A stretch of DNA of 64,000 nucleotides from a virus. The notes under the pieces were generated by a model. It did not search any database. It was not told the origin of the DNA and was given only the letters and a program-made list of their open reading frames with translations. The stretch is from the IMG/VR virus record IMGVR_UViG_3300038696_000205, positions 32,001-96,000 of that record; one strand, given 5' to 3'. Both the position numbers and the translations under genes were made by a program. Shown in pieces: positions 1 through 64,000 of the stretch; position 1 is the stretch's first letter; every line of letters starts with the position of its first letter.

Positions 1-150
1 TAAATACTATTAAAAATTTAAATATACCTTCACCACATAATATAGCATTAGCCGAAGGTGTTATCTTAAGTCTAATAGCACAAGGAGATAAAATATACAA
101 ACAAACAAATGAAAGTATGTTGATATTCAATAGAACAAAAAAAAAATAAA

Positions 151-489
151 ATGGAATACATAGGATTGGTAGGTATGACAGAATACTATAAGAGCCTTAA
201 TCTATATGATTTAGTGAGAGCGGAACCTTATCCAGATAATTGGATTGACGAAAATGAATACCTAGATGAATACTCACTGGAATTCCTAAGTAAGATAGGA
301 AAGAAAGGTTTAGATATCTTACGTGAACAATTACTAGCCTTTGAATTATTTCGAGATGAAAAAGATTCCCCACTTCTACAAAATCACGTAAAAGAGGAAA
401 TATTAAAGTGCTTATATAGAAGTGGGGAAGAATATAAAAAAGCTAAAATTAGTATGCTAATATTTAATAGAACAAGAAATTTAATATGA
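151..489 (+). CDS. Hypothetical protein, paralogue of 643-918
   Basis: ORF of 112 aa; shares KIGxxGxxIxREQL with the 643-918 product. Confidence 0.65.
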   Translation: MEYIGLVGMTEYYKSLNLYDLVRAEPYPDNWIDENEYLDEYSLEFLSKIGKKGLDILREQLLAFELFRDEKDSPLLQNHVKEEILKCLYRSGEEYKKAKISMLIFNRTRNLI

Positions 490-593
490 ACGATGTAAAA
501 CAAAATGCCGCTAAAGAATACATAATACAAGGGATAGTGAATAACCAATACTTGGACGATTTAAATAAAATAGTCAACGGGTTAATGATGTAA
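486..593 (+). CDS. Small hypothetical protein (35 aa)
   Basis: ATG follows the 17-bp motif; MNDVKQNAAKEYII... Confidence 0.35.
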   Translation: MNDVKQNAAKEYIIQGIVNNQYLDDLNKIVNGLMM

Positions 594-642
594 GAATTTC
601 ATATACAAAAAAATCAAAGGAAATATTTAATAGAACAAGAAA

Positions 643-918
643 ATGAAAGTTAACGGAAGAATGAACGAGATTAAATACGTACAGGACTTAGATATAAGCG
701 AGCTGGTCAAATCAGAACTCATTCACGAACCATGGCAAATAATCTCCGAAAACCTAAGATACCAGAACCTGGACCTAAACGATTATGAGGCCGCATTAAA
801 AATAGGTCCAGAAGGTATTGAAATAATCCGTGAACAATTGACCGAAATAATCAGACATAGAAAAGTTCAGGAAATTATGATAGTCAATTTTATTCTAAAA
901 ATAGAACCCATATATTAG
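643..918 (+). CDS. Hypothetical protein, paralogue of 151-489
   Basis: ORF of 91 aa; KIGPEGIEIIREQL motif. Confidence 0.65.
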   Translation: MKVNGRMNEIKYVQDLDISELVKSELIHEPWQIISENLRYQNLDLNDYEAALKIGPEGIEIIREQLTEIIRHRKVQEIMIVNFILKIEPIY

Positions 919-957
919 GACACAAAAAAAGTATGGCAATATTCAATAGAACAAAAA

Positions 958-1104
958 ATGCAAAATAAATCCGATAACGAAAATCGTGCACTACCCAAAT
1001 ATTTAAATTTTGACCTATTTCCGCTCGCAGATGAAATGATAAGGGAATTTAAAGAAGAGGAAAAATCAAAACAAATATTTAATAGAACAAAAAATGGAAA
1101 ATGA
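958..1104 (+). CDS. Small hypothetical protein (48 aa)
   Basis: ATG follows the 17-bp motif; MQNKSDNENRALPKY... Confidence 0.4.
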   Translation: MQNKSDNENRALPKYLNFDLFPLADEMIREFKEEEKSKQIFNRTKNGK

Positions 1105-1243
1105 GAATTATACAATATGCCCGACCAAGATAAAAGCAGATGCTGAATTAAGTAGATTGATACAAGATGAATTTGATAAACTTATCTTAGAATCATTAAA
1201 TAAAGTAGCGTCAAAACAAATGTTTGAAAAATCAAGAAAATGA
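1094..1243 (+). CDS. Small hypothetical protein (49 aa)
   Basis: ATG follows the 17-bp motif; its stop overlaps the next ATG (ATGA at 1240-1243). Confidence 0.45.
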   Translation: MENENYTICPTKIKADAELSRLIQDEFDKLILESLNKVASKQMFEKSRK

Positions 1244-1455
1244 CAGTACCAGATATTAACGAATTATTGGATAGACCAAAGGTCAGAGAACAAAAATTCG
1301 AATGGTTGACCAAACTTACATATGTAGAATCGCATCGAATCCAGACAGAGCTGGACTATGAGGTGGAGAAACTTATGGTAACCGAAACGTACCATTATGA
1401 CACTATTAACATACATACTTTTAGGTTCAGGTTCTACACGAAGATTGAAAAATAA
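1240..1455 (+). CDS. Hypothetical protein
   Basis: ORF of 71 aa, translationally coupled to the upstream ORF. Confidence 0.5.
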   Translation: MTVPDINELLDRPKVREQKFEWLTKLTYVESHRIQTELDYEVEKLMVTETYHYDTINIHTFRFRFYTKIEK

Positions 1456-1509
1456 TATCAAACGGCCAAATCAAAACGAATATTCGACAGGTTTATAAAG
1501 CCTAAAGAA

Positions 1510-1900
1510 GTAGATGAAAAATTTACCAAAAAAATAGCCCAAAAATTTTACCAAAAATTTTTTTGCATATGACCTAACTAAATATTTAAAGTCAAAAAAT
1601 CTGGAGAACAAATAAAATTACATAATGGTACCAAAACGTTTTACCCCATATTAACCCAAAAAATTACCAGAAAAATTTTGTGAACGACATCATGTGGGGG
1701 TATATAGCACCAGTACGGGGGGTGTATAAGAGGGGTTACATAGGGGGGGTCTATGGGGGTATAGGGCACCCCTCCCTACGTTATAGCCTTAATAGGTATT
1801 CAGCTATACCCCACAAACAAACTACCGTTAGAACGTCTTAAAAGGATTCCTTTAATAACCTAATATAAAATAGGTTATTCGATGAACGGTAATTCCTAAT
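1510..1900. other. Non-coding block with A-tracts, six G-runs and hairpins (origin- or terminus-like)
   Basis: G-runs at 1696-1700, 1717-1722, 1732-1735, 1743-1749, 1755-1759 and 1764-1766; repeated AAAAATTT(T)ACC; sits at the coding-strand switch. Confidence 0.45.
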
Positions 1901-1954
1901 TTATTATGTTAAAGTTTTTTAATATAGAATAATTCTAAATAATAAAATAGGTAC

Positions 1955-1987
1955 AAAAAAACTACCTTTATTAGAGGTAGTTTTTTT
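1955..1987. terminator. Bidirectional intrinsic terminator
   Basis: AAAAAAACTACCT-loop-AGGTAGTTTTTTT. Confidence 0.75.
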
Positions 1988-2000
1988 ATTTATAATCGTT

Positions 2001-2570
2001 CTAAATTTCTAAACCTTGTAGTGCTAAGGTTTCACCGTTTTTAATCTTAAAGGTTTTGAAATTCATCTGATTTGATAATTTTTCAACCTTATTTTTCAAT
2101 TTCATATAGTTAGACCTGGTATCTTCGCCATATTCGATTGGACTAATAACTTTTTTGGTCATTAACAAGCCTTTAAAATAAAGATATTCATCTTTAGTGG
2201 CTAAACCTTTAGCTAGGCTAACATACGCTTCAATTTGCGCTTTAGATTTTACCATGGTTGAATCGCCCTCGGCTAACAATTTCGCCTTAATTTCCTCGCT
2301 AGAGGTTCTTTTAACAAGACTGGCAACAAGTTTGTTGTAAACGTTTTTAACGTTATCTTTGTTGTCTACATTATATAGTTCTACTAATTTACGTCTAACT
2401 TCGATTGATTGGAGGCTGTTTAAGTCCTTTATAAGCCTTTTTTCATAACTAAAGCCTACCAATATGGTTTGGTTTGAAATCTCGCCTTGTGAGTTCTCAT
2501 AGTTCCTAATACCTACAAAAGAAGTACCTTTGATTTGCTTTGCTGCTACGATTGTTTTTAATACTGACAT
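2001..2570 (-). CDS. Hypothetical phage protein
   Basis: ORF of 189 aa with an upstream promoter-like -7 box near 2609. Confidence 0.75.
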   Translation of the reverse strand: MSVLKTIVAAKQIKGTSFVGIRNYENSQGEISNQTILVGFSYEKRLIKDLNSLQSIEVRRKLVELYNVDNKDNVKNVYNKLVASLVKRTSSEEIKAKLLAEGDSTMVKSKAQIEAYVSLAKGLATKDEYLYFKGLLMTKKVISPIEYGEDTRSNYMKLKNKVEKLSNQMNFKTFKIKNGETLALQGLEI

Positions 2571-2682
2571 AATTTCTAAATTTTAAGGTTCATATTGTTT
2601 GATGGTGTAAAGATACAAAAACATATTTGATATTTATGTTAATAAATGTTAAAGTTTTTAATATTATAAAATATAATTTATT

Positions 2683-2749
2683 ATTTAGCTATTGGACGTA
2701 ACGGAGTCTACTCTACTAAGGTGTTACCTCAGCCCGTATCTTTCTACAT
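2683..2749 (-). ncRNA. Repeated structured RNA family, copy 1
   Basis: Minus strand TGTAGAAAGATACGGGCTGAGGTAACACCTTAGTAGAGTAGACTCCG behind its own TTTG/TACCTTTA promoter; no ORF. Confidence 0.65.
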
Positions 2750-2825
2750 TGTAAAGGTACAAATAAAAATCCTAACTACAAAAGTAATTAGGATTTATTT
2801 TTAGTTAATATGTTATCTAGTTATC

Positions 2826-2951
2826 CTAGAATAACGATACGATAGCCAATATAATAGCTATTAATAAGCTACCTAGTACAAAGGTCGCTAAAAGTCTGGC
2901 TATAATTAAATAAATCATTCCAATTGTGATACTGTTTTTTAAGGTTTCCAT
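2826..2951 (-). CDS. Small membrane protein (41 aa)
   Basis: METLKNSITIGMIYLIIARLLATFVLGSLLIAIILAIVSLF; own promoter near 2986. Confidence 0.5.
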   Translation of the reverse strand: METLKNSITIGMIYLIIARLLATFVLGSLLIAIILAIVSLF

Positions 2952-3150
2952 GTTATATATTTTTAGGTTTATATTATTTGATACTCAAAGATAATTTTTT
3001 TATCCGTAACCACCAAAAATAATCGATGAACTACATCATTTTTATTAAAATTGGATATTATTAAATAATATTTGTTAATTCGTTAGATTATTAGAAATAT
3101 GGTTTGTATCTTTGCCATGAACAAATATTATAACCTTTAATTTTTAAGAT

Positions 3151-3447
3151 ATGGAAAGTTTGTCAATTTATGGTCGTGCGCACAATGTAACATCTGAAAT
3201 AGAAATCTTCAATGATTCCGAGTTCGGTATGGATGTGGTAATTTGTCGATATGATGATGGTATTGAGGTTCGCAGAAATTGCACCGAGTTTCATCACTTG
3301 TTCGACACCAAAGAAGAAATCTTATTCAGCCATTGCGCATCAGCTTTTGAGTCCGACATACATACTACGGGTGGAACGATTAGTTACGATAAGATTAAAT
3401 GGATTATTGTGGAACACGCTACCAAATTACATGATAGCCACCGATAA
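3151..3447 (+). CDS. Hypothetical protein
   Basis: ORF of 98 aa; plus-strand GTATCTTTG promoter near 3105; terminator at 3466-3488. Confidence 0.75.
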   Translation: MESLSIYGRAHNVTSEIEIFNDSEFGMDVVICRYDDGIEVRRNCTEFHHLFDTKEEILFSHCASAFESDIHTTGGTISYDKIKWIIVEHATKLHDSHR

Positions 3448-3465
3448 TGGCTAACATCAAATAAG

Positions 3466-3538
3466 AAACCCCTAAATGGGGTTTTTTTTGTTGCTTGTTT
3501 TATACAAAAAAAAAAGGTGCCGATTAATCAGCACCTTT
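3466..3538. terminator. Two adjacent terminator hairpins between convergent genes
   Basis: AAACCCC-TAAAT-GGGGTTTTTTT and AAAAAAGGTGC-loop-GCACCTTT. Confidence 0.65.
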
Positions 3539-3566
3539 AAATATGATGTACACAAATGTGTATATA

Positions 3567-3797
3567 TTAGTCTTGGTAGACTGGTTCTATTAATGTTCCG
3601 TCTTCCGTTTCTATTGTTTGACCCTCCCAAAGTACCATGTACTCTAGTTCATCCCATTCGTAGCCATCTATTAAGGCTTGGTTTACATTTTCATCATCGA
3701 CTACATCAAAGATGCTTGTACCGTCTGTAAGGTATTCAGAAGCTCTATATGGGTGGTCGATTGCTACTTTTAAATCGGCTAAGGTATTAATTTTCAT
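3567..3797 (-). CDS. Hypothetical protein
   Basis: True start is probably MKINTL at 3797, downstream of the promoter near 3821. Confidence 0.65.
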   Translation of the reverse strand: MKINTLADLKVAIDHPYRASEYLTDGTSIFDVVDDENVNQALIDGYEWDELEYMVLWEGQTIETEDGTLIEPVYQD

Positions 3798-3843
3798 GTG
3801 GTTTGTTTTATTGTTCCCTACAAAGATAAGTATAATAATTGTA

Positions 3844-4542
3844 TTATACAAATTTAATCGTAAGAAAAAATGAATTAATATCAGCTATGTGTTTGTAGTG
3901 TGTAAACGTTGCAATTTCTTTTTTGTTTTGGTAGGTGTAAGATAGTTCGCTATCGTATGATGGTTCATAATTTATTTTCATTACCATTGTACCCATGACA
4001 TAAAATGACACCTCATACGTTGTCATTTCTTCAATGAAATCATCATCGTTAATGAAGCGTTTTTCCATTTTCTTCTTTAGGGTTACGTTACCCTGAAAAC
4101 CGCTACGATTGTTTTTTACATTAAAGGTAGTGTTTTCAGCATCTATTTTATTATCGACCATTTGAAAATCATTTTCATCTTTGCCCCAAACTAAATCTGT
4201 ATCGTTCTTCTTTAATTTTGTTACTATAATATCATCAATGATATAGTCTTCTTGTTCGTGGGTGCTTGCTATACGGTCTTATATAATTTTAACAAACCCT
4301 TGTATTCTATTATTAAAGAATTTTTTAGCTATTGCATCATCAAAAGAGGACATTCCCATCAATATGGTATGTTCTTCGTCATACCTTGGATAGTTTGAGT
4401 TGCCTATCGTTTCTGGCAATAAATAATTAAAGGCGTATAGGTTATCTGAACCATCGGTTTTACCCTCGTTCTTATTTGATAGTTCAAGAAAGTTTTTAAT
4501 AAATTCGTTGGTTAGTTCCTGTAAATTATCAGCTATTTTCAT
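3844..4542 (-). pseudogene. Single 232-codon reading frame interrupted by one TAA (4279-4281)
   Basis: ORFs 4279-4542 and 3844-4161 are in the same frame; the 39 codons between them are open (...FVKII*DRIASTHEQED...). Confidence 0.7.
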
Positions 4543-4704
4543 GTGGGTTGTTTTGTTTAATACTCCCGTTGGTCGGGCTTACCACAAAGATACAAAATAA
4601 AAACAACCCCACCTAATTTTGATGGGGTTATTTTTATTAAAATTTTAAAATAAAACTTTAACATATTATATTTTGTAGTCTCAAATAAAAGGCTTATCTT
4701 TGTA

Positions 4705-4799
4705 GTGTGCAAGAGACACGGGCTGAGAAATCAGAAGAGTAGACTCCGTTATGCAACTGCGTCAGCGTTGCTAGACTCCGACCTACCTTATACTCAAAT
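4705..4799 (+). ncRNA. Repeated structured RNA family, copy 2 (internal duplication of TAGACTCCG)
   Basis: GTGTGCAAGAGACACGGGCTGAGAAATCAGAAGAGTAGACTCCG...; own promoter (TTTG at 4672, TATCTTTG at 4696); ends at a hairpin at 4817-4853. Confidence 0.7.
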
Positions 4800-4859
4800 A
4801 TTTTGTTTTTAAAAAAAAATAACCTAGAATAGAAATTTCTATTCTAGGTTAAAGTTATT

Positions 4860-5030
4860 TTAGATTAATCCTATTGATAACAATACGGACTCGTGACCAT
4901 GCTCACAATGTCCATCAGGCTCAACCTCGCAACCATCTGAACAACAAGCTGGAACTACTGAATCCATACATTCAATCAACTCTAGTCCGTGTAATCTTAA
5001 TGCTGCACCCGCTGAAATTTTCTTACCCAT
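4860..5030 (-). CDS. Small Cys/His-rich putative metal-binding protein (56 aa)
   Basis: ...PACCSDGCEVEPDGHCEHGHESVL; own promoter near 5067. Confidence 0.65.
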   Translation of the reverse strand: MGKKISAGAALRLHGLELIECMDSVVPACCSDGCEVEPDGHCEHGHESVLLSIGLI

Positions 5031-5105
5031 AATAATATATTTTAAGGTTTATGTTATTTGTTACATCAAAGATAAGAATAATAATTGAATAAACCTAATT
5101 TTGTT

Positions 5106-5489
5106 TTAAATCTTTTCAAAAAGTTCTTCTATACTATATGGTGTTGTATGTGAACCGCAATACTCCCGTAAATCTTTAGTAATTAAAACGTAATCATCAT
5201 AACTACCGATAGGCGCATAAACTTTAGCAGACGTAATAAAACCATAATCACCACTTTTAAGTTTTACTATCTCACCTACTTTATTACCCTCTAATTCTTT
5301 AATGTATCTCGGTTTGATAAATTTATTAACGTTTCCATCTTTATCACAAATAAATGAAAGTTCATTATGGATTAATTTTGGTTTATCCAATAGGATACTT
5401 TGTATCCAAAGTTCGTCACCCTCTTTAAAAATATGGGCAAGACTATTAATCGTTAACCTTGCCCTAACCTTAATTTTTTTACCTCTCAT
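5106..5489 (-). CDS. Hypothetical protein
   Basis: ORF of 127 aa. Confidence 0.6.
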   Translation of the reverse strand: MRGKKIKVRARLTINSLAHIFKEGDELWIQSILLDKPKLIHNELSFICDKDGNVNKFIKPRYIKELEGNKVGEIVKLKSGDYGFITSAKVYAPIGSYDDYVLITKDLREYCGSHTTPYSIEELFEKI

Positions 5490-5491
5490 AA

Positions 5492-5719
5492 TTATACAAA
5501 TCTGTTTATATCGTTACCGCACATTTGCTTTGCACGGCTAATAAATTCGTCCTTAGAAGCCATCATAAGAATATCTCTAGTGTCCTTATCGAACCAGTAA
5601 GAAACACCCTCATCTTTGGTATTTTCGACTAGAATCTCGTTTGTCATGTTGAATTGACCTTTAGCCATCCCATCACCCTCGTTTAATTCAAATTGACCTA
5701 TTTTTCTTAGAACTTTCAT
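5492..5719 (-). CDS. Hypothetical protein, near-identical paralogue of 6983-7210
   Basis: MKVLRKIGQFELN...RAKQMCGNDINRFV. Confidence 0.75.
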   Translation of the reverse strand: MKVLRKIGQFELNEGDGMAKGQFNMTNEILVENTKDEGVSYWFDKDTRDILMMASKDEFISRAKQMCGNDINRFV

Positions 5720-5801
5720 AATAATAAGGTTTATATTGTTCGTTACTCAAAGATACGAAATAAAAACAACTCTACCAAATTAATGATAGAGTTATTTTAA
5801 A

Positions 5802-6137
5802 TTATTTTACATATTCGTCAACCCGTTCAATTTTGTTGTCGATAACATCTACCAAATCTTCAAAGTAAATATCTTCGATAACCTCTTTTACAGTACCCCT
5901 AGTACTAGTAAGGTAGATATTGTAAAGGTCTGAACCGTTAACTGAAATATAAACATGACCTTTATGGTGGTGTCCGTTTACCTTGAATCTAAGGAACTTA
6001 TTATACAAGTTCATCCATGCTTGACCACCCCAACTAAAAAACTTAAGACCGCCAGTCCTAAGAAGTCTCAAGGTTTCATTAACGTCTTGTTGTCTCATTG
6101 ATTTTGATAACTCTGATGTGTTTATTTTGTTTGACAT
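5802..6137 (-). CDS. Hypothetical phage protein
   Basis: ORF of 111 aa with own promoter; FKVNGHHHKGHVYI motif. Confidence 0.7.
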   Translation of the reverse strand: MSNKINTSELSKSMRQQDVNETLRLLRTGGLKFFSWGGQAWMNLYNKFLRFKVNGHHHKGHVYISVNGSDLYNIYLTSTRGTVKEVIEDIYFEDLVDVIDNKIERVDEYVK

Positions 6138-6274
6138 GATATAAGGTTTAATTATTAATAATAATCAAAGATATGAAATAAAAACTATAACAACTAATTA
6201 TTTAACATTTAATTTTATTTTAAAACTTTAACATATTATATTTTGTAGTCTGGAATAATAGCCGTATCTTTACG

Positions 6275-6342
6275 GTGTACAAAGATACGGTCTGACCCAG
6301 CAAGTTAGTAGAGTAGACTCCGTTGCACCATATACTGAAAAT
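6275..6342 (+). ncRNA. Repeated structured RNA family, copy 3
   Basis: GTGTACAAAGATACGGTCTGACCCAGCAAGTTAGTAGAGTAGACTCCG; own promoter; terminator hairpin at 6356-6379. Confidence 0.7.
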
Positions 6343-6382
6343 TCTTTTAAATGGAAAATGAGGTTTTTACACCTCATTTATT

Positions 6383-6906
6383 TTAGTAATTTTGGATTTG
6401 CTCCAAGACATATTTCTCATTATATGCGTGTGGATAACATTTTGAACATGATGCTTTACGCTTCCTTTTTTTATGTGAGGGACTTTCCGTACCACAAGAG
6501 TTACATTTCATGGTATATTTAGATTGAACGCTACTAGAGTGCTTAATACTAGAGCATCGCTCCCCATCGCAACCTATCGCTAGCGCAATACTTCTCCATT
6601 GCCAGTCGTGTGAACTTTTCCCCTAACCTCAAAATCTATGGCGTGGGCTATCTCGTGCAATATTGTATTTTTCCAAGTGGATAGCGGATTTTCACTATTT
6701 TCAATTATCCAACTGGATAGGGCAACCGTTTTCCTAGATTTACTACAAGTACCCAAAGCTGTTTTTTTCGTGTGGAAAACAAACCGCCATCCCAATTTAG
6801 CCATATTATAGACGTTACCTCTATAAACAAAATCGTTGGACATATACTCTAAAGCTAATTTCTTAATCGTTACTAGGTCGCTATTTACTTTTGTAGTTGT
6901 ACACAT
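6383..6906 (-). CDS. SprT-like zinc metalloprotease, split by a -1 frameshift at 6616-6623
   Basis: HEIAH motif in frame 0; the -1 frame continues SSHDWQWRSIALAIGC...KCNSCG...CSKC (second His motif and Zn ribbon typical of SprT) to TAA at 6383. Confidence 0.75.
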
Positions 6907-6982
6907 AATATATGGTTTATTTGTTATCGTTAATCAAAGATATTAAATAATATTTAAAATTCTTAATTATTTAACATTTAAT

Positions 6983-7210
6983 TTAAACAAACCGATTAAT
7001 ATCATTACCGCACATTTGTTTAGCACGGCTAATAAATTCATCACTAGAGGCTAACATAAGTATATCCTTAGTATCGTTACCAAACCAGTAAGAAACTCCC
7101 TCATCTTTGGTATTTTCCACCAGTATTTTATTGGTCATATTAAATAGACCTTTAGCCGCTCCATCACCCTGATTTAATTCAAACTGACCTATTTTTTTTA
7201 AGATTTTCAT
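6983..7210 (-). CDS. Hypothetical protein, paralogue of 5492-5719
   Basis: Start MKILKK at 7210, downstream of the promoter near 7244. Confidence 0.75.
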   Translation of the reverse strand: MKILKKIGQFELNQGDGAAKGLFNMTNKILVENTKDEGVSYWFGNDTKDILMLASSDEFISRAKQMCGNDINRFV

Positions 7211-7402
7211 GATATTATGGTTTAAATTATTTGTTACATCAAAGATACAAATAATAAATGTAACTACCAAATAAAAATATTAAATAAAAACTTGTGTATT
7301 AAAAAACTTTGTTTTATATTTGCAACCGCATTAAAGCAGACTATTGGGAATCACCAGTATAATGTACGGTATAATATACTGGTGAGTTTTAACATAATGT
7401 GT

Positions 7403-7678
7403 CTACCACATGCCGTAGGCTTCTCTATTTAGCTCTACTTTACTTTCAATCCATTTCAATACTTTTTCAGAATAGTAGGGTGTGCCGTTTTCTTCTAGGA
7501 AATTGCTTAACTTTCTTCGCACGTTTCTTGCATCTATACTGGTTTCCATTTTCAGGACGGTTCTTTTGCTGTAATAATCCCTGAACTCTAATGTGAGGTC
7601 GTTACCCTTAATGATAACACAAATAATACCACCTACCACGGACTCGCCAATCTTGAAACTTTTAGTTGCCTTTAACAT
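7403..7678 (-). CDS. Hypothetical protein
   Basis: Likely start MLKATK at 7678; the ORF-track start overlaps the promoter. Confidence 0.6.
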   Translation of the reverse strand: MLKATKSFKIGESVVGGIICVIIKGNDLTLEFRDYYSKRTVLKMETSIDARNVRRKLSNFLEENGTPYYSEKVLKWIESKVELNREAYGMW

Positions 7679-7900
7679 CTTATAACTTATTTTGGTTAAT
7701 AATTTTAGCCGTTTGTCGAACCCATGTACACATTTGTGTATATTGCTATTCCACATATCAAAGATAATACTTTTAATTGAATCTACCAAACATTATTTAC
7801 AAATAAAAAGGTTCGCACAATTAAGTACGAACCTCCTAACAAACAACAGGGAACCACCCCTATAACCAGTTTAGTACTGGTCAAACATCAACATCAAATC

Positions 7901-8386
7901 TTATATCGTTATTGATAGCGAACCATCTAAGGTTTTGCTATTTTCACCCCATGGCTTGAAACTAAAACCTATGTTTCTTTTTGGGAATATCTCTTTATAT
8001 AATTCAAAAGGTCTTCCCCAGTCGTCAGCATCACCATCACTAGTAACCTTTGTACTTCTAATGTGGTATTTAATTGACATTAAGAATAAACATACCGCCA
8101 AATCATAAGGCTTCCTAGCGGTCTTACAGAAATTATAATCAACCTCGCCCAAATCAATTAACATAGACTCATGGTCAAGTCCAAATTTAGAATTACCATT
8201 GAACGATATAAAGTCGTCATAGTAAACTACTCCATGTTTTTCACCCAAACCATCATGTAGGGTAAAGTGGTCTTCAAATTCAGGATTTGTAACAAAAGCT
8301 TCAATAGCTTTCATATCGGCTGTTAATTTCTTAAAGTTTCTTTTTGAAACTTCTCTTGACATACTAAAATAATGTGTGTAACCCAT
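7901..8386 (-). CDS. Hypothetical phage protein (MGYTHYF family)
   Basis: ORF of 161 aa; FCKTARKPYD motif; own promoter near 8411. Confidence 0.75.
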   Translation of the reverse strand: MGYTHYFSMSREVSKRNFKKLTADMKAIEAFVTNPEFEDHFTLHDGLGEKHGVVYYDDFISFNGNSKFGLDHESMLIDLGEVDYNFCKTARKPYDLAVCLFLMSIKYHIRSTKVTSDGDADDWGRPFELYKEIFPKRNIGFSFKPWGENSKTLDGSLSITI

Positions 8387-8459
8387 AATATAATTGTTTA
8401 TTTGTTCCCTACAAAGATAATACTTTTAATTGAATCTACCAAACATTATTTAATATTTT

Positions 8460-8705
8460 TAATATAAAAGGTAAGAAGCATTGTTTATCTCGCCCATACA
8501 CCCTTTAAGGGGTGCGTTCCCAGTCGGCTCATGGCAGACTATTTGCGAATGCAGGAATATTTTACCTGTACCTTCCTCTTGTGGTACAGTACTCCTTACC
8601 AATTAATTAAACCGTCAACCCTCGGTGCTACTTTTAAGTTTCTAGTTATGTGAGGGTAATTTTATATAGTTCACTAATCTATACTTCACAATAACGGTTA
8701 TTTTC
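8460..8705 (-). ncRNA. Candidate ~240 nt structured RNA of unknown class
   Basis: Promoter at 8713-8745 followed by no ORF; closing helix GGUAAGGA/UUCUUACC (8470-8600) enclosing CUGUACC/GGUACAG, AGUC/GACU and GCACCCCU/AGGGGUGU stems. Confidence 0.6.
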
Positions 8706-8755
8706 TACTCTGTAAAGATAATACTTTTAATTGAATCTACCAAATATATTTTGAT

Positions 8756-8977
8756 TTATTCTTCTCTAGCTAAAAAATTAGCTATCTCGTGCCGTAATAT
8801 GTTCCAACCTCCAGCGGTAGTTGCTTGGTCAAGTAATAACCTAGCTTCACCTATTACCCTACGTTTTTTTATGGTCGTTGGGGTGTATTTGTCAGTACCC
8901 TTAATAGTTGTTTTGGGTATAGGTCTATTGGTTATCGCCCTTAACCTATTTCTTTGGTTCGTATAATAAGCTTCCAT
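8756..8977 (-). CDS. Hypothetical basic protein
   Basis: ORF of 73 aa. Confidence 0.55.
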   Translation of the reverse strand: MEAYYTNQRNRLRAITNRPIPKTTIKGTDKYTPTTIKKRRVIGEARLLLDQATTAGGWNILRHEIANFLAREE

Positions 8978-8978
8978 A

Positions 8979-9215
8979 TTACTCGTTTTCGATTATCCAA
9001 GTTTCAACTTCATCTATGAAGTCGGTAACTTCTTCCTCTTGCTCTTTACCGTCTTCATCATAATAGTCATCGGTAGTTGGTAGAGACACCCCAATCATAG
9101 TTCCTAGGTATTCATCGTTTACCGTGACCTCAACACCATTATCATAATCGTCATTAAAGAATAACCTACATACTACGTTATCATTTGTAGGGGTACTAAA
9201 GCTGAATTGTGACAT
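8979..9215 (-). CDS. Hypothetical acidic protein
   Basis: ORF of 78 aa with own promoter. Confidence 0.65.
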   Translation of the reverse strand: MSQFSFSTPTNDNVVCRLFFNDDYDNGVEVTVNDEYLGTMIGVSLPTTDDYYDEDGKEQEEEVTDFIDEVETWIIENE

Positions 9216-9260
9216 AATTTATTTGTTTTATTTGTTCTTAACAAAGATACGAATTAATAT

Positions 9261-9705
9261 TTAGTCTACCAAATTATTTTTAAATAAAATCAATAATTCT
9301 TCTCTATTCATAAAATGTAGTTTGGTATCACCATCTTGACTATAAAAATGTAGTATAGGGTACATTTTACCTTCTTCCTTATCGTACTCTATTAATATGG
9401 TTTCACCGTTTAAAGTCTCAAATGTATGTTCATCGCTTTTACGCTTAGGGTCGTTCACCATTAGTAAAACCAACTTGTTCATATCACTATTGGTCATTGT
9501 AAAGTACACCCACTTGAAACACGTTGGTTTATTTGAATGTACGCTTACCTTTTGCGTTTTTAAAACTTAGGGTCGAATGTGTTGTCGTCTTGGTCATTTC
9601 GGCTATCTCATAACCACCAAAGGACATCTTGCTATTAACGGTCTGGGCATTACCCACCCAAGAGGTTAATAGAATTACGATTAAGAATTTTAGTGAAGTT
9701 TTCAT
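9261..9705 (-). pseudogene. Putative secreted protein with a +1 frameshift in an A5 run (9557-9561)
   Basis: Signal-peptide-like MKTSLKFLIVILLTSWVGNA at 9705; removing one A joins it in frame to ORF 9261-9509. Confidence 0.5.
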
Positions 9706-9760
9706 GGTTGTTTTTATTTGTTCATAGTAAAGATACGAATTAAAAACTAGACCACCAAAT

Positions 9761-10078
9761 TTATTTCCTAATAAATGCGAATAATTTTCTCTTTTTAAGA
9801 TAATTTAGTTTCTTCTCGTTTTTATAGGCTTCCTTCTCAAAGATTATATTCATATAAGCCGTTTTAACATCACCGTACTTTAAATACTGTATAAGAAAAT
9901 CAAATGCGTACCAAATATAAAATAATATTATCAATAATTCAAGTTGTTGTCTTAAATGAATATTCTCATGATTCAATCTAACTTGTGTAGCTTTCGACAT
10001 ATCCTTGAAAATGATAAAAGGGAATATCGTAATTGCAGCATATCCCCTTGGTACTAAATACTTATTGATTATTGTCAT
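9761..10078 (-). CDS. Membrane-associated HExxH protein of a type common in Bacteroidota
   Basis: AITIFPFII...NHENIHLRQQLELLIILFYIWY; preceded by ATATTTATA. Confidence 0.65.
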   Translation of the reverse strand: MTIINKYLVPRGYAAITIFPFIIFKDMSKATQVRLNHENIHLRQQLELLIILFYIWYAFDFLIQYLKYGDVKTAYMNIIFEKEAYKNEKKLNYLKKRKLFAFIRK

Positions 10079-10120
10079 AACTTTGGTTAATTTCTATATA
10101 AATATGTAACAATGATAGAA

Positions 10121-10471
10121 TTAGTTTGTCCTATCTTCAATAAATGATTCAATTGTTTCATAAAAATCCTTATTTACCCAAGTTTCACCCTCATATTCTT
10201 TCTCAAATTCAGCAGTAAGGTTTGATGCTAGTGCGGATATACTCATTTTACCCTTCATTAAGCGCATTTCTCTAACTGGATTACCCAATACATCACAAAG
10301 ATATAATAGTTCGCTAGTGACCTCGAAAAACGTTTCCTGATAGGATACAAAGCCATTGGGCATATCTTCCGTGATTGCGGTCATAATATCCCAAGCACCC
10401 TCAACATTTTTTGGGTTACCATCTTTAATTGGCATAATTTTCATCTTGTTTGTTTTATTTGTTCTTAGCAA
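10121..10471 (-). CDS. Hypothetical protein
   Basis: ORF; true start probably MKIMPIK. Confidence 0.6.
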   Translation of the reverse strand: MLRTNKTNKMKIMPIKDGNPKNVEGAWDIMTAITEDMPNGFVSYQETFFEVTSELLYLCDVLGNPVREMRLMKGKMSISALASNLTAEFEKEYEGETWVNKDFYETIESFIEDRTN

Positions 10472-10507
10472 AGATACTAAATAAAAACTAATCTACCAAA
10501 TTTATTT

Positions 10508-10684
10508 TTATTCATCTGATTTACTTAGTCCAAGCCCACATAAAAATCCACCTGATAACATAATTATAACATACATTATCATAAATTTAGGTGACGTAAA
10601 TAATAATTCATAATAAAACATCACCGATGAAAACCCAATAGCTAATAATAAAAGCCCTATAATCGTTATGTTATGTGATTTCAT
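10508..10684 (-). CDS. Small two-TM membrane protein (58 aa)
   Basis: MKSHNITIIGLLLLAIGFSSVMFYY...; overlaps the stop of the upstream ORF. Confidence 0.5.
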   Translation of the reverse strand: MKSHNITIIGLLLLAIGFSSVMFYYELLFTSPKFMIMYVIIMLSGGFLCGLGLSKSDE

Positions 10685-10868
10685 TTTTTTCTGTTTTAAG
10701 ATTTTTGATTTGTTTTTTATATTTCCCTAACAATTCCTCATGCATACCATCATTTAATAGTTTCAACTTGTTTAGATATTTTCCCACTCCACAATTTTCA
10801 ATGGTCTTCGTTCCCATCCTTAAACCTCTTAAACCATTTTCAATTCTAGTGATATATAATTTTTCCAT
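10671..10868 (-). CDS. Hypothetical protein
   Basis: ORF of 65 aa. Confidence 0.6.
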   Translation of the reverse strand: MEKLYITRIENGLRGLRMGTKTIENCGVGKYLNKLKLLNDGMHEELLGKYKKQIKNLKTEKNEIT

Positions 10869-10909
10869 ACTACAAATATAACTGATTAATTATTAATTTA
10901 CGAATATTT

Positions 10910-11500
10910 CTACGATTTAATTTCTAAACCTTCATACCACTTATCTTCGATATGCTCACTAATACCATTGGTACTCAAATTATCACCATAGAACCCATAA
11001 CAAGAGTCTATATGGTCGCCATTTTCATCGGTTACCTCAAAACCATATACCTCACCACTAATCCAATTATTAAGCGTATCAACCTCTGAAACCGCAATAT
11101 CGTTAGCCATCTTAATATATTTCTTGGTAACGTTTTTAATTCCCCAATTCTCCCTGATATCTTTTTTGGTTACAACTACGAACCCAATGGTTCCAGAATC
11201 CCACCTACAATTAAATGGGTACCCATTGCTAGTGCTGATTGAAGTGCCAGAATGTTGATATAGGTTAACGGGAATGACTACAGCGCAGTCAAGTTCTTTA
11301 CTGATTTTTTCAGCACCATCGATTTTAAAACTATCCCGACTATCATAATCGGGTAAGTTGATATTGTGCTTATCACCCAAATGGTTATGCCTACCAAAGA
11401 AAATCATTTCACTTAGGTTATACCAATTTCTAGGTGACTCGGAATCTGTATCGTTTACTATCTTAATTGTTTCGTTTCCTAATGTGAATTCAGTTATCAT
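10910..11500 (-). CDS. Hypothetical phage protein
   Basis: ORF of 196 aa; DSESPRNW, YQHSG and DSCYGFYG motifs; own promoter. Confidence 0.75.
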   Translation of the reverse strand: MITEFTLGNETIKIVNDTDSESPRNWYNLSEMIFFGRHNHLGDKHNINLPDYDSRDSFKIDGAEKISKELDCAVVIPVNLYQHSGTSISTSNGYPFNCRWDSGTIGFVVVTKKDIRENWGIKNVTKKYIKMANDIAVSEVDTLNNWISGEVYGFEVTDENGDHIDSCYGFYGDNLSTNGISEHIEDKWYEGLEIKS

Positions 11501-11565
11501 GTTGTTTGTTTTATTTGTTCAATACAAAGATACTAAATAAAAATAACCCTACCAAATAAAATTCA

Positions 11566-11811
11566 CTATTCCTTATAATATTTTTCTAAGCTATACTCTT
11601 TAAGTTTAGCTCTGTTTTTAGCCAACACAACTTTAACGGACTCATTATCCATGCTCCAAACATTGGAACTTATTAATCCCTGTATTAGTTTTTCATCATT
11701 TTTTAACTCTAGGTATTTTTTCTTACGTAGTCTATACGCCCTCCAATCTTCAAAAGAATACAGCAACTCAAAAAAAAAGAATAGAATATTTAAAAATAAT
11801 TTCTTAATCAT
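11566..11811 (-). CDS. Hypothetical protein
   Basis: ORF of 81 aa. Confidence 0.5.
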   Translation of the reverse strand: MIKKLFLNILFFFFELLYSFEDWRAYRLRKKKYLELKNDEKLIQGLISSNVWSMDNESVKVVLAKNRAKLKEYSLEKYYKE

Positions 11812-11999
11812 AATTATTTAAGATTATAAAATTGTTCAAGTTGTTCTAACTCGTTTTCATCTTCACTTGTATCGTTATCCCTATTCTTATCATATTGAAT
11901 AGAAGCGATTAAAGTACCCCTATGTAAGTTTACATGGAATTTACTTGCACTAGGTTTAAAGTTATATGTTTTCATAAGTCAAAGATACGAATTAAAGTC

Positions 12000-12320
12000 T
12001 TATAACCCAAATGTTTTAACATTTTTTATTTCCTTAAATTCAAATATGATTTTCTTAGGGAATAAAAAATTCTTAAAACTAATTTCCTCCCTAGTCATAT
12101 TAACTGGATTACCTTTTGAATCAAAAGGGGAAACCTCATATAATTTATTATTGATATGAACCTCACCATCCGTAAAAAACCATGAGATATATGAGTAATT
12201 ATAGTCCAGGCGTTCCAATTCACTCTTTAACAAGTGCGCACCAATACAACCTGATTTAGACCATGTTTGATAACCTCTGTTTATTATCCTATTGGTTAGT
12301 TTTGTTATTATAGTTTCCAT
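12000..12320 (-). CDS. Hypothetical protein
   Basis: ORF of 106 aa preceded by ATATTTATA. Confidence 0.6.
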   Translation of the reverse strand: METIITKLTNRIINRGYQTWSKSGCIGAHLLKSELERLDYNYSYISWFFTDGEVHINNKLYEVSPFDSKGNPVNMTREEISFKNFLFPKKIIFEFKEIKNVKTFGL

Positions 12321-12417
12321 AATTAACGTATTTATTATATAAATATACTGCTTTTTTATATAAAAAACAAAAAAAAGGCACTAAAAAGCACTTTTTTAAC
12401 ATATTTTACCCTAAAAC

Positions 12418-12816
12418 CTAGATATTCCTATTTAAAATCTCGTAACCATCATCTTTGAATTTTGTTAACATACTCTATTTCCATGTTTGGAAATCCTTAT
12501 GTTTCTTCAATTTTGACAATAAAAGGGGAAAGTTTACAGTATAATGTTTTTCATCCTTGGATAAACACCAACCTTTTGACTGATTTACGGTTACAAAGTT
12601 GTAATTTTCAACAATTTCAAGAATTTCGCTCTCGGTTTCTAAGTTTCCGTACTTCTTATGTACCTCGTTTGAGTTACTGGATAGGTCGTTAGGACCTCCC
12701 TGACCTCGATTGGACACATCGCAGATATATTCCCCATTATCCCATAACTCGCCACTAAAACAAGCCGTTTCTTCTGATAACGCTTCATTGAATTTAATCT
12801 TTCTTACTTCTAATAT
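12418..12816 (-). pseudogene. Phage protein lacking a canonical start and carrying an internal TAG
   Basis: LSEETACFSG...SNRGQGGP motif; the listed GTG lies inside the -7 box; the frame continues after TAG at 12475 (SMLTKFKDDGYEILNRNI). Confidence 0.5.
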
Positions 12817-12919
12817 AACTGAATTGTTTATTTGTTCAATACTCCCGTTGGTCGGGCTTACCACAAAGATACAAAATAAAAACTAATCTACCAAATTAAT
12901 GATAGATTAGTTTTATAAT

Positions 12920-13255
12920 TTAAGCCTGTTGTGGAGAATTAACCCCATCGGCAAACAAACCACCAAATTTAAAATCAACACCACCTTTCGTAGAGAAAAT
13001 ATCGCTATCTTCATTACCATAGGTTAGGATAATATCAATATCCTTATGCTCGGTCAATTCTAGCTCGGCTATTGCTTCTGCAATTGTCATTGGTTCAATG
13101 TCACCGAATTCACTTATGAATATTTCTCGGTAATCATCATGCTCACTAAAGATAGTTACATTCTGCTTTCCGCAATATCTTGTGATAGTTCCCAATAACG
13201 GTTTATTGGGTTGGTTACTCGTTTTTAACTTGTCAATTAATTCTTGAACTGTCAT
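12920..13255 (-). CDS. Hypothetical protein
   Basis: ORF of 111 aa with own promoter. Confidence 0.65.
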   Translation of the reverse strand: MTVQELIDKLKTSNQPNKPLLGTITRYCGKQNVTIFSEHDDYREIFISEFGDIEPMTIAEAIAELELTEHKDIDIILTYGNEDSDIFSTKGGVDFKFGGLFADGVNSPQQA

Positions 13256-13334
13256 GATATTATTGTTTTGTTTTAATGTTAATCAAAGATACAAAATAAA
13301 AACTAACCCACCAAATAAATGATGGGTTATTTTT

Positions 13335-13715
13335 TTAAAAGAATTTATCTCCAATGGATAAATTAAAAGTCTCCTCAAACCAATCCCATATATCGTATTT
13401 ATGCGTGCCAACTACAAAATGTAAAAATTCTTCTTCTATGTGTTCATCTTCTTCTTCGTCACATGGAATATCTCCCAACTTAACCCAAAGTGCCTTGTAA
13501 TCAATATCCATTAAATATGAATCCGTATTACATTCTGGACAACCCTTTAGAAAGTCACGCTCACTAGGTTCATCATTTAACCTTTGCACCGCACCACCAG
13601 TTTGCTCGGTTGCCGTTGGTGTCTCGTTTTCATCGTTGATGTCGAACTCAACCAAGATAAGGTCTTCTTCATCACCGTACCACCCACAATTATTACACTC
13701 ACAAAAATTTTTCAT
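13335..13715 (-). CDS. Zn-ribbon-containing hypothetical protein
   Basis: CNNCGW...CPEC; C-terminal GTHKYDIWDWFEE motif. Confidence 0.7.
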   Translation of the reverse strand: MKNFCECNNCGWYGDEEDLILVEFDINDENETPTATEQTGGAVQRLNDEPSERDFLKGCPECNTDSYLMDIDYKALWVKLGDIPCDEEEDEHIEEEFLHFVVGTHKYDIWDWFEETFNLSIGDKFF

Positions 13716-13794
13716 AACGCTTGTTTTATTTGTTCCCTACAAAGATACTAAATAAAAATAACCCTACCAAATATTTGATAAGGTTATTTTATAT

Positions 13795-14001
13795 TTATTT
13801 AACCACATAGTATTCACTTGACACACTCAAAAAATATTTCCAATCGTTTTCGGTAGAGTTTTCATCAGAATCAAACTCATATTGGCTAACTGGGTGAGTT
13901 CTATATTTTACAAAAAACTTACCATCAATATATTTTCTAATGGTAAAGGTTCGTTTACTTTTATTTGACGTTACCTTAATCGTTTCTCTTTGTTTTCTCA
14001 T
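13795..14001 (-). CDS. Hypothetical protein
   Basis: ORF of 68 aa. Confidence 0.6.
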   Translation of the reverse strand: MRKQRETIKVTSNKSKRTFTIRKYIDGKFFVKYRTHPVSQYEFDSDENSTENDWKYFLSVSSEYYVVK

Positions 14002-14043
14002 AATACATGCTCTATAACGGCAGTTACATTAGGAGCTTTTACG

Positions 14044-14262
14044 TTATTCGCCTAATGAAACAGTAACCTCGGTATCACTATACCACTCGTTTACATGAAT
14101 TATCTCGGTATATATATCGGAATCTTCTGGAGCAAGTCCTGCGGTGTTAGCTTGCTCTAGAATGGCATCCGCAATGTTTTGCGCCATCTCGTTCTTATCT
14201 TCATCACTTGTGATTTTATCACTTGTGGTAATCGTAACCATAAATCTAGTTTCCTTATTCAT
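14044..14262 (-). CDS. Hypothetical protein
   Basis: ORF of 72 aa with own promoter. Confidence 0.65.
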   Translation of the reverse strand: MNKETRFMVTITTSDKITSDEDKNEMAQNIADAILEQANTAGLAPEDSDIYTEIIHVNEWYSDTEVTVSLGE

Positions 14263-14305
14263 TTTGTTTGTTTTATTTGTTCAATACAAAGATACGAATT
14301 AAAAT

Positions 14306-14578
14306 CTAATCTACCAAACTATTTTTATAATATAATTCAAAACTTCTGTTCTTATAATCATCTGAATTATACCACTTATTTAAAGCACATTCCCATTTGA
14401 AGTCTTTAAATTTATTATAGTAGCTAGCATCACAACGTCTATTTTTTAAATAGAACTTATCCAAAATTTCCTGTTCATCAACACCCTCTAAAATAACCTC
14501 ACTAATGTTGAATCTCTCATTACCAGAAAAATTATAGTGGTCTATTTTTCTAACATATTCCTGTACAATAGCTTACAT
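14306..14578 (-). pseudogene. 90-codon gene with TAA at codon 2 (ATG TAA GCT...)
   Basis: Promoter near 14606, ATG at 14578, then an open frame AIVQEYVRKIDHY...YYKNSLVD to TAG at 14306. Confidence 0.65.
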
Positions 14579-14702
14579 AATATATTTGTTTATTTGTTGC
14601 TTAATCAAAGATACGATTAATAATCTTATAAACCTAATAATATTTAAACAAAAATAAATTAAAATATGTTTGGTAGAACCAAATAAAAGCCGTATCTTTA
14701 CG

Positions 14703-14769
14703 GTGTACAAAGATACGGGCTGACCTAGCAAGTTAGAAGAGTAGACTCCGACCTACCTTATACTCAAAT
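14703..14769 (+). ncRNA. Repeated structured RNA family, copy 4
   Basis: GTGTACAAAGATACGGGCTGACCTAGCAAGTTAGAAGAGTAGACTCCGACCTACCTTATACTCAAAT; own promoter; hairpin at 14788-14811. Confidence 0.7.
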
Positions 14770-14870
14770 TAAAATAAAAAATAAAAATAGGGTGCGAATC
14801 ACCACACCCTACTCTAATATAAAAAATAAAACAACCAAATTATGGAATATCTGGTATTTTTTAATAACTT

Positions 14871-15071
14871 CTAAGGTTGGTAGAAGTCAATTAATATTTC
14901 AAAAATCCCTAAATCAGGATTATATTCTATAAATTCTTCAATCGATAAATTTGTATTATCGTTCTTAGCTATATATGCATCCCATGCATCACATACCGTA
15001 ATAAATCCACAATCGGAACTTACAGTTCCAATTATTTCTTCATCTAAATCGTGCAATTGTATTCCGCTCAT
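14871..15071 (-). CDS. Hypothetical protein
   Basis: ORF of 66 aa with own promoter. Confidence 0.6.
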   Translation of the reverse strand: MSGIQLHDLDEEIIGTVSSDCGFITVCDAWDAYIAKNDNTNLSIEEFIEYNPDLGIFEILIDFYQP

Positions 15072-15145
15072 ATTCTTATATTTATTTGTTGCTTAATCAA
15101 AGATACGATTAATAATCGTATAAACCTAATTTAATTTCATTAAAA

Positions 15146-15352
15146 TTAATCCTCTTGATATACAAAAGGTTGTATTGTAATTGAATCGGAAGCATCCTGT
15201 AATACGCTAACATCAATATTAACACCCTCGAAATTAAGTGTATTAAAATCTTCATCCATATAACACCACATACCATTTTTATTGTAAACCACAATATTAA
15301 CTTGTGGGAAAAATGATTTTACATGTTGAAATGCTGTAACTACTTTTGACAT
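15146..15352 (-). CDS. Hypothetical protein
   Basis: ORF of 68 aa with own promoter. Confidence 0.6.
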   Translation of the reverse strand: MSKVVTAFQHVKSFFPQVNIVVYNKNGMWCYMDEDFNTLNFEGVNIDVSVLQDASDSITIQPFVYQED

Positions 15353-15435
15353 AACATTTTTTTTTATTGCTTAATCAAAGATACAAATAAAAATCCTAAC
15401 TACCAAAAGTAATTAGGATTTTTATTAATTAATTT

Positions 15436-16263
15436 TTATGCATTAACAACCTCGTTATTTTCTACATTAATAATAAAGTCGTTATTATCTAGGTTATCCT
15501 TATTAACCCCTTTTGTGCCCTTGCCAGTCATTAACTTATACTTTAGACCTACAATGACATTATCCTTATCTAAGAACCTTAAATCGCTTTCGTCACCGTT
15601 AACAACCTCATAGCCCATATAAGTTTTAGGTAAGTCGCTTTCGTTACGTACACCAAAAACCATAGCAACATTATGACCGTTTTTTAACATTGCCATACTT
15701 TTTTCATCGTTCGTTTCAGAACGGCTAAAAGTTAAATGCAAATTTTTAGGTAGGCCGGCATTATACCTTAAATAATTTTTGGTATAATCGTAAAATTGAA
15801 TTTCAGGAAATAACTCAAAGATATTTTTACCATCTTTAATCTTAAATTTCTCAAATCTAATATCAGCCGTACCGTTTAAACGTACTGCAAACTTTTTATA
15901 CCTTAATACATCACCGTTACGTTTTAGCGTTAAATCGCCTAATATGGCATCATGCTTTGCTTCTATTTTAGTTAGTTCATCTACCAACTGGTTAAGAAAT
16001 TTTACCCTATCGGCTAAAAAATACTCGGTCTTATTAACTTTGCCCGCTTGAACTTTGTCGAACCTAGCAGCACCACTACTAAAGAGACAAGCAGCAGCAC
16101 AACCCTTGCTCGCATGACTACATAAATTGATACCCTTACTATTTTGGGTAAAAGGAGACATATACATTATATAAGTGGTATATGAAAATTTTTCACCCTT
16201 AATGGTTTTGCTATTTTCAGTAGATAATAAATTGTTGGGAACTCGGTAATTTAAAGTTTTCAT
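15436..16263 (-). CDS. Gene product 88 (GP88) family phage protein
   Basis: NLCSHASKGCAAACL, RLNGTADI, IQFYDYTK, LTFSRSE and GDESDLRFLD motifs. Confidence 0.75.
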   Translation of the reverse strand: MKTLNYRVPNNLLSTENSKTIKGEKFSYTTYIMYMSPFTQNSKGINLCSHASKGCAAACLFSSGAARFDKVQAGKVNKTEYFLADRVKFLNQLVDELTKIEAKHDAILGDLTLKRNGDVLRYKKFAVRLNGTADIRFEKFKIKDGKNIFELFPEIQFYDYTKNYLRYNAGLPKNLHLTFSRSETNDEKSMAMLKNGHNVAMVFGVRNESDLPKTYMGYEVVNGDESDLRFLDKDNVIVGLKYKLMTGKGTKGVNKDNLDNNDFIINVENNEVVNA

Positions 16264-16342
16264 GTTGTTTGTTTTTTTGTTCAATACAAAGATACAATAT
16301 ATAATTGAATTGACCTAATAATATTAAATAAAATTTACTTAA

Positions 16343-16576
16343 TTAAAATGAACCTATAAGAGTCTGTTTAACCTGACTACCATAGCACCAACTACCATTA
16401 TCCAAAACCAGTATAACACTACGACCCCTTACATCAACCCATGGCACTTCTTCAACATCATCACCAGACTTGTTAACACAATTAATTTCAATACCTTTAA
16501 CCACCACTAACTTAGGCGCATCACTACCAAAACAACCCCTCCAAGATACTACATCACCAACTTTTAAATTTACCAT
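16343..16576 (-). CDS. Hypothetical protein
   Basis: ORF of 77 aa with own promoter. Confidence 0.6.
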   Translation of the reverse strand: MVNLKVGDVVSWRGCFGSDAPKLVVVKGIEINCVNKSGDDVEEVPWVDVRGRSVILVLDNGSWCYGSQVKQTLIGSF

Positions 16577-16630
16577 AATTTCTATTGTTTTATTTGTTCA
16601 ATCAAAGATACAAATTAATATCTTATAAAC

Positions 16631-16789
16631 CTAATTTCCCTTATGTGATTTTAAAAACATTATAGAATTTTCATAATTCTTAATCATTTTAAAATAAGCC
16701 TTAATTATAATATCATTATCTTTAGTAAGAACTTCTAACCTTACCTTATACAATTGATATTCCAATAATTTAATAGCTAACCATTTCAT
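16631..16789 (-). CDS. Small hypothetical protein (52 aa)
   Basis: MKWLAIKLLEYQLYKVRLE... Confidence 0.45.
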   Translation of the reverse strand: MKWLAIKLLEYQLYKVRLEVLTKDNDIIIKAYFKMIKNYENSIMFLKSHKGN

Positions 16790-16791
16790 AA

Positions 16792-17019
16792 TTATAATTC
16801 TTTTAATTCATAATCCCTAGTACCAAAACCATTTACAAATAACCATGCCCGTATTTCATTCTTAGCATCATCGCCAATAGATTTTTCTATATTAAAAAAT
16901 AACTTAGGAATATCATTAACAATCTCATATACATCAATAAATATAATACCATTAAGTTCAGCCTTACCATTGCGAACCCGTGTTTGTTTATCAACCGTAA
17001 AATAAAGTCTACCTTTCAT
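16792..17019 (-). CDS. Hypothetical protein
   Basis: Likely start MKGRLYF downstream of the promoter near 17044. Confidence 0.55.
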   Translation of the reverse strand: MKGRLYFTVDKQTRVRNGKAELNGIIFIDVYEIVNDIPKLFFNIEKSIGDDAKNEIRAWLFVNGFGTRDYELKEL

Positions 17020-17151
17020 AACTCCTGTTTTAATCGTTCCCCACAAAGATACAAAACAATATCTTATAAACCTAATAAAAACATAACGAAAATAAAATAA
17101 AAATAATTGCAATTATGTTTGGTGGAACCAATTATTAATCGTACCTTTACA

Positions 17152-17219
17152 ATGTGCAAGAGACACGGGCTGACCCAGCAAGTCAGAAGAGTAGACTCCA
17201 CCGAACCCTATACCCAAAT
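17152..17219 (+). ncRNA. Repeated structured RNA family, copy 5
   Basis: ATGTGCAAGAGACACGGGCTGACCCAGCAAGTCAGAAGAGTAGACTCCA...; own TTTG/TACCTTTA promoter. Confidence 0.7.
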
Positions 17220-17289
17220 TTTAAATTAATAAAAAAATTTGCAAAGATAAGAAATAAATCCTACCCTCGCAAATCTTTTATGTTAAATC

Positions 17290-18219
17290 TTATACCGCCA
17301 TCTCACTAGCCGCAAATTTGAAACTCTTATCATTAATGGTATAGTTACCACTTAACATAAGGCTCTCAACCCTCCCATTGTCACGCTTAGGGGCGTTTCT
17401 ATCATGTGTTGACCATCTAGTAAACCCACTATGTAATCCCCATAGATTTTTGCCCTTATCAGATATTTGATGCCCTATATTACCATATATGGTGTCCAAT
17501 ACATTTTCAACCCTAGTAGGCAAATCTTGGTCTAACCTACTATACCCATAAACAGTCTTAACCGCCCTATGTATAGTCTTATCGTTAATATCGAACCTAC
17601 TAAATTTATTGTAGGTGTCAACCAAATTTAAAGAGTTACGCAATTGACGTTCTATCAAAGTTGGTAATTCCCCTTTACGTACATTTAAACTAGCAGTATG
17701 TTTCAACTTACTCTGACCATCTTTGTAAAATTGATAAAATTGATTCATACAACTTACAGTCAAATCACCCACACCAACACTTAAACCAGTACTACCATCA
17801 TTACTATCGACCAAGGTAATATAACGCTTAATTACATCACCGTTTACATCACCATCACCCTCTATCGATAATTGTAAAAATACCTTTCGACCACCATTAA
17901 TACTACCACCCTTAACAACGTCCAAAGTATTTGAATACTTACTAGGTAAATTCCCAATACCCTCCAACATTAATTCCACAATTTCATCATTCTGCGAAAC
18001 CGTATAACCCTTTTTAACACTATTGATAATCTCACCAGTCTTATCATTGTATAACATAAAATAAGGGGTCTTAACCTCCTCGATACATTCTACCATACCA
18101 CCATTATCACCAATGGTCAAACCATTACGCAAAGCAACACTAGGTAACTTCTCAATCCTGAAATCTAAATCATACTTAATTAAAATTTCCCTCGCCAATA
18201 CATCTAAATTCTTATCCAT
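17290..18219 (-). CDS. DUF932-family phage/plasmid early protein
   Basis: GGRKVFLQL, DSNDGS and VSCMNQF motifs; 309 aa. Confidence 0.7.
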   Translation of the reverse strand: MDKNLDVLAREILIKYDLDFRIEKLPSVALRNGLTIGDNGGMVECIEEVKTPYFMLYNDKTGEIINSVKKGYTVSQNDEIVELMLEGIGNLPSKYSNTLDVVKGGSINGGRKVFLQLSIEGDGDVNGDVIKRYITLVDSNDGSTGLSVGVGDLTVSCMNQFYQFYKDGQSKLKHTASLNVRKGELPTLIERQLRNSLNLVDTYNKFSRFDINDKTIHRAVKTVYGYSRLDQDLPTRVENVLDTIYGNIGHQISDKGKNLWGLHSGFTRWSTHDRNAPKRDNGRVESLMLSGNYTINDKSFKFAASEMAV

Positions 18220-18367
18220 AATATAACAGTTTAATTATTGTTCATGGCAAAGATATAACTTAATATCTTATAAACCTAATATTTTAATTAAAAACTTTAA
18301 AATAATTTTATTTAAAAACTTTAACATATTATATTTTGTAGAACCAATTATTAATCGTACCTTTACA

Positions 18368-18434
18368 ATGTACAAAGATACAGGCTGACCTAACAAGTTA
18401 GAAGAGTGGACTCCGACCTACCCTATATCGAAAT
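18368..18434 (+). ncRNA. Repeated structured RNA family, copy 6
   Basis: ATGTACAAAGATACAGGCTGACCTAACAAGTTAGAAGAGTGGACTCCGACCTACC...; own promoter. Confidence 0.7.
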
Positions 18435-18899
18435 GTTGTCCTTATTTAGATTTAATAAAAATAAGAAAATAAATCAAAAATATTTGGTAGATGGGAATAA
18501 AAACCATACCTTTGCAATGTATAAATGTCAAAGTGTGTTTGTGGTGGCAAGATTGCACCTAAAACGACTTAACCATATAGGTTGGGTTAACTATGCGTAT
18601 AGAGGTATTATAACGTTCTCTTGCCATCTGAACACATAAAATAAATTTTAATATTAACCCATAAATAAAAATAATATGAAATAATTTGGAAATCTTAAAT
18701 ATTGTTCTTACCTTCGTAAGATATTACTTCCCATGTATAATGGAGTAAGTAAACAAATACATCCCATCCAAACGGAAGAGGGTGCAGATTTGTATATACC
18801 CATGTCAAAATGATTCTAAAAATCATAGGACGGTTGGGTGTATTGTCATGGAATATATCCACAGGACACCACCTAAAATTATACCCAGAAGTATACCGT

Positions 18900-19420
18900 A
18901 CCATCTGCCTTTAGGCCATACATGGCAACAGGACATGGATGTACACAATTGTGTATACATGGAGGTGCCCAAAGGTGCCTTTAGGCCATGAATGGCCACA
19001 GGACATGAATGTACAATAAAATCTAGCATGTATTCTAAGCAAAAATAGGCTTAAAATGCACAGGGATAATATTATTTAAAATTTTAGCAAAATTTATCGG
19101 CTGTTTGAAAGCTACATGATATATTTCTGCCAGTAAATACCCTCGAATATGCACATAAAACCTCTTTCCGCAACTCCACGTCCTCATCGTTACCCCTAAA
19201 TCCCACTATTTACCACTTTTTACCCCATTTTCACATTTTCATCAATATAGCGAGTACGTGCGAAGTAAGGGGCGTAAGGAACACTACAGTACCCAAATAG
19301 GTATATTAAAAGATAGTGCGTTACGTGTCCTTATTTCGCTATCTGGGTGTGCCTTTAGGCCATGAATGGCCTGTGGCCATGGATGTACACAATTGTGTAC
19401 ATAAAGGCACATAAATGTCC
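18900..19420. repeat. Non-coding block with three ~50-bp palindrome-rich repeats and nested inverted repeats
   Basis: GCCTTTAGGCCAT...GGMCATGRATGTACA units at 18907, 18977 and 19351; ATAGCGA/TCGCTAT and TAAGG(A)ACAC/GTGTCCTTA pairs at ~19245-19341. Confidence 0.7.
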
Positions 19421-19442
19421 TATATCACATAAGGCTTTATAA

Positions 19443-19682
19443 TTATTCTACTAGGTTTATTTCTTGTAGGTTATTATATGATTTTCTATAGCCGTTAGTA
19501 AAGGTTATTTCTATGGTAGTCCAATTTTCTGATTTAGGCCACCAGTCGTTTGCTGATGTTGATGGTTCTAAATCTCGTGAGTGATATTCTTCTTTAACTT
19601 CTTTAATTTCCAGTTCGACCATTACTTTTGCATCGGTCATAATTTTAACTAGTTTTCCTTTCAATAGATTTGTTAGGTTCAT
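19443..19682 (-). CDS. Hypothetical protein
   Basis: ORF of 79 aa. Confidence 0.65.
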   Translation of the reverse strand: MNLTNLLKGKLVKIMTDAKVMVELEIKEVKEEYHSRDLEPSTSANDWWPKSENWTTIEITFTNGYRKSYNNLQEINLVE

Positions 19683-19979
19683 ATCCTTATTTTTATATTA
19701 TTGTTTAATGAGATATTGTGTTGCAAAGCATCCGCTAAAGTTTTCTAGGAAGACTACATCTTATTTCCTTTGGTAAAGATAATGAATATTTGTTTAATGT
19801 GCAAATATTATTTAGATTTATTTTCTAACTTCTTCAAGGTTTAACGTTTTATTTTAAAACCAATTGACCTTTAATTTTAGGATTTGCTATCTCGTAACTA
19901 ACAAGAACAAATCCTTTTTGTCCGTTGTGTTCTACCTCAAAATAATTTTCGTTAAGAATTGCTCTCATGGTTGTATTGT

Positions 19980-20168
19980 TTAATGTTGCACCACCTTATC
20001 TTGCCAGTCATACCAATCATCATCGTCCGATGCGCCTAGGGCTATGGCTTTTTCGTAATTCGACATTTGCTCATTGGCTAGTTGTAATTGAATTGCACCT
20101 AGTCCTGTATTTGCATTGGCAAAATTATAAATTGCATTTTCCTTTACTCCCCCTACTGTTAAACCCAT
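19980..20168 (-). CDS. Hypothetical protein
   Basis: ORF of 62 aa with own promoter. Confidence 0.55.
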   Translation of the reverse strand: MGLTVGGVKENAIYNFANANTGLGAIQLQLANEQMSNYEKAIALGASDDDDWYDWQDKVVQH

Positions 20169-20220
20169 GTTTTAATTATTAGATTACAAAGATAGATTCA
20201 CTATCTTTAATGTGCAAGTA

Positions 20221-20415
20221 TTATTTCTTTGTTTTTAATGCTATGACCTCTATTTTTTCACACTTTTCACATGTTCTTGTTAGTAGCATGTTACCCGACC
20301 TACCTTTGTCGTCCATTTTTTCATCTTCAAAATGTCTGAATTTGAAGTCTGCCCAATAGTGTCCACAAAGATATTGTTTAATATTTCTTATATGTTGTTG
20401 TATTATTTTTAACAT
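20221..20415 (-). CDS. Small Cys-containing hypothetical protein
   Basis: LCGH...CEKC. Confidence 0.55.
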   Translation of the reverse strand: MLKIIQQHIRNIKQYLCGHYWADFKFRHFEDEKMDDKGRSGNMLLTRTCEKCEKIEVIALKTKK

Positions 20416-20417
20416 AC

Positions 20418-20720
20418 CTAATATTTTTGCCAGTCATTATTATTTATATTATATTCACCCAACATCATACCTCGACCATTAGGGGAGTATGATTGTACCG
20501 TAATTTTATTTTCTGTAACCCGTTTTACCCTTCCCCTATATACCCCAAATGGAGTATCCATAAATACTTTATCGTTTACTTCTAAAGTTTGTACGACTGT
20601 TAGGTTTATTTTGGCTAGGATAAGGTTTCTTTTATATCTTTCATCCTTACTAAGATTAACGGCATTAATTATGTGTTGCGTATCCATCTTAATCGTTAAT
20701 AGTTCTTCGTTTGTAAACAT
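20418..20720 (-). CDS. Hypothetical protein
   Basis: ORF of 100 aa. Confidence 0.55.
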   Translation of the reverse strand: MFTNEELLTIKMDTQHIINAVNLSKDERYKRNLILAKINLTVVQTLEVNDKVFMDTPFGVYRGRVKRVTENKITVQSYSPNGRGMMLGEYNINNNDWQKY

Positions 20721-20731
20721 ATTATTTTATT

Positions 20732-20971
20732 TTAATTGTTGTAATAGATGTGTATAGGGTTATTGCAGTTTCCCTTATGAGCCATAAAACCAGAATTTGT
20801 TGTTCCCATAGTAATATATTGGCAATTATCTATATAGATAATTTTATGGCGTGGTTGGGTTTCTTTCTCACTTACAATATCATAATCCTTTTTACAGCCC
20901 AGTACACCTAGTAGTACAAGGGCTAATAGGGTGAATATTGCGTGGGCGACATTAAATTTATTTCTTTTCAT
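20732..20971 (-). CDS. Putative lipoprotein
   Basis: Hydrophobic N-terminus ending VLGC; C-terminal AHKGNCNNPIH. Confidence 0.6.
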   Translation of the reverse strand: MKRNKFNVAHAIFTLLALVLLGVLGCKKDYDIVSEKETQPRHKIIYIDNCQYITMGTTNSGFMAHKGNCNNPIHIYYNN

Positions 20972-21042
20972 ATTGATATTATTTGTTCATCATTGCTATT
21001 AGTATTAACAGAATGAGGAATATTAGGTTTACTATGTGTTTT

Positions 21043-21255
21043 TTATATTCTGTTTTCATCATCTTTTTTATTTTTCTTATTAATGATATTTCGTTCGTTA
21101 AAGAATATGAACAAGAGCATCGTTAATGTAAACCCCATATAAATCATACTGAAAACAACTTGCTTTTGTACGATTAGGACGTAGCTACCAAGACCTAGTG
21201 TAAGTGCTACCCTAAGTACGGTGTTTATAATATTTTGTTTATGCTCCTTATTCAT
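21043..21255 (-). CDS. Small membrane protein
   Basis: Two hydrophobic segments. Confidence 0.55.
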   Translation of the reverse strand: MNKEHKQNIINTVLRVALTLGLGSYVLIVQKQVVFSMIYMGFTLTMLLFIFFNERNIINKKNKKDDENRI

Positions 21256-21307
21256 TTTGTTTTATTTATATTGCAAATATACTCCAAATAAATTTAACTT
21301 GCAAATA

Positions 21308-21610
21308 TTATTTTTGCAATTGTTTAATTTTATTTAATAAGTTCTTCTTTTTTAAGTTTGCAACTTTTCTTTTTTCAATAATATTTTTGGTTTTCCTCAT
21401 ACCCTCATTATATTTTAGGGTAAGGATTTCATCGGTATCATTAACGTTTAGGTCGAAGTAATACAATACATACCCTTTGTACCAAAAATTAACGGAATTA
21501 TGGTCTTTGTAACCCACCGCATATATTCCGAACATACCAACTCTTCTTAAAAGAAATATTATTATTATTATGGCAACCATTCCTACCATTGATATTATTA
21601 ATTGTTCCAT
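21308..21610 (-). CDS. Membrane-anchored hypothetical protein
   Basis: N-terminal TM segment. Confidence 0.55.
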   Translation of the reverse strand: MEQLIISMVGMVAIIIIIFLLRRVGMFGIYAVGYKDHNSVNFWYKGYVLYYFDLNVNDTDEILTLKYNEGMRKTKNIIEKRKVANLKKKNLLNKIKQLQK

Positions 21611-21630
21611 TTTATTTCGTTATTAAACTA

Positions 21631-21993
21631 TTAGTAACCCCTAAGGTTTTTAAAATCCTCATATATTTCGTCTGGCGTTTTATCTCCACACGGGTTTAGG
21701 ATTTCCTCTAACGCTTTCTTTCCTTGCTCTCCATTACTTAATCTATCATACCAAATAGTTGCTTCCAATGAGCCTTCCACTTGTATGTCCTCTAGTTCTG
21801 AATCATGTATGACCGTATACGTTCTATTATCCCATTCAGTACCCTTTAGGCATAGTTTGTATGTCACACTACCCACTGGGTATATATCGTCCATTTCGGG
21901 GTCTTGGTGATGTGTTGAGGCTGTAAGTATATTTAAGGTCTTGCCCTTATATACGTACCTTGAAGAATCTTTAACTTTTGCCGTACCTTTCAT
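21631..21993 (-). CDS. Hypothetical protein
   Basis: ORF of 120 aa. Confidence 0.6.
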   Translation of the reverse strand: MKGTAKVKDSSRYVYKGKTLNILTASTHHQDPEMDDIYPVGSVTYKLCLKGTEWDNRTYTVIHDSELEDIQVEGSLEATIWYDRLSNGEQGKKALEEILNPCGDKTPDEIYEDFKNLRGY

Positions 21994-22393
21994 TTTTATA
22001 TTTTAAAAATTTTCCTCTGTTAATACCGTACTTTAAATATTGTATGTTAGATTCCCCACACGTTGTTAGTTTATTGTTCTTCCAATTAAATGATGAATCG
22101 TGCATAGCTTGTAGCTTTTTCCATAGCTTAGTACTAAACCCTCTATATTGTGGTTTAAACACCTCTTGTCCTAATTTTTTAATTAAAAAAGAAACGTCAA
22201 AACCAGTATTATACAGGTCATAGTTCATAACGTCTTGGTCAAGGCATCTACCAACAGCGCACATATTACCCTCTTCTGATTTATATACACATAGGGTCGT
22301 ACCGACAAGTACACCTCGTCTTGATGGGTCTTCGGTGTAGTATTGAACTGTTTCGTCCAGTAAAGCTAATTGTTCATCTATTGTTCTTGACAT
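21971..22393 (-). CDS. Hypothetical phage protein
   Basis: CVY...CAVGRCL...LQAMHD motif; own promoter. Confidence 0.7.
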   Translation of the reverse strand: MSRTIDEQLALLDETVQYYTEDPSRRGVLVGTTLCVYKSEEGNMCAVGRCLDQDVMNYDLYNTGFDVSFLIKKLGQEVFKPQYRGFSTKLWKKLQAMHDSSFNWKNNKLTTCGESNIQYLKYGINRGKFLKYKNERYGKS

Positions 22394-22460
22394 AATCGAT
22401 ATGTTTTAGTTATCTTAGACAAAGATAGTGATAATATTTGGTCTGACCAAACATTATTCT

Positions 22461-22820
22461 TTAATATTCTTTAATATTTTTTTCTATTTTTGTTCTAAGT
22501 CTGTCCACATACTCCATTAACTTATCTTGTGGCATTTCTTCCATACCCATTTTAAGAATATCGTTTAATATTGTGTAGCTTCTGGGCAGATTAATAAAAT
22601 CCAAGACTATTAAATTTTCTTTTAATCTGTTATAATGGGAGATAAATGTTTCTTCTAATAGGTGGAAAAAATCACCTTCAATTTCAAATTCTGGAATACC
22701 GAATAATTCTTCTAAGTACCAATTTATACCATCTTCATCGCATAACCTTACGTAGCATTTACCTTCGTACTCCATTACATGAGAATCTTGGGATGCTATA
22801 AATTTTACATTAGTTTTCAT
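22461..22820 (-). CDS. Hypothetical protein
   Basis: Likely start MKTNVKF at 22820. Confidence 0.6.
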   Translation of the reverse strand: MKTNVKFIASQDSHVMEYEGKCYVRLCDEDGINWYLEELFGIPEFEIEGDFFHLLEETFISHYNRLKENLIVLDFINLPRSYTILNDILKMGMEEMPQDKLMEYVDRLRTKIEKNIKEY

Positions 22821-22989
22821 ATTTTCGTATTTTTTGTTTACCAGTACCCTTACATAAGCCACATTTTGGACTTCCATCATCGTCATAATAACCACTACCA
22901 TTACAAGCACCGCAAGGTTCTTCCTTAACACCCTTTACGTATTTGTTATAATGTTCCGTTCTTTTTAATTTTCTTTCGTGAAAGCTCAT
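22810..22989 (-). CDS. Small DnaJ-type zinc-finger protein (59 aa)
   Basis: CGACNGSG...CGLCKGTG (two CxxCxGxG motifs); missed by the ORF track. Confidence 0.7.
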   Translation of the reverse strand: MSFHERKLKRTEHYNKYVKGVKEEPCGACNGSGYYDDDGSPKCGLCKGTGKQKIRKYEN

Positions 22990-23000
22990 TATAAAGTTTT

Positions 23001-23258
23001 TTAAGTAGTTTTTATCGACTTGTATATTGTGATAATTGATTCCTTCAACACATTTTCACCAAAAAAGGATGTATCTTTTTTATTGTTAATGGTAAAGGGA
23101 TACATATTTCCCGAAATAACCTCATTTATGGTGTCGGTTAAATCCATTATTTCTCCATTTGTCATTTCGTTATATTCGGAAGTGTAGGTTTTATCCCTAT
23201 AGGTTAGTTCAACACAAACCGTATATATTATCGGGGTTATTTTGGTTTTATTTGACAT
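23001..23258 (-). CDS. Hypothetical protein
   Basis: ORF of 85 aa. Confidence 0.55.
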   Translation of the reverse strand: MSNKTKITPIIYTVCVELTYRDKTYTSEYNEMTNGEIMDLTDTINEVISGNMYPFTINNKKDTSFFGENVLKESIITIYKSIKTT

Positions 23259-23270
23259 AAAGTTATTATT

Positions 23271-23591
23271 TTAAATTATTGAATCTATAAATGTTTTTAA
23301 TTTAATTCCATCACTTCTTGACTCAATCATGAATTTGGCACCTTTAATTTTTATATCCCTGATTTTTGTGTCGGTATTGCCCCATTCTTTTAATCGGTTA
23401 TCGTCCGCTGTATTAGTAAATTCCTTTCTAAATTTATCGAATATTTTAATGTATTGTTCGTCCGTAAGATTAGTGTCCGATTTCCTATTTATTATGTCAA
23501 GACATTTTTCAATAATCACTTCCTCACGACCCGTAATATGGGTAGGTTTTTCAGTGCCAGTTAATTCAAAATATAATTCTTCTTTTGTCAT
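23271..23591 (-). CDS. Hypothetical protein
   Basis: ORF of 106 aa. Confidence 0.55.
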   Translation of the reverse strand: MTKEELYFELTGTEKPTHITGREEVIIEKCLDIINRKSDTNLTDEQYIKIFDKFRKEFTNTADDNRLKEWGNTDTKIRDIKIKGAKFMIESRSDGIKLKTFIDSII

Positions 23592-23609
23592 GTTACCTGA
23601 TTTATAGGA

Positions 23610-23831
23610 TTATTCCAAATTTTTTGATAAATTAAGTTCGGTTTCCAACCTATTTACTAATTCTTCAAGTTCTTCTTCATTACCTAACCATTGGAAGGCA
23701 ATATCGTAATATACGTTATTACTCCATTTGCGACTTGGATTTTTATTTTCGGAGCAAATTTGTAGCCTATCGATTAAGGAATAAAACTTATCGTTAGTTC
23801 CAGCTATGTTAGGTTTTTTTATATTTTCCAT
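23610..23831 (-). CDS. Hypothetical protein
   Basis: ORF of 73 aa. Confidence 0.55.
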   Translation of the reverse strand: MENIKKPNIAGTNDKFYSLIDRLQICSENKNPSRKWSNNVYYDIAFQWLGNEEELEELVNRLETELNLSKNLE

Positions 23832-23869
23832 ATTAAATAATTATTTAAGAAAATATAGCGAATATTTTA

Positions 23870-24388
23870 TTAAAAAACTAATTTTTTATTTAATAATTTT
23901 TCATTACCGTACACATGTAAGTATTTTAGGGTATCTAAAGACCAGATTAGATTACTTTTTCTTTTATTACACGTTTGACATGATACCACCAAATTATCTT
24001 TATCCCTTGCGGCACCTCCCTTTGATTTCGGGTTGAAGTGGTCAGCGGTAGCCATCTTTTTAAGGTCTTTATTCGGGTGGTCACATTGATAGATTATTAG
24101 GTCTTCCTTGCCACAATACACACAAGTTAACTTATGGTGTTCGTCTAACATTTCCTGTAGAAACGTCATGTTGAATAAGGTTTGGGCAAGACCATCCATT
24201 CGTTTTTTTGATTTCGGTATAAAGTGAATGCCTATTGACTTGAAACCAGATAATAAACTATTTATTTCATCTTGTAATAATTCATCTTTAATTAAGAGAT
24301 AATCACCATACGGGGTTGACCCGTATATTTGGTGTTGCTCTATTATATTAGCTGACTTATTTTTCGATGTTACAATTGTTTGACACAT
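23870..24388 (-). CDS. HNH endonuclease domain protein
   Basis: CVYCG...TADHFNPKSKGG...NLVVSCQTCNKRKSN. Confidence 0.85.
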   Translation of the reverse strand: MCQTIVTSKNKSANIIEQHQIYGSTPYGDYLLIKDELLQDEINSLLSGFKSIGIHFIPKSKKRMDGLAQTLFNMTFLQEMLDEHHKLTCVYCGKEDLIIYQCDHPNKDLKKMATADHFNPKSKGGAARDKDNLVVSCQTCNKRKSNLIWSLDTLKYLHVYGNEKLLNKKLVF

Positions 24389-24445
24389 ATTATTATTGTT
24401 TTTGTTCCTTACAAAGATACGTAAAATATTTTAGACCACCAAATA

Positions 24446-24979
24446 TTATATATTAATAACTATACCCCCATTAATATAAGCAGGATTTATCACTATTAAT
24501 GGTGATATTTTACCAAATTCGTATGATAGGGCTAGAGTAATTATCGGTAAGATACCATTATTGCGAATCCATGTAGGTAGATTATTTGTAAGTGGGTTTG
24601 TTACCCCGTGTTCTTTGTAATTACCATTTCTGGTAAAGTGCGCATCAAATAGATTATTATAGCCACTAATTATTCCCATATTCAAGGAAATGTCAAAATC
24701 ACCTATACTTCTACCCACACCATATTGTGTTAAAATTGATAATTTATGATAACTATTCGCTAGTACTCCTACTTGAATATCGTTGAACCAAATTTTATTG
24801 GTTTTTCTATATATGCCCACAATACCATGTCCACCCTCTGTATTGTGATATGGTAAGTCTGGTGTCCTGTCAAAGTGATAGGTCTTTAGCGGAATATATA
24901 ATTTAAATTCCGTTAACCTATCCTGTGATATTAGATTGATAGAGAAAATACAAAATAAAATTATTATAAATTGTTTCAT
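24446..24979 (-). CDS. Secreted, probable outer-membrane beta-barrel (PagP-like pattern)
   Basis: Signal peptide MKQFIIILFCIFSINLIS; YHFDR, NSYHK and ISGY motifs with alternating hydrophobic strands. Confidence 0.5.
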   Translation of the reverse strand: MKQFIIILFCIFSINLISQDRLTEFKLYIPLKTYHFDRTPDLPYHNTEGGHGIVGIYRKTNKIWFNDIQVGVLANSYHKLSILTQYGVGRSIGDFDISLNMGIISGYNNLFDAHFTRNGNYKEHGVTNPLTNNLPTWIRNNGILPIITLALSYEFGKISPLIVINPAYINGGIVINI

Positions 24980-24981
24980 AA

Positions 24982-25356
24982 TTAATTGGATAAATATATG
25001 ACCAAAGAGTTTATTATAATATGAAATGTGTTGTCCACTATAAATAATAACCACATTGAAAGGTAGATGGGTGTTTCCATTGGGTAGCCGAAATTCTTTA
25101 GGTTCTGAGTTCTATTTATAAATTGAATCCAATATCTAGCCAACCTATATCTATCTATGAAATAGTGCGTAATAAAGATTATTAACCAGTACCAATTTAG
25201 GTTGATTAATAAAAATGGTAACGAGTACACTAGGGCGTGTATTAGAGCCACATAACTCTTGGTGGTCTTTTTATTAGCCATCCAACTAGTTTGTAATAAA
25301 TAGTCACCTACAAAGTGTAATAGCAACCCGATAAATAATTTTAATTCTATACTCAT
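24982..25356 (-). CDS. DUF3307-family membrane protein
   Basis: HFVGDYLLQT, HALVY, THYFIDR and DNTFH motifs. Confidence 0.8.
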   Translation of the reverse strand: MSIELKLFIGLLLHFVGDYLLQTSWMANKKTTKSYVALIHALVYSLPFLLINLNWYWLIIFITHYFIDRYRLARYWIQFINRTQNLKNFGYPMETPIYLSMWLLFIVDNTFHIIINSLVIYLSN

Positions 25357-25459
25357 GATATTAAGGTTTTATTTACAACAAAGATACAATAAAAAATCCT
25401 AACTATCAAAGATAATTAGGATTTAATGAACAAACTAACAAACTAACAAACAAATTATA

Positions 25460-25810
25460 TTAAGATTTTCTTTTTAAGCCAAGTTCAGCCGCTGAATAGT
25501 GGATATTGAACCACATGGATTCCATCAGGGATTCGCTTTGTGATGCATCGTCCAATACATCCATTGCTTCTTCTTCCGAGCAATCGTAATGACCCGTTAC
25601 ATCTTCTATTGACCACATATTACTTGCACATATACCAAGGTCTGTTAGAACCTCTTTGGCTTCTTTTTCCTGTGCATATTCGGAATCATTGATTTCTTCT
25701 AATGTATCGGCTATGTTGAACCTTTCATCACCAACGATAACAAACTCGTTAGACGAATACTCTTGAAGTTGTAATAATGCCAATTTTAAAAGTGCTTTTG
25801 AATTTTTCAT
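25460..25810 (-). CDS. Hypothetical acidic protein
   Basis: ORF of 116 aa with own promoter. Confidence 0.65.
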   Translation of the reverse strand: MKNSKALLKLALLQLQEYSSNEFVIVGDERFNIADTLEEINDSEYAQEKEAKEVLTDLGICASNMWSIEDVTGHYDCSEEEAMDVLDDASQSESLMESMWFNIHYSAAELGLKRKS

Positions 25811-25880
25811 AATTTAGGTTTTTAATGTTGTTATTATTTCTTTTGTCAAAGATACGTAACTTAATTCGTTATACCAAATA

Positions 25881-26906
25881 TTATTTAAAGAAATATTTGA
25901 AATTTTCTCCACCATAAGCATCCTTGGTCAAATTAATCATTTCGCCAACACTATAATCTCGTTCCTCAATCTTAAATTCATTAACGAAATCCTTGACTCC
26001 GAACGAACATGCGCCAGTAATTATCCTGTAACATTCTATCGCATCACCAAATGACAATACGTTATCCAACGTTAACCCTTTGTAATCTTCCACACACTTA
26101 TTACTTATCTTAAATAATAAATCAAGTTTAGCTTCTTTAATGGTTTCACCGTGCGCCCATCTATCCTCACCATCGGTAACTAAATAAAGTTTATTCTCAT
26201 CGCTTAATTTCTTCACCTCATATACATTACCCCGTTTATGTAGCACTTCGGTGAACACCCCATCAACCTTTACGTATTTCCCATCTTGCCAAAATATTGC
26301 CTTTGGGGGTAGACTTTTTTGAATCGATGTAACCTTATCCAAATATAAGTGACCACCCACCGTAGGGTTAAATCCTTCTGGAATCATTGTAAGTGAGTTT
26401 AAGTCTAAACTACCCCCAACCGTAGGATTAAATCCTTCTGGAATATTTTTAAGTGACCTTAAGTATAAACTACCATCCACCATAGGATTAAACCCCCCTG
26501 GAATCGATTTTAGACTACTTAAATCTAAAGTACCACCAACGGTGGGATTGAATCCTTCTGGAATCGATGTAAGTTTATATAAATCTAAATCACCACCAAC
26601 GGTGGGGTTGAATCCATCTGGAATAGAGATGAGATTTTCTAAAAATAAACCCCCACTAACGATTGGGTTAAATCCTTCTGGAATCGATGTTAGGTAACCT
26701 AAATATAAACTACCACCAACAATTGGGTTAAAGCTATCTGGAATCGCCGTGATATTATTTAAGAATAAATGATTTCTGACTTTAGGATTAAACCCATCTG
26801 GAATCGATGTGAGTAAATTTAAGAATAAATTATCGTTAATTATATCAATTCCTAAGAATTGATTTTCCGTTATATTTGCATATTGCATTAATTCTTCTTT
26901 AGTCAT
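25881..26906 (-). CDS. Leucine-rich 20-aa repeat protein (short paralogue)
   Basis: About 9 repeats of LxLxxLTSIPEGFNPxVGGx, then a C-terminal domain (DGVF..KRGN, WAHG, YRIITGAC). Confidence 0.85.
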   Translation of the reverse strand: MTKEELMQYANITENQFLGIDIINDNLFLNLLTSIPDGFNPKVRNHLFLNNITAIPDSFNPIVGGSLYLGYLTSIPEGFNPIVSGGLFLENLISIPDGFNPTVGGDLDLYKLTSIPEGFNPTVGGTLDLSSLKSIPGGFNPMVDGSLYLRSLKNIPEGFNPTVGGSLDLNSLTMIPEGFNPTVGGHLYLDKVTSIQKSLPPKAIFWQDGKYVKVDGVFTEVLHKRGNVYEVKKLSDENKLYLVTDGEDRWAHGETIKEAKLDLLFKISNKCVEDYKGLTLDNVLSFGDAIECYRIITGACSFGVKDFVNEFKIEERDYSVGEMINLTKDAYGGENFKYFFK

Positions 26907-27078
26907 TTCAAGTATTTTTAAGTATTTTAACCAAGTGATTTTCTATAACCCATTACCCATCGTTCAAAATCTTGAACTTCATCGTGTGCTATTAAATATT
27001 CCCAAAGTCCAGATTCACTAATCAAAGCTTGTTTTCTACTGTCTTTTATCGCTTGTGACATAAAGTTTTTATTTTAAA

Positions 27079-27402
27079 TTATTGTAGACCAACTGCCCTA
27101 AACCAATTCAATATTCTATTATTTTCGCTTAAAGGGTAACTCCAACGCCCCGTAATAAGAAAAATAAAAGGTAATGATAACAACATTAACATCATTAATA
27201 CAAACGCAAATGGCATCGTTAATCTTAACCAAAAGGTTACTGGTGTTTTAATTTCAGAGAAAAATTCAACATTTAATTCTATAAACCTATTACAAAGTTC
27301 CTGACTATCTAATTTAGATAATTCTGGGAATGTTTTCTTAAAATTGGGTATATGGTTTAAATAACCATGTGACCAAGTTCTTTTTAATTTTCTATACAAC
27401 AT
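27079..27402 (-). CDS. Membrane protein
   Basis: Hydrophobic segment RLTMPFAFVLMMLMLLSLPFIFLI. Confidence 0.6.
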   Translation of the reverse strand: MLYRKLKRTWSHGYLNHIPNFKKTFPELSKLDSQELCNRFIELNVEFFSEIKTPVTFWLRLTMPFAFVLMMLMLLSLPFIFLITGRWSYPLSENNRILNWFRAVGLQ

Positions 27403-27407
27403 ATTAT

Positions 27408-27614
27408 TTAATATTTTTCCAATTCTTTTTCTTCAAATTCAATACTGGCACTTATTTTTTCATCAGTATCTACAATAAGGTAATTACCCCTAACTAGAAC
27501 AACAAACTTGGTATTGGTCTTAATTACGTCATAGACCTCACCTTTTATAAACGCCAATTGACCGTGTAAGGTCAACTGGTTAATTTTTCCATTTAAGTTA
27601 TTTAGTCGTATCAT
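27408..27614 (-). CDS. Hypothetical protein
   Basis: ORF of 68 aa. Confidence 0.5.
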   Translation of the reverse strand: MIRLNNLNGKINQLTLHGQLAFIKGEVYDVIKTNTKFVVLVRGNYLIVDTDEKISASIEFEEKELEKY

Positions 27615-27846
27615 CCTGTAATAGTTTTTCTAAGGTTTCAAAATCTTCATCCCTACTTTTTTTATCCTCATAATATGTAAAGGATGCTATTGAGTTGGTG
27701 GCCTCTACAACCAATATAGAGTAACCGCTAACATGACTTTTTTTAACCTCAAAGTCATTTTCCTTAGCATCCTCAACTATATTTTTTATAGAACTATTAT
27801 TAAATTTAGATTTTATCATAGTTTTAATTTTAAATTTAGTTTGCAA
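27598..27846 (-). CDS. Hypothetical protein
   Basis: ORF; true start probably MIKSKF. Confidence 0.55.
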   Translation of the reverse strand: MQTKFKIKTMIKSKFNNSSIKNIVEDAKENDFEVKKSHVSGYSILVVEATNSIASFTYYEDKKSRDEDFETLEKLLQDDTTK

Positions 27847-27919
27847 TTACTATTAAATAGTGTAAGACATCGCAAACTAAATTTTAACAATGTCTTACAA
27901 ATATACTGAAAATAATCGA

Positions 27920-28195
27920 CTATTCCAAATCGTTTGTTAGGATTTTATCGATTCTATCGATTCTATCCATAATTTCATCAATCTTTAAAAACCACATATT
28001 TTCATAGTAACCTCCATCACTATCCATACCCTCTTGAAATTCCTTATTTTCGTAGCACCAACTTTTTAATTCTTTTAATTGGTCAAGATGAAATTTAATT
28101 GATTTTTCAGCACAAAGTTCAGCAAATATTTGAGTAGGTTGATTTTTATCTATTAGTTTTTTAAAGCTAACTATTAATTCTTCTTTTGTTTTCAT
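27920..28195 (-). CDS. Hypothetical protein
   Basis: ORF of 91 aa. Confidence 0.6.
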   Translation of the reverse strand: MKTKEELIVSFKKLIDKNQPTQIFAELCAEKSIKFHLDQLKELKSWCYENKEFQEGMDSDGGYYENMWFLKIDEIMDRIDRIDKILTNDLE

Positions 28196-28196
28196 A

Positions 28197-28589
28197 TTAT
28201 TTATTATTTGTGTAAATTTCCTTAACCAATGACATCAAAGATTCTTCGGTAATTATAACCTCATCAGGGTTTTCATAACAATCGTCCATTTCATGCGTCT
28301 GTGTATGAACCCTACCATCGGGTAAATTTGTTACCCTTGGCTCATCAAGTTCGATAAGACCGCAGTATTGTACACCGTAATTAATTTCCTGTGGGTCACT
28401 TGGTTTTGTCTTTGGTATGTCGTCAGCCCACGCATTCATATCGAATAATGGTTTACCATCATTACCTATAATCGTATCCCAACCCTCAAACTCAAAATTT
28501 CTGATTGTTTGTACGGGAATACCCTTACCTATAACTAATGCTAATTTTTCTTTTTCGTTGATAAAAACTTGTTTGATTCTTACTTCCAT
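28197..28589 (-). CDS. Hypothetical protein
   Basis: ORF of 130 aa with own promoter. Confidence 0.65.
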   Translation of the reverse strand: MEVRIKQVFINEKEKLALVIGKGIPVQTIRNFEFEGWDTIIGNDGKPLFDMNAWADDIPKTKPSDPQEINYGVQYCGLIELDEPRVTNLPDGRVHTQTHEMDDCYENPDEVIITEESLMSLVKEIYTNNK

Positions 28590-28646
28590 AATATTGTTAT
28601 TTTTGTTCCCTACAAAGATACATAATTTATTTCATTATACCAAATA

Positions 28647-30335
28647 TTATTGAAAGAAATGTTTAAATTGCTGACCACCATAGCTATCTTTGGTTAAATC
28701 AATCATTTCCTCAATCGTATAGTCCTTATGCTCGACCTTAAATTTCTTAACGAAATGCTTAACACCGAATGAACATGCACCAGTTATCACCCTGTAACAC
28801 TCGATTGCTTCCTCAAAGGGAAACACGCTATCTAGCGATAAGTCCTCATAATCCTTTTTGTTTCTGTTACTTATCTTGTAGATTAAATCTTCTTTTGCAT
28901 CGTTTAATGTATCACCATGCGCCCACTTACCCTGACCATCGGTGATAAGATAAAATTCTATAGGGTTGTTTAATCTCTTAACCCTATGGACATTACCCCT
29001 TTTCTTAACCACCTCAACGAATATTCCATCGACCGATATATATTTACCATCTTGCCAAAATAACGGTTGCCCGTTTAGTTTGGTGTGATTAATATATTTA
29101 AGATTTTCTAAATATAAATTACCACCAACAATTGGGTTAAAGCTATCTGGAATCGATGTAATCTTACATAAAATTAAACGACCACCAACGATTGGATTAA
29201 ATCCTTCTGGAATCGATTTTAGACTACTTAAATCTAAAGTACCACCAACGGTGGGATTGAATCCTTTTGGAATCGATATTAGACTACTTAAATCTAAATC
29301 ACCACCAACGGTGGGATTGAATCCTTCTGGAATCGATGTAAGTTTATATAAATCTAAATCACCACCAACGGTGGGGTTGAATCCATCTGGAATAGAGATG
29401 AGATTATTTAAAAATAAATTACGACCAACGTTCGGATTAAATCCTTCTGGAATCGATGTGAGATTATTTAAAAATAAACTACCACCAACAATTGGGTTAA
29501 AGCTATCTGGAATCGATGTGGGATTATTTAAAAATAAATCACCACCAACGGTGGGGTTGAATCCATCTGGAATAGAGATGAGATTATTTAAAAATAAATT
29601 ACGACCAACGTTCGGATTAAATCCTTCTGGAATCGATGTAAGTTTATATAAATCTAAATCACCACCAACGGTGGGATTGAATCCTTCTGGAATCGATGTA
29701 AGTTTATATAAATCTAAATCACCACCAACGGTGGGGTTAAATCCTTCTGGAATTGATGTAAGCTTACTTAAATCTAAAGTAGAACCCACCGTAGGATTAA
29801 CCCCCTTTGGAATCGATGTGAGTGAATCTAAATATAAACTACCCCCGACCGTGGGGTTAAAATCCTCTTGCATTGTTGTGACTGAATCTAAATATAAACT
29901 ACCTCCAACCGTAGGGCTAAACCCCTTTGGAATCGATTTAAGCTTACTTAAATGTAAGCTTAGACCCACCGTGGGTTTGAACCCATCTGGAATTGATGTA
30001 AGCTTATTTAAATATAAAGTACCCCCGACTGTAAGGTTAAACCCTTCTTGCATTGATGTGATATTATCTAAGTATAAATCACGACCAACCTTAAGATTAA
30101 ATCCTTCTGGAATCGATGTAAGTGAACTTAAATATAAATTACCCCCAACTGTGGGGTTAAACCCTTCTGGAATCGATGTAAGTGAATCTAAGTATAAATC
30201 ACGACCGACTTTAAGGTTAAATCCCTCTGGAATCGATGTGAGATTATTTAAAAATAAATTCCCGATAATTGCATCAATACCTAAGAATTCATTTTCGGTT
30301 ATATCTGCATATTCTAATAAATTTTCTTTAGTCAT
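28647..30335 (-). CDS. Leucine-rich 20-aa repeat protein (long paralogue)
   Basis: About 19 tandem 60-bp repeats (~29100-30300) and the same C-terminal domain as 25881-26906. Confidence 0.85.
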   Translation of the reverse strand: MTKENLLEYADITENEFLGIDAIIGNLFLNNLTSIPEGFNLKVGRDLYLDSLTSIPEGFNPTVGGNLYLSSLTSIPEGFNLKVGRDLYLDNITSMQEGFNLTVGGTLYLNKLTSIPDGFKPTVGLSLHLSKLKSIPKGFSPTVGGSLYLDSVTTMQEDFNPTVGGSLYLDSLTSIPKGVNPTVGSTLDLSKLTSIPEGFNPTVGGDLDLYKLTSIPEGFNPTVGGDLDLYKLTSIPEGFNPNVGRNLFLNNLISIPDGFNPTVGGDLFLNNPTSIPDSFNPIVGGSLFLNNLTSIPEGFNPNVGRNLFLNNLISIPDGFNPTVGGDLDLYKLTSIPEGFNPTVGGDLDLSSLISIPKGFNPTVGGTLDLSSLKSIPEGFNPIVGGRLILCKITSIPDSFNPIVGGNLYLENLKYINHTKLNGQPLFWQDGKYISVDGIFVEVVKKRGNVHRVKRLNNPIEFYLITDGQGKWAHGDTLNDAKEDLIYKISNRNKKDYEDLSLDSVFPFEEAIECYRVITGACSFGVKHFVKKFKVEHKDYTIEEMIDLTKDSYGGQQFKHFFQ

Positions 30336-30403
30336 TTTAAATATTTTTATATTATCTACTCAAAGATAATTAGGGTTTAATGAACAAATTAACAAACAAA
30401 ATT

Positions 30404-31231
30404 TTATATTTCTACTCTCATTACATCACGTAGCTTACTGGCATAACCATAATTTTCATTGCTTATAGCAACCTCCAATAGATAAGCTATTAATTTTTTA
30501 GGGTATTTTTCATTAACCACTTCACGGTTATATATCATTTTAACCACAATGGCTTCATACGATTCTACACCATTTTTAACGTCCTCTAATATTTTATCTA
30601 ATTCCCCATCGGCATTATCGACTATATCGTATATTAAATCACTAAAAATATAACAATCTAAATCACCGTTTAACCTAACGGACATATCGAACGCTTCATA
30701 ACTACCACCAACTGGGTCGAATTGTTTTATACATTCACCATTTTTTATGTTATAAGTACCCACATTATAACCCAAATCTTCATCGGCATATTGAACTTCA
30801 ATTTCCACCTCTGGAAATTTAACACTAGCCTTTATAAATAACATGAACGGGGTAGACCAAGCAGTTATAAATTCATATTTTCCATTCTCCACCATAACAC
30901 ATTCAGATGCATTCCACTTAACACCCCAATTTAAAATACACCAATCATACCAATTATCAGCCCCAAATCTAACAATAAGGTCTTTACTCATTTTTTTGGT
31001 AATACCTCTGGACATAAAAGGGTTCTTGGGGTTATCCAATGATTCTTGTTCATCATATTTCTTTTGTGATATAATGGTGGTCGGTGCCGATGTACCCTTT
31101 AGTTCATCGGGTAATTCAATTATCTTATTAAAGTCGATAACCCTTTCCTCACTTTGGATGGATTCAACCACTTCTTTAATTTTTTCGTCAGAACCTTTTA
31201 AGGTTAAAATATTCGTAATGTAATTTGGCAT
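30404..31231 (-). CDS. DUF1281/YubB-type ferredoxin-like domain protein
   Basis: MPNYITN start, WYDWCILNWGVKWNA and FITAWSTP; C-terminal UVR-like AISNENYGYASKLRD. Confidence 0.7.
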   Translation of the reverse strand: MPNYITNILTLKGSDEKIKEVVESIQSEERVIDFNKIIELPDELKGTSAPTTIISQKKYDEQESLDNPKNPFMSRGITKKMSKDLIVRFGADNWYDWCILNWGVKWNASECVMVENGKYEFITAWSTPFMLFIKASVKFPEVEIEVQYADEDLGYNVGTYNIKNGECIKQFDPVGGSYEAFDMSVRLNGDLDCYIFSDLIYDIVDNADGELDKILEDVKNGVESYEAIVVKMIYNREVVNEKYPKKLIAYLLEVAISNENYGYASKLRDVMRVEI

Positions 31232-31283
31232 AATATTTACTTTAATATGTTTATACAAAGATACAAAAAGTTATTCTAATTGT

Positions 31284-31955
31284 CTAATCTTTTTCCTTAA
31301 ATTTTTTATCTAATTTATTCTTGACTTCTTCCCAAGTGTAAAACCACTTCATCTTACCCTGTGCTATACCCACCAATAGCTTGAATAACTCTTCTCCGTG
31401 CATTACATCGTGCTTATCACTATGTATGAACTTGCCATCCACTATTTCATCAATACCCACTTTAAAGTCCTTAAAATAGCTATAGTACGTATATTTGAAA
31501 GGAATCTCTAGGTAAAATCTTAACCTCCATAATTTACCCAATGGTTTTAGGTCTTGATATCTTACACCTTTATTATCACTTAAATAGTTATTTTTAAATA
31601 ATAACTTCTTATCGTCTAGCTTTGGGGTGTAATCACTATTTAATTTCACCCATATTTTACTTTTACCATCGGTATAGAAATTTGATATTAAATCTTTTGG
31701 AATGTACGTCATATTAAGTTCGGGGTCAGTAGATGCTATAACCTTACCTAAATTTTTAACAGTACCTAATGTACTATTAGCGAACGATACATCGAATTTA
31801 TCCTCTATTAAATGAATACTAGATGATTCGCCATTAACGATATAGTCACCGATTTTTACGGCACGTTTTATAACAATATACAAATCATGTCTATCCACGG
31901 TATGATTTTGTATTCGATTTGTTCTTATTCTAACTATTCTAGCTTTTTTATACAT
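31284..31955 (-). CDS. Hypothetical protein
   Basis: ORF of 223 aa. Confidence 0.6.
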   Translation of the reverse strand: MYKKARIVRIRTNRIQNHTVDRHDLYIVIKRAVKIGDYIVNGESSSIHLIEDKFDVSFANSTLGTVKNLGKVIASTDPELNMTYIPKDLISNFYTDGKSKIWVKLNSDYTPKLDDKKLLFKNNYLSDNKGVRYQDLKPLGKLWRLRFYLEIPFKYTYYSYFKDFKVGIDEIVDGKFIHSDKHDVMHGEELFKLLVGIAQGKMKWFYTWEEVKNKLDKKFKEKD

Positions 31956-31964
31956 TTTTTATTT

Positions 31965-32312
31965 TTAGATTGTACCAAGATAGCTATGTGGTAATGAACC
32001 ATACTCCTCTACATAGCCTTTGGCTCTATCTTCGGACGTACCCTCGGAAATATATTGTTTAATAACTTCTACTTTAAACCCGTCCAACATTTGTTTTGCA
32101 ACTTTATGGCTTGTCTCGTTTCTAGCATCGGTTGTGTATTCCTCACTAGCAACCCTCTCTATCAACTTAAATATTAATCTTAGACCAGATTGTTGTAATG
32201 TTCTATGTTCACGGCAGAAAGCATCTATGAACTCCGTATGGTTATCTTGGTTATAACCGTTTACAAAGTTTGTTAATTCGTTGGCTAATTCTTTCCCAGT
32301 TAATTTTGACAT
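31965..32312 (-). CDS. Hypothetical phage protein
   Basis: HRTLQQS and DARNE motifs. Confidence 0.65.
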   Translation of the reverse strand: MSKLTGKELANELTNFVNGYNQDNHTEFIDAFCREHRTLQQSGLRLIFKLIERVASEEYTTDARNETSHKVAKQMLDGFKVEVIKQYISEGTSEDRAKGYVEEYGSLPHSYLGTI

Positions 32313-32371
32313 GATGTTTATATTTAATATTAGTTTAGCAAATATAGTTAAATTAATCTAAGATACCAAAT

Positions 32372-32638
32372 TTAATTCAAGAAAAATGGTGCGTACTCGT
32401 AATTTAAGATTATTTTATTCTCATGGATTTCCATGACTCTGTTGACCACCGAGATATTATGTTCGACAACCTCTATTGTATCATTACATTTTTCAATCAT
32501 AGAGTAAATACCCTTTACCATTGAATCATCTTTGATAAACCTTTGTAGGCTCAATAATCTTTCCAACTCTATTGATATTGCGATTAACTCACTATAATTA
32601 TCAATTTGTTTAATAACTTTAAATTCAAGACGTAGCAT
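32372..32638 (-). CDS. Hypothetical protein
   Basis: ORF of 88 aa. Confidence 0.5.
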   Translation of the reverse strand: MLRLEFKVIKQIDNYSELIAISIELERLLSLQRFIKDDSMVKGIYSMIEKCNDTIEVVEHNISVVNRVMEIHENKIILNYEYAPFFLN

Positions 32639-32678
32639 AATTTATATATTTTATTTGTTCATAGCAAAGATACAACCA

Positions 32679-33999
32679 GTGAACTACCCACCCACGCCAG
32701 AGGCGATGGGATGGGCTTCGGGTTTCATAGAGTGTGCGTTATTACTAACGTCTAATTTCCTCTCCACCTTTGTAATCGCCAGTTCCTGACGATATATTTT
32801 TAATCCTTCATTTAAAATGTTCTTTGCAGCGTTTAAATCACGGTCTAATTTATGACCATTCTTGCAAGTCCATTCTCTAATTGAAAGATTTAAGTCTTGG
32901 TTTATCCAACCACATTCACAACACGTTTTCGATGATGGATACCAGCGATTGATTTTAACGACTTCTTTGTCATTCCAATCTGCTTTGTATTCAAGTAACC
33001 GAACAAATGTTCCCCAACTTGCATCTGATATGTGTTTGGCAAGTTTATGGTTCTTTACCATACCTTTAACATCCAAATCTTCTAATGCGATTATATCATA
33101 ATCAGATACTAATTGGTGAGATACTTTATGCAAGTTATCCATTCGTGAATTGGTTATCTTCTCGTGAATAAGTGCAGTTTTTCGTCTTTGTTTTTCAAAC
33201 GAACCACTACCTTTTGTTTTACGAGAAAGATGTTTTTGTGCTTTCGCTAACTTTCTTTCATATTGCTTCGTGTATTTATTATTCTTAAATTTTATTCCAT
33301 CTGATGTAATTGCAAAATCCTTTAAACCCAAATCAATTCCGCAAACTTTGCCAGTTTTTTCTTTTGGAATATATTGTTCCTCTGAAAGAATACTTACAAA
33401 GTATTTTCCAGTTGGAGTTTTGGAAAACGTGCATTTACCAATTTCACCTTTTACTTCACGATGAACATTTATTTTAATCCCTTCCTTAAATTTTGGTATG
33501 TAAAGTGTTTTATTTTCCAGTTTTGCAAATTGTGGAACAGTAAAAGTATTTTTCTTTTTTCTTGACTTAAATCTCGGAAACTTCGCTGTACCACGAAAGA
33601 AGTTCACATAGGCAGTATCCAAACATCTTAAAGAGAACTGTAATGATTGACTATTCACTTCTTTAAGCCAAATAGTTTCTTCTTTTTTCTTTAATCCAGT
33701 TAAAGTTGCCGCTTGTTTGTAATAATTATCAGACTTCTTATCTACTTGATATTGTTCTTTACGCTCATTTAAAAAGTGATTATAGACGAAACGGATACAA
33801 CCGAAATGCTTATCCAATAGCGTTTTCTGCTCTTGGTTAGGCTGTAATTCAAATTGATATGTCCGAAATATTGTTTTCACTCTATTATTAAATAGTCTAG
33901 TATTTTGTAAATATATTTTAAGTCAATGGTAATTTAACTACATTTGTCGCTTACATCCCATCCACGCAAAAGCGATGAATGGGTTTTACGCTCCGTTTT
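32679..33999 (-). mobile_element. IS200/IS605-family non-autonomous element (TnpB only)
   Basis: Left end follows TTTAT (34000-34004); related subterminal hairpins at both ends (AACCCATTCATCGC...GTGGATGGG and AGCCCATCCCATCGC...GTGGGTGGG); right end ...GTTCAC at 32679; no tnpA. Confidence 0.8.
32684..33880 (-). CDS. tnpB: RNA-guided endonuclease TnpB
   Basis: N-terminal HTH (HFGCIRFVYN), RuvC residues GIDLG, LEDL and DRDLNAA, and Zn ribbon CCECG; 398 aa. Confidence 0.95.
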   Translation of the reverse strand: MKTIFRTYQFELQPNQEQKTLLDKHFGCIRFVYNHFLNERKEQYQVDKKSDNYYKQAATLTGLKKKEETIWLKEVNSQSLQFSLRCLDTAYVNFFRGTAKFPRFKSRKKKNTFTVPQFAKLENKTLYIPKFKEGIKINVHREVKGEIGKCTFSKTPTGKYFVSILSEEQYIPKEKTGKVCGIDLGLKDFAITSDGIKFKNNKYTKQYERKLAKAQKHLSRKTKGSGSFEKQRRKTALIHEKITNSRMDNLHKVSHQLVSDYDIIALEDLDVKGMVKNHKLAKHISDASWGTFVRLLEYKADWNDKEVVKINRWYPSSKTCCECGWINQDLNLSIREWTCKNGHKLDRDLNAAKNILNEGLKIYRQELAITKVERKLDVSNNAHSMKPEAHPIASGVGG

Positions 34000-34062
34000 A
34001 TAAAATTCACCCTGAAAGCTTACATAAATACTTACACCCTTATAATCTTTTACTAAACTCAT
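34000..34062 (-). pseudogene. 5' stub of an ORF cut exactly at the IS left end
   Basis: MSLVKDYKGVSIYVSFQGEFY (21 codons) behind a TATATTTG promoter; the last codons contain the TTTAT motif. Confidence 0.5.
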
Positions 34063-34231
34063 ATCTATTATTTTTAATTAGTACAATACAAATATAGTGA
34101 TTTATTTCCGAATAAAAAAACATTTTAATAATATTTTTTTAAACCGAATATTTGTTGTAATTTTGCAATAATGAAAAGGGCCACCCGAATTGAGTGACCC
34201 TAATTAATATAAATGTAAATATATGGTAAAT

Positions 34232-34582
34232 TTATGCTAAACCAACAATACCCCTGATAGTCGCTGCGTCCTTGTCATCGAATTGGTATAAGCCACCTTC
34301 CGAGTTCTTATCTTGGTGGACTTTTTTACCGAATAATGACCTGTTCACGCCAGCCTCGTCATCTTCAATACCCATTGACTTCATTACACCTACGTGCGAT
34401 GGAGCTGTCGGGTTCTTGTCTTTATTCAAGGCGTTCTGAATATCACTATAATCCTTCTTAGTGGTAGATTCAACTTTCTTATCACCCCTGGCGTTACCCT
34501 TTGAGTTTGGGTCAGGCTTAGATTCAGGCTTCTCCCTAAGTAGGGATTCTCTGACCATTTGTTTAATTTTATTTTTATCCAT
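34232..34582 (-). CDS. Hypothetical protein (putative late class)
   Basis: MDKNKIKQMVRESLLRE N-terminus; ATATTTATA at 34599-34607; terminator at 34174-34201. Confidence 0.7.
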   Translation of the reverse strand: MDKNKIKQMVRESLLREKPESKPDPNSKGNARGDKKVESTTKKDYSDIQNALNKDKNPTAPSHVGVMKSMGIEDDEAGVNRSLFGKKVHQDKNSEGGLYQFDDKDAATIRGIVGLA

Positions 34583-34756
34583 TGTAGTTAACTTTAATTA
34601 TAAATATGCGAGATTACCTTAAAATCACACTTACATGTACACAAATGTGTACACTGACACACATAAATGCTGGATGAATGTATCACACTATTCATCCAGC
34701 ATTTCTATTACTATTTTTTTGGTTGACTCATCCATATTTGCTTCCCACCATTTACC

Positions 34757-35029
34757 CTATAAATTTAGGGTTAACCCAGTCTTTTCATATACGGAATATT
34801 TAATATCCACTAACTTGTTCTCAAATTTAACTATCTCTGGTTTAAACCAGCTATCCCATATTTCATCGATAACATCATCTTCCATAACGAATATTGTCTT
34901 GATATCAACAAATATATGTTGTAAATACTCGTCATCACCACTTATCTTATTGCGTAGTTTGTAACTGGTGTAGGTATCCAAACTTAATTGATACGAGAAC
35001 ATTAAATAATTTTTAATTACTTCTTCCAT
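34757..35029 (-). CDS. Hypothetical protein, frame continues 22 codons past its TAG
   Basis: ...GLTLNL*GKWWEANMDESTKKIVIEMLDE*. Confidence 0.55.
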   Translation of the reverse strand: MEEVIKNYLMFSYQLSLDTYTSYKLRNKISGDDEYLQHIFVDIKTIFVMEDDVIDEIWDSWFKPEIVKFENKLVDIKYSVYEKTGLTLNL

Positions 35030-35090
35030 CTTTGTTAATTATTAACATGTACACAAATGCGTACATAATCACACATTATATCTTATGTCG

Positions 35091-35419
35091 TTAACACCTA
35101 TATAACTCATCACCAGTATTCTTTGGTGGGGTTTCTCTAACAGCTTTCGCCTCTTCTGCCAATATTTTTAATTGCTCCCCTATTGGTTTTGAACCAAAAT
35201 CAAGCTCATCCATTTCTAATTGTTCCTCATCCTTTTCTTTGAAATTATGAATGTCATTCATTAGGCCCTGTACCTCTTCATCTTCTGAATAAGATGGGTC
35301 TATCTCATGTAAAAATACTAAAGCCAGATGGTTTTTAACCATCTGGGTTTGTTTAGCGTTAAGTTCTTTAGGTTCACCAAGTTCAAAAAATCCATTAATC
35401 CAAAATCCCTACTAGTCAT
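35091..35419 (-). CDS. Hypothetical phage protein (MTSRDF...NGFFEL...KNHLALVFLHEID); 5' end frameshifted
   Basis: ATG at 35419 is 1 nt out of frame with ORF 35091-35342; an intact MTSRDFAYW copy lies upstream of the endonuclease gene at 36264. Confidence 0.6.
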
Positions 35420-35435
35420 AATTTTTTATTTTTAT

Positions 35436-36236
35436 TTAATTTTTATATTTCCACTGATATCCACCAGCAGTTTTGCTTCTATTTGTTAAACAATTACTAA
35501 TATTAGTAATCCTAACCCCAGTCTTATTGTACGCACATGTTAAACTATCATATTCACATAATAATTTACCGCATTTAGTAAATTGTAATACACTTTTTTC
35601 GCTATGCTTTGTTTTCTCATGTTTACTAACTTTAATATCTTCATAAGCCCACATAAAACCATTTGAAGTTGTATTAGATTTTTTACACGCCCTAGTAATA
35701 TTACTATGGTTAAGGCCCAATTCATTAGCAGCGTCAACCGCTGAGGCCCATTTTTTAATAAAATTACCATTTAAATCATATTGTAACACACATTTTTTAA
35801 TTGAGTCAAAATACTTCCTAACACCCTTTTTTCGATTAGCATTACCTTTTGGTGTGTGTTTAACTGAAACACCAAGCCTAGATTTTCTATTATTGACTCT
35901 ATGCTCGTCTGTCCAAGGTTTACCCAATCTACCATATGTTGCACAACCTTCACCCCCATCTAATGTGTTGGTTAGATTATAAATTTTACGATATTCTTTA
36001 ATCCAATAACGCTCACGCTCTTGCCAGTTATCCTCGGTACATTCTTCAATCTTTTCTATTAAGGGTCTAAGCCCCCGTTTGACTAAAGATTGTACCCAAC
36101 ACGCTGTATGGTACTTATTATTTTTACTCCTTGTAATATGCGCTTGTAATCTACGAGCTATATTTGTTGTTTTACCTACATAACGTATTTCATTAGTTAT
36201 AGGGTCAATTAATTTATATATGTATATTTTCTTCAT
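35436..36236 (-). CDS. GIY-YIG homing endonuclease with NUMOD1 DNA-binding repeats
   Basis: YIYKL...RYVGKT...RLQAH...ERE catalytic domain; two VLQ(Y/F)xxxG...S...A NUMOD1 motifs. Confidence 0.9.
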   Translation of the reverse strand: MKKIYIYKLIDPITNEIRYVGKTTNIARRLQAHITRSKNNKYHTACWVQSLVKRGLRPLIEKIEECTEDNWQERERYWIKEYRKIYNLTNTLDGGEGCATYGRLGKPWTDEHRVNNRKSRLGVSVKHTPKGNANRKKGVRKYFDSIKKCVLQYDLNGNFIKKWASAVDAANELGLNHSNITRACKKSNTTSNGFMWAYEDIKVSKHEKTKHSEKSVLQFTKCGKLLCEYDSLTCAYNKTGVRITNISNCLTNRSKTAGGYQWKYKN

Positions 36237-36274
36237 GCCAATATGCAAAATCTCTACTAGTCATTTTTTTATTT

Positions 36275-37150
36275 TTAAAAAGTTAATTCATTAAAATCAT
36301 ATCCATTAGCCGTTTCATTTAGCTTTAAAAGGGTTGCATCTTTAATTTGCCTAACCCTCTCACGGCTTAGGTTGAATATATCACCAATCTCCAATAGGTT
36401 CATTCTATAGTGATAACCGATACCATAATACATTCTTAACATGGTAGCACTATTCTTATCCAATGTACCTAATAGTTGGTCCAACCTCTTGTAACTTTCA
36501 CCATTGGTGAGGTTAAAATCATTATCCTCGAACTCGGATGATTCCATAAGTTCTACCATAGTAGAACCATCTTCATTTATAGGGGTGTCGATTGATTGTG
36601 CGTGTCCATTGGAGACCTCGATTAGTGTAATGAGTTCCTTATCGGTTATACTATTACTACCATCAGTGCCCAATACATCGTACATGGATATAGGTCTGGA
36701 TAACGTCTGTTCCATTTCAGATACGACTTTCCTAAGACTATTCAGGTCGTTCAACTTATTGTTCGGAACCCTAACTTGTCTTTCGTTGATATAAAGATAT
36801 TTTAATATATCCTTTCTTATATACCACACGGCATAAGTGATGAATTTAGTACCCTGTGAAGGGTCGAATTTAGTTGCGGCTTCCATTAGACCGATGTTAC
36901 CCTCGTTGACTAAATCTTCAAGCGTTACGTTGGGTTTAATGTACTGTTTGGCAACACTGATAACAAACCTTAGGTTGCGCATAACTAATTCATCCTGGGC
37001 ATCCAAATCACCGTTTATGGCCCTATGTGCACACTCGGCTTCAACCTCAGGTGATTCGAATAGGTCAATATTGGATACATCCCTTAAATACTTCTTAAAG
37101 GATTCGGTTTCTCTAGTTGTAATCACTTCACTTATTTTAAGTCCTCTCAT
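36275..37150 (-). CDS. Sigma-70 primary (RpoD/SigA-like) sigma factor, Bacteroidota type
   Basis: NLRFVISVAKQY, DLVNEGNIGL, KFITYAVWYIR and LSRERVRQIK; N-terminus resembles Bacteroidota sigma-A (MRxLKI..IT.RE..S..KYL). Confidence 0.9.
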   Translation of the reverse strand: MRGLKISEVITTRETESFKKYLRDVSNIDLFESPEVEAECAHRAINGDLDAQDELVMRNLRFVISVAKQYIKPNVTLEDLVNEGNIGLMEAATKFDPSQGTKFITYAVWYIRKDILKYLYINERQVRVPNNKLNDLNSLRKVVSEMEQTLSRPISMYDVLGTDGSNSITDKELITLIEVSNGHAQSIDTPINEDGSTMVELMESSEFEDNDFNLTNGESYKRLDQLLGTLDKNSATMLRMYYGIGYHYRMNLLEIGDIFNLSRERVRQIKDATLLKLNETANGYDFNELTF

Positions 37151-37162
37151 ATTCTTTTGGGT

Positions 37163-37471
37163 TTATCTTAATAGGTTAAAAATTTTCTCTGCTTGTGTTT
37201 TTGAATCGATGTATTCATGAATCCAACCGTTTAATTCCCTTAAACCTTTGCTGGTCATTTTGTCCAGCTCAACTCTAAGTTTATCAAAATCATCACACTT
37301 AAACTCAACAACTTTTTGGTCATTCTTCATATACGCATTAGGCTGAATGTGTTGTCTAATGATAGATTCAGCGTGAGTAGTCAATAAATATATTATTTGT
37401 TTATTGGAATCATTTATTTCTTTAAGTAATTCGATTTGCGTTTTTAGACTCCTAATTTCTATATCTGTCAT
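37163..37471 (-). CDS. Hypothetical protein
   Basis: ORF of 102 aa. Confidence 0.55.
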   Translation of the reverse strand: MTDIEIRSLKTQIELLKEINDSNKQIIYLLTTHAESIIRQHIQPNAYMKNDQKVVEFKCDDFDKLRVELDKMTSKGLRELNGWIHEYIDSKTQAEKIFNLLR

Positions 37472-37472
37472 A

Positions 37473-37913
37473 TTACACTATTGTTTTACGGTTAATTTCC
37501 ATGGTTAAATCTTTCTCCCTTAATGAATTTCGTTTATCATAAAGTTTTTTACCCTTACCTAACCCAAGTTTGACCTTAATAAGACCAGTCCTGGTTAGAT
37601 TAATTGATAATGGCACAAGGGTTAAGCCGTCTTGCGCTATTAGTTTACCTATCTTGATGATTTCGGATTTGTTCAATAATAGTTTCCTATCCCTAGATGG
37701 TTCGTGCGACCAGGCGTTTATCAACTTAACTGGAACATGCATACCCTTTAGGAATATTTCGTTGTTTTTAATATAACAGAACGAATCCTTTATGGTGGCC
37801 ATATTCCCCTTAATGGGTTTTATTTCCGAACCTATAAGTTTAATACCCGACACATACTCTTGAAGTATGTCGTATTCAAAATAAGCTATTTTATTTTTTG
37901 TTAGTGTTTTCAT
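37473..37913 (-). CDS. smpB: SsrA-binding protein SmpB
   Basis: NKIAYFEY, GIKLIGSEIK, HEPSRDRKLLLNK and GKGKKLYDKR. Confidence 0.92.
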   Translation of the reverse strand: MKTLTKNKIAYFEYDILQEYVSGIKLIGSEIKPIKGNMATIKDSFCYIKNNEIFLKGMHVPVKLINAWSHEPSRDRKLLLNKSEIIKIGKLIAQDGLTLVPLSINLTRTGLIKVKLGLGKGKKLYDKRNSLREKDLTMEINRKTIV

Positions 37914-37958
37914 ACTGCAAAGATATAAATTTTATATTGTTTCGCCAAATATATTAAC

Positions 37959-38456
37959 TTAAAAATTCATCATTCTTTCCGACACCTTTATGATTTCTTC
38001 ATTATACCAGTTTTCATAAAATCGATTAATTATTTTCTTGTTAATCCATTTAATATCCATTTTATAAAAAACATTGGTGATGTCATCCAAAGACATTACT
38101 TTACCAGATTTATCCCTAATGAGCCAATCCCTAGGACCTAACGAAATAGTTAATTCAGTATTAAAATACCGTTTAATATCGCTAACCGTTGAGTCAAAGC
38201 TTATTTTTATAGTATAGAACTCATGATAATACCAATCATTTATGTGTTTATTGATTAAATCATCTTCATCAATACCAAAAATTAATTGTATTTCATTTAA
38301 AAATTCCTTTATGTAGGTGGATGATTTATACTGGTCCGAAACTATTACCACAGAATCTTCACTTATGGTTTCACCCATTAGTCTAACTTCGGATAACCTT
38401 AAATGGTAATAAGTCTTAATATAATCATCTAAAACAATATTATCAAATGTTTTCAT
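37959..38456 (-). CDS. Hypothetical protein
   Basis: ORF of 165 aa. Confidence 0.6.
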   Translation of the reverse strand: MKTFDNIVLDDYIKTYYHLRLSEVRLMGETISEDSVVIVSDQYKSSTYIKEFLNEIQLIFGIDEDDLINKHINDWYYHEFYTIKISFDSTVSDIKRYFNTELTISLGPRDWLIRDKSGKVMSLDDITNVFYKMDIKWINKKIINRFYENWYNEEIIKVSERMMNF

Positions 38457-38739
38457 TTATTTCTTTTAATAACTCCCTTATTTGTATGCATCTTTCAAAA
38501 TCATTAATCGATGAAAAATATTCCAATGATAAATTTAAAGCATCATTCCAATATTTTGGTGCCATGTTGATTCTAATAGTAGAGTCATTGTTGGTCACTG
38601 AGAACTCCATCACAACCCTATCATGGTCACCACTGATTATAGAATCGATAATAGTATTAACCACAAGAGTATGTACTAGTAATCGTTCATTTACCAAAAA
38701 TTCGGAAACCTCTTCCATGGTTTCAAATGTCTTCTTCAT
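38443..38739 (-). CDS. Hypothetical protein
   Basis: C-terminal FERCIQIRELL resembles a UVR-like helix. Confidence 0.6.
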   Translation of the reverse strand: MKKTFETMEEVSEFLVNERLLVHTLVVNTIIDSIISGDHDRVVMEFSVTNNDSTIRINMAPKYWNDALNLSLEYFSSINDFERCIQIRELLKEINENI

Positions 38740-39109
38740 CGTGATTTGGATTAAATATTATATCCCAATTTTTATTATATATCTCACTTAATGTTTCTGA
38801 TAATTTTTCATCTTTTGAAATCAGATTGTATAAATCCTCAAACATTAGGTAACCAAATTTTAACTCATTTAAATTACCACGACAATACATACCATTTGGG
38901 TCCTGTTGGCAAGCTAATGGTGAACAACACCCAGTCTCGCCACAACTTGTACACATTGGACAGTATACACTTTCATTGTCATCTTTATTTGTGGCTAATG
39001 TCCACACCCTTAATGCCGCCTCAAATTCGTTAAATTCAGATGTGGAAGGTCCTCTTGGGTCGTCTATATTGTAAAAATCTTCAAATAATGGTTTTTTAAT
39101 TTCAGACAT
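38723..39109 (-). CDS. Cys-rich hypothetical protein
   Basis: YCPMCTSCGETGCCSPLAC motif. Confidence 0.65.
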   Translation of the reverse strand: MSEIKKPLFEDFYNIDDPRGPSTSEFNEFEAALRVWTLATNKDDNESVYCPMCTSCGETGCCSPLACQQDPNGMYCRGNLNELKFGYLMFEDLYNLISKDEKLSETLSEIYNKNWDIIFNPNHDEEDI

Positions 39110-39266
39110 AATTTTTAATTTATTTCGGATAATATGTCATTACATTTTGCAACGACATAAAAAGGAATCATTATTAATATTTTAAGAATGGCTATCAACC
39201 AAAAAAATGGTAACAATAGAATAAGTAATATAAACGGATAATCTTTTATATTTTCGGGCATAAAGT

Positions 39267-39539
39267 TTATTTTTTAACTAATATACCTGGGTTTGTTTTT
39301 AAACCTAGAGCTGAATGTAGTTTTTCACTTACATCTTTAATACAAGTATTTGATGGTAGCTCTAGAAAATATAAATAGGTAGCATGTCCATCGGATATTG
39401 TGGCCTCGAAATTAACCTTTGGTTTAAGGGTTTCAATTTTATCTTCAAGAAATTGAGCATATCTAATCATTTCATTTGCAAACTTTAGAGTTTGAAATTC
39501 ATCATTGAAATCGTAATCTTTTTTACTTGGCTTATTCAT
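39267..39539 (-). CDS. Hypothetical protein
   Basis: ORF of 90 aa. Confidence 0.55.
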   Translation of the reverse strand: MNKPSKKDYDFNDEFQTLKFANEMIRYAQFLEDKIETLKPKVNFEATISDGHATYLYFLELPSNTCIKDVSEKLHSALGLKTNPGILVKK

Positions 39540-39556
39540 AACTTTATTTATTTATA

Positions 39557-39862
39557 TTATTCTTCTCTTTCGTAATTACAAATTTTACACGTTTCCTCAT
39601 ATTGAGTGTAGCCACCATCATGGGTTTCAACTTCATCTGTATAGTGATTTACATACGTTGAAATATCGGATACCCAGTAACTAGAATCCTCGAACGCTGA
39701 TTCACCATTTTCATCAATATGGTCACATGAAGCTTCATGTCCTTTTAACTCATTATTTAATTTGTATATCTTTTGTTTAAGTTTAGAAATCTTAGCTTCC
39801 TTTAATCTAATCAACTCCAAATACCTATCTATTTTAAAGTAATACTCTTTTTTATCCGTCAT
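39557..39862 (-). CDS. Hypothetical protein
   Basis: Coiled-coil N-terminus; CDH...CKIC. Confidence 0.55.
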   Translation of the reverse strand: MTDKKEYYFKIDRYLELIRLKEAKISKLKQKIYKLNNELKGHEASCDHIDENGESAFEDSSYWVSDISTYVNHYTDEVETHDGGYTQYEETCKICNYEREE

Positions 39863-39868
39863 GTTATT

Positions 39869-40189
39869 TTAATCCTTTTGATTTTTTAACTTTTTTATTG
39901 GTTTCTTCCAACATTGGACCCATATGTTTAACCAAGCGATTTGGAAATCGACTGCAAAGTAATAACTACTTGATTTGATTTGTGTATTGATTTTTAAGGT
40001 TATCCCAAAATCAAGCCAATCCCAGAAGACTGATGGTTTGATAAAATTATAGAGTTTGTATTCCATATTACAATAGCATTTATTTTTTGTTTTGCCACAA
40101 CATGGCATATTTGGGCAATATTCATTCTCACATTTAGTACTTGTACTAACTCCATTACATAAGGTGCAATGGTAATATTTTTCACTCAT
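39869..40189 (-). CDS. Cys-rich hypothetical protein
   Basis: Seven Cys in the N-terminal 40 aa. Confidence 0.55.
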   Translation of the reverse strand: MSEKYYHCTLCNGVSTSTKCENEYCPNMPCCGKTKNKCYCNMEYKLYNFIKPSVFWDWLDFGITLKINTQIKSSSYYFAVDFQIAWLNIWVQCWKKPIKKLKNQKD

Positions 40190-40261
40190 TATAGGAAAGG
40201 TCTTTAACCGTTAATGGGGGATGCTCCTAAGAACATCCCCCTGATTAACTTTAAAATGTGA

Positions 40262-40768
40262 TTACTTTACTTCAAGTCTAACTCTTCTAGACAAATCAAC
40301 ATTCTTACCATCGGTGGTATCAACCTCACCAACGTAGTCTAATACTATTTGGCTAAGACTAACTCCATTACTTAAAAGCTTTGCAACTACTGCTTCTGCT
40401 CTGTCCTCTGACAACGTTAAGTTGTAATCAACACTTGCTGGAGGTGAAGCATAACCAGTTACATATACTCTGGTATCTTCGGTTAAAGCATCCGTGATTT
40501 TTTGAATTGCCTTACCAGCCTTAGAATTTAACTTTGGCATGTATTCACCCATGAGGGTTTCCTTCCATAACTTTGAATCTACTTCTACACTCTTTTTAAA
40601 CTCTATAGAGGAAAAATCACCAGCGACATGAAAACCTAATGCACGCCATGATTTTATTTTATATTTTTTGGCCATTTCATCTTGGGCACCAAAGGCTAAA
40701 TCAAGCTTTTCAACCACTTCCTTGAATTTTAGACCAGTTTTACTATCTTTTTTTGTTATAAAATACAT
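40262..40768 (-). CDS. Chimeric protein with a C-terminal OmpA-like peptidoglycan-binding domain
   Basis: VTGYAS...YNLTLSEDRAEAV..L...GV...SRRV is the OmpA_C signature. Confidence 0.75.
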   Translation of the reverse strand: MYFITKKDSKTGLKFKEVVEKLDLAFGAQDEMAKKYKIKSWRALGFHVAGDFSSIEFKKSVEVDSKLWKETLMGEYMPKLNSKAGKAIQKITDALTEDTRVYVTGYASPPASVDYNLTLSEDRAEAVVAKLLSNGVSLSQIVLDYVGEVDTTDGKNVDLSRRVRLEVK

Positions 40769-40784
40769 ATTATATTTTTTTAAG

Positions 40785-41033
40785 TTATTTTAAAAATGGA
40801 CTTGTAAATCCACGCAAATCCTTACCACACTCAGGACAAAAGTTATTTAAAAATTCTTTTACCCTTTCCACATGCACATAGTCATGACATTCAGCTTCTA
40901 ACTTTTCCATTTCGTTAACTATCTCCACTATGTTTGTGGTGTCGATGTCATACTGCCAATCCTTATACTCTTCATCCGCATCTTTACTAGTTGCGTTTAA
41001 GTATATTTCCAATTTTTTTAATCTACTGAGCAT
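40785..41033 (-). CDS. Hypothetical protein
   Basis: C-terminal FCPECG. Confidence 0.55.
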   Translation of the reverse strand: MLSRLKKLEIYLNATSKDADEEYKDWQYDIDTTNIVEIVNEMEKLEAECHDYVHVERVKEFLNNFCPECGKDLRGFTSPFLK

Positions 41034-41214
41034 TTAATTATTTCTGTAGTGTTTATTGTAGTAGTCTTCCCCGACTTGTTTTTTTAAATATTCTTCACCA
41101 GACATACCATATAATTCATAATCACTAATTCTCTTACCCCGATACATTGAGATACCCAAAATGATAAAGACTAATAGGATAGTAAATGTGGTTATGAACA
41201 TTGTGAAACTCACG

Positions 41215-41736
41215 TTAATTTATATAATTTTGAATAAATAATTTATACTTTTCGATATCGTTATCGACTTGACCAAATAAGTTTTTACATTTATCCCTAT
41301 ATTTTTCCTGATTACTTTTTAAGTGTAATTCTTGTGTCATGTATCTAGGGTATGTTACCCGATTTAACTTATAATACATAATTGATGCCCACCTATCGGC
41401 AAATATTTCTTCTTCGATTATTCCTTGGAAAAAGTGTTCAAAGTCTGGTCTTGACATTTTATCAAGTATGTTATCTTCACCAAGCTTTTTCATTCTAACG
41501 TAATGACCAATTTCATGTAAGATTATATACATCCTGATTTCATCGGTCAACCTATAGTCGGATTCCAATTTATCAATATCAATATATATTCCGAAGATTG
41601 TTGCTAATCCGAGACCAAAACTTAGCTTGTTTGATTTAACGCTTATGTTTTTTTCTCGGATTATATCCAACACCCCCCTGAAATTATAATTTGTATCGGC
41701 ATCTTTCTCTAAGAGATAGTTCTTAAAATTTTTCAT
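41215..41736 (-). CDS. Putative zinc metallopeptidase
   Basis: HEIGH followed by EEEIFADRWA (HExxH...E). Confidence 0.7.
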   Translation of the reverse strand: MKNFKNYLLEKDADTNYNFRGVLDIIREKNISVKSNKLSFGLGLATIFGIYIDIDKLESDYRLTDEIRMYIILHEIGHYVRMKKLGEDNILDKMSRPDFEHFFQGIIEEEIFADRWASIMYYKLNRVTYPRYMTQELHLKSNQEKYRDKCKNLFGQVDNDIEKYKLFIQNYIN

Positions 41737-41737
41737 A

Positions 41738-42265
41738 TTAAATTATTTTAATAGTTTCACCGATAACATGGTTAATCTGAAATGATTTAATAAAACCATT
41801 CCCGACCATACTTTCGAAATATTGCTTAAAGGTAACAATATGTTCTATCCTATCCTCGAACATGTTTACATGGTCGATAGGTTTGTTCTTACTCAACACA
41901 TCGGCAATCTGCTCTATCTTGTTGGTAAGGGTGTCGCCACCGTAGTTGTATCTATATTCATCAAACACTAATTTATGTTTTTCTAATATAGCTTCAACCT
42001 CCTTATGTAATTTAGTCCGTCTACCAGTAAGCATGATATTGTGAGAGTTTGGTTTTGAGGACAAACTCTTGTATTCTTCAATAACCGCTTCGATTACTGG
42101 TTGTTCGAATACTTCACAATCAAGAGATTCTGGTTTACTCCACCATCCAATATGAGGCCATTTCTTACCAGTTTTTTCAAGCCAGATGGCTTTACCAGTC
42201 TCTGGGATTTGTGTGTCTACCAAGGTAGAATCAAAATCAAAAATATTTAAAACTTTTGCACTCAT
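41738..42265 (-). CDS. HAD-superfamily phosphatase, RNA-repair (Swiss Army Knife) type
   Basis: IFDFDSTL, GWWSKPESL, MLTGR and MFEDR. Confidence 0.75.
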   Translation of the reverse strand: MSAKVLNIFDFDSTLVDTQIPETGKAIWLEKTGKKWPHIGWWSKPESLDCEVFEQPVIEAVIEEYKSLSSKPNSHNIMLTGRRTKLHKEVEAILEKHKLVFDEYRYNYGGDTLTNKIEQIADVLSKNKPIDHVNMFEDRIEHIVTFKQYFESMVGNGFIKSFQINHVIGETIKII

Positions 42266-42283
42266 ATTATTATTGTTTTTTAA

Positions 42284-42664
42284 TTAGAACGGTAAATCAT
42301 CATCTTCGTAAGACCCATCAGTTGAATCCGACATAGCTGGCATTTTAGGTGTTACGTTCGCTTGTGCGGTCTGACCAGCAGCTGCGTTTTGTCCAACTTG
42401 GATTCTCCAACCTTGAAGGGAGTTAAAATATTTAACCTCACCTTGTGGGTTGGTCCATTCTCTACCTCTGATGTTGATGTGGACGATTACATCCTGGCCA
42501 ACTTGGAAATTATTCAATTCTTCAACCTTATCCTGGATGAATTCGATTTGAATTGATTGTGGATATTGTTCCGCTGTTACAATAACCAACTCCCTTTTTC
42601 TAAAATTGTTAGTCCCAATCGTTTGGGTGTCTCCAATTAACTTAATTTTTCCTTGTACTTCCAT
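42284..42664 (-). CDS. DUF3127 family, OB-fold ssDNA-binding-like protein
   Basis: FRKRELV..T.EQYPQ.I.IEF.QDK, INIRGREW, YFNSLQGWRI and acidic tail DDDLPF. Confidence 0.9.
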   Translation of the reverse strand: MEVQGKIKLIGDTQTIGTNNFRKRELVIVTAEQYPQSIQIEFIQDKVEELNNFQVGQDVIVHINIRGREWTNPQGEVKYFNSLQGWRIQVGQNAAAGQTAQANVTPKMPAMSDSTDGSYEDDDLPF

Positions 42665-42716
42665 TTAATTTAAATTTTAATTATTTATTATTTAGGCAAA
42701 TATATTACTTTTTTAT

Positions 42717-42962
42717 TTAAGAATCAACTTCTGATATAATTTTAACAACTACTATTTGCATTGCATCGGAATCCTTTGACCATAGTTTATCCCAAATTTT
42801 ACCTAGGAACCCCTTTTCGGAAACAATGATTACGTATTGATTCATTTCGGTTTGTTGTTCTTTGGATATTTTACCATGCCTGACCATTTCTTTTAAGAAA
42901 ACTTCCTTAAACTGGTTTGCTGATTCCGTTAGTGCTCTAGCACCCATTGTATATGCTACCAT
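42717..42962 (-). CDS. Hypothetical protein
   Basis: ORF of 81 aa. Confidence 0.55.
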   Translation of the reverse strand: MVAYTMGARALTESANQFKEVFLKEMVRHGKISKEQQTEMNQYVIIVSEKGFLGKIWDKLWSKDSDAMQIVVVKIISEVDS

Positions 42963-42973
42963 ATTTCATTCTT

Positions 42974-43339
42974 TTATTTTAACAAAGATAGTAATAATCT
43001 AACACATATGCAAGTTAAAATACCGATAAAATAATATTTTATTTTAATCTTCGTGATTTTATCTCTTTCTACACTAATTAAACTACCATAAATCCGTTTG
43101 GTTGCACTACCCAATAAATTCTTTGTAATTGGGCCGTGAGCATTAATGACCTGTTTGAGTGCACCACTTATACCGTTGGTGTATATTCTTTTGGTTTTCT
43201 TTAATTTCTCAATAGTCTTTAAGTTTACGGTTTCGTACTTATTAACAATGTTGACCATATTATTGATAGTGGGTTCGGGCTTATTCAATTCAAGTTCGAT
43301 TGCATCTTTAAGTTTCTCTTCCCTACTTTTATATCTCAT
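42974..43339 (-). CDS. Hypothetical protein with C-terminal TM segment
   Basis: INAHGPITK motif. Confidence 0.6.
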   Translation of the reverse strand: MRYKSREEKLKDAIELELNKPEPTINNMVNIVNKYETVNLKTIEKLKKTKRIYTNGISGALKQVINAHGPITKNLLGSATKRIYGSLISVERDKITKIKIKYYFIGILTCICVRLLLSLLK

Positions 43340-43356
43340 GTGATAAATTTATTAAT

Positions 43357-43388
43357 AAAAAACCCCATAATTTAATTATGGGGTTTTT
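43357..43388. terminator. Bidirectional terminator
   Basis: AAAAAACCCCATAA-TTTAA-TTATGGGGTTTTT. Confidence 0.8.
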
Positions 43389-43404
43389 AGTTGTTATTTA
43401 AAAT

Positions 43405-46080
43405 TTAGTCGAAGGTGGTATAACAAACCTTACCATATTTATCCCTAGAGAACGTAATGTGTTGTGCTTTACCGTCCTTATGAATCAATACATGTGATTG
43501 TGCCCATGAACTTGGTCCCTCATTGTATCCAACCCTTAACTTAGTTGTAGTTCCAACCGCTATTGCACCATCTTTTCTCCCAGGTGAGTTTCCAGTTAAA
43601 GATACAGTACCATCTTTTGCTGATTGTACCCAAAAACATTGATTATCAACAGATACACAATAAACTTTAGTCTTTGTGGTTTGATATGAATTAAAACCCC
43701 ACCCATTAAACCTAGAATCATGATTCATTTTCTTACTATTTCTAATAAAATTCCTATCACTAGACCAAGTAATTATATTTAATGTTTTATGATTATCATT
43801 TTCATGTTCTCTTTTATTTATTCTATGAGAATACCCTAATCTATTTAAGGCTGATGATACAACATTTGCTTCAACTTTATTTGTTGTAGAATATTGGTTA
43901 CCATTATTACCAGTATCATATGTACCATCCCAATACTTAAGTTCATCAACTAAGACTTCTAATGATTTATTATCCCATTCCAATATTTCAACTGAAATAT
44001 TTTTAACCGATTTTAAATTATATTTATATTCCATTAAAGTTTTATACAAGTCACCTCTAGTTGATATATAACCATCAAAATGTTCTTCAATGTCAGTGTA
44101 TGTAACTAATTCAGAACCAAATAATTCTTTTAGTCGTTCTATTTTCCTGGCTTTTTTTAAATTAAACCTAATTCTATAACCATTTTGTGAACCATCGGCA
44201 GCGATAGAAACTATTTGTCTTATATGTTTTTCTGGAATACTTTTTCCGTAAATTTCTTCTGGTAATGCAGATATAGGTAATTCCGAAGACGACCTAGTAC
44301 ATATTGCCTGACTAGCTGGTATATAATCACCCCCATTCATCATTAACATATGTTTATCAGTAAAGGTTTGTTCAAAACCATTACCCTTTATTTGTAACAT
44401 AACCCCATCATAATCAGTTTCAATAAATTCATTAACTCTATTCCAGACATTTCTGTTAGTATTTGGGTCATAACTTAATATTTCATCACCAACACTAATA
44501 GCTCTTATTTCTTTCCAACCACTATTTTTGGTTTGTACCTTATATTCGGCTGGTAAGCAGTGATAATGTCCTACTATAATCTTGGTATTTAACTTCCTAA
44601 ACTGCACTAGGGAGCCTCTGGAGCCGTTGGCTCCTGAATCCCCATGTTGCCCAAGTTCCCAATCTAAAACCCTATAGCTATCACTCCTATCAAGTGTAAT
44701 GAACTTTGGAAATTTCCTATTGATTAGTTCTGGAATAACACCCATTACTTTTTCTGGTGTTTCACCGTGTTGTTTCAATAGTATTGCGCTATATTCCATA
44801 TAAAGCGGTGAGTTCTTATAGGTCGGTTGTTTCTTCCAGTCACCGTTTTTCAGCCATCTATCCAAGAAATCGTCATGATTACTTCTAACTATGACCACAT
44901 TCTCAAATTTATTGAATGGTTTAAGTCCGACCATTAATTCATCAATCTCCTTACCTAGGTCGTTGGTGTTGTTTATTTCTTTACCGTATTGGATAAACGG
45001 GTCTTTCATTGCGTGATGTGAAATACTATAACCATCGAACACATCATGTAATACCACATGTTTAGGTGTTAACCTTTTCATAAGTTTAAAGGTTTTCTTC
45101 AATACCTTAGGGTCATGATGCCCATAGTGTAAATCGCCCAATATACAAGCCTCTACTTCGGTTATCTTCTTAATTCTTGATTCACCCACCCATTCAAAAG
45201 GTTCGGCACCACAATTTGCCTTTACCCACATAGGTTTGTCCAATGGGTCATCGAATACGATTGGTTGTCTTTTACCCTTGAACTTTACATTATAGTAAAG
45301 GTCGGTGAAATCACCATCATCATCAGCGGTAACTTGTCTTAAATGGAATGTTTTATCATCCTGTATTTCTACAACGACAAAACCTAACATGTGGTGGAAC
45401 TCACCTTTTTTACCAGCTTTTGAATCGGTATAATTACCTTGGGTACAGGCACCAGTGGACAACATCATCTTTGGTTTATTTGACTCCAATACTGAAATCA
45501 TTTCCATTTGCACCTTTGGGTGTCCGAATACGCATGAGTTTATACCAGACATACCTTGTAACCCAGTTAATGGGTTTACAGCCGTTGGTTGTATCTTAAC
45601 ATCAGACATAATGGATACAAACTCGTGTACGTCATGTCTAGCGGCATCCAAGTATTCCTTTATGGAAGGATGCCAAAAATCCTGACCCTTATCTACGAAT
45701 ACGGACGTAGGGTTTCTATATCTACCAGCGATTACATGAAAGTCTGCATTAATTTCAGCCGCATACGCTAACATGTTTTTAATAAAACGTTCTTCGACTG
45801 GTGTGTTGTTCTGTGCCCAGGTAATAATAAATCTAGTTACATTTCTATTATATTGTCTACCCTTGGCTTTGATTAGTTCTGGTGATTCAATTTCATTTTT
45901 TTCGGAAAGTTTTAACTTTTCCGATACCCATTTCCTGATGGTTCTTTCACTTACACCAAACTTTTTGCCGAGATTGAAAGCTCTGGTTTCCCATGGGTCA
46001 CCACTTTTATCATGATAGACACTTTTTATTAAATCAATGTCACCTTCGGTTAATGTTTTAAACTTTTTTTTGTTCTTCAT
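43405..46080 (-). CDS. Large metallophosphoesterase-fold protein (possibly T5 A1-like) with N-terminal HTH and an intein
   Basis: GDLHYG, DVFDG, RSNHD and VGHYH phosphoesterase motifs; N-terminal GVSERTIRKW HTH. Confidence 0.7.
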   Translation of the reverse strand: MKNKKKFKTLTEGDIDLIKSVYHDKSGDPWETRAFNLGKKFGVSERTIRKWVSEKLKLSEKNEIESPELIKAKGRQYNRNVTRFIITWAQNNTPVEERFIKNMLAYAAEINADFHVIAGRYRNPTSVFVDKGQDFWHPSIKEYLDAARHDVHEFVSIMSDVKIQPTAVNPLTGLQGMSGINSCVFGHPKVQMEMISVLESNKPKMMLSTGACTQGNYTDSKAGKKGEFHHMLGFVVVEIQDDKTFHLRQVTADDDGDFTDLYYNVKFKGKRQPIVFDDPLDKPMWVKANCGAEPFEWVGESRIKKITEVEACILGDLHYGHHDPKVLKKTFKLMKRLTPKHVVLHDVFDGYSISHHAMKDPFIQYGKEINNTNDLGKEIDELMVGLKPFNKFENVVIVRSNHDDFLDRWLKNGDWKKQPTYKNSPLYMEYSAILLKQHGETPEKVMGVIPELINRKFPKFITLDRSDSYRVLDWELGQHGDSGANGSRGSLVQFRKLNTKIIVGHYHCLPAEYKVQTKNSGWKEIRAISVGDEILSYDPNTNRNVWNRVNEFIETDYDGVMLQIKGNGFEQTFTDKHMLMMNGGDYIPASQAICTRSSSELPISALPEEIYGKSIPEKHIRQIVSIAADGSQNGYRIRFNLKKARKIERLKELFGSELVTYTDIEEHFDGYISTRGDLYKTLMEYKYNLKSVKNISVEILEWDNKSLEVLVDELKYWDGTYDTGNNGNQYSTTNKVEANVVSSALNRLGYSHRINKREHENDNHKTLNIITWSSDRNFIRNSKKMNHDSRFNGWGFNSYQTTKTKVYCVSVDNQCFWVQSAKDGTVSLTGNSPGRKDGAIAVGTTTKLRVGYNEGPSSWAQSHVLIHKDGKAQHITFSRDKYGKVCYTTFD
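43588..44559 (-). mobile_element. Intein (324 aa) with homing-endonuclease-like core
   Basis: Starts CLPAEYKVQTKNSGWKEI..ISVGDEILSYD; ends CVSVDN...TGN before Ser; central AADGS and LKYWDG blocks. Confidence 0.88.
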
Positions 46081-46130
46081 TCTTTAATTTTTATATTTAG
46101 GGTTAAAGCCCCATCGTTATATTGGACCAG

Positions 46131-46664
46131 TTAAGTAGTTTTTAATAATATTTCCTTAACTTTCTTTTTAGCTTTAAAAAGTGTAGCTTTTGAGGTCCCT
46201 GGGTTCAACCCAAGTTCTTTGGTTATTTCATTGTGTGAATAACCGTCTAACACAAACATGTTAAATATAGTTTTATATTTTGGACTTAATAAGTGAATCG
46301 CATTAAATATTTCACTTAAGGTATATTGACTTTCCAAATCATATTCGGAATCATCTGATTCAAATTTAGATAAGTCCGTATTCTCCGAATACTTAATCTT
46401 CAAGGCCCTTGTTTGGTCAACACAATAATGAATGCATAAACCTTTGACCCAAGCACCTAGTTCGGCAACCGTATCACCTATAAATAAATCTATTTTATCG
46501 AATATTTTTATAAAGCATTCCTGAATATAATCTTTACCAGTAGCTTCGTTCGGTACATATCTCATACACGTATTAAATACGGTTGAATACATCATATTAT
46601 ATAATTCATCCTGTGCCTTACTATCCTTAATAAGACATAATTCTATTGTTTTTCTAAACGCCAT
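46131..46664 (-). CDS. ECF-family sigma-70 factor
   Basis: DYIQECFIKIF region 2; LSPKYKTIFNMFVLDGYSHNEI..LG...GTSKATLFKAK region 4. Confidence 0.9.
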   Translation of the reverse strand: MAFRKTIELCLIKDSKAQDELYNMMYSTVFNTCMRYVPNEATGKDYIQECFIKIFDKIDLFIGDTVAELGAWVKGLCIHYCVDQTRALKIKYSENTDLSKFESDDSEYDLESQYTLSEIFNAIHLLSPKYKTIFNMFVLDGYSHNEITKELGLNPGTSKATLFKAKKKVKEILLKTT

Positions 46665-47662
46665 TATTTTCCAACTTTTAATAATTCAATACTAATACTT
46701 TTACTAATCCCCTTTATAGCTTTGGCTATTTGGTCAGCTATACTGACCTCTGTTACAATTTCATCTATATCGATATATAAGTCACCTAAAACGAATCCCT
46801 CGCCTATCGGTAACGAATCGGTACAGTAGAATTTTTCCAAACCAGAATTAAATAACCTCTCCAACGCTGAACCACTTAACACACCGTGAGTTATAATTGC
46901 ACTAACACTCTTTGCCCCCATTTCCAATAAATGGTCGGCAGCTTTGACCAAAGTACCGCATGTGTCGGCCATATCATCGATAATCATAACGTCCTTATCG
47001 GTAACATCACCTATCAGGACCATCCTGTCAATTTCATTTGCCCTGATTCTAGTCTTATCTATCATAACCATTGGTAGGTCATAATCATATAAGCTGGCAA
47101 CCCTATCTCTAAACCCCTTAACCCTTTTGGTGGCCCCAGCATCTGGACTACATAGAATTAAGTTATGGTTTGTTGCTTCATGATAATCCGCTATGATTTC
47201 ATCGAACATATATTTACCCTCCATGTGTATAACTGGAATATTGAAAAAGCCTTGTGTTTGGTTGGCATGTAAGTCAAATAGGATAACCGATGTTGCCCCT
47301 CTATTTTCTAACATCTCGGCAATTATTTTACCACCTATGGCCCCTCTTGGTTGGTTCCTTTTGTCACTTCTCCCATATGGGTAGTAGGTGATTATTGGTA
47401 TGATTTCCTTGGCACCAGCCCTTTTTGCGGCATCTATCGCTAGGTTCAACATCATAATCTTATCTGAATCGTTAGGTGATGTGACTATGTAAATAGTTCT
47501 ACCTCTAATCGATGTCAGATAGTCAGCCGACATTTCCATATCTGAAAATATTTCCGTATTGATTTCACCCTCTACAAATGCAACTTCTTCTTTCCTTAAT
47601 TCGGAGAATAATTTACTTTTTAAAGTTTTTCTTTTTTCTAAAAAAAATATGATTGGTTCCAT
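46664..47662 (-). CDS. prs: Ribose-phosphate pyrophosphokinase family (Prs- or Adps-like)
   Basis: YYPYGRSDK, FDLHANQ, SPDAGATKR, IIDDMADTCGTL and THGVLSG. Confidence 0.88.
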   Translation of the reverse strand: MEPIIFFLEKRKTLKSKLFSELRKEEVAFVEGEINTEIFSDMEMSADYLTSIRGRTIYIVTSPNDSDKIMMLNLAIDAAKRAGAKEIIPIITYYPYGRSDKRNQPRGAIGGKIIAEMLENRGATSVILFDLHANQTQGFFNIPVIHMEGKYMFDEIIADYHEATNHNLILCSPDAGATKRVKGFRDRVASLYDYDLPMVMIDKTRIRANEIDRMVLIGDVTDKDVMIIDDMADTCGTLVKAADHLLEMGAKSVSAIITHGVLSGSALERLFNSGLEKFYCTDSLPIGEGFVLGDLYIDIDEIVTEVSIADQIAKAIKGISKSISIELLKVGK

Positions 47663-47667
47663 GTGGT

Positions 47668-48015
47668 TTATTTTTTAATTAGTTTCCACTCCCTAATGTG
47701 GAACTTGGTTTTATACTCACCAAGTTCGAATGTTTGTGCATTTAAAATAATTTCGATTGCTAACGGTAATTCGATAAGTAATTTATCCATCTCCGTTTTT
47801 TGTTCCTCGGTCCAATCAAATGGGTCACCCTCGAACGGGTCGAAGTCTTCTGGTTGCCCATATAATATAACCCCCATATCCTCATGGTGATTAAGTCCAC
47901 CAAATGGGGTTCCCCCAAATGTTGATATTGTAGTAAAATCCTCTATATCGGCCCAAGTTAGGTGTTTAACCAATTTTAAATGTTCTTCTTTTAATTCAAA
48001 TTTTATAATGCTCAT
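47668..48015 (-). CDS. Hypothetical protein
   Basis: ORF of 115 aa. Confidence 0.65.
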   Translation of the reverse strand: MSIIKFELKEEHLKLVKHLTWADIEDFTTISTFGGTPFGGLNHHEDMGVILYGQPEDFDPFEGDPFDWTEEQKTEMDKLLIELPLAIEIILNAQTFELGEYKTKFHIREWKLIKK

Positions 48016-48065
48016 ATTATTGTTTTATTGTTACAAATATAGTATATTATATATTATGATTCAAC

Positions 48066-48471
48066 CTATTTATAAATTTCTTTTATTATTTCTATTGGTA
48101 AACCCCATTTTTTCATTAATCTATGTGGATGTTCATTTTTACATACTTCCGTAAAATTATGATATTTAGATTTATTTAAGTGTTTTATATAATCATCTAT
48201 ATTTTTAAATTTATTTTTAGTTCTTAAATCATTTAAAATTTTATAATCTATATTTTCAAATAATTTATATTTTTTTATTCTTTTAAATAATTCAAAATTT
48301 AATTTTTTAATATCGCTCATTTTTTTATTTTCAACAAATTTTAACTCATCAGCGGTTAATAAATTTGGGAATTTTAATTTAATTTTATATTTTAATATTT
48401 GTTCCTGAGTGATATTCTTATTTGTAATTAAATTAATTGTAGTTAGTTGTTTTTATAATTTTATTGTTCAT
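48066..48471 (-). pseudogene. Very AT-rich gene with a +1 frameshift in an A5 run (48450-48454)
   Basis: ATG at 48471 is 1 nt out of frame; the frame of 48066-48320 is open back to the A-run. Confidence 0.4.
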
Positions 48472-48566
48472 AGTTATTATTTTAATTATTACTTATTATT
48501 TTAACAAAAGTACTCAAATAATAAGTAATAATCAAGTTTTCAGACATATTTATATAGAAAGAAAAT

Positions 48567-49514
48567 ATGGAGAATAACCATAAACCATTTATAGTTAATA
48601 CATTAAGGAATTTAAAATCAAATAGTTTTGGTAGCACATCTTCTATAAATTATATTAATAAGGTAGTTAGCTCGATTAATATATTAAAAGAGGATATTAA
48701 CTATGACGATGATACTGAATATGAGTATGATTGGGGTAATATTGAATCCGATGTTAAGAATTCTACTAGAGGTATCAAGACCTTGGAGAACGCAAAGGAA
48801 TATTTCAATATGTTACATGGTAAGGTCAAGAACTTACCAAAGTTAGCTAGAAAAAGAGTGTTCAATATAGCATTGCTTAGTTTAACAGGTCTTATGTTGA
48901 GTAATTTAAGTAAGACCAAAGAAGAGGTAATCGATGAACTACCAGAAGATGTTGTCGTAGACATTATGTCTGCCGATGTTGCCGCAGCTAAATTACTTAA
49001 GGCTGCAACGGTTAAAAAAGAATTCCCAAAGGTTAGGGATGTCAGTAGTTCTTTTATTGAATTTTTAAAGTATGAGGAAGGTTCCCCTATTAAAAAGGGT
49101 CAACCTATATTGACCGCCTATGATTTAGGTGACGGACACGTAACTATTGGTTACGGTCATGCTGAATCCAAGAGTTACACCAAGATGATTCCTGGTGAGA
49201 CAAAGATAAGTTATGCTAGAGCCGAAAAGCTTTTGAAAAAGGATGTTGAGTGGGCCAGTAACTCTCTAAATAGAATTTTAGAGGATTGGGGTGAAGAAGG
49301 AATTAAAGTTAACGTAACTCAGGGAATGTATGATTCAATGGTATCGTTAATATACAATATGGGTATCGGTAACTTTAAAAAAAGCAAGGTTTTAAGATTG
49401 GTAAAAGCTAACAAACTTAAAAGAGCTAAGAAATTAATTAAAAATACCCATATTACATATCCAGGTCATGTTACACGTAGGAGCAAGGAGGCCGAAATGT
49501 TCGACTTACCTTAA
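48567..49514 (+). CDS. GH24 phage lysozyme with ~170-aa N-terminal extension
   Basis: YEEG...AYDLGDGHVTIGYGH (E/D/T triad), YDSMVSLIYNMG and TRRSKEAEMF; ATATTTATA at 48546. Confidence 0.88.
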   Translation: MENNHKPFIVNTLRNLKSNSFGSTSSINYINKVVSSINILKEDINYDDDTEYEYDWGNIESDVKNSTRGIKTLENAKEYFNMLHGKVKNLPKLARKRVFNIALLSLTGLMLSNLSKTKEEVIDELPEDVVVDIMSADVAAAKLLKAATVKKEFPKVRDVSSSFIEFLKYEEGSPIKKGQPILTAYDLGDGHVTIGYGHAESKSYTKMIPGETKISYARAEKLLKKDVEWASNSLNRILEDWGEEGIKVNVTQGMYDSMVSLIYNMGIGNFKKSKVLRLVKANKLKRAKKLIKNTHITYPGHVTRRSKEAEMFDLP

Positions 49515-49751
49515 TTTCATTTATTATAACTCCTTAACTGGTCCAACATTATCTGATGTTGCTTAATTAAGCGTTTTCTAATAGTTTCAATAACCTCTAT
49601 TTGATTGTGGTTATTCAGATTGAATATTCTATCGGCTATTTCCTCACCCATAATAATATGGTCAGGTTTTGTCATTTCGTCTATTGTTGTTGAAATCTTA
49701 TTTTTTAATAAGTTCATATTTTTTATTTTTGAGGTTAGTTATTATTGTTTA

Positions 49752-50297
49752 TTATCCAAAAAGTGTTATCCAAATTGATGTGTCTGCTTGACCTATAATA
49801 CCTACAATAGCACTTAAGATAGGGTTACCGAAGTATAGAAATAGACCGAATAGTGACCAGGATATAAGAAATGGTAGTCTAGACTCATACAAGCCCTCAT
49901 ATATTTCATCGTCCCACGTTATTAATACGGCAGATATAACTATCAACCCTAACATAAAGCCAGCTAATGATTCGTAAAATTCTGGGAATCCACTAAATAG
50001 AAAGTAACCATATATCCCAAAGAAATAATCCAATAGGGTAAATATGCAAATTACTATTACACCCTTTAGGTCCTTAATTCTTACATCTTTATGTGTTGGG
50101 AATACGTATGCAAATACCACAAATATGGGTACTAATATATATGTTATGGCACCGAAGGCTATCATGGCAAGGTTTCCAACCATGTATGAACCTATTTCTT
50201 TGTCTAACGACCACTTGAACGAATCATAACTACCATCACTATTTTGAATGGTTTTTGTCCAATTATTACCCGAATTACTCTTTTTATTATCTATCAT
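49752..50297 (-). CDS. Multi-pass membrane protein
   Basis: Four or more hydrophobic segments. Confidence 0.65.
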   Translation of the reverse strand: MIDNKKSNSGNNWTKTIQNSDGSYDSFKWSLDKEIGSYMVGNLAMIAFGAITYILVPIFVVFAYVFPTHKDVRIKDLKGVIVICIFTLLDYFFGIYGYFLFSGFPEFYESLAGFMLGLIVISAVLITWDDEIYEGLYESRLPFLISWSLFGLFLYFGNPILSAIVGIIGQADTSIWITLFG

Positions 50298-50350
50298 AAT
50301 TTATGTTATTTAATTATTATGATACAAATATACGAATAATATTTAGTTTA

Positions 50351-51064
50351 TTATAATATTTTTGAATAAAGTTCGTCAAATACTTCTTTTACTCCTTTTG
50401 TTGCGGTCTTTTTTATGTATTTAATACCAGTACCCAACTGAGGACCTTCCTCGAAATAATCAACTGGGTCTGGGTCTATGTAGTAAACTTTAGTGTTTGG
50501 TCCCACCATATCCATCATACCAACAGTGTAATGTATTTGGAATGATGTTCCCACCATAATTAAATAATCCGCTTTTGATAGTGCCCTAGTAGACTCTTCC
50601 ATATTAAATGGATACTCACCAAAAAATACGGTATGTGGCCTTAACTGTGACCCCTTGATACATTTATCACCTAAATTTAATGAACCCCTACAATCATAAT
50701 ATAATTCTGGGTCTAAGGTACTTCTACACTTCATTAATTCACCGTGTAGATGTAGTATGTTCTTGCAACCAGCCTTTTCCAATAAATCGGATACGTTTTG
50801 GGTAACATGGGTGACATCAAAATGCGTATCAAGTTCGGCCAATAATTTATGTGCCGAATTGGGTTTGGTCTTATGTAGGGCTTCCCTAAGCATGTTATGA
50901 AAATCTAATACCTTACTCTTATCTTTTTTCCAACCCTCAGTGGTCGCAACTTCATCTATCTTGTAATTATACCAAAGTCCGTTGTCGGTATCCCTGAACG
51001 TATCTACGCCAGATTCTTTATCTAATCCAGCACCGCTGAATACTACTATTTTTTTTCTGCTCAT
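50351..51064 (-). CDS. Sir2/CobB-family NAD-dependent deacylase
   Basis: GAGLDKESGVDTFR, TQNVSDL, HLHG and LRPHTVFFGE. Confidence 0.92.
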   Translation of the reverse strand: MSRKKIVVFSGAGLDKESGVDTFRDTDNGLWYNYKIDEVATTEGWKKDKSKVLDFHNMLREALHKTKPNSAHKLLAELDTHFDVTHVTQNVSDLLEKAGCKNILHLHGELMKCRSTLDPELYYDCRGSLNLGDKCIKGSQLRPHTVFFGEYPFNMEESTRALSKADYLIMVGTSFQIHYTVGMMDMVGPNTKVYYIDPDPVDYFEEGPQLGTGIKYIKKTATKGVKEVFDELYSKIL

Positions 51065-51075
51065 AATATTTTTAT

Positions 51076-51501
51076 TTATAACGTTATGTTGAAATGATTA
51101 ATTAGGTCCAACCATTCGGTTTCTGGGTTAAAACCAGCCTTATCATCCATTAACACATTCATGTATGGTTTTTTATCGTAGCACCCATAACTACCGATTT
51201 TAGTTTCTACTTCTGGGTTTTCATTTATATAATTAAAAGTAATCCCATGTTTCTTGAAAAATTCAACATATTGCAATATTTCTTCTGGGTGCGAACACGT
51301 ATACATGATAAGCACTATAGAAGTGTTTAGGGTTAAATGTTGCAAAACCTCTTTTGCATACGGATAAAATTCCGTTGGGATATCACCGACTTTATAGTTC
51401 GGCTTTATTACCGTACTATGTAAATCTATGAAATAATAAACTCTGTCCCAACCTCGTTCGGACATAATCTTCTCTGAATTTTTTACGGCATCTATTATCA
51501 T
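51076..51501 (-). CDS. HAD-like hydrolase
   Basis: FIDLHSTV, MYTCS and KPYMNVLMDDKAG. Confidence 0.6.
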   Translation of the reverse strand: MIIDAVKNSEKIMSERGWDRVYYFIDLHSTVIKPNYKVGDIPTEFYPYAKEVLQHLTLNTSIVLIMYTCSHPEEILQYVEFFKKHGITFNYINENPEVETKIGSYGCYDKKPYMNVLMDDKAGFNPETEWLDLINHFNITL

Positions 51502-51511
51502 AATTTATTCT

Positions 51512-52060
51512 TTAACTGTTTTTAATATCTCTAAAAGTTGGTAGTTCTAAATCTTTTTCACTCACCACTATTAGTTCACTTGGAATTTTCCAATCAATAT
51601 CTAAATCTTTATCGTTGAATATAATTCCAGACTCGGATTCCTTATTGTAATAGTTGTCACATTTATACGTGAATATAGAACCCATTTCCAACGATATGAA
51701 TCCATGGGCAAACCCCTTAGGTACGAATACTTGTTTTCTATTCGATTCGGTAAGGTGTACCGAAACATGTTCCCCATAAGTGGGTGAACCAACCCTAATA
51801 TCTACAACGACATCTAGAACCGAACCCTTGACAACACTGACCAATTTGGCCTGGGCATGTTCCCCAGTTTGGAAATGTAATCCACGTAATACATACATAT
51901 TAGATACCGATAGGTTGTCTTGGACATATGTTACATTAAGTTCTGAGTGGTCCTTATAAAAAAATTTATTATATGTTTCCATAAACGAACCTCTTTCATC
52001 ATTATATCTATCTAACTGTATAATATAACAACCCTTTAATTTAGTTTCTCTTACCCACAT
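51512..52060 (-). CDS. rmlC: dTDP-4-dehydrorhamnose 3,5-epimerase
   Basis: DERGSFME, QDNLS, LRGLHFQ, DVVVDIR and FAHGF. Confidence 0.95.
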   Translation of the reverse strand: MWVRETKLKGCYIIQLDRYNDERGSFMETYNKFFYKDHSELNVTYVQDNLSVSNMYVLRGLHFQTGEHAQAKLVSVVKGSVLDVVVDIRVGSPTYGEHVSVHLTESNRKQVFVPKGFAHGFISLEMGSIFTYKCDNYYNKESESGIIFNDKDLDIDWKIPSELIVVSEKDLELPTFRDIKNS

Positions 52061-52071
52061 ATTTTTTTGTT

Positions 52072-52935
52072 TTATCTGCATATTAATTTCTTTAAATATA
52101 GGCCGTAACCACTCTTAATCAATGGTTCTGCCAATAACTCTAACTCACTTTTATTTATATATCCCATATTGAACGCCATTTCCTCTATACAACCTATTTT
52201 TAAACCTTGTCGTTCTTCAATGACCTCAACAAATTGACTTGCTTGATTCAGCGATTTAAACGTGCCAGTGTCCAACCAAGCTGTACCCCTATCCAAAATA
52301 CTTACCTTTAACTTACCGAATCTTAAGTATTCCTTATTAATGTCGGTTATCTCATATTCACCCCTAGGGCTGGGTTTTATGTTTTCAGCAATCCAAACTA
52401 CATTATTATCATAAAAATATATACCAGGAACCGCATAACTTGATTTCGGGTTTTCTGGTTTTTCCTCAATAGATATGGCTTCCCCATCATTATTAAATTC
52501 GACCACCCCATATCTTTCTGGGTCATGTACATGGTAACCATATACAACACCACCATTTGGGTCATAATTAGACTGTAAGAGCGTATCTAAACCAGTACCA
52601 TAGAAGATGTTATCCCCAAGTATTAAAGCTACAGAATCGCCTCCAATGAACTCTTTACCGATTATAAAGGCTTGTGCCAAACCATTTGGTTCTATTTGTG
52701 CGGCATATTTAAAACTACACCCCAATTTACTACCATCACCCAATAGATTCTCGAATAATGGTAAATCATGTGGGGTCGATATAATAAGGATTTCATTGAT
52801 ACCCGAACTCATTAATGTTGATAACGGATAATAAATCATCGGCTTATCGTAAATCGGCATCAGTTGTTTACTAATGCTAAGTGTCAATGGATATAATCTA
52901 GTTCCTGAACCGCCAGCTAATATAATTCCTTTCAT
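52072..52935 (-). CDS. rmlA: Glucose-1-phosphate thymidylyltransferase
   Basis: [34 protein letters not shown] and AWLDTGT. Confidence 0.96.
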
Positions 52936-52948
52936 ATTACTATTTTAT

Positions 52949-53347
52949 TTATTCTTCCTCGTCTTCATCTTTAAAATCAACTGGGTAATATAACTCATAT
53001 AAAGAATTTTCAGTCTTAAACTTTACATAACCTGGTGATTCTTCAATTACCTCGGTAACCATTGTTGTTTGCCAAGTGTAAAAATGATTAAATGGACTCA
53101 TTATTAGACATCTACCTACCGAAATTTTTTCAAATTTATTCTTAAATGTTCCATCCTCGTTATATTCAAGCCAAAGAACATCTGGGGATGCCTTTATGAA
53201 CCTAGTAGAATCTGATTTGAGTAAACGACATTTAATGTTCATGTGGTCGCACTCATTGCACACGCCAAAACCCTCTTTGAAGGCATCCATTTTCTCCCTA
53301 TGTTTTGTAACCTTTTCACATTGGTCACAATATATTAATTTACCCAT
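52949..53347 (-). CDS. Hypothetical protein with N-terminal Zn ribbon
   Basis: CDQC...CNEC. Confidence 0.6.
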   Translation of the reverse strand: MGKLIYCDQCEKVTKHREKMDAFKEGFGVCNECDHMNIKCRLLKSDSTRFIKASPDVLWLEYNEDGTFKNKFEKISVGRCLIMSPFNHFYTWQTTMVTEVIEESPGYVKFKTENSLYELYYPVDFKDEDEEE

Positions 53348-53869
53348 TGTTCCTAACCCTTTCTAAATTTTTCAACGTTATGATTTCCTTTACCCTTTCA
53401 TATGATATTGGGGTGAAGTTATGTGAATCAACACCCACATCAAATTGGTTGGGTGATAATACTAAATCTTGAAATTCATCGGACACTTCCTGGTCCATAA
53501 CTCGTATATCTAAACGTTCATATATTCCACCACGAAATTCATCGATATTATAACTTTTTTTAAGGACTGTCTTTTCGTGATTACCTTTAATCAAAACCTT
53601 ATGTCCATTTAATTTTTTTAATATTTTTAAACAATCCTGTTCTTTACCTAAAGCAAAATCACCCAGACAAAAAATTAGGTCTTCGTCTTTTACAACGCTG
53701 TTCCAGTTTTCAATTATTTTTTTATCCATTTCACCTATATCACTAAATGGTCTTTTACAATATTTAATAATATTTGCATGCATGAAGTGACAATCTGAGG
53801 TGAAATAAACCCCCTATTAGGTAAACTTTTAAAATTAAATGGGAAAGTGTCTTTTTCCTTATATTCCAT
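53340..53869 (-). pseudogene. Degenerate calcineurin-like metallophosphoesterase
   Basis: FTSDCH, LGDF and KGNHE motifs; ATG at 53869 is 1 nt out of frame (G5 run at 53810-53814); the HGHxH segment expected before NQFDVGVD is absent. Confidence 0.6.
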
Positions 53870-53871
53870 AT

Positions 53872-54417
53872 TTATTTTTTAATTAATTTTAAAATTTCTG
53901 ACCATTCTTTTTTCTTAAATTCTGGATTTAAATATAAAATAGAATTCCATAAGTTTTCATTTTTCTCTCGCAAATAACCTATTCCACGATTACAAATATC
54001 ACATAATAACCCCCTAACCTCACCAGTTTCATGGTCATGGTCAACAACTAATTTACTTTCAAGGTTACATATTAAACATTTATTATCCTGTTCTAATATC
54101 ATTTTATTTTTACCATCAATATCAAGATTATAATAACGTTTTAAATTGCATTCTTGCATTTGTATTCTGTGACATTCTTTACATTGTCGTCTAAAACCAA
54201 ATTTATTTTTATTTGAAATATGAAAATTATTTTCGTTCATATCTTTTAAAAAATCACATTTAGTGCATCGTAATTGTTTTGGGGAATAATTAATTTTACT
54301 TTTATTTTTTCGACAACTTTTACAATCACCCCTATAACCATCTGGTCTATCTTTAGCTTTATGAAATTCAACCACTGATTTAATTTCATCACAGTAAATA
54401 CATCTTTTTTCTTTCAT
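53872..54417 (-). CDS. Endonuclease VII-like (HNH) homing endonuclease
   Basis: Two CxxC...CKxC modules plus QDNKCLIC...VDHDHETGEVRGLLCDICNRGIG. Confidence 0.88.
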   Translation of the reverse strand: MKEKRCIYCDEIKSVVEFHKAKDRPDGYRGDCKSCRKNKSKINYSPKQLRCTKCDFLKDMNENNFHISNKNKFGFRRQCKECHRIQMQECNLKRYYNLDIDGKNKMILEQDNKCLICNLESKLVVDHDHETGEVRGLLCDICNRGIGYLREKNENLWNSILYLNPEFKKKEWSEILKLIKK

Positions 54418-54537
54418 ACGTTTCTTTAATAATAAATATAATTAAAATGTATTTTATTCCAAAAATATGTATTTGATTCCAAATTAACTATTTTAATACA
54501 CTCTTCTAGATTTGGATTATTAATTTAATATTCCATT

Positions 54538-55293
54538 TTATTTTTTGGGTATTAAGTTTGTAAATAATTCTCTTTCTTTTGTTATCCAGATTGCTGGGTT
54601 AATGGCCCACCTACTTCTTAGAGCTTCCGTATTTTCTTTTTGGAATTCATTATTTGTTGCCGCAATCTTATATATCTCCTTTGTAATCATCCTACCCCTT
54701 TTAAAACCATCGGGTTGGTCGTTCCAGTTAACGCCTTTGGTCATACATAAATCTTGCATACCACTTGTGTTAACACCATTAAGTTCTTTATGGCTAAATA
54801 GGGATTGTGCGGTCATACTAATTGAATTTCTAACACAATCTTGTTGTGTCCATATAAAATAGTTTTCAACCTCAACAGCTTCTGATATTGTGAATACCCT
54901 ACTATCAAAAATAGCTAATTTATCGGTTATGTTATGGGTTCTCATATAATCGTTAAAATATGTACTGGCCATTGATGCTGTAACACTAACAATTTTCTGT
55001 ATAGCACCATCAAAAAATGCGGATGTACCAATTTTTTCAAAATCCGTTAACAATATACTGATTTCATCTGATTGCGTATACCCCAATCTTGCACCTTGGA
55101 TATTGGCACATAGCATTGAGGTCGTGTAATCCATGGCATCCATTAACCTGGTATCATACGGTATTTCAAATCCCTTGGTGAAGGTATGAAAAGCTTTACC
55201 GTCCATTCTTATAATAGAATAGGTACGTCTAGGTAAGTAACTTTTTGACCTAGATTCGTACATTTTCATTCTATCACCTAATTCATCTTTCAT
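54538..55293 (-). CDS. tRNA(His) guanylyltransferase Thg1-like protein
   Basis: RMKMYE, RMDGKAFHTFT, YTQSDEIS, FDSRVF and QQ/QDCVRNS motifs. Confidence 0.92.
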   Translation of the reverse strand: MKDELGDRMKMYESRSKSYLPRRTYSIIRMDGKAFHTFTKGFEIPYDTRLMDAMDYTTSMLCANIQGARLGYTQSDEISILLTDFEKIGTSAFFDGAIQKIVSVTASMASTYFNDYMRTHNITDKLAIFDSRVFTISEAVEVENYFIWTQQDCVRNSISMTAQSLFSHKELNGVNTSGMQDLCMTKGVNWNDQPDGFKRGRMITKEIYKIAATNNEFQKENTEALRSRWAINPAIWITKERELFTNLIPKK

Positions 55294-55303
55294 ATTGTTT
55301 TAT

Positions 55304-55948
55304 TTAAAATTTTAAAACTTTCATAATACAAGTTATCGATATCCTGTATTCATCACTTAAGTTGGGTGATGAAAAGTGCATGCAATTTTTATCGTGCACA
55401 AGTATTTGACCCTTTTTCATTGGAACCATTGTAAAATCCTTATTCTGATAAACATCGGAATATAGGGAAACGCCCTTTTTACCTGTTCTAACCCTAACGT
55501 TGGTCCCAATCGCCTTATGTTCGACCAGACCACCTAAATGACTTCCAGGTACATAGAACATACAGGAATTTATTAAATCAACATCCTGTAATGGAATCCA
55601 AAATGTAAAAACATCTTCATCCGTTTCAAAGTATGCGTTATCCTGATGTGCGGAGGTCATTTTATAGTTTGGGGGTTTACAGAAATATTGGTTATTCAAT
55701 ATTTCATATTCTTCCGCACCTATTAAATTGGCCAATAATGGATTTAGATGTTTAAAATTTAAATTCTGGATTTGTTTTATATCCCCTAATTTGGTCCTAA
55801 ACACATTGTTATTATCTACACTACTACCTATGCTTTCAAGATTGGTGGAAAACTTATTTATTAAATTTAGCACCTTACTTGAATCTATAACTTGGAAACC
55901 ATCCTTACCTAGATTTTCACTACCGTTTACTTTATTGAATTTAAACAC
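55304..55948 (-). CDS. PhyH-family 2OG-Fe(II) dioxygenase
   Basis: AHQDNAY (HxD), FWIPLQD, YVPGSH, HFSSPN and RIS. Confidence 0.88.
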   Translation of the reverse strand: MFKFNKVNGSENLGKDGFQVIDSSKVLNLINKFSTNLESIGSSVDNNNVFRTKLGDIKQIQNLNFKHLNPLLANLIGAEEYEILNNQYFCKPPNYKMTSAHQDNAYFETDEDVFTFWIPLQDVDLINSCMFYVPGSHLGGLVEHKAIGTNVRVRTGKKGVSLYSDVYQNKDFTMVPMKKGQILVHDKNCMHFSSPNLSDEYRISITCIMKVLKF

Positions 55949-56150
55949 GTTTCTTTTCTTTTTTTAGATTAGCCTTTACTTCAACACCAGAGAATACATA
56001 GCTTGGTGAGTAATCACCATAATTAGATTCAGCTTTAACATTAAATCTAACATCTTCAACCGTGTAACCACTGTCTGTTAAGAATTTAATAATTATTTTT
56101 TGAACACTGTTCGGGTCCAGATTTATAGTTGTTTCAGTTTTTATATCCAT
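55941..56150 (-). CDS. Hypothetical protein
   Basis: ORF of 69 aa. Confidence 0.55.
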   Translation of the reverse strand: MDIKTETTINLDPNSVQKIIIKFLTDSGYTVEDVRFNVKAESNYGDYSPSYVFSGVEVKANLKKEKKRV

Positions 56151-56153
56151 AAT

Positions 56154-56507
56154 TTATTGCACGTTTTTTAATAATATACACTTCTTGTGATTGTAAAGAT
56201 AAGTAATTTCATTTGCATTTGCAAGGAAATGAGATAATTCTTCACACCAAATATCTAAAATTAGGTACTGACCTAACTTAAATTTAAACCCACCATAGTT
56301 ATTTATAGTATAGTTTGAGTCCGTTAAATGCATCAACGATACAATCGTATTATGGTATAATCCCCTATCAGGTACTATAATATCATAATCACTTATTAAC
56401 CCATCATTTACTATTTGATTTACGGACCCACCCACCAACCAACCTTCACTTGAAAGTAAAATTGATTTTATTCTATTGTTTAACTTTGAATATACTACAC
56501 TTTTCAT
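56154..56507 (-). CDS. Small nucleotidyltransferase-like protein
   Basis: WLVGGSV...SDYDIIV (GG/DxD pol-beta-type motif). Confidence 0.55.
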   Translation of the reverse strand: MKSVVYSKLNNRIKSILLSSEGWLVGGSVNQIVNDGLISDYDIIVPDRGLYHNTIVSLMHLTDSNYTINNYGGFKFKLGQYLILDIWCEELSHFLANANEITYLYNHKKCILLKNVQ

Positions 56508-56509
56508 GA

Positions 56510-59101
56510 TTAGTAGTTATTAGAATCCTTATTAGGTGCGTAAACACTTAATAATCTTAATCTTTCATCCAATATTGCCTCACTAGCTGGGTAGTAATTA
56601 TCACCTCTATTTAAACACTTGGGCATGTTAGCCATTTGCTCCTTAATTCTACGTCTAATTTGTATAAAATCATCATCCTGACCAGGACCAAAAGGTTTAT
56701 TAAGATTAGTACCATCAAAATAAAGAACCATGGCATCTTCACCCATTTCATTTTCAAAGACAATCGTAGTCTTTTTGGATAAAGCTTCTGGTGAACGTAA
56801 TACCTTGAATGGACCTGGTAATGTAGTTTTACCTAGTGTCTCGGAAAACTTAACTACACCTATATTAGCAAAACCCATTGCAGCCAGAGCATACTTTGCG
56901 GATAGATTATCTCTCTTTAGACCATTTCTACCGCCACCACCTTGACCGAATAGACCCCAAGCGAAGGGTGCATAACCTTTTTCAATCATAGCCATCATAA
57001 TATCCCACATATTTTTATGTGTCATACCATCACCCTCTATGAACCTTAAGGTGGTCCCAAAATACCATGTTTTCCCATCAATTATTTCAGTGGTACAAAG
57101 GTTGTTTTTAATGGCCAACTCAATAGTCCATAATACTTGTTCAAGCGCATCACCAGAATTACCACAAACCATAGTAGACCTATTACGTTTAACCATAATC
57201 TTACCAGATGGTACTTGGACACAATACACCTTTCCCACATAATTTATATTATTCTTTTTAATTGATTGACCACCGATTAAATTATTTCTAGTTATGTGTA
57301 ATGTCCAAACATTATTAAATTTATCACTTCTAGTATCCTCATATTCTGAAATCAAACAACCATACCCACAAGATAATACAATTAATTCAACAATATACAC
57401 TATTTCTTTATTAGTTGTGTCAAATTTAATTTTATTTTCGTTTCTAACACAAGAGTCCCAATTACTTAATTCATCGATAAATTGTTTACACCAAGTTAAT
57501 GATAAAGACGTTAAATCTACCCATTCAAAATTTTTAGTTACGTTTATACTTATATCTAACCATATATAAATGGTGTAATTATTTGGTCGTTTAGGTTCAA
57601 TTTTTTCAGAATATTCAAATCCACCATTTTCGCAAATTTCTATAAGTTTATCTCTTTTTCTTTTTTTAGTGAAATTAAACCTATATACTTTTTTACCGCT
57701 AATTAACCCTTCATTCACTCTTTCATGTTTTGATGTAAATGACCCATCAGCTTGAAATGCAATTAAAAATCTTTCAAAATTAGTTAATCTTTTATTGGTT
57801 TCCTTAACTTTTGCACTTCTAACCATATATTTACCATGATAACCAATATTTCCAACTTCTTTAGCGTATTGTGATAAAAATTTATTATTTTTCTTATAAA
57901 TCATTTTATGTTCTGGAGTCACTAATAAATCCACTTTTCCTTTATTCCCACTAAAATGACACATTTCTCCATTATAATCATAAATTTGTTTTTTTAATGG
58001 TTGAATAAATTCATAGGAACCATCATCTAAAACTTGTGCAACTAATGTTTCATCTGTTAAATCCTTAAATAAAACCCATCCATCATTACTTAAAATAAGT
58101 GTATCATCAGAATAACAATCTGGTCTGCCAACAACTATCTTATCGTTCTTAAGAGTTTCACTTAACTTTGCAAGCGGTAATAACATTTGTTCGACCGCAA
58201 CGAAATAGTCGTTACAATCGGCAACCATCGAAATAAAAGAACCATCCGTACATGAGTTATAAATAGCCTCATAACAATCATTCTCAAATTCATAACCTTG
58301 GACATTTCTATGTGCTAATGCATTAACTGAATTACCGACTGGTTGCTCGCTAGCATTTTTCCAGGCTTGGTAGGCTCCAGAGCACGTATCGGTTCCAGGG
58401 AATGTATATAGTTGGGCCATACTCAACACTTCGGATTCCTCGGCTGTAATGCCAGCTCTATCACCGAAATCGGTTAACATAATAGATGCTAGGAATATTG
58501 CTTTTTCTTCTTCAATATTTGGATATACCATTCGAACCATTGATTTTAGTTTAAGCATCCAATGTTCGTTCTGGGTTATTTTTTCGGATACGGCCCAAGT
58601 TTGAAGTAATTTGGATTCAAACCAAGCAGCAAGAACCCCCATACCATCGATATCGCACACGATTTGCATATTGGGTTCGTTAGGATAACAAACGGAACCT
58701 TCTGGTAACGCCTTTATCTTGATTGGTGGTCTACCGTTGAATTCGTCAACAACTCTTCGCCATATTTCTTCTGGGAATTCATATTCGGATAGACCACGAG
58801 GTCCAACTTTAAATGTTTTTAAGAATTCCTTGGCCTCATCAATTTCTTCATGGGTAATTGGTTCGAAGAATAATTTTTCAAGTATAATCTGTAACCCACC
58901 GAATATAATTCTATTATCATCGGCAGTGTAAATTGTTGGGTCAATCGTTATTAATTGTTTTCTAAAAACATTATAATATGTAGATTTTTGCTTAACTAAA
59001 TCACTCTCGAATTTATTAGACCCCACCGTATAGGCATCGGCCATTAACAATCTGGGCGTTTTATGAATTTTATTCTTGGGTAATATTAACTCTTTTTCCA
59101 T
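56510..59101 (-). CDS. Nicotinamide phosphoribosyltransferase-family enzyme (Nampt/Namat-like) with intein
   Basis: ADAYT, DFGDRA, GTDT, AHRNV, SMVAD, RPD|SGD, GDGM, FGQGGG and DNLSAKYA. Confidence 0.88.
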   Translation of the reverse strand: MEKELILPKNKIHKTPRLLMADAYTVGSNKFESDLVKQKSTYYNVFRKQLITIDPTIYTADDNRIIFGGLQIILEKLFFEPITHEEIDEAKEFLKTFKVGPRGLSEYEFPEEIWRRVVDEFNGRPPIKIKALPEGSVCYPNEPNMQIVCDIDGMGVLAAWFESKLLQTWAVSEKITQNEHWMLKLKSMVRMVYPNIEEEKAIFLASIMLTDFGDRAGITAEESEVLSMAQLYTFPGTDTCSGAYQAWKNASEQPVGNSVNALAHRNVQGYEFENDCYEAIYNSCTDGSFISMVADCNDYFVAVEQMLLPLAKLSETLKNDKIVVGRPDCYSDDTLILSNDGWVLFKDLTDETLVAQVLDDGSYEFIQPLKKQIYDYNGEMCHFSGNKGKVDLLVTPEHKMIYKKNNKFLSQYAKEVGNIGYHGKYMVRSAKVKETNKRLTNFERFLIAFQADGSFTSKHERVNEGLISGKKVYRFNFTKKRKRDKLIEICENGGFEYSEKIEPKRPNNYTIYIWLDISINVTKNFEWVDLTSLSLTWCKQFIDELSNWDSCVRNENKIKFDTTNKEIVYIVELIVLSCGYGCLISEYEDTRSDKFNNVWTLHITRNNLIGGQSIKKNNINYVGKVYCVQVPSGKIMVKRNRSTMVCGNSGDALEQVLWTIELAIKNNLCTTEIIDGKTWYFGTTLRFIEGDGMTHKNMWDIMMAMIEKGYAPFAWGLFGQGGGGRNGLKRDNLSAKYALAAMGFANIGVVKFSETLGKTTLPGPFKVLRSPEALSKKTTIVFENEMGEDAMVLYFDGTNLNKPFGPGQDDDFIQIRRRIKEQMANMPKCLNRGDNYYPASEAILDERLRLLSVYAPNKDSNNY
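57158..58117 (-). mobile_element. Intein (320 aa) inserted in the RPD/SG motif
   Basis: Starts CYSDDTLILSNDGW; ends VYCVQVPSG...VCGN before Ser; FQADGSF and LSNWDS endonuclease-like blocks. Confidence 0.9.
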
Positions 59102-59123
59102 ACTCTTATATTTAAAATTTATA

Positions 59124-60110
59124 CTATGCTTCACTACCTTCCGCAATTAACTTTGACCTTAATATTTTAATATCAAGAGTAGTATCGGTAATCTTTTTTA
59201 TTAACTCTTGCATAAGTTCAACATGTTCTTCCATAATCCTATACTTGATTTGGCTTTCGGTCGCAAATTCAGTTATACTTACCCACTTAAGTTCGGCTAT
59301 ATCATCGGATGCTTTTGCCAATCCCCAACTACGTGGTGCAATGAACAAGGTTGTCATAATACCAGATTCTTCTTTTCTATAACGCCAATCGTCAATTTGT
59401 TTGGAGGTAACATATGTTAATGGCCCCATTTCGAAATTACCACCAGTTTCTTCCATGAATTCACGTCTAGCAGCAGTTTCGTATGAGGAATCATTTCTAT
59501 CAACGAACCCACCAATAAACCTTAAATTTTTCTCACTTGCTTTCCTGGCCAATAACAATTCGGCATCTTCATTATATACCACTATATCAACTGTGGGATA
59601 TGTAACCGCCCTTTGCGCATAGTTTGCGTGTATGACACCAGCTCTAAAATCTCTTGACTCACGTATTTCTTTTGAAATCTCATTCCTAATCTGCGTACCA
59701 CTAACTGGTCCATTGGAGATTAGTTCCGTAGTTGCGTGTCTGCCGTGGTAATGTGGTATAAAAGAATCCCTACTACCATATAACAATGCGGAAGCTTCAC
59801 CAAACACCATATTAATCTGTGAATCCAAACTGTTACTCCAAGTAATGTCGCATCTATTATCCTTTTGTGGTAATACTATGGCATTGGGAACATATTCTTG
59901 AATCATCGCTTTTCTAGTTGCAAAATCAAGTGGATTTATCTTAGTGTTTGGAGTATTGGATACCCCAAGGAAAATCAATATTTTTCTATGGTGTTTAGCA
60001 ACCATATCAATTAACCCTTTATGGGCATCATGTAATTCATCAACTTGGAAACGGGCCACAAGTACACCGCAAGTGTAATCCTGAGGGTCAATTATTGTTC
60101 TTATATTCAT
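59124..60110 (-). CDS. Bifunctional NMN adenylyltransferase-Nudix hydrolase (NadM-Nudix type)
   Basis: RFQVDELHDAH (HxGH-like), NPLDFATR and SGTQIR; Nudix box GGFVD...AARREFMEETG. Confidence 0.9.
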   Translation of the reverse strand: MNIRTIIDPQDYTCGVLVARFQVDELHDAHKGLIDMVAKHHRKILIFLGVSNTPNTKINPLDFATRKAMIQEYVPNAIVLPQKDNRCDITWSNSLDSQINMVFGEASALLYGSRDSFIPHYHGRHATTELISNGPVSGTQIRNEISKEIRESRDFRAGVIHANYAQRAVTYPTVDIVVYNEDAELLLARKASEKNLRFIGGFVDRNDSSYETAARREFMEETGGNFEMGPLTYVTSKQIDDWRYRKEESGIMTTLFIAPRSWGLAKASDDIAELKWVSITEFATESQIKYRIMEEHVELMQELIKKITDTTLDIKILRSKLIAEGSEA

Positions 60111-60175
60111 AGTATATTTATTTAATGCAAATGTAGTGAATTTATTTAACATCTGCAAATAAAAAAAGGGTAATT

Positions 60176-60730
60176 TTATTTACCCTTTAGTTTATCCCTT
60201 AATTTTTGAAGTTCTGGGTTATCCCCTAAACTATGTGTTGCACCTATTTTCTTTACGGTTGGACTTTTGGATGGCCTTTCTTTTTTAGGTATAAATGGAT
60301 TGTCACCCTTAAGTAACCAGGTAATGTGTTTATCACCAACCAATACTTTGTTTATAACCCAATCCTGAAATAAATGATATGTCGGTAACGCCATAAACGT
60401 GGTTGTATTAGTCCCTTGTACCGCTAGCTTTCTATCACCGAACAAACTTTTAATAGGTGTTTCAACCTCAACATCTTGGTCCATCATATTGTGTAGGAAT
60501 TTAAAAAAATTCTCTTTATATTCTTCACTATGCATTCCACTGATTACCTCGTCTATAGAGATTAATTGCTGGTTTGTAATGGCGCATTTAAAGTCACCCT
60601 TTGGAGGTAGGAATACTTTACCCACAGTATTAACTGGCAAATATGATTTAACCAAATGGCTTATGAACCCACGGGTTTTCTTATTAGCTAAAAGGTCATC
60701 GAATTTCTTAATTATTTCTTTTGGTTCCAT
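60176..60730 (-). CDS. Hypothetical protein
   Basis: ORF of 184 aa. Confidence 0.65.
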   Translation of the reverse strand: MEPKEIIKKFDDLLANKKTRGFISHLVKSYLPVNTVGKVFLPPKGDFKCAITNQQLISIDEVISGMHSEEYKENFFKFLHNMMDQDVEVETPIKSLFGDRKLAVQGTNTTTFMALPTYHLFQDWVINKVLVGDKHITWLLKGDNPFIPKKERPSKSPTVKKIGATHSLGDNPELQKLRDKLKGK

Positions 60731-60734
60731 AAAT

Positions 60735-61124
60735 TTATGCTTTTAATATTTCTTTAGTTAATTCAGATGCCATTTTACCATCATACTCACCAGCGTAATT
60801 TTCTCTTAAATATTTCATGATAGAACCCATATTTTTATTTATTCCATCGATAATACCAGTTGTTATTACGGTTTCCAATTCATCACTTGTCATTTGCCTT
60901 GGGACATATTTATTGAGTATGTCCAACTCTAATGAATTAAGGGAATTTGTTTCTAACGAATTTTTAATCATCGCCTTAAACTTCCCAACGATATATGCAT
61001 CGTCTGGTGTCTTGGTTTCTTTGGTGACCTCGGACTTTAAAAAGCCTAGATAATTTTTGGTTTCCATATCCCTATTTTTATAAGCGGACATGAAGTCTTT
61101 ATTAATTTTCTCTAATAATTCCAT
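60735..61124 (-). CDS. GatB/YqeY-domain protein
   Basis: DFMSAYKNRD, YVPRQMTSDEL, NMGSIM and YDGK. Confidence 0.85.
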   Translation of the reverse strand: MELLEKINKDFMSAYKNRDMETKNYLGFLKSEVTKETKTPDDAYIVGKFKAMIKNSLETNSLNSLELDILNKYVPRQMTSDELETVITTGIIDGINKNMGSIMKYLRENYAGEYDGKMASELTKEILKA

Positions 61125-61568
61125 TTATTTTAATTTTAAGTAATAATGATACCCGATATTGTTTTCCATTGTATAATATACCCACTTAACCTCACCTCTT
61201 TGAATCTTATCACCCATTTCAATAAATTTAACAGATTTGGAATTAGTACTTATTTTAATATATTTTGTACTATCAACAATTCTGTGTTTATTTGGTTTAG
61301 CCTTTACAACAGTTAAATTATCAACTGGTGACTTAACTGGCATCTCCACAACTTTTTTAGGTGTGCTTCTTTTCCTACTTAAAGAGGCCGTTACCTTTTT
61401 TTTAGGTGCAACCTTTGTTGTCTTTTTAGTCGGAGGACTTGGTTTAGGTTTCTGTTTGACCACTTTGGTAGTGACCGTTTTACTCTGGTTAACCTTCTTA
61501 GGGGCTTTTTTTAAAGTGGGCTTTATTGCCTCACTCATTTTTTTTGTTTTAGTTACTCTCTTCGCCAT
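61125..61568 (-). CDS. Lys/Pro-rich basic protein
   Basis: Histone-H1-like low-complexity N-terminal region. Confidence 0.6.
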   Translation of the reverse strand: MAKRVTKTKKMSEAIKPTLKKAPKKVNQSKTVTTKVVKQKPKPSPPTKKTTKVAPKKKVTASLSRKRSTPKKVVEMPVKSPVDNLTVVKAKPNKHRIVDSTKYIKISTNSKSVKFIEMGDKIQRGEVKWVYYTMENNIGYHYYLKLK

Positions 61569-61663
61569 AGTTAATATTCTATGACTAATAGTAGTAATTT
61601 ATTATGAAAAGTAAAGTTTAATAGTATACACCATCTAAATAATCACTTCTACACCCCATATAT

Positions 61664-61960
61664 TTATTTTTTAATTAAATTTTCAAGTTCCGAACAAGTC
61701 GATGTGCTATTGTATAAATTGATTAAAAGTTCTAATTTCATTTGGTCATCTAACGATTCGACCACAATCTCATCAAATTCTTTTATAGAAATACTATCGA
61801 AGGCTCTCCTTAACGCTGACCATTCGTAGGGTTCGCAAGTTCTAATATAATTTAAAGTGTCGCTGAACTCATCCCTATCATCTTCATAAAATGGGTGGCT
61901 TTTTATCTTATTAACTAATATCTCAAAATCTTTTTGAGTTATATTTGTTTTATAATTCAA
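61664..61960 (-). CDS. Hypothetical protein
   Basis: ORF of 98 aa. Confidence 0.55.
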   Translation of the reverse strand: MNYKTNITQKDFEILVNKIKSHPFYEDDRDEFSDTLNYIRTCEPYEWSALRRAFDSISIKEFDEIVVESLDDQMKLELLINLYNSTSTCSELENLIKK

Positions 61961-62069
61961 CGTTACCGATAATGAATTAAGTACTGTTACTAAGGGGGGT
62001 GTTTTCTTTAGCCATAATTTTTTTTATATTAACAAATATAGTAAAAATTTGTTTAACAAACCAAATAAT

Positions 62070-62840
62070 TTAGTATATTTTTTTATTTTTAATTGATAAA
62101 TTTCTAAAACATGTTACTATTCCCACCGTTAAGGCCACGAATAAGATGTAAATTCCACTAATGCCGTTGGGGTCGTTTAATACTATCTCTAGGTTATATA
62201 TCCCGTGTAAAATGCTGGATATGATTAAACCACACACAATAAAAAATGTAAATTTTACCCTTGGAAATCTTTCAACGAACCACCCGAATAAGGATTTTGG
62301 CCTTATATTTACGATTTTTGCCTTAGCTATAAAGTAACCCATGTAAAGACCAAAGAACAGATGTGCAACTACGGCACTTATTGACCTCCACCCTAGTGTT
62401 ACAAATGGTGATTCGGACCTAATGGCGTGGAATATATTTTCAACAGAAGCGAACCCAAGTGATACCATACCCATATAAACCATAAGTGCTATTGGTGATT
62501 CACCTTTAATTTTAAAATTAAATTTAAGATAATAATAAATTAGAATAAAAGCCAATAATTTAAAAAACTCTTCTATAAAGCCTACCTGAATAAAATATTT
62601 AATATGTAAGTGTAGGGTTTCATCCAACACTGGATTAACATATGATGCCGCCAGTATTCCCCATTGTAGGAATAAGTCAAAGAAGGTAAATAAAGGGCCG
62701 ACCGAAAGGGTTCCAAAAAGCAAATAAACTAAAGCAATATTTAACTTAAAAGATTTAAAAGGTAAATTGATGAACAATATCGAACAATAAAATAGTGCTG
62801 GCAATATTGAAAAAATGATTATTAATATTTTTTGTTCCAT
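62070..62840 (-). CDS. PrsW-family intramembrane metalloprotease
   Basis: GFIEEFFK (EExxK), GFASVEN (FxxxE), AHLFF and LHGIYN. Confidence 0.85.
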   Translation of the reverse strand: MEQKILIIIFSILPALFYCSILFINLPFKSFKLNIALVYLLFGTLSVGPLFTFFDLFLQWGILAASYVNPVLDETLHLHIKYFIQVGFIEEFFKLLAFILIYYYLKFNFKIKGESPIALMVYMGMVSLGFASVENIFHAIRSESPFVTLGWRSISAVVAHLFFGLYMGYFIAKAKIVNIRPKSLFGWFVERFPRVKFTFFIVCGLIISSILHGIYNLEIVLNDPNGISGIYILFVALTVGIVTCFRNLSIKNKKIY

Positions 62841-62857
62841 ATCGGTTACTTGATAAT

Positions 62858-63097
62858 TTATTCGTCACTAGTCACATCTATCACTTCAACTCCCCAATCA
62901 ACAGAATCTAGCTCACCAACATTTTTACAAAGCCAACCGTATGCTAGGGGATACTTGGATGTGTCGTTTAATTTTCTAGAGTCAGAATCAATTTCAGCGG
63001 ACACTAATTCATTATAAACATCTTCTGGTATTTCTAAATCTTTTAAATCAACCTCATACGTTACCTTGACACTTAGATTATTAACTTTTTTTAACAT
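62858..63097 (-). CDS. Hypothetical protein
   Basis: ORF of 79 aa. Confidence 0.55.
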   Translation of the reverse strand: MLKKVNNLSVKVTYEVDLKDLEIPEDVYNELVSAEIDSDSRKLNDTSKYPLAYGWLCKNVGELDSVDWGVEVIDVTSDE

Positions 63098-63320
63098 GTT
63101 ATCTTATTTAAATTTATAATTCTTTTTTTCACCATTAGCCTTGCTGTAAACTATTTTCTTTGGTGTAATCATTATTGGGTCCTCTAGTGACTGAATATAT
63201 TTTTTACCCTCACCAGCCTTAACGACCCTATTATTTACACAAAAATACACATTTTTTTGGTCGTATGCAACTTTCACACATATTTATTATTATAATGTAA
63301 TACATAAATTTTGTAACACA

Positions 63321-63473
63321 ATGAAAGATAAACACCTAAGTATTCGTATACCATATGAATTATATCAAAAATACGTTAAAGAAACAATAAAAAGAACCAA
63401 TCAAGAAAATAGATTAGTTAAGGTAAGTGAAATAATAAGAGAAATATTAGAAAAAGGTGTTAAAGGTGAATAA
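63321..63473 (+). CDS. Small ribbon-helix-helix-like DNA-binding protein (50 aa)
   Basis: KHLSIRIPYELY...VSEIIREIL pattern; overlaps the next start. Confidence 0.6.
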   Translation: MKDKHLSIRIPYELYQKYVKETIKRTNQENRLVKVSEIIREILEKGVKGE

Positions 63474-64000
63474 AGAATTTAATAAACAATGTCCTAAATG
63501 TGATATTACACTCACATATTCTAGAAAAGACTCTTTAAAAGAATCGATAGATAAAGGTAGACTATGTAAATCATGTTCTAAAAAAGGTAAGCAACCAGCG
63601 TTCTATGTTGATGGAAAGATACCAGAAGATATATTAGTTAAAATTAGTAAAAACTGGTTCATTAAAGGACATAGGCCAGTTAATGCTGACCAAAGAAAGG
63701 GTAAAACAATAGAGGAAATATATGGTACAGAAAAATCAAAAGAAATTAGAGAAAAATATTCGAAATGGGAAAGAACGAGGGAAAGTAATATTAAAAGAAC
63801 AAAAACACTAATTAAACAATGGGAGAACGGTGCCTTTGATAATGTAAATAGAGAAGTGAGTGAAGAAACTAGACGTAAACATAGGTTAAATATGTTTAAA
63901 AGATTAAAAGCCACTGGTAAGAATTTCCACCCAGGTTATAATAGAGATGCGTGTTATTATTTTAATGAATTAATGAAAGAAACCAATACAAATATTCAAC
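63466..64000 (+). CDS. Probable homing endonuclease (NUMOD-like repeats), truncated by the window end
   Basis: GTG start; CPKC...CKSC, KGKTIEEIYG and VSEETRRK DNA-binding-type motifs; open to 64000. Confidence 0.6.
   Translation, partial: MNKEFNKQCPKCDITLTYSRKDSLKESIDKGRLCKSCSKKGKQPAFYVDGKIPEDILVKISKNWFIKGHRPVNADQRKGKTIEEIYGTEKSKEIREKYSKWERTRESNIKRTKTLIKQWENGAFDNVNREVSEETRRKHRLNMFKRLKATGKNFHPGYNRDACYYFNELMKETNTNIQ

Follow-up and report, generated by a model that had tools for sequence, protein, structure and literature searches.

The pseudo-ToxI of phage PhiTE and the RNA anti-CRISPRs (Racr) are phage RNA decoys that copy a host-encoded repeat, ToxI and the CRISPR repeat, respectively. CsrB/RsmZ and 6S RNA are abundant RNAs that sequester a protein through conserved exposed motifs, and their dosage matters. 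The put RNA of phage HK022, about 70 nt long with two hairpins, lies immediately downstream of early promoters. Racr were reportedly described by Camara-Wilpert et al. 2023, and PeSL (promoter-early stem-loop) cassettes of T4-type phages are said to have been described by Arbiol et al. 2010.

We analysed a window of 64,000 nucleotides from a 119-kb phage record, in which a preliminary description had proposed six dispersed, individually promoted copies of a structured small RNA. As judged from their sequence, the six copies encode a short non-coding RNA of about 55-75 nt, which belongs to a large, uncatalogued RNA family of Bacteroidota-type phages. Like Racr and pseudo-ToxI, they are small phage non-coding RNAs with promoters, in some cases present in several copies, that would titrate a host defence protein, but no counterpart of their conserved 12-mer turned up in the host genomes searched. 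CsrB differs in repeating its motif inside a single RNA; here it is the gene that is repeated, and GGA loops are absent. 6S RNA differs in its open-promoter bubble, which has no equivalent here, and the Rfam models of neither kind gave a match.

The family layout consists of an optional variable 5' hairpin, GGG, a hairpin (H2), the near-invariant AGAGUAGACUCC (the 12-mer) and a C-rich tail. All six repeats were confirmed by motif counts and a covariance model (CM), R1. The pattern GGCTGA-N(4-30)-AGAGTRGACTCC had five exact matches in the window versus 0.00 expected by shuffling, the sixth copy reading GGTCTGA instead of GGCTGA, and AGAGTAGACTCC was found six times, once with a mismatch. R1 returned exactly six window matches (E 4e-11 to 2e-18), and the whole 119-kb record yielded the same six with none further at E<=1. 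The copies and the hairpins 3' of them are as follows:

2681..2783, minus strand: copy 1, promoter (TTTG, 19 nt, TACCTTTA) and RNA body; CM match 2685-2739(-), E 4.9e-12; 12-mer at 2703-2714
4672..4797, plus strand: copy 2, promoter and RNA body; CM match 4716-4797, E 3.7e-11
4821..4850, unstranded: hairpin 3' of copy 2, U-run on the minus-strand side
6242..6339, plus strand: copy 3, promoter and RNA body; CM match 6285-6339, E 1.1e-13
6357..6379, unstranded: hairpin 3' of copy 3, then a U-rich stretch on the plus strand
14669..14767, plus strand: copy 4, promoter and RNA body; CM match 14713-14767, 64.1 bits, E 1.7e-18
14669-14672 and 14693-14700: copy 4 promoter, -33 TTTG and -7 TATCTTTA
14705-14716, 14717-14719, 14720-14736, 14738-14749 and 14750-14767: copy 4 RNA, 5' hairpin, GGG, H2, 12-mer and tail
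14788..14811, unstranded: hairpin 3' of copy 4, U-run on the minus-strand side, toward the converging gene 14871-15071(-)
17118..17217, plus strand: copy 5, promoter and RNA body; CM match 17163-17217, E 1e-14
18335..18432, plus strand: copy 6, promoter and RNA body; CM match 18378-18432, E 2e-15

Copy 4 fits the family model best among the six, and copy 1 is the only one co-directional with its neighbours. The H2 of copy 2 reads CUGA-GAAA-UCAG, and 3' of its 12-mer come an extra 24-nt hairpin and a second UAGACUCC; this copy resembles a recombinant of two tail types. GGG is replaced by GGU in copy 3 and by AGG in copy 6, which also carries the 12-mer variant AGAGUGGACUCC. The tails of copies 3 and 5 read GUUGCACC and ACCGAACCC, respectively. 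All six copies sit within a hyperplastic region of tiny early genes.

That each copy has its own promoter was borne out, with TTTG, a 19-20 nt spacer and TAyCTTTR read directly upstream of all six; by these motifs, the promoters are of the Bacteroidota -33/-7 type, that is, host-type early promoters. Bidirectional terminators had been described at several copy ends. Hairpins are indeed present 3' of copies 2 and 4, but their U-runs lie on the minus-strand side. Both look like terminators of the converging genes and not of the RNA, the one at 4821..4850 being the probable terminator of gene 4860-5030(-).

The window copies lack an own-strand intrinsic terminator, as would be expected of a cis element whose nascent RNA modifies its own polymerase in the manner of HK022 put, leading to antisense read-through over the early genes, or primes replication through an R-loop. 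The element shares its size, hairpins and promoter-proximal position with put, its start always lies within a few to about 30 nt of the promoter, and half of the copies face against their neighbours. We nevertheless regard cis action as quite unlikely. HK022 put precedes long operons, whereas no gene follows these units and a U-run closes many of them; a run of 5 or more directly follows the element in 37 of 144 relatives, which suggests short transcripts. Orientation is not fixed either (61 copies antisense to both neighbours, 35 co-directional, 23 mixed), and there is no Rfam similarity to put or other antitermination RNAs.

The family is spread over more than a hundred mostly large Bacteroidota-type phage contigs. 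Element patterns matched >116 viral loci (41 in the first pattern search), and R1 gave 164 matches over 89 fetched loci. The 89 or more loci come from many metagenomes, with carrier genomes of 64 kb to 635 kb, and R1 found two copies in the cultured Tenacibaculum phage Larrie. Besides the six copies here, there are nine in a 27-kb stretch of a complete 288-kb jumbo phage, two in a 77-kb phage and one in a 64-kb phage. These copy numbers fit the earlier idea of a dosage-dependent effector. High dosage is not a universal feature, since the 64-kb phage makes do with a single copy. No ORF conserved over or behind the element was found. Rfam 15 gave 0 matches in the window at gathering thresholds and nothing over the element in 5 loci at E<=10, and a literature search found no paper on this RNA family. 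These results support the description of an unrecognised, multi-copy, individually promoted non-coding RNA. Several general features of a trans-acting phage small RNA gene are found here, namely an own promoter, no ORF, conservation across genomes and strand-specific structure.

The repeats could alternatively act at the DNA level, as a promoter cassette through which recombination spreads or shuffles early genes and whose RNA product has no function. PeSLs are likewise repeated units of early promoter and stem-loop, scattered among small early genes of large phages. The window repeat unit (142-nt family D6) spans the promoter and about 45 nt upstream, and the hyperplastic surroundings and recombinant look of copy 2 also fit. 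However, PeSLs flank ORFs, are DNA-level and belong to one phage group, whereas here an invariant RNA block without an ORF recurs across unrelated phages with hardly any proteins in common. Upstream of the RNA body, which is retained in both cases, stands either the TTTG/TAnnTTTG promoter or, in one group of contigs of roughly 60 kb, TGCTATACAC, and the 12-mer is far better conserved than the promoter. Together with the pairing of H2 described below, this makes a DNA-level repeat very unlikely.

The exact AGAGUAGACUCC occurs in 126 of 144 distinct sequences, and the rare changes in the block are without compensation. Base pairs of H2 switch between CG and UA (35:29 and 46:17), with many G.U pairs. 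Since these would be A.C on the other strand, the pairing acts on the promoter-sense strand, and by this measure the element works as RNA on that strand. The pairing reported for the middle hairpin was thus upheld, with strong, strand-specific covariation. The covariation of the first stem (GUA/UAC versus GUG/CAC) is real within this phage, but the hairpin of relatives is unrelated or absent. Conserved structure, too, stood in part: one hairpin covaries, but predicted folding energies of the six whole copies were no better than those of shuffles (z +0.5 to -1.0), so that it is this covariation that carries the term 'structured'. CUGA did not hold as a family feature. Many members have UCG...UGA or CUG...CGG, with CUGA replaced by UCG, UCA, UCU or CGG, and the opposite strand has no conserved GA. 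The kink-turn alternative (C/D-like CUGA...GA) therefore fails and was rejected.

By its conservation, its uncompensated changes and the shuffle-level stability of the whole RNA, the invariant block looks exposed and largely unpaired. GGG can pair with CUC of the block in 92/144 sequences and with a tail triplet in 71/144; because this closing helix is ambiguous, the block may be partly paired. About 15-20 near-invariant nucleotides at a junction between variable helices are typical of the cores of ligand-binding aptamers and small ribozymes, such as a sponge for a defence signalling nucleotide or a self-cleaving motif, and multi-copy expression from strong promoters would suit stoichiometric sequestration. 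A core of this kind is very improbable here, given that no Rfam riboswitch or ribozyme family matched, predicted stability is very low, no tertiary helix or pseudoknot is supported by covariation, and the own promoter of each unit makes processing unnecessary.

The GGG:CUC pairing could also belong to a mimic of the tRNA-Ala/tmRNA acceptor stem that engages a tRNA-end-handling enzyme or a tRNA-targeting defence toxin. GGG(G) and the 5'-most 3 nt of H2 would pair with its 3'-most 3 nt and CUCC, giving GGGGCUG/CAG^CUCC or GGGUCG/CGA^CUCC with G.U as the third pair; a 9-nt bulge, R-AGAGUAGA, would interrupt this helix, and (R)ACC would follow it. The acceptor stem of E. coli tmRNA is GGGGCUG, and Winogradskyella tmRNA reads GGGGUCG...CGACUCCAC. 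The base of H2 alternates between CUG:CAG and UCG:(U/C)GA, resembling tmRNA acceptor stems, U10 is never replaced among the 144 sequences, and the same phage has large tRNA arrays. Such an interrupted mimic with an invariant purine bulge, which phages would produce in bulk to jam a host enzyme or a defence toxin reading or modifying tRNA 3' ends, seems distinctly improbable. Beyond the bulge, the helix is broken in about a third of members; the triplet variants GUG (10), GGC (20) and GGU (8) pair with the tail instead. Class A tails (CACGUC) lack ACC, the other tails reading (R)ACCU. The likeness lies in short words and was spotted after the fact. ARAGORN called 0 genes across the window, and over the element the tRNA/tmRNA models of Rfam had no matches. 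An actual tRNA or tmRNA was rejected, there being no uninterrupted 7-bp acceptor stem with 3' NCCA above tails of either kind. The word (G/A)AGAGUAG(A) is also common to loop E of Bacteroidota 5S rRNA, but a single 8-9-nt word of this sort has roughly 0.1-0.5 expected chance occurrences by our own estimate. Identity with 5S rRNA was rejected: the copies have no Rfam 5S match, and reciprocally R1, with filters off, found nothing in an rRNA operon, including its 5S gene.

Two partners had been suggested for the RNA, host sigma/RNAP and a CRISPR system. The sigma/RNAP decoy was not supported, since the -7 box complement CAAAGAUAC in the 5' hairpin, on which it rested, is confined to this phage and a few relatives and is not conserved in the family. 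CRISPR repeat/tracr mimicry fared no better. On neither strand was the 12-mer repeated or enriched in 5 Bacteroidota and 401 Flavobacteriaceae genomes; no 12-mer repeats were found in the 5, and it occurs in 19 of the 401, at most once per genome and no more commonly than the reversed control. Mimicry of a CRISPR repeat was therefore not found in the 401 Flavobacteriaceae genomes, and a Racr was rejected, no likeness to host CRISPR repeats being seen in the sampled part of the possible host range. Full-pattern matches in cellular genomes were phage-like contigs or chance matches in coding DNA. A type III antitoxin mimic of the pseudo-ToxI type was likewise rejected, with no cellular arrays in the genome collections.

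An exposed 12-mer might instead seed pairing with a conserved host or phage RNA (or DNA) and so alter translation, stability or processing. The design is that of trans-acting sRNAs, with an invariant, apparently unpaired block between hairpins and a terminal U-run in many relatives, and host 16S rRNA contains a 9-nt complement. Such a regulator is unlikely, however. The 119-kb phage has no sites complementary to the block beyond the RNA genes themselves, the complement is not enriched in the 5 or the 401 host-type genomes, and the best duplex with a host rRNA operon, at -15.7 kcal/mol, is within what shuffled sequences give (-10.7 to -17.1). The block thus does not appear to be a base-pairing seed for an obvious target, though it could be one for short (7-8 nt) seed targets.

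The earlier observation that the window encodes no partner protein holds. In a blastp comparison, which would overlook a small phage partner that evolves fast, thymidylate synthase was the only protein common to three unrelated carrier phages and no candidate partner was shared; the recurrent neighbours DUF932, GP88 and SprT-like are not common to all three. This points to a host partner, and the partner is probably host-encoded.

We tentatively favour, as a possibility, an abundant early decoy RNA presenting the 12-mer to a conserved protein of the host. The variable hairpin H2, together with a short G-rich closing strand, would form a scaffold displaying the largely unpaired, almost invariant R-AGAGUAGACUCC and the C-rich tail. 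The RNA would be made in bulk early in infection, larger genomes having more gene copies. Acting in trans, it would serve as a decoy or sponge, binding and titrating a conserved host protein, most likely an RNA-binding defence factor or an RNA-metabolism factor. It would not regulate a neighbouring gene; the orientation counts given above and the lack of a conserved ORF speak for an independent unit. 'Decoy' is here the interpretation that an abundant RNA with a conserved, exposed block would receive by default.

Phage non-coding RNAs are much less explored than phage proteins. Here, phages with almost no proteins in common keep one 12-nt block nearly unchanged, and jumbo phages have multiple copies of the gene. 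Such conservation implies a strong, general selective function early in Bacteroidota infection, one that is probably directed against a host factor. As Larrie is cultured and has only two copies, this function is testable at the bench. If the acceptor-stem mimic were true, it would represent a previously undescribed type of RNA-based counter-defence; in more general terms, the RNA may be a sponge for a defence protein or signal. Identification of the partner could reveal a new RNA-based mechanism of counter-defence or host takeover.

The record behind the window (119 kb in IMG/VR, of which bases 32001-96000 are treated here) was estimated by CheckV to be 34% complete, so the genome is probably that of a jumbo phage. 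Megablast against deposited phages returned no close relative and no near-identical cultured phage. The preliminary description had proposed six copies of a promoter-fused small RNA, and the repeated unit could indeed be read at all six places (copies 1-6, at 2681(-), 4672, 6242, 14669, 17118 and 18335 (+)). It runs from TTTG through a 19-20 nt spacer, TAyCTTTR, a few nucleotides and a small hairpin to GGG and a second hairpin; the triplet is GGU in copy 3 and AGG in copy 6. One nucleotide further on comes AGAGUAGACUCC (AGAGUGGACUCC in copy 6), a 12-mer block, and the unit ends in a C-rich tail finishing YUAUAC..AAAU, which reads AAUAGCUAAAU in copy 1. For GGCTGA-N(4-30)-AGAGTRGACTCC the window had five exact matches against 0.00 expected, the 12-mer occurred there six times, and a repeat finder grouped the copies independently (families D5-D10). 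Mean column identity in a MAFFT alignment was 63%. R1, a covariance model of the RNA, recovered exactly these six copies from the window and from the whole record, with no others at E<=1. Copy 2 contains two UAGACUCC blocks (window 4736-4797) with a 24-nt hairpin between them; the tail type of its first half is that of copies 1 and 3, the tail type of its second half that of copy 4, and the copy appears to be recombinant or duplicated.

The Bacteroidota promoter consensus is TTTG/TAnnTTTG (-33/-7), which the -33/-7 boxes of the copies fit; identical boxes precede many small minus-strand genes of the region (families D1-D4). All copies lie within 16 kb where the genes are very small, almost without exception on the minus strand and each under its own promoter; this looks like an early region. 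In at least seven of the small minus-strand genes the short leader and the start region hardly differ, reading GAACAAAUAAAACAAAC..AUG (families D14 and D19). A further conserved box, AAAACTTTAACAT(A/T)TTAT, immediately precedes the -33 element at several RNA promoters and also occurs in other places; it may serve as an operator or as an UP-like element.

Features of the small-gene stretch (window coordinates)
15436-16263 (-): GP88-family (PF17338) protein
6580-6906 (-): small SprT-like metalloprotease-domain protein
12000-12320 (-): 106-aa protein, a weak homologue of which adjoins the RNA in phage Larrie
3788-3817, 10435-10464, 11491-11520, 13706-13735, 14253-14282 and 16256-16278 (-): leader GAACAAAUAAAACAAAC..AUG, from the repeat families
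4654-4672, 6224-6242, 18317-18335, near 2650(-), and 1898-1943: box AAAACTTTAACAT(A/T)TTAT
18480-18645 (+): seventh promoter resembling those of the RNA copies (TTTGGTAG...TACCTTTG), driving a different RNA candidate of ~125 nt

A long stem closes this last candidate (MFE -36.3 kcal/mol, z = -3.58 versus shuffles), which has no match in Rfam. Outside the window, ARAGORN placed 24 tRNA-like genes on the minus strand (G000:C1 99224-116184, in the coordinates of the whole record); in two of them the anticodon loop is odd, and one has CUA as its anticodon. It placed none at the copies of the small RNA, for which a tRNA identity was rejected.

The copies belong to a large family, absent from catalogues, whose promoter-fused small RNA genes are present in multiple copies in early regions of large phages and also occur in one cultured phage. 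A first pattern scan of IMG/VR matched 41 loci, some 35 of which had the promoter-hairpin-block layout, often with several copies per contig. This pattern demanded CTGA and so gave a biased sample; one anchored on the 12-mer and TATA only gave more than 116 loci among the matches listed. With R1, built from 76 sequences, we obtained 95 + 69 = 164 matches at E<=0.001 in the fetched loci, comprising 144 distinct sequences from 89 loci.

Copies found with R1 in individual genomes
G000 (the whole record), 119-kb fragment: 6 copies
G407, complete jumbo phage, 288 kb: 9 copies, all within 8.4-35.6 kb
G406, 99% complete, 64 kb: 1 copy
LR745206, uncultured, 635 kb: 1 copy
Tenacibaculum phage Larrie, cultured, 77.5 kb: 2 copies
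Flavobacterium phage immuto, 160 kb: 0 copies

The Larrie copies (ON950054.1 18782-18841 and 19415-19473) occupy unannotated gaps among small minus-strand genes and are themselves on the plus strand. Flavobacterium phage immuto gave a weak blastn match, yet no R1 match, and was dismissed as a carrier. In the cellular-genome collection, the pattern occurred only on phage-like MAG contigs or by chance in coding DNA. A terminator hairpin after 5S rRNA genes, in which AGAGTGGACTCC occurs by chance, gave repeated false matches at contig ends; the Parabacteroides faecis contig starts L071, L088, L103 and L108 were discarded as such chance occurrences. That the RNA was unrecognised agrees with Rfam, where no known family matched even at E<=10, and neither the motif nor such a family was found in the literature. 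The family is real and interesting, and apparently unpublished.

Across the 144 sequences, the 5' hairpin is present in most members, free in sequence and length and sometimes missing. This speaks against a sigma decoy working through CAAAGAUAC, the proposed link to the -7 box, since that hairpin is not conserved and CAAAGAUAC is limited to this phage and a few others. A divergent minus-strand promoter within the 5' hairpin was rejected on sequence reading, the spacing being wrong. The triplet ahead of the second hairpin (H2) is GGG in 93 sequences, GGC in 20, GUG in 10, GGU in 8 and others in 13. The base of H2 reads CUG...(C/U)AG, CUG...CGG or UC(G/A/U)...(U/C)GA, below a free top with loops that include GNRA, GACAA, CACAAG and UGAAAUA. 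Its four modelled pairs were 93% and 85% paired, with CG<->UA exchanged 35:29 and 46:17 and G.U pairs frequent, and they were far above shuffled and slid controls. Read from the other strand, the G.U pairs would become A.C mismatches, which places the constraint on the promoter-sense RNA or single strand; we regard a purely DNA-level cassette as highly improbable. The CUGA/UYAG stem described earlier keeps its pairing while the loop changes, but CUGA itself is not conserved. Kink-turn and hammerhead readings were rejected, CUGA being variable and Rfam silent. An aptamer or ribozyme seems to us about as improbable as the DNA-level cassette. The covariation of H2 upholds the description as a structured RNA in part, although the six copies fold no better than shuffles (z +0.5 to -1.0). 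The RNA is best modelled as weakly structured with an exposed conserved block.

That block follows H2 after a 1-nt linker (A 86, G 40, U 18). It is identical, as AGAGUAGACUCC, in 126/144 sequences, UAGACUCC being its most fixed part. Its rare changes (G4C four times, A6G, A3G/C and so on) are uncompensated, so a mini-hairpin GAG-UAGA-CUC within the 12-mer finds no support; covariation is absent and the changes break the pairing. The tail consists of 2 nt (AA, GU, GA and others), CCU (85) or CAC (34), ACC (62) or GUC (22), and YUAUA, and 37/144 sequences have a U-run of at least five. Most tails are also complementary to GUAG(AC), as an H-type pseudoknot would require, but in differing registers and facing an invariant block, and this reading was set aside. 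All three pairs between the GGG triplet and the tail form in only 71/144 sequences. Covariation partly backs this helix, GUG occurring with CAC and AGG with CCU, CUU or UUU, and GACGUG with CACGUC gives helices of 6-7 bp. Alternatively, GGG could close on CUC of the block in 92/144. The picture that either pairing suggests is a short closing helix stacked on H2, with a conserved purine-rich stretch of 9-15 nt bulging from the 3' strand. Read as GGG+CUG/UCG ... CAG/CGA + CUCC + (R)ACC with R-AGAGUAGA as an interrupting bulge, the family could mimic an acceptor stem, and the tmRNA of the host (Winogradskyella) reads GGGGUCG...CGACUCCAC. Appealing as this idea is, the helix is broken in about a third of members and class A tails (CACGUC type) lack ACC. 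Mimicry of an acceptor stem is thus not the best reading; we consider it very unlikely and rank it below a decoy or sponge.

The surroundings of the RNA vary. On one group of ~50-67 kb contigs, the RNA body sits after a different repeated motif, TGCTATACAC, present 15 times in G406. Contigs L212, L208, L235, L225, L143, L179 and L187, also of ~50-67 kb, show the motif TGCTATACA(C/T) about once per kb, frequently ahead of genes and immediately ahead of the RNA; this motif, which G406 has 15 times, is a possible phage-specific promoter. By blastp, G000, Larrie and G406 have almost no common proteins, thymidylate synthase (ThyA) being the sole family in all three, which led us to reject a phage-encoded partner. 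At distances of up to 3 kb from copies, the families DUF932, GP88 (including window 15436-16263), SprT-like and, in one subgroup, terminase recur; none is present in all three genomes. Orientation is biased, not fixed, with 61 copies antisense to both neighbours, 35 co-directional and 23 mixed. The varied upstream motif, lineage, neighbours and orientation argue for a self-contained gene whose conserved part is the RNA. A cis-acting transcription or replication element appears quite unlikely.

Searches for a nucleic acid partner were negative. The phage has no site complementary to the block, and the 12-mer and its complement were at background level in 5 Bacteroidota and 401 Flavobacteriaceae genomes; the latter held 19 single 12-mer occurrences, no commoner than a reversed control. 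In the same genomes we found no ToxI-like host repeat, no host homologue and no perfectly complementary conserved target. Action by seed pairing is, in our judgement, unlikely. Mimicry of a CRISPR repeat, suggested earlier, found no counterpart among host CRISPR repeats in these 5 + 401 genomes. The best duplex with the Winogradskyella rRNA operon was inside the shuffle range, and pairing with or mimicry of the operon is within chance. The block and the loop E strand of Bacteroidota 5S rRNA have the word (G/A)AGAGUAG(A) in common, 8-9 nt that are roughly at chance level; neither the 5S model nor R1, which misses the 5S gene with filters off, supports 5S mimicry. The word GACUCCGA in common with a tRNA-Ala T-arm amounts to 6 invariant nt and was set aside. 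A link to Ro60-like protein and Y-like RNAs was rejected, the ACAA-type motifs of H2 loops not being universal, and TROVE/Ro60 had no match in four carrier genomes.

Because the carriers have no common candidate protein and the searches gave no complementary nucleic acid, we infer that the RNA may act in trans on a conserved host component. We therefore favour, tentatively, a decoy or sponge for a host protein: made abundantly and early, the phage RNA would titrate that protein.
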